A stretch of DNA of 64,000 nucleotides from Lingula anatina (lineage: Eukaryota; Animalia; Brachiopoda). A program made the translations under genes and the position numbers. The notes below the pieces were generated by a model. That model was not told the DNA's origin and did no database searches. It was given only the letters and a program-made list of their open reading frames with translations. Shown one piece after another: positions 1 through 64,000 of the stretch (its first letter is position 1; each line of letters opens with the position of its first letter). Location: positions 1,054,001 to 1,118,000 of the forward strand of contig JBPQGU010000016.1 of NCBI GenBank assembly GCA_051362555.1. Direction: 5' to 3'.

Positions 1-208
1 TGCACATTTGAACGTTTTAATTACAATATACGCTTATTATCCGTTTTGTGAGCAAACGCATTTTTCTTACGGTATAGAACATAACAATAAAATGAAAAAG
101 CAGGGCAAGTAAAGATTACTTGTCTTGAAAAAGTTTGTTGTAATTGTTTATATAATGGATAGGTCTACGTTATCAATAAATACGTTACCAAAAAACGTGA
201 AGGTATTG

Positions 209-627
209 TTTTCTGTTTTCATTCTTTGTTGTCCTTTGGTGCGACACTGTGGATGCGTGCGACGTTGTACATGTGCGCACGCATGTATATACGTCGCTCA
301 TCCTTCTTTGTTACGTTATTATGATACATACGTTACCGTGAAGCGTGTAAATATACATTTATTCTATTTACATTGGTTGTCTTTTGTTTTGTGGGCACAA
401 AACACTTCTGCCTTAAAGTGTTGGCCCACAAAACGAAAGACAAACCACTGTAAATAAAATAAATAAATATTTACACGGATCACGGTAACGTATATATCGG
501 TAACGTATGTATCATTTTAACGTAACAAAGAAGAATGAGCGACGTATAAACATGCGTGCGCACATATACAACGTCACGCGCACACACAGAAGCTTGACAA
601 AGGACAACAAACAATGAAATCAAAAAA
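209..627. repeat. Long imperfect inverted repeat (fold-back/MITE-like palindrome), present in every array unit
   Basis: Arms are ~200 bp. CTTTGTTGTCCTTTG pairs with CAAAGGACAACAAAC; ACGTCGCTCATCCTTCTTTGTTACGTTA with TAACGTAACAAAGAAGAATGAGCGACGT; TTTTGTGGGC with GCCCACAAAA. The apex is AACACTT(401-407)-8 nt loop-AAGTGTT(416-422). Confidence 0.92.
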
Positions 628-800
628 TCATGAACTTTTAAAACGGTCATGAAAAACCTTGGTCGAGGACTGGGGTTGCCCGGGTTGAAATAGGGCACCC
701 GGATTATCGATTGAAATAGCAAATATATACACATGTACATCCAAACTGGCCCTCTCCCTGACAAGCTAGAAAATTTCCATTTGATCCATCACTCAGCAAC

Positions 801-898
801 GAAGCTTCTGTGGCTCCGTGGTAACTCCGTTGCCTTGTGCGTGAGTGTATCCTTGTCCGCTGGTTCGAGACCCAGCAAAATGACTCTGATATTTTTTT
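801..898 (+). ncRNA. Pol III type-2 small RNA gene A, vault-RNA-like (~98 nt); first of 19 copies
   Basis: A-box TGGCTCCGTGG 811-821, B-box GGTTCGAGACC 862-872, T7 terminator 892-898. TGGCTCCGTGGTAACTCCG and TGGTTCGAGACCC resemble the recalled human vtRNA blocks TAGCTCAGCGGTTACTTCG and TGGTTCGAGACCC. It does not fold as a tRNA. Other copies start at 2768, 4735, 6701, 8668, 10635, 12602, 14569, 16536, 18503, 20469, 22435, 24401, 26368, 28335, 30302, 32267, 34232 and 36198. The 5' end is approximate. Confidence 0.5.
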
Positions 899-958
899 CC
901 TAAAAGTAATCTGTAAAATTTGCTTTTGATTACTATAAGAGGAAACTCGTACCTACGG

Positions 959-1165
959 AGGGTGGGCGGGTCAGTCACGGCGCAGTCGGTAGCGTGCTTG
1001 GATGCAAAAAAACAATACAAAGCGTCACCAACCATGGTAACGAGAAGTCACGAGTTCGAATCCCGGATGAGGCACGTCAGTCCATCACGACAACGACCTT
1101 GCCCCCTGTTCGGGCAGTAACCAGAACGAATGCAGGCTCTCGTGGGTCCTAGCAATTTACCTTTT
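959..1165 (+). ncRNA. Pol III type-2 unit B: tRNA-derived structured RNA or SINE-like element (~205 nt); first of 19 copies
   Basis: TATAAG at 934-939, A-box CGGCGCAGTCGG 978-989 within an intact D-arm (GCGC-AGTCGGTA-GCGT), B-box GAGTTCGAATC 1052-1062, first TTTT at 1162-1165. The acceptor and T stems are broken, so this is not a functional tRNA. The G-rich 5' end (959-972) is complementary to GACCTTGCCCCCT (1095-1107). Confidence 0.5.
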
Positions 1166-1731
1166 GCACAATAAAACGATATACTTGAGAATAAGTGATG
1201 GATTTAAAAAGAACATAGTAGCATAAAGTCTGCGTCGTCAATAATATGACATGGGAATGGTCATTGATCTCTATCTTTTTCCAGCTACGTCACCGATCAA
1301 ACTTGCATTGAGCTATTGCTAACCGCGTATAGAGCCTCGCCTGTCATACTGCAATTTCAGCAAAATGGGCTCTTTTCTCGGTGGGATTTTCAGAGGAAAA
1401 AAGTTTTATTTTTTACAAAAGTCGCCCCGCCGCTATTGCTTTTACCAGTTGTAAACTACGTTTGTCTTCTTATGCAACCCCTTCCTATCTTGGGTCCATG
1501 CTTCTCGAGACGGTTCATATGTTCATTCAGTACCCGAGGCAACTCCACAGTCAACAATGAAAGAGTAAAATCTACTCAAAACTGAAACCGCCAAGGTGTG
1601 AACAGCTGTGGATCTCATCGCGCTCTTTAACGTCAAAGGTGAAACCACACGTTATCTCATTGCAAAATAAAATGAAACTAAAAACATCTGAACTCATCTT
1701 ACTAGGAACATTTCCAGCGGATAAGCAATGA

Positions 1732-1851
1732 AACCGATCGACCTTGTATTGATTCAGTAGCTTCAGGTATAACAGCACGTCATACCACCAACCGATCGAC
1801 CTTGAATTGATTCAGTAGCTTCAGGTATAACAAACAACTCGTCATACCACC
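1732..1851. repeat. Two-copy 58 bp direct sub-repeat inside each array unit
   Basis: AACCGATCGACCTTG(T/A)ATTGATTCAGTAGCTTCAGGTATAACA...CGTCATACCACC at 1732-1789 and 1790-1851. Confidence 0.95.
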
Positions 1852-4800
1852 TGTTAACCGCGTTCACCCGAAAAAAAATTTCTTCTGGGCAGAATTATTT
1901 GCCAAATATGTTTTACTCGAAATTCGCATCGACGCAATTGCTTGAATGGAAAAACACACCAGTTTTCTGCACATTTGAACGTTTTAATTACAATATACGC
2001 TTATTATCCGTTTTGTGAGCAAACGCATTTTTCTTACGGTATAGAACATCACAATAAAATGAAAAAGCAGGGCAAGTAAAGATTACTTGTCTTGAAAAAG
2101 TTTGTTGTAATTGTTTATATAATGGATAGGTCTACGTTATCAATAAATACGTTACCAAAAAACGTGAAGGTATTGTTTTCTGTTTTCATTCTTTGTTGTC
2201 CTTTGGTGCGACACTGTGGATGCGTGCGACGTTGTACATGTGCGCACGCATGTATATACGTCGCTCATCCTTCTTTGTTACGTTATTATGATACATACGT
2301 TACCATGAAGCGTGTAAATATACATTTATTCTATTTACATTGGTTGTCTTTTGTTTTGTGGGCACAAAACACTTCTGCCTTAAAGTGTTGGCCCACAAAA
2401 CGAAAGACAAACCACTGTAAATAAAATAAATAAATATTTACACGGATCACGGTAACGTATATATCGGTAACGTATGTATCATTTTAACGTAACAAAGAAG
2501 AATGAGCGACGTATAAACATGCGTGCGCACATATACAACGTCACGCGCACACACAGAGTCTTGACAAAGGACAACAAACAATGAAATCAAAAAATCATGA
2601 ACTTTTAAAACGGTCATGAAAAACCTTGGTCGAGGACTGGGGTTGCCCGGGTTGAAATAGGGCACCCGGATTATCGATTGAAATAGCAAATATATACACA
2701 TGTACATCCAAACTGGCCCTCTCCCTGACAAGCTAGAAAATTTCCATTTGATCCATCACTCAGCAACGAAGCTTCTGTGGCTCCGTGGTAACTCCGTTGC
2801 CTTGTGCGTGAGTGTATCCTTGTCCGCTGGTTCGAGACCCAGCAAAATGACTCTGATATTTTTTTCCTAAAAGTAATCTGTAAAATTTGCTTTTGATTAC
2901 TATAAGAGGAAACTCGTACCTACGGAGGGTGGGCGGGTCAGTCACGGCGCAGTCGGTAGCGTGCTTGGATGCAAAAAAACAATACAAAGCGTCACCAACC
3001 ATGGTAACGAGAAGTCACGAGTTCGAATCCCGGATGAGGCACGTCAGTCCATCACGACAACGACCTTGCCCCCTGTTCGGGCAGTAACCAGAACGAATGC
3101 GGGCTCTCGTGGGTCCTAGCAATTTACCTTTTGCACAATAAAACGATATACTTGAGAATAAGTGATGGATTTAAAAAGAACATAGTAGCATAAAGTCTGC
3201 GTCGTCAATAATATGACATGGGAATGGTCATTGATCTCTATCTTTTTCCAGCTACGTCACCGATCAAACTTGCATTGAGCTATTGCTAACCGCGTATAGA
3301 GCCTCGCCTGTCATACTGCAATTTCAGCAAAATGGGCTCTTTTCTCGGTGGGATTTTCAGAGGAAAAAAGTTTTATTTTTTACAAAAGTCGCCCCGCCGC
3401 TATTGCTTTTACCAGTTGTAAACTACGTTTGTCTTCTTATGCAACCCCTTCCTATCTTGGGTCCATGCTTCTCGAGACGGTTCATATGTTCATTCAGTAC
3501 CCGAGGCAACTCCACAGTCAACAATGAAAGAGTAAAATCTACTCAAAACTGAAACCGCCAAGGTGTGAACAGCTGTGGATCTCATCGCGCTCTTTAACGT
3601 CAAAGGTGAAACCACACGTTATCTCATTGCAAAATAAAATGAAACTAAAAACATCTGAACTCATCTTACTAGGAACATTTCCAGCGGATAAGCAATGAAA
3701 CCGATCGACCTTGTATTGATTCAGTAGCTTCAGGTATAACAGCACGTCATACCACCAACCGATCGACCTTGAATTGATTCAGTAGCTTCAGGTATAACAA
3801 ACAACTCGTCATACCACCTGTTAACCGCGTTCACCCGAAAAAAAATTTCTTCTGGGCAGAATTATTTGCCAAATATGTTTTACTCGAAATTCGCATCGAC
3901 GCAATTGCTTGAATGGAAAAACACACCAGTTTTCTGCACATTTGAACGTTTTAATTACAATATACGCTTATTATCCGTTTTGTGAGCAAACGCATTTTTC
4001 TTACGGTATAGAACATAACAATAAAATGAAAAAGCAGGGCAAGTAAAGATTACTTGTCTTGAAAAAGTTTGTTGTAATTGTTTATATAATGGATAGGTCT
4101 ACGTTATCAATAAATACGTTACCAAAAAACGTGAAGGTATTGTTTTCTGTTTTCATTCTTTGTTGTCCTTTGGTGCGACACTGTGGATGCGTGCGACGTT
4201 GTACATGTGCGCACGCATGTATATACGTCGCTCATCCTTCTTTGTTACGTTATTATGATACATACGTTACCGTGAAGCGTGTAAATATACATTTATTCTA
4301 TTTACATTGGTTGTCTTTTGTTTTGTGGGCACAAAACACTTCTGCCTTAAAGTGTTGGCCCACAAAACGAAAGACAAACCACTGTAAATAAAATAAATAA
4401 ATATTTACACGGATCACGGTAACGTATATATCGGTAACGTATGTATCATTTTAACGTAACAAAGAAGAATGAGCGACGTATAAACATGCGTGCGCACATA
4501 TACAACGTCACGCGCACACACAGAGTCTTGACAAAGGACAACAAACAATGAAATCAAAAAATCATGAACTTTTAAAACGGTCATGAAAAACCTTGGTCGA
4601 GGACTGGGGTTGCCCGGGTTGAAATAGGGCACCCGGATTATCGATTGAAATAGCAAATATATACACATGTACATCCAAACTGGCCCTCTCCCTGACAAGC
4701 TAGAAAATTTCCATTTGATCCATCACTCAGCAACGAAGCTTCTGTGGCTCCGTGGTAACTCCGTTGCCTTGTGCGTGAGTGTATCCTTGTCCGCTGGTTC

Positions 4801-7800
4801 GAGACCCAGCAAAATGACTCTGATATTTTTTTCCTAAAAGTAATCTGTAAAATTTGCTTTTGATTACTATAAGAGGAAACTCGTACCTACGGAGGGTGGG
4901 CGGGTCAGTCACGGCGCAGTCGGTAGCGTGCTTGGATGCAAAAAAACAATACAAAGCGTCACCAACCATGGTAACGAGAAGTCACGAGTTCGAATCCCGG
5001 ATGAGGCACGTCAGTCCATCACGACAACGACCTTGCCCCCTGTTCGGGCAGTAACCAGAACGAATGCGGGCTCTCGTGGGTCCTAGCAATTTACCTTTTG
5101 CACAATAAAACGATATACTTGAGAATAAGTGATGGATTTAAAAAGAACATAGTAGCATAAAGTCTGCGTCGTCAATAATATGACATGGGAATGGTCATTG
5201 ATCTCTATCTTTTTCCAGCTACGTCACCGATCAAACTTGCATTGAGCTATTGCTAACCGCGTATAGAGCCTCGCCTGTCATACTGCAATTTCAGCAAAAT
5301 GGGCTCTTTTCTCGGTGGGATTTTCAGAGGAAAAAAGTTTTATTTTTTACAAAAGTCGCCCCGCCGCTATTGCTTTTACCAGTTGTAAACTACGTTTGTC
5401 TTCTTATGCACCCCCTTCCTATCTTGGGTCCATGCTTCTCGAGACGGTTCATATGTTCATTCAGTACCCGAGGCAACTCCACAGTCAACAATGAAAGAGT
5501 AAAATCTACTCAAAACTGAAACCGCCAAGGTGTGAACAGCTGTGGATCTCATCGCGCTCTTTAACGTCAAAGGTGAAACCACACGTTATCTCATTGCAAA
5601 ATAAAATGAAACTAAAAACATCTGAACTCATCTTACTAGGAACATTTCCAGCGGATAAGCAATGAAACCGATCGACCTTGTATTGATTCAGTAGCTTCAG
5701 GTTTAACAGCACGTCATACCACCAACCGATCGACCTTGAATTGATTCAGTAGCTTCAGGTATAACAAACAACACGTCATACCACCTGTTAACCGCGTTCA
5801 CCCGAAAAAAAATTTCTTCTGGGCAGAATTATTTGCCAAATATGTTTTACTCGAAATTCGCATCGACGCAATTGCTTGAATGGAAAACACACCAGTTTTC
5901 TGCACATTTGAACGTTTTAATTACAATAAACGCTTATTATCCGTTTTGTGAGCAAACGCATTTTTCTTACGGTATAGAACATAACAATAAAATGAAAAAG
6001 CAGGGCAAGTAAAGATTACTTGTCTTGAAAAAGTTTGTTGTAATTGTTTATATAATGGATAGGTCTACGTTATCAATAAATACGTTACCAAAAAACGTGA
6101 AGGTATTGTTTTCTGTTTTCATTCTTTGTTGTCCTTTGGTGCGACACTGTGGGTGCGTGCGACGTTGTACATGTGCGCACGCATGTATATACGTCGCTCA
6201 TCCTTCTTTGTTACGTTATTATGATACATACGTTACCATGAAGCGTGTAAATATACATTTATTCTATTTACATTGGTTGTCTTTTGTTTTGTGGGCACAA
6301 AACACTTCTGCCTTAAAGTGTTGGCCCACAAAACGAAAGACAAACCACTGTAAATAAAATAAATAAATATTTACACGGATCACGGTAACGTATATATCGG
6401 TAACGTATGTATCATTTTAACGTAACAAAGAAGAATGAGCGACGTATAAACATGCGTGCGCACATATACAACGTCACGCGCACACACAGAGTCTTGACAA
6501 AGGACAACAAACAATGAAATCAAAAAATCATGAACTTTTAAAACGGTCATGAAAAACCTTGGTCGAGGACTGGGGTTGCCCGGGTTGAAATAGGGCACCC
6601 GGATTATCGATTGAAATAGCAAATATATACACATGTACATCCAAACTGGCCCTCTCCCTGACAAGCTAGAAAATTTCCATTTGATCCATCACTCAGCAAC
6701 GAAGCTTCTGTGGCTCCGTGGTAACTCCGTTGCCTTGTGCGTGAGTGTATCCTTGTCCGCTGGTTCGAGACCCAGCAAAATGACTCTGATATTTTTTTCC
6801 TAAAAGTAATCTGTAAAATTTGCTTTTGATTACTATAAGAGGAAACTCGTACCTACGGAGGGTGGGCGGGTCAGTCACGGCGCAGTCGGTAGCGTGCTTG
6901 GATGCAAAAAAACAATACAAAGCGTCACCAACCATGGTAACGAGAAGTCACGAGTTCGAATCCCGGATGAGGCACGTCAGTCCATCACGACAACGACCTT
7001 GCCCCCTGTTCGGGCAGTAACCAGAACGAATGCGGGCTCTCGTGGGTCCTAGCAATTTACCTTTTGCACAATAAAACGATATACTTGAGAATAAGTGATG
7101 GATTTAAAAAGAACATAGTAGCATAAAGTCTGCGTCGTCAATAATATGACATGGGAATGGTCATTGATCTCTATCTTTTTCCAGCTACGTCACCGATCAA
7201 ACTTGCATTGAGCTATTGCTAACCGCGTATAGAGCCTCGCCTGTCATACTGCAATTTCAGCAAAATGGGCTCTTTTCTCGGTGGGATTTTCAGAGGAAAA
7301 AAGTTTTATTTTTTACAAAAGTCGCCCCGCCGCTATTGCTTTTACCAGTTGTAAACTACGTTTGTCTTCTTATGCAACCCCTTCCTATCTTGGGTCCATG
7401 CTTCTCGAGACGGTTCATATGTTCATTCAGTACCCGAGGCAACTCCACAGTCAACAATGAAAGAGTAAAATCTACTCAAAACTGAAACCGCCAAGGTGTG
7501 AACAGCTGTGGATCTCATCGCGCTCTTTAACGTCAAAGGTGAAACCACACGTTATCTCATTGCAAAATAAAATGAAACTAAAAACATCTGAACTCATCTT
7601 ACTAGGAACATTTCCAGCGGATAAGCAATGAAACCGATCGACCTTGTATTGATTCAGTAGCTTCAGGTATAACAGCACGTCATACCACCAACCGATCGAC
7701 CTTGAATTGATTCAGTAGCTTCAGGTATAACAAACAACTCGTCATACCACCTGTTAACCGCGTTCACCCGAAAAAAAATTTCTTCTGGGCAGAATTATTT

Positions 7801-10800
7801 GCCAAATATGTTTTACTCGAAATTCGCATCGACGCAATTGCTTGAATGGAAAAACACACCAGTTTTCTGCACATTTGAACGTTTTAATTACAATATACGC
7901 TTATTATCCGTTTTGTGAGCAAACGCATTTTTCTTACGGTATAGAACATAACAATAAAATGAAAAAGCAGGGCAAGTAAAGATTACTTGTCTTGAAAAAG
8001 TTTGTTGTAATTGTTTATATAATGGATAGGTCTACGTTATCAATAAATACGTTACCAAAAAACGTGAAGGTATTGTTTTCTGTTTTCATTCTTTGTTGTC
8101 CTTTGGTGCGACACTGTGGATGCATGCGACGTTGTACATGTGCGCACGCATGTATATACGTCGCTCATCCTTCTTTGTTACGTTATTATGATACATACGT
8201 TACCGTGAAGCGTGTAAATATACATTTATTCTATTTACATTGGTTGTCTTTTGTTTTGTGGGCACAAAACACTTCTGCCTTAAAGTGTTGGCCCACAAAA
8301 CGAAAGACAAACCACTGTAAATAAAATAAATAAATATTTACACGGATCACGGTAACGTATATATCGGTAACGTATGTATCATTTTAACGTAACAAAGAAG
8401 AATGAGCGACGTATAAACATGCGTGCGCACATATACAACGTCACGCGCACACACAGAGTCTTGACAAAGGACAACAAACAATGAAATCAAAAAATCATGA
8501 ACTTTTAAAACGGTCATGAAAAACCTTGGTCGAGGACTGGGGTTGCCCGGGTTGAAATAGGGCACCCGGATTATCGATTGAAATAGCAAATATATACACA
8601 TGTACATCCAAACTGGCCCTCTCCCTGACAAGCTAGAAAATTTCCATTTGATCCATCACTCAGCAACGAAGCTTCTGTGGCTCCGTGGTAACTCCGTTGC
8701 CTTGTGCGTGAGTGTATCCTTGTCCGCTGGTTCGAGACCCAGCAAAATGACTCTGATATTTTTTTCCTAAAAGTAATCTGTAAAATTTGCTTTTGATTAC
8801 TATAAGAGGAAACTCGTACCTACGGAGGGTGGGCGGGTCAGTCACGGCGCAGTCGGTAGCGTGCTTGGATGCAAAAAAACAATACAAAGCGTCACCAACC
8901 ATGGTAACGAGAAGTCACGAGTTCGAATCCCGGATGAGGCACGTCAGTCCATCACGACAACGACCTTGCCCCCTGTTCGGGCAGTAACCAGAACGAATGC
9001 GGGCTCTCGTGGGTCCTAGCAATTTACCTTTTGCACAATAAAACGATATACTTGAGAATAAGTGATGGATTTAAAAAGAACATAGTAGCATAAAGTCTGC
9101 GTCGTCAATAATATGACATGGGAATGGTCATTGATCTCTATCTTTTTCCAGCTACGTCACCGATCAAACTTGCATTGAGCTATTGCTAACCGCGTATAGA
9201 GCCTCGCCTGTCATACTGCAATTTCAGCAAAATGGGCTCTTTTCTCGGTGGGATTTTCAGAGGAAAAAAGTTTTATTTTTTACAAAAGTCGCCCCGCCGC
9301 TATTGCTTTTACCAGTTGTAAACTACGTTTGTCTTCTTATGCAACCCCTTCCTATCTTGGGTCCATGCTTCTCGAGACGGTTCATATGTTCATTCAGTAC
9401 CCGAGGCAACTCCACAGTCAACAATGAAAGAGTAAAATCTACTCAAAACTGAAACCGCCAAGGTGTGAACAGCTGTGGATCTCATCGCGCTCTTTAACGT
9501 CAAAGGTGAAACCACACGTTATCTCATTGCAAAATAAAATGAAACTAAAAACATCTGAACTCATCTTACTAGGAACATTTCCAGCGGATAAGCAATGAAA
9601 CCGATCGACCTTGTATTGATTCAGTAGCTTCAGGTATAACAGCACGTCATACCACCAACCGATCGACCTTGAATTGATTCAGTAGCTTCAGGTATAACAA
9701 ACAACTCGTCATACCACCTGTTAACCGCGTTCACCCGAAAAAAAATTTCTTCTGGGCAGAATTATTTGCCAAATATGTTTTACTCGAAATTCGCATCGAC
9801 GCAATTGCTTGAATGGAAAAACACACCAGTTTTCTGCACATTTGAACGTTTTAATTACAATATACGCTTATTATCCGTTTTGTGAGCAAACGCATTTTTC
9901 TTACGGTATAGAACATAACAATAAAATGAAAAAGCAGGGCAAGTAAAGATTACTTGTCTTGAAAAAGTTTGTTGTAATTGTTTATATAATGGATAGGTCT
10001 ACGTTATCAATAAATACGTTACCAAAAAACGTGAAGGTATTGTTTTCTGTTTTCATTCTTTGTTGTCCTTTGGTGCGACACTGTGGATGCGTGCGACGTT
10101 GTACATGTGCGCACGCATGTATATACGTCGCTCATCCTTCTTTGTTACGTTATTATGATACATACGTTACCGTGAAGCGTGTAAATATACATTTATTCTA
10201 TTTACATTGGTTGTCTTTTGTTTTGTGGGCACAAAACACTTCTGCCTTAAAGTGTTGGCCCACAAAACGAAAGACAAACCACTGTAAATAAAATAAATAA
10301 ATATTTACACGGATCACGGTAACGTATATATCGGTAACGTATGTATCATTTTAACGTAACAAAGAAGAATGAGCGACGTATAAACATGCGTGCGCACATA
10401 TACAACGTCACGCGCACACACAGAGTCTTGACAAAGGACAACAAACAATGAAATCAAAAAATCATGAACTTTTAAAACGGTCATGAAAAACCTTGGTCGA
10501 GGACTGGGGTTGCCCGGGTTGAAATAGGGCACCCGGATTATCGATTGAAATAGCAAATATATACACATGTACATCCAAACTGGCCCTCTCCCTGACAAGC
10601 TAGAAAATTTCCATTTGATCCATCACTCAGCAACGAAGCTTCTGTGGCTCCGTGGTAACTCCGTTGCCTTGTGCGTGAGTGTATCCTTGTCCGCTGGTTC
10701 GAGACCCAGCAAAATGACTCTGATATTTTTTTCCTAAAAGTAATCTGTAAAATTTGCTTTTGATTACTATAAGAGGAAACTCGTACCTACGGAGGGTGGG

Positions 10801-13800
10801 CGGGTCAGTCACGGCGCAGTCGGTAGCGTGCTTGGATGCAAAAAAACAATACAAAGCGTCACCAACCATGGTAACGAGAAGTCACGAGTTCGAATCCCGG
10901 ATGAGGCACGTCAGTCCATCACGACAACGACCTTGCCCCCTGTTCGGGCAGTAACCAGAACGAATGCAGGCTCTCGTGGGTCCTAGCAATTTACCTTTTG
11001 CACAATAAAACGATATACTTGAGAATAAGTGATGGATTTAAAAAGAACATAGTAGCATAAAGTCTGCGTCGTCAATAATATGACATGGGAATGGTCATTG
11101 ATCTCTATCTTTTTCCAGCTACGTCACCGATCAAACTTGCATTGAGCTATTGCTAACCGCGTATAGAGCCTCGCCTGTCATACTGCAATTTCAGCAAAAT
11201 GGGCTCTTTTCTCGGTGGGATTTTCAGAGGAAAAAAGTTTTATTTTTTACAAAAGTCGCCCCGCCGCTATTGCTTTTACCAGTTGTAAACTACGTTTGTC
11301 TTCTTATGCAACCCCTTCCTATCTTGGGTCCATGCTTCTCGAGACGGTTCATATGTTCATTCAGTACCCGAGGCAACTCCACAGTCAACAATGAAAGAGT
11401 AAAATCTACTCAAAACTGAAACCGCCAAGGTGTGAACAGCTGTGGATCTCATCGCGCTCTTTAACGTCAAAGGTGAAACCACACGTTATCTCATTGCAAA
11501 ATAAAATGAAACTAAAAACATCTGAACTCATCTTACTAGGAACATTTCCAGCGGATAAGCAATGAAACCGATCGACCTTGTATTGATTCAGTAGCTTCAG
11601 GTATAACAGCACGTCATACCACCAACCGATCGACCTTGAATTGATTCAGTAGCTTCAGGTATAACAAACAACTCGTCATACCACCTGTTAACCGCGTTCA
11701 CCCGAAAAAAAATTTCTTCTGGGCAGAATTATTTGCCAAATATGTTTTACTCGAAATTCGCATCGACGCAATTGCTTGAATGGAAAAACACACCAGTTTT
11801 CTGCACATTTGAACGTTTTAATTACAATATACGCTTATTATCCGTTTTGTGAGCAAACGCATTTTTCTTACGGTATAGAACATCACAATAAAATGAAAAA
11901 GCAGGGCAAGTAAAGATTACTTGTCTTGAAAAAGTTTGTTGTAATTGTTTATATAATGGATAGGTCTACGTTATCAATAAATACGTTACCAAAAAACGTG
12001 AAGGTATTGTTTTCTGTTTTCATTCTTTGTTGTCCTTTGGTGCGACACTGTGGATGCGTGCGACGTTGTACATGTGCGCACGCATGTATATACGTCGCTC
12101 ATCCTTCTTTGTTACGTTATTATGATACATACGTTACCATGAAGCGTGTAAATATACATTTATTCTATTTACATTGGTTGTCTTTTGTTTTGTGGGCACA
12201 AAACACTTCTGCCTTAAAGTGTTGGCCCACAAAACGAAAGACAAACCACTGTAAATAAAATAAATAAATATTTACACGGATCACGGTAACGTATATATCG
12301 GTAACGTATGTATCATTTTAACGTAACAAAGAAGAATGAGCGACGTATAAACATGCGTGCGCACATATACAACGTCACGCGCACACACAGAGTCTTGACA
12401 AAGGACAACAAACAATGAAATCAAAAAATCATGAACTTTTAAAACGGTCATGAAAAACCTTGGTCGAGGACTGGGGTTGCCCGGGTTGAAATAGGGCACC
12501 CGGATTATCGATTGAAATAGCAAATATATACACATGTACATCCAAACTGGCCCTCTCCCTGACAAGCTAGAAAATTTCCATTTGATCCATCACTCAGCAA
12601 CGAAGCTTCTGTGGCTCCGTGGTAACTCCGTTGCCTTGTGCGTGAGTGTATCCTTGTCCGCTGGTTCGAGACCCAGCAAAATGACTCTGATATTTTTTTC
12701 CTAAAAGTAATCTGTAAAATTTGCTTTTGATTACTATAAGAGGAAACTCGTACCTACGGAGGGTGGGCGGGTCAGTCACGGCGCAGTCGGTAGCGTGCTT
12801 GGATGCAAAAAAACAATACAAAGCGTCACCAACCATGGTAACGAGAAGTCACGAGTTCGAATCCCGGATGAGGCACGTCAGTCCATCACGACAACGACCT
12901 TGCCCCCTGTTCGGGCAGTAACCAGAACGAATGCGGGCTCTCGTGGGTCCTAGCAATTTACCTTTTGCACAATAAAACGATATACTTGAGAATAAGTGAT
13001 GGATTTAAAAAGAACATAGTAGCATAAAGTCTGCGTCGTCAATAATATGACATGGGAATGGTCATTGATCTCTATCTTTTTCCAGCTACGTCACCGATCA
13101 AACTTGCATTGAGCTATTGCTAACCGCGTATAGAGCCTCGCCTGTCATACTGCAATTTCAGCAAAATGGGCTCTTTTCTCGGTGGGATTTTCAGAGGAAA
13201 AAAGTTTTATTTTTTACAAAAGTCGCCCCGCCGCTATTGCTTTTACCAGTTGTAAACTACGTTTGTCTTCTTATGCAACCCCTTCCTATCTTGGGTCCAT
13301 GCTTCTCGAGACGGTTCATATGTTCATTCAGTACCCGAGGCAACTCCACAGTCAACAATGAAAGAGTAAAATCTACTCAAAACTGAAACCGCCAAGGTGT
13401 GAACAGCTGTGGATCTCATCGCGCTCTTTAACGTCAAAGGTGAAACCACACGTTATCTCATTGCAAAATAAAATGAAACTAAAAACATCTGAACTCATCT
13501 TACTAGGAACATTTCCAGCGGATAAGCAATGAAACCGATCGACCTTGTATTGATTCAGTAGCTTCAGGTATAACAGCACGTCATACCACCAACCGATCGA
13601 CCTTGAATTGATTCAGTAGCTTCAGGTATAACAAACAACTCGTCATACCACCTGTTAACCGCGTTCACCCGAAAAAAAATTTCTTCTGGGCAGAATTATT
13701 TGCCAAATATGTTTTACTCGAAATTCGCATCGACGCAATTGCTTGAATGGAAAAACACACCAGTTTTCTGCACATTTGAACGTTTTAATTACAATATACG

Positions 13801-16800
13801 CTTATTATCCGTTTTGTGAGCAAACGCATTTTTCTTACGGTATAGAACATAACAATAAAATGAAAAAGCAGGGCAAGTAAAGATTACTTGTCTTGAAAAA
13901 GTTTGTTGTAATTGTTTATATAATGGATAGGTCTACGTTATCAATAAATACGTTACCAAAAAACGTGAAGGTATTGTTTTCTGTTTTCATTCTTTGTTGT
14001 CCTTTGGTGCGACACTGTGGATGCGTGCGACGTTGTACATGTGCGCACGCATGTATATACGTCGCTCATCCTTCTTTGTTACGTTATTATGATACATACG
14101 TTACCGTGAAGCGTGTAAATATACATTTATTCTATTTACATTGGTTGTCTTTTGTTTTGTGGGCACAAAACACTTCTGCCTTAAAGTGTTGGCCCACAAA
14201 ACGAAAGACAAACCACTGTAAATAAAATAAATAAATATTTACACGGATCACGGTAACGTATATATCGGTAACGTATGTATCATTTTAACGTAACAAAGAA
14301 GAATGAGCGACGTATAAACATGCGTGCGCACATATACAACGTCACGCGCACACACAGAGTCTTGACAAAGGACAACAAACAATGAAATCAAAAAATCATG
14401 AACTTTTAAAACGGTCATGAAAAACCTTGGTCGAGGACTGGGGTTGCCCGGGTTGAAATAGGGCACCCGGATTATCGATTGAAATAGCAAATATATACAC
14501 ATGTACATCCAAACTGGCCCTCTCCCTGACAAGCTAGAAAATTTCCATTTGATCCATCACTCAGCAACGAAGCTTCTGTGGCTCCGTGGTAACTCCGTTG
14601 CCTTGTGCGTGAGTGTATCCTTGTCCGCTGGTTCGAGACCCAGCAAAATGACTCTGATATTTTTTTCCTAAAAGTAATCTGTAAAATTTGCTTTTGATTA
14701 CTATAAGAGGAAACTCGTACCTACGGAGGGTGGGCGGGTCAGTCACGGCGCAGTCGGTAGCGTGCTTGGATGCAAAAAAACAATACAAAGCGTCACCAAC
14801 CATGGTAACGAGAAGTCACGAGTTCGAATCCCGGATGAGGCACGTCAGTCCATCACGACAACGACCTTGCCCCCTGTTCGGGCAGTAACCAGAACGAATG
14901 CGGGCTCTCGTGGGTCCTAGCAATTTACCTTTTGCACAATAAAACGATATACTTGAGAATAAGTGATGGATTTAAAAAGAACATAGTAGCATAAAGTCTG
15001 CGTCGTCAATAATATGACATGGGAATGGTCATTGATCTCTATCTTTTTCCAGCTACGTCACCGATCAAACTTGCATTGAGCTATTGCTAACCGCGTATAG
15101 AGCCTCGCCTGTCATACTGCAATTTCAGCAAAATGGGCTCTTTTCTCGGTGGGATTTTCAGAGGAAAAAAGTTTTATTTTTTACAAAAGTCGCCCCGCCG
15201 CTATTGCTTTTACCAGTTGTAAACTACGTTTGTCTTCTTATGCAACCCCTTCCTATCTTGGGTCCATGCTTCTCGAGACGGTTCATATGTTCATTCAGTA
15301 CCCGAGGCAACTCCACAGTCAACAATGAAAGAGTAAAATCTACTCAAAACTGAAACCGCCAAGGTGTGAACAGCTGTGGATCTCATCGCGCTCTTTAACG
15401 TCAAAGGTGAAACCACACGTTATCTCATTGCAAAATAAAATGAAACTAAAAACATCTGAACTCATCTTACTAGGAACATTTCCAGCGGATAAGCAATGAA
15501 ACCGATCGACCTTGTATTGATTCAGTAGCTTCAGGTATAACAGCACGTCATACCACCAACCGATCGACCTTGAATTGATTCAGTAGCTTCAGGTATAACA
15601 AACAACACGTCATACCACCTGTTAACCGCGTTCACCCGAAAAAAAATTTCTTCTGGGCAGAATTATTTGCCAAATATGTTTTACTCGAAATTCGCATCGA
15701 CGCAATTGCTTGAATGGAAAAACACACCAGTTTTCTGCACATTTGAACGTTTTAATTACAATATACGCTTATTATCCGTTTTGTGAGCAAACGCATTTTT
15801 CTTACGGTATAGAACATAACAATAAAATGAAAAAGCAGGGCAAGTAAAGATTACTTGTCTTGAAAAAGTTTGTTGTAATTGTTTATATAATGGATAGGTC
15901 TACGTTATCAATAAATACGTTACCAAAAAACGTGAAGGTATTGTTTTCTGTTTTCATTCTTTGTTGTCCTTTGGTGCGACACTGTGGATGCGTGCGACGT
16001 TGTACATGTGCGCACGCATGTATATACGTCGCTCATCCTTCTTTGTTACGTTATTATGATACATACGTTACCGTGAAGCGTGTAAATATACATTTATTCT
16101 ATTTACATTGGTTGTCTTTTGTTTTGTGGGCACAAAACACTTCTGCCTTAAAGTGTTGGCCCACAAAACGAAAGACAAACCACTGTAAATAAAATAAATA
16201 AATATTTACACGGATCACGGTAACGTATATATCGGTAACGTATGTATCATTTTAACGTAACAAAGAAGAATGAGCGACGTATAAACATGCGCGCGCACAT
16301 ATACAACGTCACGCGCACACACAGAGTCTTGACAAAGGACAACAAACAATGAAATCAAAAAATCATGAACTTTTAAAACGGTCATGAAAAACCTTGGTCG
16401 AGGACTGGGGTTGCCCGGGTTGAAATAGGGCACCCGGATTATCGATTGAAATAGCAAATATATACACATGTACATCCAAACTGGCCCTCTCCCTGACAAG
16501 CTAGAAAATTTCCATTTGATCCATCACTCAGCAACGAAGCTTCTGTGGCTCCGTGGTAACTCCGTTGCCTTGTGCGTGAGTGTATCCTTGTCCGCTGGTT
16601 CGAGACCCAGCAAAATGACTCTGATATTTTTTTCCTAAAAGTAATCTGTAAAATTTGCTTTTGATTACTATAAGAGGAAACTCGTACCTACGGAGGGTGG
16701 GCGGGTCAGTCACGGCGCAGTCGGTAGCGTGCTTGGATGCAAAAAAACAATACAAAGCGTCACCAACCATGGTAACGAGAAGTCACGAGTTCGAATCCCG

Positions 16801-19800
16801 GATGAGGCACGTCAGTCCATCACGACAACGACCTTGCCCCCTGTTCGGGCAGTAACCAGAACGAATGCGGGCTCTCGTGGGTCCTAGCAATTTACCTTTT
16901 GCACAATAAAACGATATACTTGAGAATAAGTGATGGATTTAAAAAGAACATAGTAGCATAAAGTCTGCGTCGTCAATAATATGACATGGGAATGGTCATT
17001 GATCTCTATCTTTTTCCAGCTACGTCACCGATCAAACTTGCATTGAGCTATTGCTAACCGCGTATAGAGCCTCGCCTGTCATACTGCAATTTCAGCAAAA
17101 TGGGCTCTTTTCTCGGTGGGATTTTCAGAGGAAAAAAGTTTTATTTTTTACAAAAGTCGCCCCGCCGCTATTGCTTTTACCAGTTGTAAACTACGTTTGT
17201 CTTCTTATGCAACCCCTTCCTATCTTGGGTCCATGCTTCTCGAGACGGTTCATATGTTCATTCAGTACCCGAGGCAACTCCACAGTCAACAATGAAAGAG
17301 TAAAATCTACTCAAAACTGAAACCGCCAAGGTGTGAACAGCTGTGGATCTCATCGCGCTCTTTAACGTCAAAGGTGAAACCACACGTTATCTCATTGCAA
17401 AATAAAATGAAACTAAAAACATCTGAACTCATCTTACTAGGAACATTTCCAGCGGATAAGCAATGAAACCGATCGACCTTGTATTGATTCAGTAGCTTCA
17501 GGTATAACAGCACGTCATACCACCAACCGATCGACCTTGAATTGATTCAGTAGCTTCAGGTATAACAAACAACACGTCATACCACCTGTTAACCGCGTTC
17601 ACCCGAAAAAAAATTTCTTCTGGGCAGAATTATTTGCCAAATATGTTTTACTCGAAATTCGCATCGACGCAATTGCTTGAATGGAAAAACACACCAGTTT
17701 TCTGCACATTTGAACGTTTTAATTACAATATACGCTTATTATCCGTTTTGTGAGCAAACGCATTTTTCTTACGGTATAGAACATAACAATAAAATGAAAA
17801 AGCAGGGCAAGTAAAGATTACTTGTCTTGAAAAAGTTTGTTGTAATTGTTTATATAATGGATAGGTCTACGTTATCAATAAATACGTTACCAAAAAACGT
17901 GAAGGTATTGTTTTCTGTTTTCATTCTTTGTTGTCCTTTGGTGCGACACTGTGGATGCGTGCGACGTTGTACATGTGCGCACGCATGTATATACGTCGCT
18001 CATCCTTCTTTGTTACGTTATTATGATACATACGTTACCGTGAAGCGTGTAAATATACATTTATTCTATTTACATTGGTTGTCTTTTGTTTTGTGGGCAC
18101 AAAACACTTCTGCCTTAAAGTGTTGGCCCACAAAACGAAAGACAAACCACTGTAAATAAAATAAATAAATATTTACACGGATCACGGTAACGTATATATC
18201 GGTAACGTATGTATCATTTTAACGTAACAAAGAAGAATGAGCGACGTATAAACATGCGCGCGCACATATACAACGTCACGCGCACACACAGAGTCTTGAC
18301 AAAGGACAACAAACAATGAAATCAAAAAATCATGAACTTTTAAAACGGTCATGAAAAACCTTGGTCGAGGACTGGGGTTGCCCGGGTTGAAATAGGGCAC
18401 CCGGATTATCGATTGAAATAGCAAATATATACACATGTACATCCAAACTGGCCCTCTCCCTGACAAGCTAGAAAATTTCCATTTGATCCATCACTCAGCA
18501 ACGAAGCTTCTGTGGCTCCGTGGTAACTCCGTTGCCTTGTGCGTGAGTGTATCCTTGTCCGCTGGTTCGAGACCCAGCAAAATGACTCTGATATTTTTTT
18601 CCTAAAAGTAATCTGTAAAATTTGCTTTTGATTACTATAAGAGGAAACTCGTACCTACGGAGGGTGGGCGGGTCAGTCACGGCGCAGTCGGTAGCGTGCT
18701 TGGATGCAAAAAAACAATACAAAGCGTCACCAACCATGGTAACGAGAAGTCACGAGTTCGAATCCCGGATGAGGCACGTCAGTCCATCACGACAACGACC
18801 TTGCCCCCTGTTCGGGCAGTAACCAGAACGAATGCGGGCTCTCGTGGGTCCTAGCAATTTACCTTTTGCACAATAAAACGATATACTTGAGAATAAGTGA
18901 TGGATTTAAAAAGAACATAGTAGCATAAAGTCTGCGTCGTCAATAATATGACATGGGAATGGTCATTGATCTCTATCTTTTTCCAGCTACGTCACCGATC
19001 AAACTTGCATTGAGCTATTGCTAACCGCGTATAGAGCCTCGCCTGTCATACTGCAATTTCAGCAAAATGGGCTCTTTTCTCGGTGGGATTTTCAGAGGAA
19101 AAAAGTTTTATTTTTTACAAAAGTCGCCCCGCCGCTATTGCTTTTACCAGTTGTAAACTACGTTTGTCTTCTTATGCACCCCCTTCCTATCTTGGGTCCA
19201 TGCTTCTCGAGACGGTTCATATGTTCATTCAGTACCCGAGGCAACTCCACAGTCAACAATGAAAGAGTAAAATCTACTCAAAACTGAAACCGCCAAGGTG
19301 TGAACAGCTGTGGATCTCATCGCGCTCTTTAACGTCAAAGGTGAAACCACACGTTATCTCATTGCAAAATAAAATGAAACTAAAAACATCTGAACTCATC
19401 TTACTAGGAACATTTCCAGCGGATAAGCAATGAAACCGATCGACCTTGTATTGATTCAGTAGCTTCAGGTATAACAGCACGTCATACCACCAACCGATCG
19501 ACCTTGAATTGATTCAGTAGCTTCAGGTATAACAAACAACACGTCATACCACCTGTTAACCGCGTTCACCCGAAAAAAAATTTCTTCTGGGCAGAATTAT
19601 TTGCCAAATATGTTTTACTCGAAATTCGCATCGACGCAATTGCTTGAATGGAAAACACACCAGTTTTCTGCACATTTGAACGTTTTAATTACAATATACG
19701 CTTATTATCCGTTTTGTGAGCAAACGCATTTTTCTTACGGTATAGAACATAACAATAAAATGAAAAAGCAGGGCAAGTAAAGATTACTTGTCCTGAAAAA

Positions 19801-22800
19801 GTTTGTTGTAATTGTTTATATAATGGATAGGTCTACGTTATCAATAAATACGTTACCAAAAAACGTGAAGGTATTGTTTTCTGTTTTCATTCTTTGTTGT
19901 CCTTTGGTGCGACACTGTGGATGCGTGCGACGTTGTACATGTGCGCACGCATGTATATACGTCGCTCATCCTTCTTTGTTACGTTATTATGATACATACG
20001 TTACCGTGAAGCGTGTAAATATACATTTATTCTATTTACATTGGTTGTCTTTTGTTTTGTGGGCACAAAACACTTCTGCCTTAAAGTGTTGGCCCACAAA
20101 ACGAAAGACAAACCACTGTAAATAAAATAAATAAATATTTACACGGATCACGGTAACGTATATATCGGTAACGTATGTATCATTTTAACGTAACAAAGAA
20201 GAATGAGCGACGTATAAACATGCGCGCGCACATATACAACGTCACGCGCACACACAGAGTCTTGACAAAGGACAACAAACAATGAAATCAAAAAATCATG
20301 AACTTTTAAAACGGTCATGAAAAACCTTGGTCGAGGACTGGGGTTGCCCGGGTTGAAATAGGGCACCCGGATTATCGATTGAAATAGCAAATATATACAC
20401 ATGTACATCCAAACTGGCCCTCTCCCTGACAAGCTAGAAAATTTCCATTTGATCCATCACTCAGCAACGAAGCTTCTGTGGCTCCGTGGTAACTCCGTTG
20501 CCTTGTGCGTGAGTGTATCCTTGTCCGCTGGTTCGAGACCCAGCAAAATGACTCTGATATTTTTTTCCTAAAAGTAATCTGTAAAATTTGCTTTTGATTA
20601 CTATAAGAGGAAACTCGTACCTACGGAGGGTGGGCGGGTCAGTCACGGCGCAGTCGGTAGCGTGCTTGGATGCAAAAAAACAATACAAAGCGTCACCAAC
20701 CATGGTAACGAGAAGTCACGAGTTCGAATCCCGGATGAGGCACGTCAGTCCATCACGACAACGACCTTGCCCCCTGTTCGGGCAGTAACCAGAACGAATG
20801 CGGGCTCTCGTGGGTCCTAGCAATTTACCTTTTGCACAATAAAACGATATACTTGAGAATAAGTGATGGATTTAAAAAGAACATAGTAGCATAAAGTCTG
20901 CGTCGTCAATAATATGACATGGGAATGGTCATTGATCTCTATCTTTTTCCAGCTACGTCACCGATCAAACTTGCATTGAGCTATTGCTAACCGCGTATAG
21001 AGCCTCGCCTGTCATACTGCAATTTCAGCAAAATGGGCTCTTTTCTCGGTGGGATTTTCAGAGGAAAAAAGTTTTATTTTTTACAAAAGTCGCCCCGCCG
21101 CTATTGCTTTTACCAGTTGTAAACTACGTTTGTCTTCTTATGCAACCCCTTCCTATCTTGGATCCATGCTTCTCGAGACGGTTCATATGTTCATTCAGTA
21201 CCCGAGGCAACTCCACAGTCAACAATGAAAGAGTAAAATCTACTCAAAACTGAAACCGCCAAGGTGTGAACAGCTGTGGATCTCATCGCGCTCTTTAACG
21301 TCAAAGGTGAAACCACACGTTATCTCATTGCAAAATAAAATGAAACTAAAAACATCTGAACTCATCTTACTAGGAACATTTCCAGCGGATAAGCAATGAA
21401 ACCGATCGACCTTGTATTGATTCAGTAGCTTCAGGTATAACAGCACGTCATACCACCAACCGATCGACCTTGAATTGATTCAGTAGCTTCAGGTATAACA
21501 AACAACACGTCATACCACCTGTTAACCGCGTTCACCCGAAAAAAAATTTCTTCTGGGCAGAATTATTTGCCAAATATGTTTTACTCGAAATTCACATCGA
21601 CGCAATTGCTTGAATGGAAAACACACCAGTTTTCTGCACATTTGAACGTTTTAATTACAATATACGCTTATTATCCGTTTTGTGAGCAAACGCATTTTTC
21701 TTACGGTATAGAACATAACAATAAAATGAAAAAGCAGGGCAAGTAAAGATTACTTGTCTTGAAAAAGTTTGTTGTAATTGTTTATATAATGGATAGGTCT
21801 ACGTTATCAATAAATACGTTACCAAAAAACGTGAAGGTATTGTTTTCTGTTTTCATTCTTTGTTGTCCTTTGGTGCGACACTGTGGATGCGTGCGACGTT
21901 GTACATGTGCGCACGCATGTATATTCGTCGCTCATCCTTCTTTGTTACGTTATTATGATACATACGTTACCGTGAAGCGTGTAAATATACATTTATTCTA
22001 TTTACATTGGTTGTCTTTTGTTTTGTGGGCACAAAACACTTCTGCCTTAAAGTGTTGGCCCACAAAACGAAAGACAAACCACTGTAAATAAAATAAATAA
22101 ATATTTACACGGATCACGGTAACGTATATATCGGTAACGTATGTATCATTTTAACGTAACAAAGAAGAATGAGCGACGTATAAACATGCGCGCGCACATA
22201 TACAACGTCACGCGCACACACAGAGTCTTGACAAAGGACAACAAACAATGAAATCAAAAAATCATGAACTTTTAAAACGGTCATGAAAAACCTTGGTCGA
22301 GGACTGGGGTTGCCCGGGTTGAAATAGGGCACCCGGATTATCGATTGAAATAGCAAATATATACACATGTACATCCAAACTGGCCCTCTCCCTGACAAGC
22401 TAGAAAATTTCCATTTGATCCATCACTCAGCAACGAAGCTTCTGTGGCTCCGTGGTAACTCCGTTGCCTTGTGCGTGAGTGTACCCTTGTCCGCTGGTTC
22501 GAGACCCAGCAAAATGACTCTGATATTTTTTTCCTAAAAGTAATCTGTAAAATTTGCTTTTGATTACTATAAGAGGAAACTCGTACCTACGGAGGGTGGG
22601 CGGGTCAGTCACGGCGCAGTCGGTAGCGTGCTTGGATGCAAAAAAACAATACAAAGCGTCACCAACCATGGTAACGAGAAGTCACGAGTTCGAATCCCGG
22701 ATGAGGCACGTCAGTCCATCACGACAACGACCTTGCCCCCTGTTCGGGCAGTAACCAGAACGAATGCGGGCTCTCGTGGGTCCTAGCAATTTACCTTTTG

Positions 22801-25800
22801 CACAATAAAACGATATACTTGAGAATAAGTGATGGATTTAAAAAGAACATAGTAGCATAAAGTCTGCGGCGTCAATAATATGACATGGGAATGGTCATTG
22901 ATCTCTATCTTTTTCCAGCTACGTCACCGATCAAACTTGCATTGAGCTATTGCTAACCGCGTATAGAGCCTCGCCTGTCATACTGCAATTTCAGCAAAAT
23001 GGGCTCTTTTCTCGGTGGGATTTTCAGAGGAAAAAAGTTTTATTTTTTACAAAAGTCGCCCCGCCGCTATTGCTTTTACCAGTTGTAAACTACGTTTGTC
23101 TTCTTATGCAACCCCTTCCTATCTTGGGTCCATGCTTCTCGAGACGGTTCATATGTTCATTCAGTACCCGAGGCAACTCCACAGTCAACAATGAAAGAGT
23201 AAAATCTACTCAAAACTGAAACCGCCAAGGTGTGAACAGCTGTGGATCTCATCGCGCTCTTTAACGTCAAAGGTGAAACCACACGTTATCTCGTTGCAAA
23301 ATAAAATGAAACTAAAAACATCTGAACTCATCTTACTAGGAACATTTCCAGCGGATAAGCAATGAAACCGATCGACCTTGTATTGATTCAGTAGCTTCAG
23401 GTATAACAGCACGTCATACCACCAACCGATCGACCTTGAATTGATTCAGTAGCTTCAGGTATAACAAACAACACGTCATACCACCTGTTAACCGCGTTCA
23501 CCCGAAAAAAAATTTCTTCTGGGCAGAATTATTTGCCAAATATGTTTTACTCGAAATTCGCATCGACGCAATTGCTTGAATGGAAAACACACCAGTTTTC
23601 TGCACATTTGAACGTTTTAATTACAATATACGCTTATTATCCGTTTTGTGAGCAAACGCATTTTTCTTACGGTATAGAACATAACAATAAAATGAAAAAG
23701 CAGGGCAAGTAAAGATTACTTGTCTTGAAAAAGTTTGTTGTAATTGTTTATATAATGGATAGGTCTACGTTATCAATAAATACGTTACCAAAAAACGTGA
23801 AGGTATTGTTTTCTGTTTTCATTCTTTGTTGTCCTTTGGTGCGACACTGTGGATGCGTGCGACGTTGTACATGTGCGCACGCATGTATATACGTCGCTCA
23901 TCCTTCTTTGTTACGTTATTATGATACATACGTTACCATGAAGCGTGTAAATATACATTTATTCTATTTACATTGGTTGTCTTTTGTTTTGTGGGCACAA
24001 AACACTTCTGCCTTAAAGTGTTGGCCCACAAAACGAAAGACAAACCACTGTAAATAAAATAAATAAATATTTACACGGATCACGGTAACGTATATATCGG
24101 TAACGTATGTATCATTTTAACGTAACAAAGAAGAATGAGCGACGTATAAACATGCGTGCGCACATATACAACGTCACGCGCACACACAGAGTCTTGACAA
24201 AGGACAACAAACAATGAAATCAAAAAATCATGAACTTTTAAAACGGTCATGAAAAACCTTGGTCGAGGACTGGGGTTGCCCGGGTTGAAATAGGGCACCC
24301 GGATTATCGATTGAAATAGCAAATATATACACATGTACATCCAAACTGGCCCTCTCCCTGACAAGCTAGAAAATTTCCATTTGATCCATCACTCAGCAAC
24401 GAAGCTTCTGTGGCTCCGTGGTAACTCCGTTGCCTTGTGCGTGAGTGTATCCTTGTCCGCTGGTTCGAGACCCAGCAAAATGACTCTGATATTTTTTTCC
24501 TAAAAGTAATCTGTAAAATTTGCTTTTGATTACTATAAGAGGAAACTCGTACCTACGGAGGGTGGGCGGGTCAGTCACGGCGCAGTCGGTAGCGTGCTTG
24601 GATGCAAAAAAACAATACAAAGCGTCACCAACCATGGTAACGAGAAGTCACGAGTTCGAATCCCGGATGAGGCACGTCAGTCCATCACGACAACGACCTT
24701 GCCCCCTGTTCGGGCAGTAACCAGAACGAATGCGGGCTCTCGTGGGTCCTAGCAATTTACCTTTTGCACAATAAAACGATATACTTGAGAATAAGTGATG
24801 GATTTAAAAAGAACATAGTAGCATAAAGTCTGCGTCGTCAATAATATGACATGGGAATGGTCATTGATCTCTATCTTTTTCCAGCTACGTCACCGATCAA
24901 ACTTGCATTGAGCTATTGCTAACCGCGTATAGAGCCTCGCCTGTCATACTGCAATTTCAGCAAAATGGGCTCTTTTCTCGGTGGGATTTTCAGAGGAAAA
25001 AAGTTTTATTTTTTACAAAAGTCGCCCCGCCGCTATTGCTTTTACCAGTTGTAAACTACGTTTGTCTTCTTATGCAACCCCTTCCTATCTTGGGTCCATG
25101 CTTCTCGAGACGGTTCATATGTTCATTCAGTACCCGAGGCAACTCCACAGTCAACAATGAAAGAGTAAAATCTACTCAAAACTGAAACCGCCAAGGTGTG
25201 AACAGCTGTGGATCTCATCGCGCTCTTTAACGTCAAAGGTGAAACCACACGTTATCTCATTGCAAAATAAAATGAAACTAAAAACATCTGAACTCATCTT
25301 ACTAGGAACATTTCCAGCGGATAAGCAATGAAACCGATCGACCTTGTATTGATTCAGTAGCTTCAGGTATAACAGCACGTCATACCACCAACCGATCGAC
25401 CTTGAATTGATTCAGTAGCTTCAGGTATAACAAACAACTCGTCATACCACCTGTTAACCGCGTTCACCCGAAAAAAAATTTCTTCTGGGCAGAATTATTT
25501 GCCAAATATGTTTTACTCGAAATTCGCATCGACGCAATTGCTTGAATGGAAAAACACACCAGTTTTCTGCACATTTGAACGTTTTAATTACAATATACGC
25601 TTATTATCCGTTTTGTGAGCAAACGCATTTTTCTTACCGTATAGAACATAACAATAAAATGAAAAAGCAGGGCAAGTAAAGATTACTTGTCTTGAAAAAG
25701 TTTGTTGTAATTGTTTATATAATGGATAGGTCTACGTTATCAATAAATACGTTACCAAAAAACGTGAAGGTATTGTTTTCTGTTTTCATTCTTTGTTGTC

Positions 25801-28800
25801 CTTTGGTGCGACACTGTGGATGCGTGCGACGTTGTACATGTGCGCACGCATGTATATACGTCGCTCATCCTTCTTTGTTACGTTATTATGATACATACGT
25901 TACCGTGAAGCGTGTAAATATACATTTATTCTATTTACATTGGTTGTCTTTTGTTTTGTGGGCACAAAACACTTCTGCCTTAAAGTGTTGGCCCACAAAA
26001 CGAAAGACAAACCACTGTAAATAAAATAAATAAATATTTACACGGATCACGGTAACGTATATATCGGTAACGTATGTATCATTTTAACGTAACAAAGAAG
26101 AATGAGCGACGTATAAACATGCGTGCGCACATATACAACGTCACGCGCACACACAGAGTCTTGACAAAGGACAACAAACAATGAAATCAAAAAATCATGA
26201 ACTTTTAAAACGGTCATGAAAAACCTTGGTCGAGGACTGGGGTTGCCCGGGTTGAAATAGGGCACCCGGATTATCGATTGAAATAGCAAATATATACACA
26301 TGTACATCCAAACTGGCCCTCTCCCTGACAAGCTAGAAAATTTCCATTTGATCCATCACTCAGCAACGAAGCTTCTGTGGCTCCGTGGTAACTCCGTTGC
26401 CTTGTGCGTGAGTGTATCCTTGTCCGCTGGTTCGAGACCCAGCAAAATGACTCTGATATTTTTTTCCTAAAAGTAATCTGTAAAATTTGCTTTTGATTAC
26501 TATAAGAGGAAACTCGTACCTACGGAGGGTGGGCGGGTCAGTCACGGCGCAGTCGGTAGCGTGCTTGGATGCAAAAAAACAATACAAAGCGTCACCAACC
26601 ATGGTAACGAGAAGTCACGAGTTCGAATCCCGGATGAGGCACGTCAGTCCATCACGACAACGACCTTGCCCCCTGTTCGGGCAGTAACCAGAACGAATGC
26701 GGGCTCTCGTGGGTCCTAGCAATTTACCTTTTGCACAATAAAACGATATACTTGAGAATAAGTGATGGATTTAAAAAGAACATAGTAGCATAAAGTCTGC
26801 GTCGTCAATAATATGACATGGGAATGGTCATTGATCTCTATCTTTTTCCAGCTACGTCACCGATCAAACTTGCATTGAGCTATTGCTAACCGCGTATAGA
26901 GCCTCGCCTGTCATACTGCAATTTCAGCAAAATGGGCTCTTTTCTCGGTGGGATTTTCAGAGGAAAAAAGTTTTATTTTTTACAAAAGTCGCCCCGCCGC
27001 TATTGCTTTTACCAGTTGTAAACTACGTTTGTCTTCTTATGCAACCCCTTCCTATCTTGGGTCCATGCTTCTCGAGACGGTTCATATGTTCATTCAGTAC
27101 CCGAGGCAACTCCACAGTCAACAATGAAAGAGTAAAATCTACTCAAAACTGAAACCGCCAAGGTGTGAACAGCTGTGGATCTCATCGCGCTCTTTAACGT
27201 CAAAGGTGAAACCACACGTTATCTCATTGCAAAATAAAATGAAACTAAAAACATCTGAACTCATCTTACTAGGAACATTTCCAGCGGATAAGCAATGAAA
27301 CCGATCGACCTTGTATTGATTCAGTAGCTTCAGGTATAACAGCACGTCATACCACCAACCGATCGACCTTGAATTGATTCAGTAGCTTCAGGTATAACAA
27401 ACAACACGTCATACCACCTGTTAACCGCGTTCACCCGAAAAAAAATTTCTTCTGGGCAGAATTATTTGCCAAATATGTTTTACTCGAAATTCGCATCGAC
27501 GCAATTGCTTGAATGGAAAAACACACCAGTTTTCTGCACATTTGAACGTTTTAATTACAATATACGCTTATTATCCGTTTTGTGAGCAAACGCATTTTTC
27601 TTACGGTATAGAACATAACAATAAAATGAAAAAGCAGGGCAAGTAAAGATTACTTGTCTTGAAAAAGTTTGTTGTAATTGTTTATATAATGGATAGGTCT
27701 ACGTTATCAATAAATACGTTACCAAAAAACGTGAAGGTATTGTTTTCTGTTTTCATTCTTTGTTGTCCTTTGGTGCGACACTGTGGATGCGTGCGACGTT
27801 GTACATGTGCGCACGCATGTATATACGTCGCTCATCCTTCTTTGTTACGTTATTATGATACATACGTTACCGTGAAGCGTGTAAATATACATTTATTCTA
27901 TTTACATTGGTTGTCTTTTGTTTTGTGGGCACAAAACACTTCTGCCTTAAAGTGTTGGCCCACAAAACGAAAGACAAACCACTGTAAATAAAATAAATAA
28001 ATATTTACACGGATCACGGTAACGTATATATCGGTAACGTATGTATCATTTTAACGTAACAAAGAAGAATGAGCGACGTATAAACATGCGCGCGCACATA
28101 TACAACGTCACGCGCACACACAGAGTCTTGACAAAGGACAACAAACAATGAAATCAAAAAATCATGAACTTTTAAAACGGTCATGAAAAACCTTGGTCGA
28201 GGACTGGGGTTGCCCGGGTTGAAATAGGGCACCCGGATTATCGATTGAAATAGCAAATATATACACATGTACATCCAAACTGGCCCTCTCCCTGACAAGC
28301 TAGAAAATTTCCATTTGATCCATCACTCAGCAACGAAGCTTCTGTGGCTCCGTGGTAACTCCGTTGCCTTGTGCGTGAGTGTATCCTTGTCCGCTGGTTC
28401 GAGACCCAGCAAAATGACTCTGATATTTTTTTCCTAAAAGTAATCTGTAAAATTTGCTTTTGATTACTATAAGAGGAAACTCGTACCTACGGAGGGTGGG
28501 CGGGTCAGTCACGGCGCAGTCGGTAGCGTGCTTGGATGCAAAAAAACAATACAAAGCGTCACCAACCATGGTAACGAGAAGTCACGAGTTCGAATCCCGG
28601 ATGAGGCACGTCAGTCCATCACGACAACGACCTTGCCCCCTGTTCGGGCAGTAACCAGAACGAATGCGGGCTCTCGTGGGTCCTAGCAATTTACCTTTTG
28701 CACAATAAAACGATATACTTGAGAATAAGTGATGGATTTAAAAAGAACATAGTAGCATAAAGTCTGCGTCGTCAATAATATGACATGGGAATGGTCATTG

Positions 28801-31800
28801 ATCTCTATCTTTTTCCAGCTACGTCACCGATCAAACTTGCATTGAGCTATTGCTAACCGCGTATAGAGCCTCGCCTGTCATACTGCAATTTCAGCAAAAT
28901 GGGCTCTTTTCTCGGTGGGATTTTCAGAGGAAAAAAGTTTTATTTTTTACAAAAGTCGCCCCGCCGCTATTGCTTTTACCAGTTGTAAACTACGTTTGTC
29001 TTCTTATGCAACCCCTTCCTATCTTGGGTCCATGCTTCTCGAGACGGTTCATATGTTCATTCAGTACCCGAGGCAACTCCACAGTCAACAATGAAAGAGT
29101 AAAATCTACTCAAAACTGAAACCGCCAAGGTGTGAACAGCTGTGGATCTCATCGCGCTCTTTAACGTCAAAGGTGAAACCACACGTTATCTCATTGCAAA
29201 ATAAAATGAAACTAAAAACATCTGAACTCATCTTACTAGGAACATTTCCAGCGGATAAGCAATGAAACCGATCGACCTTGTATTGATTCAGTAGCTTCAG
29301 GTATAACAGCACGTCATACCACCAACCGATCGACCTTGAATTGATTCAGTAGCTTCAGGTATAACAAACAACACGTCATACCACCTGTTAACCGCGTTCA
29401 CCCGAAAAAAAATTTCTTCTGGGCAGAATTATTTGCCAAATATGTTTTACTCGAAATTCGCATCGACGCAATTGCTTGAATGGAAAAACACACCAGTTTT
29501 CTGCACATTTGAACGTTTTAATTACAATATACGCTTATTATCCGTTTTGTGAGCAAACGCATTTTTCTTACGGTATAGAACATAACAATAAAATGAAAAA
29601 GCAGGGCAAGTAAAGATTACTTGTCTTGAAAAAGTTTGTTGTAATTGTTTATATAATGGATAGGTCTACGTTATCAATAAATACGTTACCAAAAAACGTG
29701 AAGGTATTGTTTTCTGTTTTCATTCTTTGTTGTCCTTTGGTGCGACACTGTGGATGCGTGCGACGTTGTACATGTGCGCACGCATGTATATACGTCGCTC
29801 ATCCTTCTTTGTTACGTTATTATGATACATACGTTACCGTGAAGCGTGTAAATATACATTTATTCTATTTACATTGGTTGTCTTTTGTTTTGTGGGCACA
29901 AAACACTTCTGCCTTAAAGTGTTGGCCCACAAAACGAAAGACAAACCACTGTAAATAAAATAAATAAATATTTACACGGATCACGGTAACGTATATATCG
30001 GTAACGTATGTATCATTTTAACGTAACAAAGAAGAATGAGCGACGTATAAACATGCGCGCGCACATATACAACGTCACGCGCACACACAGAGTCTTGACA
30101 AAGGACAACAAACAATGAAATCAAAAAATCATGAACTTTTAAAACGGTCATGAAAAACCTTGGTCGAGGACTGGGGTTGCCCGGGTTGAAATAGGGCACC
30201 CGGATTATCGATTGAAATAGCAAATATATACACATGTACATCCAAACTGGCCCTCTCCCTGACAAGCTAGAAAATTTCCATTTGATCCATCACTCAGCAA
30301 CGAAGCTTCTGTGGCTCCGTGGTAACTCCGTTGCCTTGTGCGTGAGTGTATCCTTGTCCGCTGGTTCGAGACCCAGCAAAATGACTCTGATATTTTTTTC
30401 CTAAAAGTAATCTGTAAAATTTGCTTTTGATTACTATAAGAGGAAACTCGTACCTACGGAGGGTGGGCGGGTCAGTCACGGCGCAGTCGGTAGCGTGCTT
30501 GGATGCAAAAAACAATACAAAGCGTCACCAACCATGGTAACGAGAAGTCACGAGTTCGAATCCCGGATGAGGCACGTCAGTCCATCACGACAACGACCTT
30601 GCCCCCTGTTCGGGCAGTAACCAGAACGAATGCGGGCTCTCGTGGGTCCTAGCAATTTACCTTTTGCACAATAAAACGATATACTTGAGAATAAGTGATG
30701 GATTTAAAAAGAACATAGTAGCATAAAGTCTGCGTCGTCAATAATATGACATGGGAATGGTCATTGATCTCTATCTTTTTCCAGCTACGTCACCGATCAA
30801 ACTTGCATTGAGCTATTGCTAACCGCGTATAGAGCCTCGCCTGTCATACTGCAATTTCAGCAAAATGGGCTCTTTTCTCGGTGGGATTTTCAGAGGAAAA
30901 AAGTTTTATTTTTTACAAAAGTCGCCCCGCCGCTATTGCTTTTACCAGTTGTAAACTACGTTTGTCTTCTTATGCACCCCCTTCCTATCTTGGGTCCATG
31001 CTTCTCGAGACGGTTCATATGTTCATTCAGTACCCGAGGCAACTCCACAGTCAACAATGAAAGAGTAAAATCTACTCAAAACTGAAACCGCCAAGGTGTG
31101 AACAGCTGTGGATCTCATCGCGCTCTTTAACGTCAAAGGTGAAACCACACGTTATCTCATTGCAAAATAAAATGAAACTAAAAACATCTGAACTCATCTT
31201 ACTAGGAACATTTCCAGCGGATAAGCAATGAAACCGATCGACCTTGTATTGATTCAGTAGCTTCAGGTATAACAGCACGTCATACCACCAACCGATCGAC
31301 CTTGAATTGATTCAGTAGCTTCAGGTATAACAAACAACACGTCATACCACCTGTTAACCGCGTTCACCCGAAAAAAAATTTCTTCTGGGCAGAATTATTT
31401 GCCAAATATGTTTTACTCGAAATTCGCATCGACGCAATTGCTTGAATGGAAAACACACCAGTTTTCTGCACATTTGAACGTTTTAATTACAATATACGCT
31501 TATTATCCGTTTTGTGAGCAAACGCATTTTTCTTACGGTATAGAACATAACAATAAAATGAAAAAGCAGGGCAAGTAAAGATTACTTGTCCTGAAAAAGT
31601 TTGTTGTAATTGTTTATATAATGGATAGGTCTACGTTATCAATAAATACGTTACCAAAAAACGTGAAGGTATTGTTTTCTGTTTTCATTCTTTGTTGTCC
31701 TTTGGTGCGACACTGTGGATGCGTGCGACGTTGTACATGTGCGCACGCATGTATATACGTCGCTCATCCTTCTTTGTTACGTTATTATGATACATACGTT

Positions 31801-34800
31801 ACCGTGAAGCGTGTAAATATACATTTATTCTATTTACATTGGTTGTCTTTTGTTTTGTGGGCACAAAACACTTCTGCCTTAAAGTGTTGGCCCACAAAAC
31901 GAAAGACAAACCACTGTAAATAAAATAAATAAATATTTACACGGATCACGGTAACGTATATATCGGTAACGTATGTATCATTTTAACGTAACAAAGAAGA
32001 ATGAGCGACGTATAAACATGCGCGCGCACATATACAACGTCACGCGCACACACAGAGTCTTGACAAAGGACAACAAACAATGAAATCAAAAAATCATGAA
32101 CTTTTAAAACGGTCATGAAAAACCTTGGTCGAGGACTGGGGTTGCCCGGGTTGAAATAGGGCACCCGGATTATCGATTGAAATAGCAAATATATACACAT
32201 GTACATCCAAACTGGCCCTCTCCCTGACAAGCTAGAAAATTTCCATTTGATCCATCACTCAGCAACGAAGCTTCTGTGGCTCCGTGGTAACTCCGTTGCC
32301 TTGTGCGTGAGTGTATCCTTGTCCGCTGGTTCGAGACCCAGCAAAATGACTCTGATATTTTTTTCCTAAAAGTAATCTGTAAAATTTGCTTTTGATTACT
32401 ATAAGAGGAAACTCGTACCTACGGAGGGTGGGCGGGTCAGTCACGGCGCAGTCGGTAGCGTGCTTGGATGCAAAAAACAATACAAAGCGTCACCAACCAT
32501 GGTAACGAGAAGTCACGAGTTCGAATCCCGGATGAGGCACGTCAGTCCATCACGACAACGACCTTGCCCCCTGTTCGGGCAGTAACCAGAACGAATGCGG
32601 GCTCTCGTGGGTCCTAGCAATTTACCTTTTGCACAATAAAACGATATACTTGAGAATAAGTGATGGATTTAAAAAGAACATAGTAGCATAAAGTCTGCGT
32701 CGTCAATAATATGACATGGGAATGGTCATTGATCTCTATCTTTTTCCAGCTACGTCACCGATCAAACTTGCATTGAGCTATTGCTAACCGCGTATAGAGC
32801 CTCGCCTGTCATACTGCAATTTCAGCAAAATGGGCTCTTTTCTCGGTGGGATTTTCAGAGGAAAAAAGTTTTATTTTTTACAAAAGTCGCCCCGCCGCTA
32901 TTGCTTTTACCAGTTGTAAACTACGTTTGTCTTCTTATGCACCCCCTTCCTATCTTGGGTCCATGCTTCTCGAGACGGTTCATATGTTCATTCAGTACCC
33001 GAGGCAACTCCACAGTCAACAATGAAAGAGTAAAATCTACTCAAAACTGAAACCGCCAAGGTGTGAACAGCTGTGGATCTCATCGCGCTCTTTAACGTCA
33101 AAGGTGAAACCACACGTTATCTCATTGCAAAATAAAATGAAACTAAAAACATCTGAACTCATCTTACTAGGAACATTTCCAGCGGATAAGCAATGAAACC
33201 GATCGACCTTGTATTGATTCAGTAGCTTCAGGTATAACAGCACGTCATACCACCAACCGATCGACCTTGAATTGATTCAGTAGCTTCAGGTATAACAAAC
33301 AACACGTCATACCACCTGTTAACCGCGTTCACCCGAAAAAAAATTTCTTCTGGGCAGAATTATTTGCCAAATATGTTTTACTCGAAATTCGCATCGACGC
33401 AATTGCTTGAATGGAAAACACACCAGTTTTCTGCACATTTGAACGTTTTAATTACAATATACGCTTATTATCCGTTTTGTGAGCAAACGCATTTTTCTTA
33501 CGGTATAGAACATAACAATAAAATGAAAAAGCAGGGCAAGTAAAGATTACTTGTCCTGAAAAAGTTTGTTGTAATTGTTTATATAATGGATAGGTCTACG
33601 TTATCAATAAATACGTTACCAAAAAACGTGAAGGTATTGTTTTCTGTTTTCATTCTTTGTTGTCCTTTGGTGCGACACTGTGGATGCGTGCGACGTTGTA
33701 CATGTGCGCACGCATGTATATACGTCGCTCATCCTTCTTTGTTACGTTATTATGATACATACGTTACCGTGAAGCGTGTAAATATACATTTATTCTATTT
33801 ACATTGGTTGTCTTTTGTTTTGTGGGCACAAAACACTTCTGCCTTAAAGTGTTGGCCCACAAAACGAAAGACAAACCACTGTAAATAAAATAAATAAATA
33901 TTTACACGGATCACGGTAACGTATATATCGGTAACGTATGTATCATTTTAACGTAACAAAGAAGAATGAGCGACGTATAAACATGCGCGCGCACATATAC
34001 AACGTCACGCGCACACACAGAGTCTTGACAAAGGACAACAAACAATGAAATCAAAAAATCATGAACTTTTAAAACGGTCATGAAAAACCTTGGTCGAGGA
34101 CTGGGGTTGCCCGGGTTGAAATAGGGCACCCGGATTATCGATTGAAATAGCAAATATATACACATGTACATCCAAACTGGCCCTCTCCCTGACAAGCTAG
34201 AAAATTTCCATTTGATCCATCACTCAGCAACGAAGCTTCTGTGGCTCCGTGGTAACTCCGTTGCCTTGTGCGTGAGTGTATCCTTGTCCGCTGGTTCGAG
34301 ACCCAGCAAAATGACTCTGATATTTTTTTCCTAAAAGTAATCTGTAAAATTTGCTTTTGATTACTATAAGAGGAAACTCGTACCTACGGAGGGTGGGCGG
34401 GTCAGTCACGGCGCAGTCGGTAGCGTGCTTGGATGCAAAAAAACAATACAAAGCGTCACCAACCATGGTAACGAGAAGTCACGAGTTCGAATCCCGGATG
34501 AGGCACGTCAGTCCATCACGACAACGACCTTGCCCCCTGTTCGGGCAGTAACCAGAACGAATGCGGGCTCTCGTGGGTCCTAGCAATTTACCTTTTGCAC
34601 AATAAAACGATATACTTGAGAATAAGTGATGGATTTAAAAAGAACATAGTAGCATAAAGTCTGCGTCGTCAATAATATGACATGGGAATGGTCATTGATC
34701 TCTATCTTTTTCCAGCTACGTCACCGATCAAACTTGCATTGAGCTATTGCTAACCGCGTATAGAGCCTCGCCTGTCATACTGCAATTTCAGCAAAATGGG

Positions 34801-36197
34801 CTCTTTTCTCGGTGGGATTTTCAGAGGAAAAAAGTTTTATTTTTTACAAAAGTCGCCCCGCCGCTATTGCTTTTACCAGTTGTAAACTACGTTTGTCTTC
34901 TTATGCAACCCCTTCCTATCTTGGGTCCATGCTTCTCGAGACGGTTCATATGTTCATTCAGTACCCGAGGCAACTCCACAGTCAACAATGAAAGAGTAAA
35001 ATCTACTCAAAACTGAAACCGCCAAGGTGTGAACAGCTGTGGATCTCATCGCGCTCTTTAACGTCAAAGGTGAAACCACACGTTATCTCATTGCAAAATA
35101 AAATGAAACTAAAAACATCTGAACTCATCTTACTAGGAACATTTCCAGCGGATAAGCAATGAAACCGATCGACCTTGTATTGATTCAGTAGCTTCAGGTA
35201 TAACAGCACGTCATACCACCAACCGATCGACCTTGAATTGATTCAGTAGCTTCAGGTATAACAAACAACACGTCATACCACCTGTTAACCGCGTTCACCC
35301 GAAAAAAAATTTCTTCTGGGCAGAATTATTTGCCAAATATGTTTTACTCGAAATTCACATCGACGCAATTGCTTGAATGGAAAACACACCAGTTTTCTGC
35401 ACATTTGAACGTTTTAATTACAATATACGCTTATTATCCGTTTTGTGAGCAAACGCATTTTTCTTACGGTATAGAACATAACAATAAAATGAAAAAGCAG
35501 GGCAAGTAAAGATTACTTGTCTTGAAAAAGTTTGTTGTAATTGTTTATATAATGGATAGGTCTACGTTATCAATAAATACGTTACCAAAAAACGTGAAGG
35601 TATTGTTTTCTGTTTTCATTCTTTGTTGTCCTTTGGTGCGACACTGTGGATGCGTGCGACGTTGTACATGTGCGCACGCATGTATATTCGTCGCTCATCC
35701 TTCTTTGTTACGTTATTATGATACATACGTTACCGTGAAGCGTGTAAATATACATTTATTCTATTTACATTGGTTGTCTTTTGTTTTGTGGGCACAAAAC
35801 ACTTCTGCCTTAAAGTGTTGGCCCACAAAACGAAAGACAAACCACTGTAAATAAAATAAATAAATATTTACACGGATCACGGTAACGTATATATCGGTAA
35901 CGTATGTATCATTTTAACGTAACAAAGAAGAATGAGCGACGTATAAACATGCGCGCGCACATATACAACGTCACGCGCACACACAGAGTCTTGACAAAGG
36001 ACAACAAACAATGAAATCAAAAAATCATGAACTTTTAAAACGGTCATGAAAAACCTTGGTCGAGGACTGGGGTTGCCCGGGTTGAAATAGGGCACCCGGA
36101 TTATCGATTGAAATAGCAAATATATACACATGTACATCCAAACTGGCCCTCTCCCTGACAAGCTAGAAAATTTCCATTTGATCCATCACTCAGCAAC

Positions 36198-36295
36198 GAA
36201 GCTTCTGTGGCTCCGTGGTAACTCCGTTGCCTTGTGCGTGAGTGTACCCTTGTCCGCTGGTTCGAGACCCAGCAAAATGACTCTGATATTTTTTT
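36198..36295 (+). ncRNA. Last copy of vault-RNA-like Pol III gene A
   Basis: Same A-box, B-box and T7 as 801-898, with one T>C change in the central region shared with the copy at 22435. Confidence 0.45.
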
Positions 36296-36355
36296 CCTAA
36301 AAGTAATCTGTAAAATTTGCTTTTCATTACTATAAGAGGAAACTCGTACCTACGG

Positions 36356-36562
36356 AGGGTGGGCGGGTCAGTCACGGCGCAGTCGGTAGCGTGCTTGGAT
36401 GCAAAAAAACAATACAAAGCGTCACCAACCATGGTAACGAGAAGTCACGAGTTCGAATCCCGGATGAGGCACGTCAGTCCATCACGACAACGACCTTGCC
36501 CCCTGTTCGGGCAGTAACCAGAACGAATGCGGGCTCTCGTGGGTCCTAGCAATTTACCTTTT
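36356..36562 (+). ncRNA. Last copy of tRNA-derived Pol III unit B
   Basis: Same A-box, B-box and TTTT as 959-1165. Confidence 0.45.
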
Positions 36563-37990
36563 GCACAATAAAACGATATACTTGAGAATAAGTGATGGAT
36601 TTAAAAAGAACATAGTAGCATAAAGTCTGCGGCGTCAATAATATGACATGGGAATGGTCATTGATCTCTATCTTTTTCCAGCTACGTCACCGATCAAACT
36701 TGCATTGAGCTATTGCTAACCGCGTATAGAGCCTCGCCTGTCATACTGCAATTTCAGCAAAATGGGCTCTTTTCTCGGTGGGATTTTCAGAGGAAAAAAG
36801 TTTTATTTTTTACAAAAGTCGCCCCGCCGCTATTGCTTTTACCAGTTGTAAACTACGTTTGTCTTCTTATGCAACCCCTTCCTATCTTGGGTCCATGCTT
36901 CTCGAGACGGTTCATATGTTCATTCAGTACCCGAGGCAACTCCACAGTCAACAATGAAAGAGTAAAATCTACTCAAAACTGAAACCGCCAAGGTGTGAAC
37001 AGCTGTGGATCTCATCGCGCTCTTTAACGTCAAAGGTGAAACCACACGTTATCTCGTTGCAAAATAAAATGAAACTAAAAACATCTGAACTCATCTTACT
37101 AGGAACATTTCCAGCGGATAAGCAATGAAACCGATCGACCTTGTATTGATTCAGTAGCTTCAGGTATAACAGCACGTCATACCACCAACCGATCGACCTT
37201 GAATTGATTCAGTAGCTTCAGGTATAACAAACAACACGTCATACCACCTGTTAACCGCGTTCACCCGAAAAAAAATTTCTTCTGGGCAGAATTATTTGCC
37301 AAATATGTTTTACTCGAAATTCGCATCGACGCAATTGCTTGAATGGAAAACACACCAGTTTTCTGCACATTTGAACGTTTTAATTACAATATACGCTTAT
37401 TATCCGTTTTGTGAGCAAACGCATTTTTCTTACGGTATAGAACATAACAATAAAATGAAAAAGCAGGGCAAGTAAAGATTACTTGTCTTGAAAAAGTTTG
37501 TTGTAATTGTTTATATAATGGATAGGTCTACGTTATCAATAAATACGTTACCAAAAAACGTGAAGGTATTGTTTTCTGTTTTCATTCTTTGTTGTCCTTT
37601 GGTGCGACACTGTGGATGCGTGCGACGTTGTACATGTGCGCACGCATGTATATACGTCGCTCATCCTTCTTTGTTACGTTATTATGATACATACGTTACC
37701 ATGAAGCGTGTAAATATACATTTATTCTATTTACATTGGTTGTCTTTTGTTTTGTGGGCACAAAACACTTCTGCCTTAAAGTGTTGGCCCACAAAACGAA
37801 AGACAAACCACTGTAAATAAAATAAATAAATATTTACACGGATCACGGTAACGTATATATCGGTAACGTATGTATCATTTTAACGTAACAAAGAAGAATG
37901 AGCGACGTATAAACATGCGTGCGCACATATACAACGTCACGCGCACACACAGAGTCTTGACAAAGGACAACAAACAATGAAATCAAAAAT

Positions 37991-40810
37991 CAATAACTTC
38001 ATGTTATTTGATAAAGTAAATATGTATCGGTAACAAATTTATCATGTGAATATTTTTCGCAGATTGTTGAAAACAAGAAATCTTTTTTATCCCATTGTCT
38101 TTTATTGTTATGTAACAAACTGTAGCGTTGGCCCACAAAACGTAACACAAGCAACTGAAAAAAAAAAAAAAAAAAAAAAAAGAAAAACATTAACACGCAA
38201 TAAGGTAGTGAATGTATCATGTATACAATTTCAACAAACGCTTTCAAGACAAGTAATCCTTACTTGCCATGTTTTACTTTTATTGTAATGTACCATACCG
38301 CAAGAATGAGGTGCTGGCTCACAAAACAGACAAAACACAATGAAAATGAAAGTAATTGCACACTAAATGGTAACGTATGTATCGGTAACGTATCACCACT
38401 GTATGTGTCACATTAACGAAACAAAAAAGGATGAGCCATGCAAAATCATACGTGCCCACATATACAACGCTGCACGCACCCACAGAGTCGTGACAAAAGA
38501 CAACAAACAATGAAATCAAAAAACAATTTGCCTCAGTAACAATCGGACGCGCGGTTTTAGGATCGTGCGCCCCCTGCGAATTTTGCGTGCAATAGAATCT
38601 GCTGAGATTGTAGAGTTAGAGGAAAGTCCTTTGTCACAACTGTTGTATATGTGCTCACCTCTGTTTTTTCGTCGCTAATTCTCATTTGTTACGTAAATAT
38701 GATTTATACGTTACCGATAAATACGTAACCGTGTAGCGTGTAAATACTTTTTCATTGTTTATTGTCCGTTTTGTGAGCAAACGCCTTTTTCTTACGGTTT
38801 ACTACATTACAATAATAAGAAAAGGCAGGGCAAGTAAAGATTACTTGTCTTGAAACAGTTTGTTGAAATTGTTAATATAATAGATAGATCTACGTTATCA
38901 AAACATACGTTACCAAAAATCGTGAAGGTATTGTTTTCTGATTTCATTCTTTGTTGTCCTTTGGTGCGACACTGTGGATACGTGCGACGTTGTATATGTG
39001 CGCAAGTATGTATATACGTCGCTCATTCTTCTTTGTTACGTTATTATGATACATACGTTACCATGAAGCGTGTAAATATACATTTATTCTATTTACATTG
39101 GTTGTCTTTTGTTTTGTGGGCACAAAACACTTCTGTCTTAAAGTGTTGGCCCACAAAACGAAAGACAAACCAATGTAAATAAAATAAATAAATATTTACA
39201 CGGATCACGGTAACGTATATATCGGTAACGTATGTATCATTTTAACGTAACAAAGAAGAATGAGCGACGTATAAACATGCGTGCGCACATATACAACGTC
39301 ACGCGCACACACAGAGTCTTGACAAAGGACAACAAACAATGAAATCAAAAAACAATATCTTCATGTTATTTGATAAAGTAAGTATGTATCGGAAACAAAT
39401 TTATCATGTGAATATTTTTGTTGAAAACAAGAAATCTTTTTTATCCCATTCTCTTTTATTGTTATGTCACAAACTATAGCGTTGGTCCACAAAACGTAAA
39501 ACAAGCAATTGAAAAAAAAAAAAAAAAGGAAAAACATTAACACGCAATAAGGTAGTGTATGTATCATGTATACAATTTCAAAAAACGCTTTCAAGACAAG
39601 TAATCCTTACTTGCCATGTTTTTCTTTTATTGTAATGTACTATACCGCAAGAATGAGGTGCTGGCTCACAAAACAGACAAAAAAACAATGAAAATGAAAG
39701 TAATTACACGCTAAATGGTAACGTATGTATCGGTAACGTATGAATAATTTTAACGTAACCAAGAAGAATGAGCGACGTCAGCAATGGAAAAATGGAAATG
39801 GGAAAAAAAAAAATAAAAACAAACAATGAAATCAAAATACAATATTGCCTCGGTAACATTCGGACGCAGGAGTTTTAAGAGCGTGCATCCCCTGTGAATT
39901 TTGCGTGCAATAGAATCCGTAGAGATTGTAGAGTTAGAGGAAAGTCATTTGTCACGACTGTTGTATATGTGCTCACCTCTGTTTTTACGTCGCTAATTCT
40001 CATTTGTTACGTAAATATGATACATACGTTATCGATAATACTTTACAATGTAGCGTGTAAATAATTGTTTATATAATAGATAGGTCTACGTTATCAATAC
40101 ATGCGTTACCAAAAAAAAAAAAAAAATAATAAATAAATAAAAAATAAAGGTATTGTTTTCTGATTTTTTTTGTTTGTTGTCCTTTGGTGCGACACTGTGG
40201 ATGCGTGCGACGTTGTACATGTGCGCACGCATGTATATACGTCGCTCATTCTTCTTTGTTACGTTATTATGATACATTCGTTACCATGAAGCGTGTAAAT
40301 ATACATTTATTCTATTAACATTGGTTGTCTTTTGTTTTGTGGGCACAAAACACTTCTGTCTTAAAGTGTTGGCCCACAAAACGAAAGACAAACCAATGTA
40401 AATAGAATAAATAAATATTTACACGGATCACGGTAACGTATGTATCGGTAAAGTATGTATCATTTTAAAGTAACAAAGAAGAATGAGCGACGTATAAACA
40501 TGCGTGCGCACATATATACAACGCCGCATGCACCCACAGAGTCTCGACAAAGGACAACAAACAATGAAATCAGAAAACAATATCTTCATGTTATTTGGCA
40601 ACGTATGTATTGATAATGCTTCTATCATATAAATAATTTCAACAAACAGTTTTAAGATAAGTAATCTTTACTTGCCCTGTTTTTCTTTTTATTGTAATGT
40701 AGTATACCGTAAGACAGCGGCCCATAAAACGAATTTTAGGATCGTGTGCCCCCTGCGAATATTGCGTGCATTAGAATCTATGGAGATCGTAAAGTTAGAG
40801 GAAAGTCTGC
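37991..40810. mobile_element. Diverged mosaic of fold-back/satellite modules (non-autonomous Foldback/MITE-like repeat), ~1.36 kb period
   Basis: The array's palindrome module recurs in both orientations. 37488 vs 38850 and 37998 vs 39360 are each 1362 bp apart. The block TTTTAGGATCGTG..CCCCTGCGAAT..AGTTAGAGGAAAGTC occurs near 38555, 39873 and 40734. No transposase ORF is present, so the family assignment is inference. Confidence 0.55.
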
Positions 40811-41214
40811 CTTGCGAGTCGCAAGGGCCAAATGAGATGTCACTTCAAGCAGGGACGCTAATTGCAAGGTGCGATGGCCGTGGAAATTGTATCCATATCT
40901 CTAGTTTGTCTTGCTATCTGCGTGCGTAGCAGGCACACACCACTATATTGAAGAGAAAGCAATGCACGGCGAATGTAGTTCCCTTTTGCCCCACACTTGC
41001 CTCACACGCTTGTGATGACGCACTAACCGCGTACAACAGTTTTACCTACTGTTCTTCTTTTTTCTTCTTCTTTCTACCCTTTAAGGTTTTTTCTTGCATT
41101 TTGGGGGCATATTAGAAGCTGAAATAAGCAAAATTTGAAAAATTTGAAAATTGTTGTACAGGTTGCACAGTCGTCGTTAATTGTCGAGACACGAGTGTGC
41201 GGCCTGAGTACATC

Positions 41215-41328
41215 TTTTATAATCCTGGCATATGGGTGACGCACGTGCGACGCACTTCCGCCCTGCTTTCGACTTTGATCGTTAGTTGTGAGGGCGTGCC
41301 GTGCGCCGCAATCAACACGAAAATGGCG
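41215..41328. promoter_or_regulatory. CpG-rich promoter-like motif cluster upstream of RPS8, possibly divergent
   Basis: Minus-strand TATAAAA 41215-41221, E-box CACGTG 41242-41247, ETS/GABP CACTTCCG 41253-41260, YY1 AAAATGGCG 41320-41328. Confidence 0.4.
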
Positions 41329-41988
41329 CCTGCTCTTTCCTTGCTTGCGACGTGTGTCTTGGACCACGCATGTCCCACTTGCGAACTCCTTGCGAGCGAA
41401 GCAAGTTATGTTTGCGGCCTTGCTGTTCACAGGTTATTCGTAGAATCTTTTGGACATGTTCAACATCGACTCACACGAAGCAGCCAAACTGTTGGGTGGC
41501 CTGTCCAACCTTCAGCCAACAACAACAAAAAAAAAAAGCCTGGTATGTGCTGCTTTGGACAGAATGTCATTGAAATTTTCCGGGCGATAATCGCTGGCCG
41601 CCGCCAGCCTTTCGTATGATTGTAAAAAGGTGATATCTCCATGCCCAATATCAATGGCATACCAATCCAAAACGACCACCCCCGTTCTCTTTATGACTTT
41701 AATTGTCGTGTTATTTGTAATCCTAGAGATGAATTTGACTGCAAAGCAGCCATATTTCCACGCGGCGATAATACGCATGCGGAGAAAGCTCTTCGTTGAG
41801 GGTGTTTTTTATTTATTTTTATTATTTTATTTATTTATTTATTTGGAGAACGGACGAAAATCAGTGTGCGCGCAGGATGTCATCCATAAAAATAAAAAAA
41901 GGGTGGCCTAATCAAACTCTTCAATGTAAAAATATCGGAGCACATCTACTGCAATTTGCCTGGATTGTGCCCGCGTGCAAACAGCTCT

Positions 41989-42020
41989 TCTCGCGAGATT
42001 TCTCGATAGCTGACCTTTTC
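41989..42020 (+). promoter_or_regulatory. RPS8 core promoter: TCTCGCGAGA palindrome and TCT/5'TOP initiator
   Basis: TCTCGCGAGA 41989-41998, a motif known from ribosomal-protein and housekeeping promoters. Polypyrimidine initiator CCTTTTC 42014-42020 lies just before ATG 42036. Confidence 0.75.
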
Positions 42021-42035
42021 ACGTTAGCTGCCATA

Positions 42036-45000
42036 ATGGGTAAATCTTGTGTTACTTACTTCAAATAAATCGTGTAAAATCTGCACTTCAGACCAACATC
42101 TGTTATTGAGGGATATGTCCAAAGTTCGTTGATAGTCATATTGTTCTCTGGTAGTCTCTAATTTATTCAGAGATTTTTATAAGATGGAAAAGAACACTTT
42201 AAATTCTAGTTGAACTCCAGGCCGGAATGCATGATCTCTCCACAAAACATGTTTTTTGCTCACACTACCCGTACCACGTCTTTGGTTTAGTCTCACGAGT
42301 TACGAGATAATAGTACCCACAACATTCATTTATTAGTTTCTATTGGTTTAGTATTAAAATGGCAACATGACGTTAACTTTAATCTTTGACATTGACCAAA
42401 AAATAAGAGGGGGGCGATGATGTATAGAGAAAATTTAGGTCTGCAGTAAATCCATTAAGGCATTTTATGAGACCTTACTGTTATATTCCAGGTATTTCCC
42501 GAGACAAATGGCATAAGAGGAGGTCCACGGGTGGGCGTATGATCCCACTCCGTAAGAAGAGGAAGTTTGAGTTGGGAAGACCCCCTGCACACACCAAGGT
42601 ATGGTGGCAAAGCCAACGCAAACTTTTAAGAAAGCGGCTGCTGGAGTCGTATATTGGAGTTTTCCCGTTTTAGCTCGAATATCCCTATGAGGTCACTGTT
42701 TCTGGGATAAGTCAGTACATCTAATAAAAGTTACATGAAAGCATCCTTGAGGTGGTATTTTTGCATGTGTTGGGTTTCATATATGTGTGTGTGTGTGTGT
42801 ATTGCATATGTATTTAGTCAGCATTGTAAACACTAATGAGGGGAGGGTGCAGTTTAGATTCTTAGGTCCTGGCAGCTCAAAAAGTCAGTTAGATTGAAAC
42901 ATTTAGCCTTCACACTGGATATTAATCCAGAGACATTTTCTTTTCCAGCTCGGAGGCAAGCGTATCCACACTGTGCGAACACGTGGTGGTAACAAAAAGT
43001 TCAGAGCTCTAAGGCTGGACACTGGCAACTTCTCCTGGGGCTCTGAAGGTAAGACTGACCTCCTAGTGCAGGGTTTTTTAAAAACCTCTATTAATGTATG
43101 AACTATAAATAATATGACTGATTTATTTCCTGGGCCCGATGTTTTTATAGCGCAGGGTGGAAAAAAATCTAATTCTAGTATTGTATTGATTTGAATGAAG
43201 GTGGCTGATTTAGTTAGGGCTCCAGGTTTTTCCTCCATTAAGTTTCGAATTTAAGAAAAATATTATTATTTTTATAGGACTTTAACTTTGGAAAACAGTG
43301 GGGCTTGAATACTGGACATAAGATATTACAGGATGAAGTGAAGACATTGATTATGTTGCTCTTGTCCAATTTGATGTCCAGTCATTTTGTGTTGAAATAA
43401 CTGAATGAGATACTTTCGTAAGAAGTATATTGCAGTTTTAGTCTGAGTTGGGGTTTGAAAACTTAGACATAAAAACATGGAAATTTTTCAAATGCATGTA
43501 GCATGTTTTCAATGGCGTCCTTTTGGTTTTCAGCCATCACAAGGAAAACTAGGATAATTGACGTGCTCTACAATGCCTCTAACAATGAGTTGGTCCGTAC
43601 CAAGACCCTCGTCAAGAGTGCCATCGTCCAGATTGATGCCACGCCCCTAAGACAGTGGTACGAGGCACATTACTGTGCCCCTCTTGGTCGCAAGAAGGGA
43701 GTGAAACTGGTGAGTCTGAGCTTTCTTACTCCGGGGTAGAGCAAATCATAGATCAGACAAGCTGTCATAGAAATTGAATGAAAAGCCATATTTGTTGTAT
43801 TTATTTTTGTCTTTAACTTAATATGAGCTAGCATTTTGAATTGCAAAAGTAAGATTGGCTCTGCTCCATATAATAGCAATATGCTAAGAGTAATTTGGTT
43901 TGGACGACCTATGTTGGACTATGTATTTACTTGCCCTCATCTTGTGGCTAGTGCTTCAAACACAAAAATGATTAAAATTTATACTAATTAGCATTATCAC
44001 TAGTAGTCAAGTTGTTGTTGGTACTACATAAGTACATATGTAAAGAAGGCTCGCATCGTTTAAGGATTTTAGACAATAGTTATTTTGGATTTTTTATTGG
44101 TATTTGAAATGTGTACATATGCCTGATGCATTTTCAGTCAGAGCAAGAAGAGGCAGCTTTGAACAAGAAACGCTCCAAGAAGACCCAGAAGAAGTACGAT
44201 GAGAGGAAGAAAGTGGCCAAAGTAGAGCAGGCCTTGGAAGAACAGTTTATGACTGGGAGAGTCATGGGTGAGTTGAGAAAGCAAGAAGTAGTTTTCAAAT
44301 AATCTGAAATTGTTGATAATTAAAGAAATTGAGGACTAAGCATGTCACGGTGTTGGGCTTGGAGATTGTACAAATAAAAAAAATCTTTTTTGTATGCATT
44401 TGTTGCTAGGTAGTATTGGTAGTATTGCAGTGTCTTTTTAAATTTTCATTTAAATTTCCAATTATCACGTGTACAGCATTATTACAAAATTTTTATCAGA
44501 ATTAACCTTTGAACAAGTGCCTTTAATTTAAAAATTTCCATAACAAATGAGAAAAATTTATCTGGGTCCCTTTGATGTAAATACCTAGAACCAGTGGCGA
44601 ATTTTAGTCACTGTGACAGTTGTCTGTTGCCTTTATTAAACATTGCCCATGCAAACTAGTCCAACCAGCTGAATGAAACTGCAGGCTAGGTGATGATAGT
44701 TCTCAGGCAGATAGAGGTTGTTGCTGTTATAGCAATACAAACACCTCTGATGTGATGCCTCCTTGTCATAGTTACACTGATAGTCGCAGTAAAAATTAAA
44801 CTGGTTCTGATTGATTCTTATTTCCATGTAAAACTCAGACATGAGCTTTTTCTGCGAAATCACTGAATTCCTCCTTTTTACATGACCCCAGAGCAATTAA
44901 ATCCCCAATAATTTATGTAAGGTGTTTGGGTCACAAAATATGTGCATTTTTTTCTAAAACCTGGGTTCATGTCTGAAACTAGATTTTCATTGTGGTAATT

Positions 45001-45505
45001 AAAAGATTACAGTTTTTGAAAAGGGAAAGTGATAGTTTGTGATAGATTACTGTACTTCGTCTGACAGGAACAATTATAATATCACTTAAGGTAGGATAGC
45101 ATGACTGAAGATAGGGAAGAATATTGTTGATATGTTATTGATTTGGTTGATGATTAAATAGCATGGATATAAATAGCATCACTGAGAAGAAACAAATTGG
45201 AGCATGGATGTAAAAAGCGTGCAATATTCCCAAGTGCCAAGGGAAGTATATGATATGTAAAATATATCCCAACCAATTTATAAATAGGTATTTCTTTAAG
45301 AAGTCACCAACATGTTAATCAGTACATATTTATTGAATAGTTTTTCTTTGCATTTATTAGTTAAACTTATGGTTCTTATTATTATTTCATTTCAGCTGCG
45401 ATCTCTTCACGTCCTGGCCAGTGTGGCAGATGTGATGGCTACGTTCTGGAAGGAAAAGAACTAGAATTCTATTTGAGAAAGATCAAGCAGAAGAAGGGCA
45501 AATAG
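42036..45505 (+). CDS. RPS8: 40S ribosomal protein S8 (eS8), 6 coding exons, 208 aa
   Basis: GT-AG exons 42036-42039, 42492-42598, 42949-43048, 43534-43709, 44138-44267 and 45396-45505 total 627 nt. Translation: [99 protein letters not shown]...[34 protein letters not shown]. Confidence 0.98.
44684..44785 (+). ncRNA. SNORD46: Box C/D snoRNA, SNORD46 (U40/snR63) family, in RPS8 intron 5
   Basis: C box GTGATGA 44690-44696, D box CTGA 44777-44780, terminal stem ACTGC-A-GGCTA / TAGTC-GCAGT. The guide GTCATAGTTAC is complementary to LSU rRNA helix 69 GUAACUAUGAC. The 3' end CTTGTCATAGTTACACTGA matches the recalled human SNORD46, which is also hosted by RPS8. Confidence 0.9.
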
Positions 45506-45574
45506 ACTGAAAAATACTGACCAACCAATTTCATTCTGTAAAAACTTGAGAGAAAAGGAAGAATATGTATTATG

Positions 45575-45580
45575 AATAAA
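45575..45580 (+). terminator. RPS8 polyadenylation signal
   Basis: AATAAA 70 nt after the stop codon, followed by a T/GT-rich downstream element at ~45597-45615. Confidence 0.8.
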
Positions 45581-47018
45581 AAATGTGAACTGAGTCATTT
45601 TGGTTCTCTTTTTTCGTCATTGAAAGATAATGAGCAATTCTTTGAAGGAACTTCACTTGGTTTATACGTGTAGGATAATATTACGATAGTAGAAGACATT
45701 TTCTGTCCTTGGAATTGTAATAAAAGATATTCTTAATTCTATATACTTGACAAACTGCCAAAAGGATTTAGGCCTCAGTTGATGAATTTTCATAGTAGAA
45801 AATAATTTCTGACATTGAAACCGCAATACCTACCCACTTCTGTGATATACGACCATCGACTGTGCAGGCATTTTTTGCTCTAGAATTTCCCTATTCCTTC
45901 CTCTGAGTGAAAATGAATCAGTAACTTCTAATTATTCAGTAGGAAGATCAGTATCAAAAAATGTGTAACTTGTGTTTAAAATTCTCCCTTTCGTATGTTC
46001 TGGACTTTTGGTATCAAGTGTGGCAAATTCATACAAATAATTTGCCCCCTGCAAGTTTGGGGGGGGGGGGGGGGGGGGGGCAGGCAACAATTTGACCAGG
46101 AATAGGTCTGCTCTAAATCCATATTTGGTCTAGATGTTTAGAACAAACGAGACTCACAACAACTGGTTCACTTCACGCAAAAGGCCCCTCCTTGCCCCCT
46201 CCCCATGTGCAGCATACAAAAATTGGCACGGCCATGGACATATCTATTGAATATCTAGTGAAAAATGATTCTCTGGCCTTGGTAGACGGACCCCCCCCCC
46301 CCCCCCCCCCGCCTCTGAAATTTGCTGGCTACAGACCCCACCCCCCTCCACCTTTGCCTCAATGGAGTTTTAAAAAACTTGTATATAATGTGTCTGAAAT
46401 TACTTAACTTATCACGGAAGGGGTGATAAATCGTTTCCTCAGAATAACGATGTCTTATTTCAAGCACACCCCCTCCCCCCTCCCCCCCCCCCCAAAAAAA
46501 AAGAAACTGAAATTGATTTTCATCCTAAAGTTATTAAATTTTCTTCATGCTCAGTGGCAAAGTCAACTGTTCGCATACACAAAATTAATCCAATAATTTC
46601 TTTTTTTTTAATCCATAACCACACGTGAAGAATGTGCAATACGATTACGTCGGCCTTTCTAAACTCAAATCTATGATACACGTGTACCTTTAAAGTCAAT
46701 TTCATTTCACCTCTCTCTCTATATATATTTAACCATTTGGCAGTTTGAAGAATGAGCGGCCAGATGATAAGCTGATTTTTTTTTAAACTTCGATTAAAAT
46801 AGCATTTTTTTAATCAGATATTTTTGTCTACAAAAATAACGTCTTACAGTGACATAAAGAAAAAAATAAATGTTTATAAAAATATTTTAAAAAAACTTTC
46901 ACGTTTAAAGTCACATCTACTGTCCCCTTAAATCTAAACAATAAAACAAATTCTTCTTTAAAGGCAAACATGAAATCATTAATTTTGAATGGACTTTTTG
47001 GCTAGTGCGTGCACAATA

Positions 47019-47096
47019 TGACGTCATGCAACCTTTGTAAAGGGCATGTACTTCCCACAATGCATTTCACCTCAATATGTCGTTCGCCATGATTGG
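47019..47096 (+). promoter_or_regulatory. Putative pumilio promoter elements
   Basis: CRE TGACGTCA 47019-47026, ZNF143/Staf-like TTCCCACAATGCA 47052-47064, CGCCAT (YY1 core) 47085-47090 and ATTGG (CCAAT) 47092-47096, all ~330-400 bp upstream of the ATG. Confidence 0.55.
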
Positions 47097-47423
47097 TAAT
47101 TGAAAGGGAACCTTCCTAAAATCTGGAGTCATCGAGGTTAGTGCATACGATTCTTGTTAAAATTTCCATTGTTAGTTGTTAAGCGAATTTCGTTGTAAAT
47201 TTAAGATCAGTTTCAGCTTGCAATATTGCATTAGCTTTGAGTAAATTCGTCCCAAATGCGAGCGATCCCAGGGGAAGTCGCCATGTTTTGATTCGACAAA
47301 GAAACACGAAGGGACCTTCTAGTAAGAGCTAAACGAAAGTAGAGAGAGCGTCTCAAACCTAACAAATGCCCGACGCTTGTTGCAGGTGTGGAAGCATGAA
47401 CGGTAGGACACTCTAAACTCAAC

Positions 47424-50400
47424 ATGCACCAAGGAAGTTCCTGGGACGATAGCGTGATGTTGGCCAATGGGGGCCCGGACGTGCAGAGAGGGGGGCACCA
47501 CCACCACCATCACCCTGGCATGACCCGAAGCAAGGACGACGCGATGGTAGCATACTTCTTTCAGCGGCCACAGCCCGACACTGAGCTCATGGGGTCAACC
47601 AAACGCTGGGCGGGCGGGGACGACAGTGTGATTGAACAAGGAATCAAGGTGTGTATTTTACACCTGTTTGTTATTTGGGTTCTCTTTATGTGGGCCCTTT
47701 TCACATTTGAGCCCTTTTGCTACTAATATTTTTGTGGACTTTAATATACCCCCTCCCCCCATATCAACACAAATATACATTCAGAGTCTCAGTCTCTCAG
47801 TCTCTCTCTCTCTCTCTCTCACATGCAGGCATGTGCACACACATGCACGCATTATTTAACAAGGTACGGTACAAAACATTCAATTTGTTTTCAAATCCAT
47901 TAGAGAAAGAAAAAGAGAACAGATGGGGAGAGCCTGTGCCATTCCCAAACCCTCACTGCTAGGAGTGTTAGCTGTATAATGAGTGACATATATTTACAGG
48001 TGCTTGCACTTTGCCAACATTTCAGTTTCATTGTTGACATAACAAAATTGCAGCCACAAGTACTCCAGTGATTTCTCCACTGGAGCAGTAAATGGAGTAA
48101 TTTAGCTTTTTTGTCTGGAAAGATAATTGACAATTCTTTGAATGAAATGTTTTTCACTTTCAGGATTAAAATGTGATATTCCCCTCGCGGTGCCAAAATT
48201 GTAAAGAAAGTTTTGTGGTGAAAAACGTGTTTTCTCATTGAATAATAGTTTAATTTTGAACCACAGTTTAATAGGAAAAGAAAACGAAGATAAAAGGAGG
48301 AAGGCATGGTAGTTGTACATGAGAAAAGTGTTTTACTTTTCATATTAGGTATGAAGAATGCACAAAATTTGTTTAAAGTCGAACAGAGACTGAACTGTTT
48401 TATTCATCTGAACGTTCATTCCGTTTTATTTCATTGTCAGCATCCAAGAATAATTATTTTTATTTCTTGCAGCTCCGCACAGGAGCCATTGGCGTGGAAG
48501 AGCTAGAGAGAGATTTTCACCATCACATGTCGCTGGATAGGGATGTGAGTACTTTAGAAAATAACCAGGTCCTCATGTGACAGGAATGTTGCTAGATCCC
48601 AGTTCTTTTTCCCATTACTTTATGTATGTGGCATCCATCCCATATGCGGAATTAGATGCTATGGGTTAACCCTAACCTGTTCTGTTATCACATGGGGACA
48701 CAGGACACTCATTCCTATGACTACCATTCGTGTCACACTGGCTAACCCCAACCCTTAGTTATCACATAAGAGCCTGGGACACCACTTCCATTCCTGGGAG
48801 TACCAGGTTCCTGTCAAATTCCACCCCTCCCCCTCCCCTCCCCCTTCTGCCAAATGCTGTTGAGCGGTGTTGGATACAGACCATTTTTATTACTGTAGAT
48901 AATATATGGTTTTCATTTTATTATGTTTTCTTGATTTACAAATAGGCCTACTGAAAATTTTAGTTAAGACATGTGCTTCAAAAGAAAAGAGTTTGGATTT
49001 AGACAACAGACTAGTTGTTAATTTAAAGGTACATACGAACCGAGCATCGGTGGAGCGTGGATTCCCAGTAACACATGTAAACCACTTCTACTAGATTCTT
49101 ATATGACTCAAATAAATTTGACATGCCAAGGGATAAACTGAATAGATCACTCGATCAGCCATAAAAGGCCTTTAGACTGCTCCTTTCTTTAAATTTATGG
49201 TTGTAAATTTAACCTACTTCCGTGACCTACTTTCCTGCCCCATTGACATACAGCTTAGAATGCCAGCAGAAAAATCTGTTCAAACATCATTTTTGGGTAA
49301 AATCAAACAATGCCTTTTGGTAATTCTCTTAGTTATACTACTTGAAACTATATGCTGGCATTTGGTTAGTTTTTGTGACAAAAAATTGACTTTGTATGTA
49401 TCTTTAAACTAAATGTTCCATTGGGAATTCGGGGATATCTCAAGTATGTTTCTTCTCATTGATAAATGTGCTTGGTATTTATGAATATGAGAAAGGTACC
49501 ATTTAGCAGTAAATTTTTAACATGTCCAAGGCATATAAACAATAATATTTGCGATGTTAAATGAATTGAAATTAGATATTTGTATTGATCATTTTGAAGT
49601 TGATCATCGAAAAGGCAAGTGTGACAAAGTAGGCCAAATGTCTATAAGGAGATAACACATGGGTGGCAACCATGTTAATTTCTAAATCTGAACAGTGTCA
49701 AAAAACTGTATTTTATAAGTTTTTCTTTTTAGCCATAAGTTCTATAAATTACAACAGTTCTGCTGTGGGGTAAGTGTAAAAATAAAATGGAAAAGATGAC
49801 TAACTTACATACAGATCCATTTTATTTATCAAAAGAGCCACACATGCTATAGTGAAGTATATTTTAGATAATTACAAAAATTATGGATCTCAAAATTGTT
49901 AATTTTCCCAATTGAAAAGATCCAGTCCATTTTTCTCCATTTGAAAAGACTGAGTCCATACTGTATATATTCTTTCCCTTCTTTCAGTTAAATCCACGTT
50001 CGTTCTGTCTAGGTATGGGTCTTCAATTATATAGTCATTATATTGTTATATTTCCTCGCAGTTAAATTATTTGCCATTGGCTAAAAGGCTAAATTTTTTT
50101 GAAGATGATTGGCATCAAAGTCAGTTTGCCTCTAGACATATTGTATGATGGCAAATGCTAGTGGCATGTTTAGTATATGACTGAAAAAGCAAGTGTCCAA
50201 TTCACTCACAACTAAATAACTGAGACAGTGAGTGTACTCCAGCCTCACTTTATCATACTGAACATGTAGATAAAATTTTGGTAAGATAGCGAAGAAAATT
50301 AACTTAGGCTTCAAAATCTTTTCGTTGTCGATTTATAATTGGTTTGAACCCAAATTAAGATTTTGCTGAAATTCTTCATTTAATTGGCTTTAACAAAAGT

Positions 50401-53400
50401 TTTGTCCAAGTATGTCATTGGAATAATTGGTAAGAACACGTGGCTATATTACGTTATAATAGGCTCAGTTGTACCTAAATGCATCTCAAGCAACCTTGTC
50501 AATCTATTTTCAGTCCAGTTCATGGGTGTACATTAACAGTGTGCATGAAATTAGCTACTTATCACAGAAACCTGACCTTAAATCTCTATATTATAAGATT
50601 AATGGGGTGTTTTTATCTGAAAAGTAATCTCAATACTTTTGAAGGAAAAAAGGAGATTAAATGAATCTAAAAAATGAACTGACATCATTGAAGGGGACAC
50701 TGGTGATTATAATAGCAATAATAATGATAATAGGTTGAAAAAAAGTAAATGAAATGGGAGATTGTCCGTTAGTTGAAAAAGGAGATATTCTGCCCCATAT
50801 GTAATTCCACTTTTTCTGAGCATGTCATAACAGAACTCTCAAGCTGCTAAGGATGATAAAAACCTTTCTTAGTGTAATTGGTGTTTATATATCTTAAAGG
50901 TGTGTTGAAATTAGTACCTGTTGATAAATATTAATTTTTACGAATCAAAAGATATAAAAACAGACGTTGCATTTGGTTCATCGAAGGAGATGCCACTTTT
51001 ATGTGACCTCGAACTGATAATTAGCAGAACATTACAAAGCGAGCAGCTGGCATATTAAAAATTGTTTTTCTCACTCTTTGCCCTTTGCGTGAATGAGGTC
51101 ACACTGATGACACAGATTTTTTTTTCACTGGCAGTCTGTTTGTTTATCACCGGGTTGAGGCATTTATTGGCATTTAAGCCTATTTTGTTTTATAAAGTAA
51201 TACGATTTTCCCAACAGTAGGGGTTTTCTGACTTTTTTGTTTCTGACAATTTTGAGATTGATGCAGAGGGTCCCCTGCACCCCACACCCCATGCCATAAT
51301 TTCAGACTTTTTCCACTTAATGGCAGTCTCACCCCTGCATTTAGGCATGTTTTGTGTAATATAGGACAGACACCCTTTGTTTGCATGTGTTATTCTAAAT
51401 TTCTCAGAGGTTAGACAGTAGAGCTACAGATTTTCGGTTCATTCATGATGATCACGCTGTAATATGACAAGAGTTTATGCTAATGAAAGAAAAAAGCCTT
51501 CCATATTTTCACTAGTGCTGTGAAAGATTAAAGTCTGATGAGATAATATAAACTACGTCATGTGTGTTGAGGTTCTGGCGTCAAATATTTATTATGTTAA
51601 CATACTGCAATATTTACATGATAAGATATGGCCTCACAGTTAACTCGGGCTGTAAAGTCTTTCATCCTCACAATGGCTAAAAATCTTAAACTATATACTG
51701 TCATAATAAAAACGAGGAAACCTGCAGACAACCAGCTGAATTAAATTTTTAATTTGTAAATATAGCAACCAACCAAATAGCTCCTTGTGCATTGCAGTTA
51801 GAAAATTCAGGAACAAAAGTGTTGTTGCTATGCAGGCCCATTGTGATTAGTACATTGAATTTTAAACCTACCACTCAAATCAGGACATATTGAATAACAT
51901 TCAAGAAAAGCATGAGCTTCAACACATGATAACCATCATGTTTAATGTACATATACTGGTGCTGATTACCTGCATACATATATGTGATGAATCTGAGAGA
52001 TTATTGCCATTTGCTTATTACCAGCACAGAATTATTCTTCACTAAACACGGATAAGATTTTTTCGACTATTGGCAGATTTCTTTATTTTTGGGAGTCAAA
52101 GATAATATATTTGAGGTCCTTGTAGATCTGTAGGAATGGGAGGGGGGAAGGGGGGTCGGACCTAAAGACACGTTTTCAGACTTTTTCACTTAATGACCGT
52201 GCTATCCCAGACTGGGAGACTAGATGACATAAGGCAAAAATAGCGGTTGGTCTGTAAATGGAAAATAATTCTGTTTTACCAACCTGTTTACGCACCACAA
52301 AAACTAAATTCATGGCAGTGAAAGTGAGTACACACTATATTAGCTCTGAATCTACATGGACGTGTGTAGAAATGTGAATGAAAATGGGGAGTGAAGATCT
52401 CACAATGTGTATACTGTCCAGTCTTTTACATTCCTTTCTGCCTGTCTGGCCATGCTGAACCTAGTTAAAGAGACTAACAATTTTATACCTGCCCCCCTGA
52501 CAGGTGTTGAGTACAGATATATATCTTGCTCAAATTATATTTGGTACTGCTTTATCCATGAGGGGGAGAGAACACATTCTATAGACAGGTGTGTTGGTGC
52601 AGTGTTGCATTAAGAAATAGACTGCAATTGAGGCGTAGCCTTTTGACATTGGTGTAACCATAAACTTCAACTTGGGTTCGACTCTAGACCAATTTGTTTA
52701 AGCTGAATTGCTAGCAAATTAAGAGGCCTAACTGAGACTACTGAGTGCCTAAATGTGTTCTTATTTTTTAATTATCATATGTCACCCTTTATAAACACTA
52801 TTTTTGATAGTGTAAAGATGAGCCAAAATAATCCAACTCTGCAGGTGTAATATTAAGACCCCCCCCCCCAACCGTTACCCCACCCCATTCCTTTGAGGTT
52901 AGCAGTCATAGACAGTCAACCTGGAATAAATACAGTAGAATGAGATTCACAGAAAGTAATTTTTTAATTAGATTGTTTTGATAAACAAGCCTGTTGAATA
53001 AATTAGGAGATACCCTCAACCAGCTGTTGATTGAAATCTGTCCTCATTTTCAATCCATATTTAATTCTGTCTTCTTTTTCAATATTAATTACATGCTGTC
53101 TTGGTTTTCTATCCAAATTGTAATCCATCCTCATTTTCCATCCAAAATGTAATATGTTTCCATTTTAGATCCAGATTGTAATCTGGTCCTAGTTTTCTAT
53201 CCAAATTGTAATCTGTTCACATTTTCTATCCAGATTGTAATCTTCCCATTTTCTATCCAAGTTGTAATCTTCCCATTTTCTATCCAAGTTGTAATCTGTC
53301 CTCATTTTCAATCCAGATCATAATCTGTTCTGTGTTTTTAATCCAGATCAACACTAACGCCAAGAAGCTGTGGGAGCTGGACCATGATGACGGCAAGGGA

Positions 53401-53496
53401 CAGCAGAAGCTGTACAGTCCCTGGGCCTCCAGAGACGACACCTGGGGGGCACCCTCCGCAGGTACTGAAAGAGAAAGAGAGAGTTGTTGGATGCGT

Positions 53497-53574
<78 letters not shown>

Positions 53575-56500
53575 TTTGGTATGTGTGTGCCTGTGTGTGT
53601 TTTTGTGTGTTTGTGTGTGTGTTTGAGAGAGAGAGAGGATTGTTGGGTATTTGTGTGTGAGAGAGAGAATTGTTGGATGTGTAGGTGCATGGGGTGAAAA
53701 AGAGGGAGAGACAGAAAGATTTGATGGGGGCCTGTGAAGATGAGAGAGAGAGAGAGAATGGGTAGGTGCATGCGAGAGAAAGAATGTGCTGTTAAAGACA
53801 GGTAATGGTTCCCAACAGGTGACTTCTAGACCTAAAGAAAACATTAACCATGTTGAGCAGGAAGTATTTGTGAAGTACTACTGGAGTACAGTGAGAACCA
53901 AAGCTTCTATGATTATATCTGAAAAGCCAGAGGGTTCTGATGATGGCTTTTAGGAAGAGTATGAGAAGTTTTGATATCTTTGTAGCTAAATAAATTTCAT
54001 CTTTAGGTAATTAATGTATGTTAGAATGTGGCAAAAGTTGATTTGATGTTTACTACTTGCTGAAACATGGAACTAAACAATATCCAGAGTTCTGTCTGGA
54101 GAATTCGATTAATCTGGTTATCAAGCCTTTGTATTTTGTTGTTTCATCAAATTGCATACGGTTACTTCAGTTTTCTTGCTCAAATTTTCAACCAACTTTG
54201 CCAGTCTTCAAGACATCTACTGATAAAAAAAAAAGGTAACTGTCTTTTGATATGATGTAATAACAGAGAAACTCCTGTCCTGTATTTCAGAAGCCAATGC
54301 CCTGGGTGTGAACATGGTGGAGTATGTACTGGGTGGGTCCCCCACTGGGAAAGACATGGACTCCAGGCTGAGGCATCTCAAGGGATATGTATGTATACAG
54401 AGCACAGACCAGATTGTGTGTTTATTTTATGTTACACTGTGTCATATTGATGTGAATTCATGTGTTGAAATAAGCATTAGATAAAAAAAAATGGTAAAGA
54501 AATGAATAAGTTAAAGTTATGATCATTCCCCCCCCCCGATAAATAAATCGATTAAGAATAATAATGTAATAAAAAGAAAAAAAAAACATAAGATGAATTG
54601 GTTCAGTTGCATAAATAATAAATGTTGAGACCTCTCAAAGAGCAATGGTATAGACTCTATTGACTGTATTGACCTTCCAGCCCCCGCACCAGCAGGACGT
54701 CCCTTCCCAGGTGAAGGAGAAGAAGAGTAAGACACCGTCCCCCTTTGAGGGCGAAAAACCCAACGAACTGAACTCCCAGGATGTCCAGGCTAATGGCATT
54801 CTGCAGAATGGGTTGGAAGACAGGTAAGTACATAAAGTCTACAGGGCACCGCGCAACAAATTGGGGCCTTAGTAAACTGGGCAAATTTAAACCATTTGGA
54901 GGGGAAAATGATGAAAAGCACTGATTTAGCTAAGCAAAAGATATTGGTGAGGCTACCACCTTAAATATTTAAGGAACTCAACACTTTGAGACAAAGAAAG
55001 TCAAGCCAAGTTTCAATGTACTTCTCCATAAAGTCTATTCTATGTAAAAGAGATTATATGCCAGAATTATCTGTCCAGTCTACGTTAATATGGCTTGAGA
55101 GTTCAACCCCCTTGGTGAAGTGATAAACCAACCCAACACTTGGTCATCCAGGTTAGCTGGACTTGTTCTGGCTCTACTTGGCTCTGTCTTTGTGGCGTGT
55201 GGGAGCTGAATACCCCCACAAGGGGTTTGAGGCATATTCCCTTTCCACAGTGTTGGAGATCAACCAAGTCCCCGGTCCTCTGTGACTGGTGTGGACTGAA
55301 CCTTGCATATTCCATCAACTTTCTGTAGTCACTAGTTGACCTTGACAGAGGAGAAAGACCATGCAAGGTACATTTCTTGAATAAATGATAAAAAAATATT
55401 GATAAGAAATTCTCTTGGGTTCAAGCATATTGTGCTGTTGAGGTGGACTGCAACCCTTGAATATTTACTGAATATCTGACAGGTCTGAATGCATCAATAA
55501 CATATTACTGTTTGACAGGTCACTAGGAATCTGTAAACTATGACTGAATATATGACAGGTCCCCAGGAAATGAGTAGCTTACCAGATATATTTGATAGGA
55601 CTTAATGCATCCATAATCAATTACTGTATACATAACAGGTCCCCAGGCAGTCGTCAAACGTCACCCACAGAAGAAGCCGTCAAACAGAACCTCCAGCAGC
55701 AGCAGCAGCAGATGCATCAGTTACAGCCAGTGGCACCAGGTGGCGCTGGGGACTTCATCCACCAGCCTGTCTTGGCCCAGAACTCCATGCTGCAGCTGGA
55801 TGCGCCCCCTTTTGAGCCTGGTGGGATTGAGCCGCTGCAGTTTGACTACTCCAACCAACTTCTTCCCTCCATGGATAGCCCCAACTTTAACATGGAGTAT
55901 AATCAGCAGGTGGGTTTGTGGTAGATCAGTCATTATTTTAAAGGTTACTTAACAGAAATAGAAAGATGGATGAACGAATGAACAAATAAATAATGAATTC
56001 ATAATGTCAAAAGTTGTGGCATGCTTTTCAGAAGTTTCTGCTCCTTTTGATTAAAACTATAAATAATCAACTAATATATTAACAATAAACATATTTGAGG
56101 GCAATGATTTTTGCAGAAAAGGTTCCATAAACATTAATAATTTCATTTTATCTTTCACAAGTGTTTTTGTAAGCAGGGTGAAACAGTTCTTTATTACTAG
56201 TCTGCAGAGAATGTGAAAAAAAGACTTGAAATTTTACATGTTTTTGAATAAAAAAAAATTTCACTTTTTCTTCCAACAGCAAATGATGCGAGAGCAACAG
56301 CAGCAACAACAACAGCAGCAGCAGCAGCCAATCCTGCTGGCTGGCGGACAGCAATACGCTCTGGTAGGCACGCAGCAGCAGTTAGGTAAGACCTTCATAC
56401 TCCTACAGACTCAATGACGTAACATGACTGCTACTGATTAATATACTTCTGATTACCAAAGTGGTTCTTGTTTTATGGCACAGAACCTTGCAGTCACCCC

Positions 56501-59500
56501 CTTCCCAATCTGCTCAGTGCTTGACTTAAACACTGGGTTTAAGTCAAATAACGGTTAAGTTTTAAGAATCGGTTCTTTTATACGCAGGAACTCAAAGTGC
56601 CATTATGAAAAACTTTTGTCAAAGACTCCTTGGGAATTTTTTGCAGAATGGCAATGATGAAAATAAGTCTTGAAAACGGTCCACACATTTCAGTTGGGGT
56701 CCCCTTCATGTAGTATCAGTTGTCCCTGTTCTAAAGGACAAACTCGTTTCAACCAAGTACCTAACTCCTTGTGGGCTGCGATATTTGTTGATGCTGATGG
56801 GTTCTCAGTCCAAGGATGGAGAGAAGAAGAGAACAGTGTGGGGTGTAGAATTCGTGCTTGACTCTGTACTGTTAAATGATCATATTGAAGACCTGTTTAA
56901 AAACACAGAGATGTCCCTTTAGTTTTGTGCTGTGTTGTAACATCTCAACCACCAGTGAGGGCACCAAAGAAAATGGGGGGAAATGAGAGAAGAGCGACCC
57001 CCACAGAGATATGAGGGAGGGGGGGTTAGGATATGGTCACTTTTCTATACTTGCCCTGTATTGCATGAACTGATCAATATATATTAGTTTTATATTGCAT
57101 GATTTTTACTTTTTAGTGTATTGGAGTGGGAAATAAAAACAGATCTGTGAAGATTTGTGCTCAGTATTTATGATTCAGTGGATTTGGATTTTCAAAAGTG
57201 AAAAAAGGTTTACCTTTGGAAACTCAAATCACTTGAAAAGATGCATGGTAATTTTTGCAAAGATATTTTTACAACTTTTGGAACAATTTGTTGGAAGCTG
57301 CTGCGCATTTTGGGTCTTTGAATTGGTTGAATGTATCGTAATCAGAAATGGTTTTGGCTCGATCTGAGTGGGGGCGCGGGAAGGGGGAAGCTGCATTCAC
57401 ACCAGAAGTAACTTAGACCACATCAGCTAACATAAGTTCAACCATATGACATTGGACGTCGATCACATGGCATCACTTGGCAACCATTTGATATCACCAA
57501 GCAACCATTTGACATCACTAGGCAACCATTAATCACCTGGCAACCACATGACATTATTACCTTGTAGACACCACCTGGAGACTTCAAAATAATACCAGTA
57601 TCATATGAATCAACCTCTTGGTCTTGCAGTGTCATACATCCCGTGTCTAAAGTATAAGGTTACTTTCACAACCAAAGTTGATTGGTGGAATATCAACTTT
57701 CAAGTGGGTCAGCCATATTTGGTTTACAGATCTAGCAGTGGATGTCAGATGAAATTGTTGTGAATGTCCCAAAGTTGTGATGTCATACAGCCCATATCAT
57801 GATGTCTAAGTTAGTTCTGGTGTGACTGCAGCCTATCTAGGCCTGCATGGCTTTCTGTGGGCTGAGACTGGACTTGTGCATGCCTACCTGGGGACCTCAG
57901 CAGGCTGACAAGGATAACATGCAAACAGATCAGAACCCATATGATTTACTAGTATTTTGGGTGTCATAACTGGATAAGAGGATTTCATCACTTTTTTTTA
58001 CACCTTGAAACTTTTCAATTCCAACGCTGACTTGAGCTATACCTAAACAGGACTTTCGATCACTACTGTGACCATCCTCAGTCGGTGTTAGTTACTCTGA
58101 GACTGAGCAGTACTCACTATTTGTTAGGGTAAAGCTCAAGTAAGTGCAGTAGAAATTGAAATGTTTAAACATGTAAAATAATCAGAAGACTACACAGGTG
58201 AATTTCCTCAAAAGAATTTCATCCCATGTTCCTTGCCCAGAGTTTGCAGTGTCCTTGTTGGCCTGTTGTGTGGCCAGTGTGCAGTCGGCCAGAGGGCTCA
58301 CTCAGTGTTGTAAACCCACTATGACCACAGTCACAACAGCAGACTAACTAGTCCACGAATCAAATATGGCTACCCACTTAAAATCTTGATGTCTAATCCC
58401 TTAATAGATACGGAATAGATTCCCTGCAGGGATTACGCAATAAGAATTCAAGTGGGTCGGCCATATTTGATCTGTGGACTAGTTAGTCTTGGGTTGTGAA
58501 TGCAGCCTATCACTGTTGCATAAATGCAAATTGACCAAGCATCAACAGAAAAAAACTTGAAAATACGTGAAAAGGATCTCAGTAGCCTGAGTGTGTGATT
58601 TATACATGTTCAACAAGAAAATCAACCAGAATTCGTGACTTTAGATGAGCTTTTCATATTGGGAAAGACTTCTTAATACATTCAGTGAGCCTTCCAACGA
58701 AAAAAAAAAAAAAAATTGAAAAAAAAAAAAAAAAGAAATACATGCTGTGCTGCAGCTTTCTCCGGGCTGTTGTTGTATGTTGTTATGTTGTCATTGTTAC
58801 TGCTGCTACTGCTACTGTTGTTGATTTCTTCATCTTCAGGCTTACCCACTGCAGGCTCTTTCACACCGACCCCCTATGTACTCAACGCCCAAGACCCCTA
58901 CGCAGTTGGAATTCCCATTGCAACCGCAGGTCAGCAAAAAAAATAAAAAAAATGAAAAGAAAACGTAGAGTAGTTTGGGACTCTGTAGTTTAGATATCTG
59001 TGGTTTGGAGGCTTTTCTCAAGGGGCACACCCAAATGCAAAATGTCTTAAGTTTTTGGTTTTGGTAACAGTGTGGTTTGTGTAGGTTTTGAGGTGGGGTG
59101 CTAAAAAATAGTGGGTTCTTTTTTGGTTCTTGGGGTGGGGGTGGGAGGGGGGGGTTGTCACCCATAAGCAAAATTTAGGTGGAAGATTTAGGGCTTTTTT
59201 GGGGCAGAGGGGGTGGAAGCACACCAATGTGAATCTTTTTTTTTTTAATATTCTCTTAAGTGTTGTCCCATGGACTTTTTGGAAGTGGGGGACAGGTACA
59301 TGAACATCTGTAGGACTTTCGTGGGGCAGGGGTAGACACCAATGTGTAAAAAGTAGTGAAATTTAACGCTTTTTTACTTTGGGGGTGGGGGGGAGGCAGC
59401 TTGTCAAATGAAGGGTGTAGATATGGGGGTTCTTTAAAAGGGGTCTTTCACTGAGGCAGTTGGATGAACTGGAAACGCGTGTATGTTTATTTGCAGTAAA

Positions 59501-62500
59501 CCAGGAAATGGAGGGACATTCATTCTTTTCCATGTAGTCCCCACATAGACAAATTGGTGAAACCGAAAAAAATTATTTAAAAAGATGGGCAACTATTATG
59601 CATGTCAATGTTGTCCTGAGCAACACATTCTTTGTGGTATGTGGGGCAACCTGTATGTTTCAGAGCAACTTTCTTTGCACTTGATGGTTACGGGGTTGTG
59701 AAGCAATTACTATGAAGATACGTACACGTGAAAGTTGTGAATATATTCCTTGAAGCTGAACAGCTGAAACTTGCATTTGGTGTGTTCCAGCAGTGGGTTC
59801 GAAACTTGATTTAAAAGTATTTTTTGGTCTAGATGTGAGCAGTGACATTTTTGTCAGATATTTAAAAATGCATGATGCTTTTTGGACTGTGTCGCTTTGG
59901 GAGGGTTTTCTTAAACTACTGCTTTGATTTGAGCCTAACATAGTTAAGGATTTGTCCTGAATTGGGAGAGAGAGAGAGCGTATGAAAAATAATTATCAGT
60001 TTTAAAAGGTTTGGATTTTTTTTCAAAACAAAAAAAAAAAAGAAAAGAAAAAGAACCTTTTTTTTTCCAAATTTATCATTGTCTTTGTTGTAGCCCTTTA
60101 CAGATGTAAAATGCTCCATGAAACAGACTTAGATCATAGCTAACATACATTTAACCCTTCATTCCAGTTGCCAGCTTCCGTTCTTTTCATGCAACATATT
60201 GAAATCTGTGTTCAAGATCCCTTTCTTCCTTAAAGTTTCTTTCTCCCTCTCACTATCTAAATTTCCCCGTTTTAATGGCAATTCTAATTCATGCATATGA
60301 GTAAGGTAAATGCCCAATTTGTGCTTGGGGTAAAGGTCTTCATAGCAAGCACTAAACACCAAGCTCCACAATTCAATAAAAATCTGTATTTCATGTGCTG
60401 GCTTTAACGCATATGCAGACATTTGCATACACACACCTAATAGAAAAAGATACATACATACATTTGTATATATATAAACAAATACACACAATGAAATCGA
60501 TGTCACCATGTGTTCTCTCTCATACCTATCAAAATTACCTTCCAGGTGGACCAACGGTGATCCCCCAGTATTACGGTGTCCAGACCCCCTGGGGGGTGTA
60601 CCCCGCCAGCGTCATCCAGCAGGGACAGCAGCAGCAGCAACAGCCAGGAGTGCCCCCACAGCAACAGCAACAACAGCAGCTACTGCAGGGTCAGGGTGAC
60701 CGCCCAATGACACCCCAGCAGCAGCAGGCCCAGCAGGGGAGAGGGGAGGCCTTGGGGTCACAGAACCCCACGGTGATACAGCCCCAGATTATACAGGCCC
60801 CAGGTAGGTAGATGGGTGTAATGGTCATATTGATAGTAATTGCAATGAAGGTAAAAGGTGATAATGATGATGATCTGCTTGCAGCCATGAAGTTCTATAT
60901 AACAATGAAGATGATTGCATAAACAAGAAATATGTTAGGAGTGGCAGTATTGGATGTTATGGTTAAAGTGATCTGATATAAGATGTAATAATGAACAATA
61001 AGGTGGTGAAAAATAAATAATATTTTTGTTGTGGACAATGAAAGTGGTGGTGATGATGATGTGTGCAGTCACGATGCTGGATATTTCAAATTTAATCATT
61101 AGAAAAATTAATATTATTACTGCCAGAGTAATCATTCACTCTTCATGGCAACAAACATGACCCTCTAATCTCAGACCTTGTTGCAGGTGGTTACCAAATC
61201 CTGACTCCAGCCTACTATGACCAGAATGGGCAGCTGGTGATGGGGAACCCACCCCGGGGTATGCCTGGCACCCCTGTGAGACTGATCTCCCCAGCTCCAG
61301 TAATACTGAACTCTGGACAGCAGCAGGGTGAGACAGAGAGAGAGAGAGGGGGGGGGGGGAAGAGAAGGGTGGGGAGTGGGAGAAAGAGAGTTTTAACCTA
61401 TGCTTGTGCTGATTGGGGGAGGGGAAAGGGGCACTCATAATTTAAATTTGAAAAAACACATTTTTCAAATTGGGTAAGTTTTAGAGATAGCCCATGGTAT
61501 ACCTTAAATAGCCCAATATCTGAGAGAGAAAGAGAGAGAGATTTCTTAGTGTTCAAGATAAGGGTTGTAATTAATTTTGAATCCAAAAAAAAGATTTTAA
61601 TTTGATAAGCTTTAGAGATAGAGCATGGCATAGTATGAACAACTTGATATCATGCGGAGTTTCATAGTACCAATTTTGACACTTCACTCCACCGTTGAGT
61701 CACCCATGATCACCCAAAATGTCTTTAGGCGTCCATTTGTCTTTTCCAGGGAACACCCTACGTCTTTTGACCACACAGCAACAGCAACAGATGCAAACTC
61801 CCCCCATGAACAACTCCAACTCCCAGCAGCAGAACAACATGGGTAAGTTCACCCCCTCTCCTGGCTTAAGAGGTCAACATGTTGTATTTCTGAATTAACC
61901 ATTTCATAACCATGTTCATCTCCGAGTGGGTTGTGTACACTTCCTAGTTATATTGCATTAGATGTTCACTCTTCTAGGTTGGTGGGACACCTGACACAAC
62001 TAACACACTCAACATGCTGATATTGTGTTCAGTAGACTCAAAATTGTAGTTTACAGCACATTGGTATTTCATAATTATCTTTTTGAAGTGATGTATGGTA
62101 TGCAGGTGAATGTGGAAAAGATTTCATTGGATTTCTTTATGGAAGTAGAACCGAGTTTAATTTAAAGGCCAAAAAAATAAGATAAGGGTCCTTTTGGACT
62201 ATTTGTGAAACCTGAATGAAGTTTCTGAAGATTTTGTAGAGACTAAAGACTGGAAAAAAATACAAGGTGAGATTCTTTAGATTCTGTTTAGATTTTTAAG
62301 CAAATAAAATTCAAAGCATTGTGAATACATATTTTTGGTCTCTGGTCATTTGTGAAGCAGGTCTCCCAAGTGACAGGAACTGAATTAGGGGCACCTGTTT
62401 ACTGAAGTCAAATCCACATCCACCCAGCATACCTTATTATCTCACTAATAACGTCACCTTGTGGCATCATTGCACAATGTACTGGTGGGTTACTATGGGT

Positions 62501-62992
62501 GGGAGGGCCTAGAAGGATATTTGGACCCCGAAATGACTTGCAGAATAACCCCCTCCCGCACTGGCCGCATTCTGTAGAAGTTTGTTCCATCTAATAAGTT
62601 TATCTTCCCCATTCCACCCCCTTTCCCCTCTGCACTAATCTCAGTTCTTGGTTTAGTTTTCTTGTAGGTGGTTATACTATTCCAGTAAGCAGCAGTCAAA
62701 GTTCTGAGTAAACAAAGTTCAGTAACCTCGGCCTTAACACCCACCCCCTTTCCCCATCGCAGCTTACCTCCACCCCCACCCCCCTGTATCAGTCACAGTT
62801 CACACTCTAGTTCTCTTGTAGGTGGTTACACCACTCCAGTCAGCAGCAGTTTGTTCACTCCTATCACAAGTAATCTGGGGCTAACACCACAGCAGCAGCA
62901 ACAACAGCAGAGTGGGGCCAGCTATCAGAGCAATATGGGCTCTATGGGCAACCTCGGGACAATGGGCAGTACAGCAGGTGTGATAGGGACTG
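47424..62992 (+). CDS. pum: Pumilio homolog (PUF family), N-terminal 12 coding exons; gene continues beyond the window
   Basis: Phase-compatible GT-AG exons: 47424-47648, 48473-48544, 53347-53461, 54291-54388, 54681-54823, 55639-55909, 56280-56385, 58840-58929, 60546-60803, 61187-61327, 61750-61842, 62822-62992 (alternative donor possible after 62977). Pumilio motifs: DDAMVAYFFQR, KKLWE, LGVNMVEYVLGGSP, RSPGSRQTSPTE, QYYGVQTPWGVYPA, AYYDQNGQLV, PVRLISPAPV. Poly-Q tracts are present. PUF repeats are not in the window. Confidence 0.95.
53025..53346. repeat. Degenerate ~26-33 bp minisatellite ending at the pum exon 3 acceptor
   Basis: About 10 copies of TTTTCTATCCA(G/A)ATTGTAATCT-like units. 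Confidence 0.85.
53495..53568. repeat. Compound (GT)n(GA)n microsatellite
   Basis: Directly visible; degenerate GT/GA blocks continue to ~53780. Confidence 0.95.
57439..57555. repeat. ~21 bp minisatellite
   Basis: Repeated GCAACCATTTGACATCAC-like units. Confidence 0.8.
58331..58499. mobile_element. Small hairpin/MITE-like element in pum intron 7
   Basis: Arms of ~60 bp: AGACTAACTAGTCCAC / GTGGACTAGTTAGTCT and ATCAAATATGGCT-ACCCACTT / AAGTGGGT-CGGCCATATTTGAT. A partial related copy lies at ~57700-57740. Confidence 0.6.
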
Positions 62993-63141
62993 GTAGGTTT
63001 AGTTGGCTGCATGTGGGGAGGGCGGGTCCCGCGTAGATTGGGGGAGATGTACGCTGGCTGGCTGCTCCGTGTTCTGCGTCACTGCTGCCTTGTCTGTTAT
63101 ATTGTGTTATTCTGGGGTTGATGATTTGGGTGTTACGGCAT

Positions 63142-63176
<35 letters not shown>

Positions 63177-64000
63177 GAAGGAAGAAAGAAATGAAAAGAA
63201 GAACTGAAGAAAAAGGGGAGGAAACTTGTAAAAAGTCTTTTTAATGGGGGGGGTCTGAATTTTCAGGTTTGTGAAATGCTATTGGTTTATGAAGAAGAAA
63301 AGAAAAAATTGATTTGTTTTGTGGTTTCTATTAGCTTCTGCCAAACTCTTAGCTTGTTTCACGTCCTCGACCAATGCAGGTTGGCATGGAACTGAATTAA
63401 GTAGATAGATAATTGCTGCCAATTTGTTTGCCACTGCCAAATGTGGTTGAATGATGAAATGGCCCCATTTTTTCCCCACCCAAGACAAGACGGCAGCTGA
63501 TCTAGGGGCAGTCCAGTACTAACCGGGCCTATGCTGTACAACCCACAGACACTCACTAGAGCATGGAGAGAGAGGAGTATCTGTACTCTCTTACCACTGT
63601 CAGTGATGTACTGATACAGATTTTAGCTAATGATTTTATCATCCAACAGGAAAACAGTTGTCTCATTCATGGGGTTGTCTTGCTACAGAAACGTCACCAA
63701 GAATCCAGAACAGTTTACAGCATGAAATTTTTTTAAACATTTTTTTGCTGAGTCAGAAGTTTGATTCATTCCTCAGCAGTGCTTTAGAAATAATTCAGCA
63801 AATTTAATGCTGTTTTAACATTTGGCAAATCTTCATTTTTAATTCACTAGGAGGAAAATGCCCTTTTTTACTCGGCTTACAATCAAATACCTTCTCACTT
63901 GTACTAAAAAAATTGATTAGATACACCACTTCTTATGTTACAAAGTATTTTCCCATATTGGTGGAAAGGGGGTTACTGGAACTGGATTTTGGGGTTTAAA

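Follow-up and report, generated by a model that had tools for sequence, protein, structure and literature searches.

A tandem array beside RPS8 in Lingula anatina repeats a putative two-module RNA polymerase III cassette, with a neighboring palindrome as the probable driver of amplification

We analyzed a window of 64,000 nucleotides from the brachiopod Lingula anatina, in which a long tandem array is followed by two genes (Table 1). The RPS8 promoter probably lies near 41300, and the array ends at 37999, about 3 kb short of this region. The first exon of the next gene matches pumilio of L. anatina with 100% identity, the match covering 90% of the query. A preliminary description of this DNA had reported at least 19 near-identical units of ∼2 kb, each with two co-oriented A-box/B-box/oligo-T modules, a fold-back palindrome, spacer sub-repeats, and no real open reading frame, and all of these features were recovered here. 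Twenty unit starts were found, the partial 20th unit stopping at the array end, and since the window covers the right end of the array only, the copy number is at least 19 full units. The units are 99.7% identical, with 23 variable columns among them and a mean of 5.05 pairwise differences (range, 0 to 11). Multi-unit turnover is seen in the array: divergence between units increases with distance (Spearman 0.33, with pairs that are not independent), and 8 of 23 unit pairs sharing rare variants are 7 units apart.

Table 1. Features of the window; those lying within the repeat are given in positions of one unit
Feature	Position	Strand	Remarks
Tandem array	1..37999	+	19 full units of 1965-1967 bp and a partial unit; continues beyond the left window edge
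Truncated foldback (palindromic) element, one per unit	34..637	.	Self-inverse core 209-627; unit junction 627-637
Module 1 (putative)	801..898	+	A box 811-821; TAACTCCG 822-829; B box 862-872; T7 892-898
TATA-like TATAAGA	934-940	+	∼25 nt upstream of module 2, within the 926-1005 conserved block
Module 2 (putative)	957..1165	+	A box 978-989; 31-nt insert 1008-1038; B box 1053-1063; T4 1162-1165
Spacer sub-repeats, two of 58/62 bp	1732-1851	+	Third, decayed copy near 1291-1335
Older foldback tandem, decayed and lacking the cassette	37397..40807	.	Spacings 1223-1362 bp (∼1.3 kb)
RPS8 coding exons	42037..45507	+	Coding start 42037 read by eye
Pumilio gene	47415..63000 (end approximate)	+	Sequence match

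The unit has a GC content of about 41%, and CpG is not depleted in the array (observed/expected, 0.63 to 1.65 versus 0.28 in the pumilio body), which is compatible with unmethylated DNA. Its longest stop-to-stop frames span 114, 105, and 102 amino acids, and no Pfam family reached its cut-off when all six frames were scanned (best E value, 0.087). Beside the two spacer sub-repeats there is a third, decayed copy near 1291-1335, whose score was equaled in 3 of 500 shuffles. The unit contains no hammerhead core motif and, on the sense strand, no Sm site.

The promoter anatomy of the two modules is beyond chance. Near-consensus boxes and terminators are present in all 19 units, and neither module carries an internal T4. 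Two modules were found in none of 5,000 dinucleotide shuffles of the unit and one module in 21, a null that is fitted to the sequence because the B-box rule was broadened after a narrower rule had missed module 2. The same promoter pattern found no module in 38000-64000. An alignment of the modules with each other was no better than chance (98 of 500 shuffles).

Module 2 would start at 957-965 and yield an RNA of about 205 nt. Its A box has one mismatch, and its tRNA-like head, followed by a ∼90-nt hairpin tail, combines an intact D stem (4/4) with a broken acceptor stem (2/7), an anticodon stem of 4/5, and a T stem of 3/5. The fold is no better than that of shuffled sequences (z-score, 0.13), and the probability of the main stem ranges from 0.11 to 0.85 with the chosen start. 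Deleting the 31-nt insert in silico gave no tRNA (ARAGORN, default and -ps80). The module is best read as a candidate RNA gene that derives from a tRNA and is restricted to this lineage, its promoter/5′ block and its 3′ end being under constraint and the part between them variable.

Module 1 would start at about 800-804 and yield an RNA of about 95 nt. Its B box has the TTCGAGACC form of vertebrate vault RNAs. The A box has one mismatch, the normally invariant A14 being C, and scores 8 of 9 consensus positions. Vault RNAs are described as 80 to 150 nt long, with box A, box B, and a T run, and in those of lophotrochozoans a TTACTTCG motif directly follows box A (PMC8824774). Module 1 has box A near its 5′ end, box B, the T7 run, and a suitable length, and its TAACTCCG, directly 3′ of box A, shares 6 of 8 bases with TTACTTCG. 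A 5′/3′ panhandle is absent (at most 0.09 expected end pairs over nine start sites); forming it costs 10.7 kcal/mol (−12.8 kcal/mol with the inner stem forced versus −23.5 kcal/mol), and there is no match to Rfam RF00006 (Vault) up to an E value of 10. The folding z-score is −1.2 to −2.0, so that a stable RNA fold is unsupported for either module. As a cloverleaf, module 1 has acceptor, D, anticodon, and T stems of 4/7, 1/4, 4/5, and 5/5, the last with an 8-nt loop. In metagenome and viral contigs a strict vault-like pattern had no matches and a loose one had 4 and 46; these 50 loci were taken as chance occurrences and not as vault-like relatives because all of their A boxes score at most 6/9. 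Module 1 may be a derived or decayed vault-RNA-like gene.

Neither module could be assigned to a catalogued family. With gathering thresholds, Rfam found SNORA73 only in the whole window, outside the array, and E-value searches up to 10 gave nothing credible on either module. No Rfam match in the unit was obtained for 5S, U snRNAs, 7SL, 7SK, RNase P/MRP, or Y RNA, although a divergent invertebrate member could escape such a search. ARAGORN found no tRNAs, either by default or at -ps90 with introns allowed; at -ps80 and -ps70 it made 29 and 156 calls in the 26 kb that the array does not occupy, so these settings carry no information. By stem counts and ARAGORN, neither module forms a functional tRNA cloverleaf. 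The preliminary description could not match the unit to 5S, U1-U6, SL, 7SL, histone, or a functional tRNA and had proposed Rfam and a tRNA finder as a check; the Rfam and ARAGORN results agree with it. BLAST of the modules against phages returned just 19- to 37-nt matches (E values, 0.2 to 9), some on tRNA T arms.

For RNA-seq, four runs (X1, X4, X5, and X7) of nine picked by species label were each sampled at ∼6 to 25% of their size and mapped onto 640-1730 of the unit; for a spliced leader or other RNA in 1731-1967 and 1-639, the analysis covered Rfam searches. With a mapping threshold of 90%, more diverged copies would escape detection, and such libraries mostly miss small non-polyA RNA. 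No discrete Pol III transcript was seen in the four runs, two of which had no control snoRNA reads, and there was no sense-strand pile-up, even in X1, which carried SNORA73 reads; the blank in X4 and X5 carries no information since neither had any SNORA73 reads. None of the 56 mapped reads was at least 99% alike to the unit, those from X4 and X5 were antisense, and those from X1 and X7 extended beyond the terminator.

The reads, from diverged Lingula-labeled animals, instead revealed homologous cassettes with the same flanks. Those of X4 differ from 926-1005 at 6 of 80 positions (92% identity), and X5 reads match the same block, whereas the X4 loose end, compared by eye, matches spacer 896-925 at 17 of 30 positions (57%; 13 differences), a level reached by 24 of 22,970 background 30-mers. 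The contrast between block and spacer (Fisher P = 4 × 10⁻⁵) is inflated because the 90% threshold itself selects conserved blocks, and both comparisons of this kind rest on 30-letter loose ends read by eye. At the 3′ end, X7 reads agree with the unit at 40 of 44 positions of 1125-1168 and at 22 of the next 30, the latter a level reached by none of the 22,970 background 30-mers (Fisher P = 0.058). The X4/X5 homologue looks damaged: the A-box G at 988 is gone, and a T4 lies ∼20 nt past 1005. In four X1 reads, 1043 and 1044 are altered in a way that disrupts the tRNA-like anticodon stem. A "NAGNAG" reading of one junction was dropped, as three other letters stand there, and it was taken as an allele.

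Judged by these sequences, the cassette predates the array. We also considered whether the partial reads come from SINE fragments with unrelated surroundings and rejected this, since their loose ends match the window flanks; homologues that share flanks make the modules unlike dispersed SINE fragments. Decayed, dispersed SINEs with no excess conservation over the spacer, together with a lack of transcripts and Pol III occupancy, had been named beforehand as the outcome that would overturn an RNA gene array; on the SINE part, what we find is shared flanks and a better-kept 926-1005. The expectation that conservation would be focused in 801-1165 holds in part: the module 2 block is conserved (6/80 versus 13/30 differences), but the modules show no deficit of within-array variants (3 in 308 bp versus 20 in 1,659 bp in the rest of the unit; low power).

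The palindrome of each unit (209-627, 77.5% self-inverse) is a truncated portion of a ∼1-kb foldback element that extends beyond the array end. It has the long inverted arms and lack of coding capacity of foldback/MITE-like elements, with ends blurred by nested duplications, and its miRNA matches in the Rfam E-value search are far under their gathering scores. The BLAST match of the unit ends at unit position 637 (window 37999), where the right arm goes on, so that the unit junction lies inside the foldback. An older, cassette-free foldback tandem stands at the array end. Unit 34-627 has a flank copy at 38759-39352, matching at 95.3%, the stretches 37397-38393 and 38759-39741 share 94% identity, and the foldback of the last array unit runs intact into the older tandem. 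Amplification thus looks palindrome driven, since the junction sits in a foldback that already formed an older ∼1.3-kb tandem.

We therefore favor, at about even chances, a young homogeneous array whose unit joins a truncated foldback to an older cassette of likely Pol III-transcribed modules, the cassette having probably been carried along by palindrome-seeded amplification. TFIIIC would bind the A and B boxes, assisted at module 2 by the TATA-like box, and Pol III would stop at the T runs; the modules are likely transcribed into RNAs of ∼95 and ∼205 nt. Breaks in the palindrome could seed tandem amplification with the cassette as passenger, and a duplication ending within the palindrome would have been expanded and homogenized by unequal crossing-over, in which case the copy number mostly reflects local instability. 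The array was probably multiplied by the adjacent palindromic repeat and not by selection for more RNA, and a palindromic trigger is compatible with later selection on copy number. The earlier reading of an undescribed noncoding RNA array as opposed to an inert satellite is supported in part, by modules without a family and by some module 2 conservation. Its high-dosage component is not supported, given the junction in the foldback, the adjoining cassette-free tandem, and the undepleted module variants (low power).

A dosage-selected array, in which functional RNA genes, e.g., a derived vault RNA and a partner, were amplified like 5S or U2, perhaps for oocyte supply, is unlikely. The boxes and terminators kept in 19/19 units, the TTACTTCG-like motif and 8/9 A box of module 1, the conserved 926-1005, and undepleted CpG would fit it, but module 1 lacks the vault panhandle and Rfam match, the variants and cassette-free tandem speak against it, and the X4/X5 homologue looks damaged. 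Also improbable is an inert, untranscribed satellite of dead tRNA pseudogenes or SINE heads, amplified by the foldback and with boxes kept by chance. Satellites derived from tRNA have precedent (PMC10702118), and the broken cloverleaves, weak folding scores, and missing sense-strand pile-up, even in X1, agree with this; however, the X4/X5 blank is uninformative, in homologous cassettes the spacer has diverged more than the TATA-to-A-box block and the 3′ end, and boxes, TATA-like element, and clean terminators survive despite spacer drift to 57 to 73%.

We consider it quite unlikely that the locus is a selected two-gene Pol III cassette, a derived vault RNA plus a new ∼205-nt brachiopod RNA family, whose at least 19-fold amplification next to RPS8 would serve dosage. 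In that case the ∼205-nt RNA would have a tRNA-like domain clamped by stem 965-972/1095-1103 and then variable hairpins, and a TROVE-domain protein (Ro60/TEP1) of this lineage could possibly have its missing ligand here. Very unlikely is a DNA-level element whose boxes would be TFIIIC boundary sites shielding the RPS8/pumilio housekeeping domain, with RNA a by-product: promoter boxes are kept and RNA stems are not, the array stops short of the RPS8 promoter region, and a human tRNA tandem repeat at 1q23.3 has been proposed as a boundary (PMC4041453), but the module 2 3′ end, 70 to 110 nt past the B box, is well kept in X7, beyond what a box-only function predicts.

The palindrome-seeded array that we favor resembles known systems. 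Xenopus OAX/satellite I, newt PolIII/TAN, and Rana/polIII are tRNA-derived Pol III tandem repeats with head-to-tail units; each unit contains a segment that descends from a tRNA but is not one, carries Pol III boxes, and corresponds to no SINE family (PMC10702118). At the sequence level the Lingula unit shares this organization, although PolIII/TAN and Rana/polIII units measure 250 to 360 nt, compared to 1,967 bp with two unlike modules and a foldback fragment. Primate snaR genes are likewise lineage-restricted type 2 Pol III genes multiplied with flanking DNA into arrays, but they are Alu derived, expressed, and NF90 bound (PMC3045588), whereas the Lingula modules look tRNA or vault derived. 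By its sequence we place the locus among Pol III-cassette tandem repeats of the OAX, PolIII/TAN, or snaR type, carrying a probably real RNA gene without a catalogued family.

A species has one to four validated vault genes, in contrast to the at least 19 tandem copies of module 1, and an upstream CRE-like proximal element is described for vault genes (PMC7058938). The human 1q23.3 repeat is also an unstable multi-kb tandem with Pol III genes, but its GC-rich unit of 7.3 kb carries genuine tRNA genes (PMC4041453). Module 2 shares with tRNA-derived SINEs the tRNA-like head, intact boxes, broken acceptor, and non-tRNA body but has no A-rich or simple-repeat tail before its terminator. The TATA region upstream and the flanks on both sides recur in its homologues, and retrotransposition would not copy these; flanks are shared in the two homologues where they are readable (17/30 and 22/30, within the 90% detection limit).

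Little is known of the Pol III repertoire of lophotrochozoans: a 2009 schistosome survey reports no vault or Y RNA (PMC2770079), and our literature search joining "vault RNA" with "Lingula" found no paper. If no RNA is made, the locus is an ordinary large satellite. If transcribed, module 2 would be a candidate for a new family of small RNAs, and module 1 one for a vault-like RNA of brachiopods. Three stages adjoin here, namely the foldback, its old tandem, and the young array that carries the genes, and the locus therefore allows a direct test of whether RNA-gene arrays start as passengers of unstable palindromes.

The window begins with a head-to-tail repeat (1-37,999). Its 19 full units measure 1965-1967 bp and are followed by a partial twentieth; each full unit carries two Pol III-type modules, confirming the organization reported in the preliminary description. 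Because the array reaches the left window edge, 19 full units is a minimum. The units have 23 variable columns, any two of them differ at 5.05 positions on average, and both private and shared variants are present. Divergence between units increases with distance along the array (Spearman 0.33, the pairs being non-independent), 8 of the 23 unit pairs with a common rare variant lie at a spacing of 7 units, and units 12 and 19 have four rare variants in common. This variant sharing and distance-dependent divergence suggest that the array is genuine, not an assembly collapse, and turns over via unequal exchange of several units at a time.

The unit palindrome is a portion of an ∼1-kb foldback element, which is truncated at 627-637 in every unit, where the two-module cassette follows, and is uninterrupted at the array end. 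Past this end, more foldback copies form a tandem that lacks the cassette, recurring every 1223-1362 bp, the first two copies showing 94% identity. The cassette-free tandem is the older of the two, and foldback amplification at the locus therefore preceded the young array. The unit junction of the young array falls within the foldback, and a duplication with an endpoint in the palindrome would have taken in the adjoining cassette. We give about an even chance to an array that was seeded by the foldback and carries, as a passenger, an older two-gene Pol III cassette that is probably transcribed. At window 37397-40807, nested foldback copies consist of ∼165-bp inverted subunits with a 15-bp tandem motif and have a CpG observed/expected ratio of 1.5-1.65 versus 0.28-0.44 in the adjacent gene bodies; the foldback here is probably an unmethylated non-autonomous element.

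The boxes were read against the A-box/B-box consensus and the vertebrate vault form of box B. Two such modules occurred together in 0 of 5000 shuffles of the unit, under a rule broadened after a narrower version missed module 2, and the same rule found no A-box/B-box/T-run module in the 26 kb of the window outside the array. Rfam gave nothing credible up to E 10 for the unit or either module and ARAGORN called no tRNA either by default or when relaxed by 10%, with introns allowed, upholding the earlier failure to match known RNA families or a functional tRNA; Pfam gave no family at cut-off in the unit's six reading frames.

Features of the repeat unit (first-unit coordinates) and of the neighboring genes (window coordinates)
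Feature	Position	Strand	Details
Module 1	unit 801-898	+	A box 811; B box 862; T7 892-898
TATA-like TATAAGA	unit 934-940		from sequence
Module 2	unit 957-1165	+	A box 978; B box 1053; T4 1162-1165
SNORD46-like C/D snoRNA	window 44683-44786	+	RPS8 intron; 29 bits, E 0.002, under gathering score of 40
29-bp minisatellites	window 49903-49959; 53030-53328		pumilio introns; 2 and 10.4 copies, respectively
SNORA73	window 55133-55375	+	pumilio intron; 117.9 bits

Module 1 agrees in size, boxes, and terminator with the vault RNA search criteria of PMC8824774 and has 6 of the 8 bases of the TTACTTCG motif given there after box A. Its bases following box A (820-827) can pair with 867-872 in box B. The vault-defining panhandle is absent, with at most 0.09 expected 5'-3' pairs over nine start sites and a forced panhandle fold of -12.8 versus -23.5 kcal/mol. 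Vault RNA ends are paired in all species, with one to four validated genes per species, according to reviews (PMC7058938). With the panhandle missing, module 1 was rejected as a vault RNA proper and is, on its sequence, vault-like but not classed as vault RNA. Read as a tRNA, it forms one of four D stem pairs. In the tRNA-like head of module 2, pairing is 4/4 in the D stem, 4/5 in the anticodon stem, 3/5 in the T stem, and 2/7 in the acceptor, and the anticodon-like stem encloses a 31-nt insert placed after position 37. The head is followed by a tail of ∼90 nt with predicted hairpins. Module 2 folds no better than shuffles (z 0.13), and the predicted probability of the stem 965-972/1095-1103 varies with the chosen start (0.11-0.85), making the fold a candidate only.

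The genes to the right of the array are RPS8, recognized by its exons (Pfam Ribosomal_S8e), and pumilio. The first pumilio exon matches a protein named as Lingula anatina pumilio with 100% identity across 90% of the query, which places the source in Lingula or a very close relative. Nine RNA-seq runs were found by species label, and four (X1, X4, X5, and X7) were mapped to unit 640-1730, with pumilio exons and SNORA73 as the control. All four gave pumilio reads (125, 145, 339, and 52) at differing identity, X1 being closest (231/339 at ≥99%) and X7 most distant (37/52 at 90-95%). Over SNORA73, the depth was 9-16 in X1 and <2 in X7, and X4 and X5 gave no reads; these libraries therefore mostly miss small non-polyA RNA. 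Beyond 55376, eight X1 reads continue into a flank unlike that of the window, suggesting that another SNORA73 copy lies elsewhere. The unit drew 56 reads (none at ≥99%, 7 at 95-99%, and 49 at 90-95%), among which, in libraries mostly lacking small RNA, none marked a discrete transcript start or end. One X5 pair at 95-99% falls on spacer 1460-1600, and a close spacer copy is therefore also present in that animal. X4 and X5 reads over 926-1005 are antisense; this transcript over a diverged module 2 promoter homologue has a depth of 14-15 versus ∼20 for pumilio.

By eye, the 30 bases upstream of 926 in X4 match window 896-925 at 17 positions, and the 30 downstream of 1168 in X7 match at 22, scores attained by 24 and 0 of 22,970 background 30-mers, respectively; the X4 loose end also contains the end of a T run at the site of the module 1 terminator. 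The reads thus derive from homologous cassettes and, judging by this flank likeness among copies at least 90% alike, not from SINE fragments in foreign flanks. The X4 block 926-1005 has 6/80 differences (Fisher P = 4e-5 versus flank) and the X7 block 1125-1168 has 4/44 (P = 0.058 versus flank). By sequence comparison, the TATA-to-A-box block and the module 2 3' end appear better conserved than the spacer, a contrast weakened by their ascertainment through the 90% identity threshold of read mapping. Downstream of 1005 in X4/X5 and upstream of 1125 in X7, the cassette middle is unalignable. Also counting against conservation, the A box of the X4/X5 copy is altered at 988, a T4 occurs early in this copy, and four X1 reads have changes at 1043-1044 that disrupt the anticodon-like stem. 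The modules show no deficit of variants (3/308 bp versus 20/1659 bp elsewhere in the unit, a low-power test). We regard dosage selection, favored in the preliminary description, as unlikely, and an inert satellite as equally so. A boundary element is the least probable reading.

OAX, PolIII/TAN, and Rana/polIII are tandem repeats with tRNA-derived Pol III segments (PMC10702118), snaR arrays spread through segmental duplication (PMC3045588), and the 1q23.3 tRNA VNTR is a known Pol III-gene tandem repeat (PMC4041453); PMC7904556, PMC11012908, PMC7916137, PMC12547018, PMC550661, and PMC2770079 gave further background. The Lingula array differs from all of these in that each unit combines two dissimilar modules, one of them vault-like, in its foldback at the junction, and in its brachiopod host. 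No description of the locus, of Lingula vault RNA, or of Lingula SINEs was found among the listings from searches of the open-access literature.

Within a pumilio intron, X1 alone of the four runs has sense-strand reads at window 53850-54197 (depth 3-6), possibly an alternative exon or retained intron. An RPS8 intron segment at window 43315-43390, lying between a 9- to 10-bp inverted repeat and with a C-box-like start by eye, is a possible second intronic snoRNA without an Rfam match. We take RPS8 to be the host gene of vertebrate SNORD46; if this is right, the RPS8 host-gene link would be common to brachiopods and vertebrates.

What the first reader, a model, noticed from the sequence alone, without database searches (positions are those of the whole stretch)
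801..898. Candidate vault RNA gene in at least 19 tandem copies
Seen: A-box followed by TAACTCCG, a variable centre, TGGTTCGAGACCC and T7, total ~98 nt. GGT/ACC and CT(C)CG/CGAG can pair the A-box side to the B-box side as in the vtRNA panhandle. From memory, 14 of 19 positions match the human vtRNA 5' block and 13 of 13 match the vtRNA1-2 B-box block. Known: vtRNAs are well described mainly in deuterostomes and usually in few copies. Inference: a large vtRNA array in an invertebrate would be unusual. The terminal stem is weak, so a tRNA-derived origin remains possible.
Basis: partly seen in the sequence, partly recalled or inferred. Interest (0 to 1): 0.75.

Follow-up and report, generated by a model that had tools for sequence, protein, structure and literature searches.

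The report
Orphan small-RNA gene array in Lingula
A lamp shell (Lingula) carries at least 19 near-identical tandem copies of a 2-kb unit holding tRNA-type promoter boxes and a stop signal, which likely make a ~100-base RNA that shares two short motifs with vault RNA but is predicted to lack the vault fold, so it is more likely a new tRNA-type small RNA amplified like rodent 4.5SH RNA than a true vault RNA.

Summary
In detail: 19 copies (17 identical) of an A box, B box and T7 unit lie in a 1965-1967-bp tandem repeat that runs off the window's left end. The host is the brachiopod Lingula anatina. The vault-like motifs are real and uncommon in tRNAs: 14 of 19 against a published vault primer, reached by 2 of 447 panel tRNAs. 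The defining vault features fail. Rfam gives no Vault hit at E up to 10, although a paper states that the family holds lophotrochozoan members. The panhandle has pair probabilities near 0 and costs 11 kcal/mol. The 5' and 3' ends pair no better than shuffles. The B box sits in a T-arm-like hairpin instead. No specific tRNA parent was shown either, and mRNA-type RNA-seq cannot test a 98-base RNA. Best reading (0.5): a tRNA-type Pol III small-RNA gene, amplified in a homogenised array like 4.5SH or snaR. Rivals: a divergent vault RNA (0.25) and a silent passenger in a repeat (0.2).

The parts
801..898 (+). Short Pol III type-2 gene candidate, copy 1 of 19; start site not known (purines at 791-804 are plausible)
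811..821 (+). A box, TGGCTCCGTGG (C at the tRNA A14 position)
   Evidence: sequence
822..829 (+). Post-A-box motif TAACTCCG, 6 of 8 like the vault TTACTTCG
859..876 (+). Predicted T-arm-like 5-bp hairpin GCTGG/CCAGC with the B box (863-871) in its 8-nt loop; pair probabilities 0.87-1.0
847..892 (+). Predicted irregular 3' hairpin topped by the B-box loop (dinucleotide z -2.1, bounds chosen after the fact)
790..847 (+). Predicted 5' stem-loop domain if the RNA starts near 790 (z -2.4 to -3.0 with dinucleotide shuffles, -1.7 to -3.0 with mononucleotide shuffles; bounds chosen after the fact)
892..898 (+). T7 Pol III terminator, 20 nt after the B box
770..777 (+). A+T-rich stretch at -31/-24 if the start is 801 (possible TATA-like box; inference); no CRE with at most 1 mismatch upstream
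970..1165 (+). Second Pol III-like unit in the same repeat: A-box-like 978-989, B box 1054-1062, T4 at 1162; tRNA/SINE-like head. A diverged relative of about 936-1005 is read in RNA, likely from another locus
209..627 (.). Long imperfect palindrome (MITE/foldback-like, 77.5% arm identity) in each unit; related copies continue in 38000-40700
1732..1851 (.). Two direct copies of about 60 bp inside the unit
1..37999 (+). Tandem array, unit 1965-1967 bp; element starts 801, 2768, 4735, 6701, 8668, 10635, 12602, 14569, 16536, 18503, 20469, 22435, 24401, 26368, 28335, 30302, 32267, 34232, 36198; open at the left end

Best explanation
Each 1.97-kb repeat holds a tRNA-type A box, B box and T7 terminator that likely direct RNA polymerase III to make a ~95-105-base RNA, predicted to fold into two hairpins with the B box in a T-arm-like loop rather than the vault panhandle, so this is likely a tRNA/SINE-type small-RNA gene amplified in tandem, working like rodent 4.5SH or ape snaR RNA. 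Shown: boxes, terminator, 19 near-identical copies, and palindromic repeats inside the unit and beyond its right end. Inferred from established Pol III biology: TFIIIC binds the boxes, places TFIIIB on the A+T-rich -30 region, and Pol III starts at about 791-804 and stops in T7, leaving a 3' oligo-U that La would bind. Inferred: the unit was amplified and homogenised by unequal crossing-over between direct copies of the palindromic element that flank it, which multiplies the dose of the RNA. Inferred and weakest: the RNA acts as an abundant hairpin ligand or decoy for RNA-binding proteins, as snaR does for NF90.
For: A+B+T4 arrangement in 0 of 5000 shuffles. 19 copies; the 18 full units differ by 0-9 of 1967 columns. 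T-arm-like hairpin with pair probabilities 0.87-1.0, vault pairs 0.000. Natural tRNAs carry nearly the same variable-loop/T-arm letters (panel selected by that motif). Vault model, panhandle and 3' block all fail. Few reads at 92% likeness in four mRNA-type runs argue against an abundant young dispersed SINE, so it looks gene-like. The last unit ends inside a palindrome copy, and a 95.6% direct copy lies at 38759-39325. Precedents: 4.5SH genes in 4-5-kb tandem repeats (PMC10137851 passages) and snaR in tandem arrays (PMC3045588 passages).
Against: No transcript is shown: there were no sense reads over 801-898 in 4 runs, though these libraries are not suited to a 98-base RNA. No parent tRNA is shown: the best alignment to a 150-tRNA subset was reached by 25 of 150 box-preserving shuffles, and to 17 intron-bearing tRNA-Tyr by 49 of 500; the acceptor register has 4 of 7 pairs and there is no D or anticodon stem. 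The vault-like letters are rare in tRNAs (8 of 438 after box A; 3 of 414 for GA at positions 59-60) and must then be coincidence or convergence. 801-896 folds no better than shuffles (z -1.2 dinucleotide, 0.0 mononucleotide). No sign of selection: 1 of the 20 variable columns falls in the 98 nt, about what length predicts.
Confidence: 0.5

Rival explanations
1. It is a divergent vault RNA gene, or a recent derivative of one, that keeps the two vault promoter-motif blocks but has lost or refolds the panhandle; the array would supply a high dose of RNA for TEP1 and vault particles.
For: 14 of 19 to the human 5' block, reached by 2 of 447 panel tRNAs; post-box motif in 8 of 438; GA at 59-60 in 3 of 414. 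Length and terminator fit 80-150 nt. By eye against Table S9 of PMC8824774: one putative Fasciola vault RNA has the same ACTCCG variant, four of five have GTGG before the motif and all five have CCCA near the 3' end (a possible U819-A874 pair here), and four share CTTGTCCG (chance about 0.14 by my estimate). Homology searches are known to miss vault RNAs (PMC5006418, PMC2770079 passages).
Against: No RF00006 hit at E up to 10 on the unit, on 161 nt or on the 98 nt, though the family is said to hold Lottia, Helobdella and Macrostomum members; no positive control for the model could be run. Panhandle pair probability 0.000; gap 11.3 kcal/mol against 8.3 +/- 3.8 for shuffled flanks. Terminal duplex matched by 973 of 1000 and 512 of 1000 shuffles; A-side/B-side duplex by 909 of 1000. 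The 3' end is no closer to four published vault 3' ends than shuffles (281-1484 of 2000). No upstream CRE.
Confidence: 0.25
2. It is a dead tRNA pseudogene or SINE remnant carried as a passenger in a young long-period satellite generated by the flanking palindromic element; it is not expressed or has no function.
For: No sense reads. The A box lacks A14. There is no excess conservation over the spacer. The unit also holds a second degenerate Pol III-like element and a MITE-like palindrome whose copies continue without the element in 38000-40700.
Against: B box and T7 are intact in 19 of 19 copies. The libraries are uninformative: the 243-nt SNORA73 control was itself missed in 2 of 4 runs. Tandem arrays with kb spacers are typical of functional RNA genes in some invertebrates (PMC11067881 passages).
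Confidence: 0.2
3. It is a Y-like RNA for Ro60: its 3' hairpin carries GUCCG/UGAC with an unpaired C, as in the Ro-binding helix of Y RNAs (motif recalled, from no call).
For: GUC/GAC pairs (855-857/882-884) have probability above 0.95 and C858 is unpaired (0.99).
Against: No Y RNA hit in Rfam. The helix is only 3 bp, G859-U881 is not formed, and it is not at the RNA's ends. Animal Y genes use external promoters (recalled).
Confidence: 0.05

Closest known systems
Vault RNA (Rfam RF00006; human vtRNA1-1/1-2/2-1; putative Fasciola vtRNAs, PMC8824774)
   Same: Internal A and B boxes, ~100 nt, oligo-T terminator, 6 of 8 of the motif after box A, and a GAGACC-type B box (vault form recalled).
   Different: No 5'/3' panhandle or terminal stem, no 3' block pairing with box A, no Rfam hit, no upstream CRE. 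It has 19 or more homogenised copies, against 1-5 genes in the species described in the passages read.
Rodent 4.5SH RNA (PMC10137851, PMC7279448, passages)
   Same: Short type-2 Pol III gene with a non-canonical A box and a T7 terminator, each gene inside a kb-long tandem repeat.
   Different: 4.5SH derives from 7SL/B1, has hundreds of copies in 4-5-kb units, a CRE, and shown expression and function. Here the parent, expression and function are not shown and there is no sequence relation.
Hominid snaR RNAs (PMC3045588, passages)
   Same: Structured ~100-120-nt Pol III RNA from an internal promoter in tandem arrays; duplications bordered by repeats.
   Different: Alu-derived, primate only, binds NF90, ends in oligo-A then oligo-U; analogy only.
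Tandem arrays of RNA genes in Hydractinia and Nematostella (PMC11067881, passages)
   Same: Evenly spaced near-identical RNA gene copies with long homogenised spacers in an invertebrate.
   Different: Those arrays hold known families (rRNA, tRNA, U snRNAs, U3, SRP); vault RNA is listed as present but not among the arrays named. This element matches no Rfam family.
tRNA genes and tRNA-derived SINE heads
   Same: A box, B box in a T-arm-like hairpin, and variable-loop/T-arm letters close to natural tRNAs.
   Different: No cloverleaf, no ARAGORN or Rfam tRNA call, 8-nt T loop, no LINE-like tail or dispersed copies seen.

Membership tests
Vault RNA (RF00006) | Internal Pol III box A and box B | tested here: met
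   811-821 (one non-consensus C) and 863-871; arrangement in 0 of 5000 shuffles
Vault RNA (RF00006) | TTACTTCG directly after box A (kept in Lottia and Helobdella per PMC8824774) | tested here: inconclusive
   6 of 8; 5 of 7 post-box letters are reached by 8 of 438 panel tRNAs
Vault RNA (RF00006) | 80-150 nt ending in an oligo-T terminator | tested here: met
   T7 at 892-898; the length is predicted, the start is not mapped
Vault RNA (RF00006) | 5' and 3' regions pair into a panhandle with a terminal stem | tested here: not met
   pair probabilities 0.000; 11 kcal/mol penalty; terminal duplex no better than shuffles
Vault RNA (RF00006) | 3' block after box B that pairs with box A | tested here: not met
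   0-3 of 16-18 ungapped matches to four published 3' ends; local scores matched by 281-1484 of 2000 shuffles
Vault RNA (RF00006) | Significant covariance-model score | tested here: not met
   no hit at gathering score or at E up to 10; no positive control available
Vault RNA (RF00006) | Upstream CRE-like element near -50 (described for vertebrate genes) | tested here: not met
   no TGACGTCA within 1 mismatch upstream of 801
Vault RNA (RF00006) | Co-purifies with MVP/TEP1 vault particles | not testable with these tools
   needs a bench experiment; MVP and TEP1 in Lingula were not checked
tRNA gene | Cloverleaf with acceptor, D, anticodon and T stems | tested here: not met
   ARAGORN 0 genes; no Rfam tRNA hit; acceptor register 4 of 7 pairs, probability 0
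tRNA-derived SINE | Head traceable to a tRNA beyond the two boxes | tested here: inconclusive
   25 of 150 and 49 of 500 box-preserving shuffles score as well; panel is phage and giant-virus tRNA
tRNA-derived SINE | Many dispersed copies, tail, target-site duplications | tested here: inconclusive
   none in 38001-64000 and almost no related reads in mRNA runs; whole genome not held
4.5SH/snaR-type tandem Pol III RNA genes (a kind, not a sequence family) | Short type-2 Pol III gene within a long homogenised tandem repeat | tested here: met
4.5SH/snaR-type tandem Pol III RNA genes (a kind, not a sequence family) | Discrete abundant RNA is made | tested here: inconclusive
   mRNA-type libraries only
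Spliced-leader RNA | Leader exon on many mRNA 5' ends; donor site plus Sm site | tested here: not met
   GTGAGT at 841-846, but no sense partial reads in 4 runs; the T run is followed by CC, not a purine-closed Sm site (Sm consensus recalled)
Y RNA (RF00019) | Terminal Ro-binding stem with bulged C; model hit | tested here: not met
   no Rfam hit; only a 3-bp internal helix

The most novel reading that the evidence does not exclude
A vault RNA lineage that has kept the vault promoter motifs but swapped the panhandle for a two-hairpin, T-arm-like fold and been amplified into an rDNA-like array of at least 19 copies in a brachiopod: a link between tRNA and vault RNA, and the first large vault RNA array met in the papers I read.
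Probability: 0.25. Interest if true: 0.65.

Novelty: new member of a known kind. Interest (0 to 1): 0.38.

Why it matters
If it is expressed, Lingula has independently evolved a multicopy small Pol III RNA gene of the 4.5SH/snaR kind, for which my reading turned up only mammalian examples. Such RNAs can have real jobs: 4.5SH is reported to block harmful SINE exonisation (PMC10137851 passage). If it is a vault RNA after all, it would show that the panhandle is dispensable and explain why homology searches miss vault RNAs in many invertebrates, and a 19-copy source would make vault RNA function easy to test. If it is silent, it is an ordinary long-period repeat.

Tried and rejected
Rfam at gathering score on the whole window gave only SNORA73. 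At E up to 10 it gave only miRNA-type hits on the palindrome and weak snoRNA and other hits far below their thresholds; all rejected. The two-box pattern found 1 locus in metagenome contigs, 0 in viral contigs and 5 in prokaryote genomes. None looks like a small-RNA gene (1 of 6 has a T4 nearby), and about this many are expected by chance, so no homologue was found. These collections hold little animal DNA. Sequencing-run search: no RNA holder listed. Four of 9 listed runs were laid, 6-25% of each read. Over 795-888, three gave depth 0 and X1 gave 1.4 in the antisense orientation, against 20-75x on pumilio exons. A tRNA-Tyr origin, suggested by recall, was not significant. A likeness of 785-802 to the body of the second element was matched by 500 of 500 shuffles. 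Recalled likenesses to U11 and to C/D or H/ACA snoRNA had no Rfam support and no H box. Open frames over the element are stop-to-stop only and were not pursued. The Hydractinia supplement numbered S18 turned out to be a miRNA table. Earlier-finding look-ups by sequence found nothing.

Full report
Observation. The element at 801-898 is present as described: an A-box-like sequence at 811-821 with C in place of the tRNA-invariant A14, TAACTCCG at 822-829, a B box at 863-871 inside TGGTTCGAGACCC, and T7 at 892-898. BLAST and exact matching give 19 full copies spaced 1965-1967 bp, 17 identical and 2 with one T>C. The 18 complete units differ at 20 of 1967 columns, by 0-9 between pairs (mean 4.6), and neighbours tend to share variants. 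The array runs off the left end of the window and ends near 37999. An A box + B box + T4 arrangement arose in 0 of 5000 shuffled units and not in 38001-64000, so the Pol III type-2 anatomy is more than chance.

Host and setting. The exon at 47424-47648 translates to 75 residues that are 100% identical to the Lingula anatina pumilio homolog (2 hits among 14 candidates), so the host is a brachiopod, a lophotrochozoan. To the right lie an RPS8-like gene (named from my knowledge of the protein, not searched) and pumilio, with an intronic SNORA73. Each unit also holds a long imperfect palindrome (209-627, 77.5%), a 60-bp direct duplication (1732-1851) and a second Pol III-like element (about 970-1165; B box 1054-1062, T4 at 1162). 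Related palindrome copies continue without the element in 38000-40700, one 95.6% identical over 567 bp. The last unit ends inside such a copy. From this I infer amplification by unequal crossing-over between direct copies; this is not shown.

For vault RNA. Against a published human vtRNA1-1 primer (PMC8057075, passages) the element matches 14 of 19. As background I used 447 distinct tRNAs called in loci L078-L200 (123 loci, 80 with full flanks). These are phage and giant-virus tRNAs, selected by an A-box pattern, with introns over 60 nt dropped. Of them, 2 of 447 reach 14 of 19, 8 of 438 reach 5 of 7 after the box, and 3 of 414 have GA at B-box positions 59-60. The likeness therefore goes beyond a generic tRNA; for a freely drifting sequence I estimate about 1 in 1000. 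By eye, the five putative Fasciola vault RNAs (PMC8824774, Table S9) include one with the same ACTCCG variant and share CCCA near the 3' end.

Against vault RNA. Rfam release 15 gave no Vault hit at gathering score or at E up to 10 on the unit, on 161 nt or on the 98 nt. PMC8824774 (passages) states that RF00006 holds Lottia, Helobdella and Macrostomum sequences and that Lottia and Helobdella keep TTACTTCG. I could run no positive control for the model, and the second element is also missed by the tRNA model, so Rfam is insensitive to degenerate Pol III genes. [quoted passage not shown] Here the proposed pairs have probability 0.000 for six 5' ends, and forcing them gives -12.2 against -23.5 kcal/mol. 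The terminal duplex is equalled by 973 or 512 of 1000 shuffles. The 11.3 kcal/mol gap is like that of shuffled flanks (8.3 +/- 3.8; 81 of 400 as large, 19 of 400 within 2). The 20 nt after box B are no closer to four published vault 3' ends than shuffles. No CRE lies upstream.

What it folds into. The B box sits in the 8-nt loop of a perfect 5-bp stem (859-863/872-876, probability 0.87-1.0), like a tRNA T arm with one extra base, on top of an irregular hairpin 847-892. If the RNA starts near 790, a second domain forms at 790-847. The signal is modest and the bounds were chosen after the fact: z -2.4 to -3.0 with dinucleotide shuffles and -1.7 to -3.0 with mononucleotide shuffles for the 5' domain, -2.1 for the 3' one; 801-896 alone is not unusual (z -1.2 and 0.0). 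A pattern from 849-868 found 76 viral loci, 66 with the tRNA spacing; ARAGORN was run on 60 of the 76. Some of these tRNAs carry nearly the same variable-loop and T-arm letters. A fair test found no significant parent: 25 of 150 box-preserving shuffles matched a 150-tRNA subset as well, and 49 of 500 matched 17 intron-bearing tRNA-Tyr as well. A tRNA origin is thus plausible but not shown.

Expression. Four of 9 listed RNA runs were laid, 6-25% of each. None gave sense reads over the element; X1 gave depth 1.4 over 795-841 in the antisense orientation. The runs are of this species, with pumilio exons at 20-75x in three and 3-8x per strand in the fourth, but the 243-nt SNORA73 control was missed in 2 of 4. 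They therefore cannot test a 98-base RNA. They do argue against a spliced leader and against an abundant young SINE family, both of which would give many partial reads (inference). Eleven reads in X4 and X5 come from a diverged relative of about 936-1005, likely at another locus.

Mechanism and comparison. The most likely reading is a tRNA-type Pol III gene: TFIIIC on the boxes, TFIIIB on an A+T-rich -30 region, a 95-105-base RNA ending in oligo-U, multiplied by a homogenised array. These steps follow from established Pol III biology (PMC7279448, passages) and are inferred here. It would work like 4.5SH RNA (hundreds of genes, each in a 4-5-kb tandem repeat; PMC10137851, passages) or snaR (PMC3045588, passages), without sequence kinship to either. 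I do not file it as a vault RNA, because the panhandle, the 3' block and the model score were tested and not met. Weighing the rare motifs against the missing structure and the many degenerate Pol III units a genome holds, I leave 0.25 for a divergent vault RNA and 0.2 for a silent passenger.

Novelty. Lophotrochozoan vault RNAs are in print (PMC2770079 and PMC8824774, passages), as are tandem arrays of RNA genes in invertebrates (PMC11067881, passages). I found no description of this element or of a large vault RNA array in searches, of which I saw the listings and read passages of some papers. The two key papers (Stadler 2009; Mosig 2009) were not held, and the large Hydractinia supplement and one scanned Fasciola file could not be read; they may bear on copy numbers and on invertebrate vault sequences. 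Other papers seen as passages only: PMC550661, PMC10491885, PMC7916137, PMC12547018, PMC12992080, PMC5006418. Verdict: a real, uncatalogued Pol III gene array, a new member of a known kind, interest 0.38.

Noticed in passing
window 970-1165 (and in every unit): Second Pol III-like element with a tRNA/SINE-like head, an A-rich insert between the boxes and a T4 stop. Reads in two runs show a diverged relative of about 936-1005, including sequence upstream of the head, read on the opposite strand and going on unlike after 1005.
   Followed up: partly
window 209-627 and 37539-40714: Long imperfect palindrome (MITE/foldback-like) in each unit, with several diverged copies in both orientations right of the array; it draws spurious miRNA-precursor hits in Rfam.
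   Followed up: partly
window 841-854: GTGAGT directly followed by GTATCCTT inside the element, resembling a major- and a minor-spliceosome donor back to back (consensus recalled); no splicing seen.
   Followed up: partly
window 55133-55375: SNORA73 (117.9 bits) in a pumilio intron; X1 reads there carry many other letters and foreign 3' flanks, suggesting further SNORA73 copies elsewhere.
   Followed up: no
window 54681-54684: Pumilio reads enter this exon at two acceptors 3 bases apart (tandem NAGNAG-type choice) in three runs.
   Followed up: no
window 53030-53328: 29-bp minisatellite, 10.4 copies, just before a pumilio exon.
   Followed up: no
window 1732-1851: Two tandem copies of about 60 bp in each unit; a 20-bp stretch at 1292-1311 resembles their start (E 0.48).
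   Followed up: no
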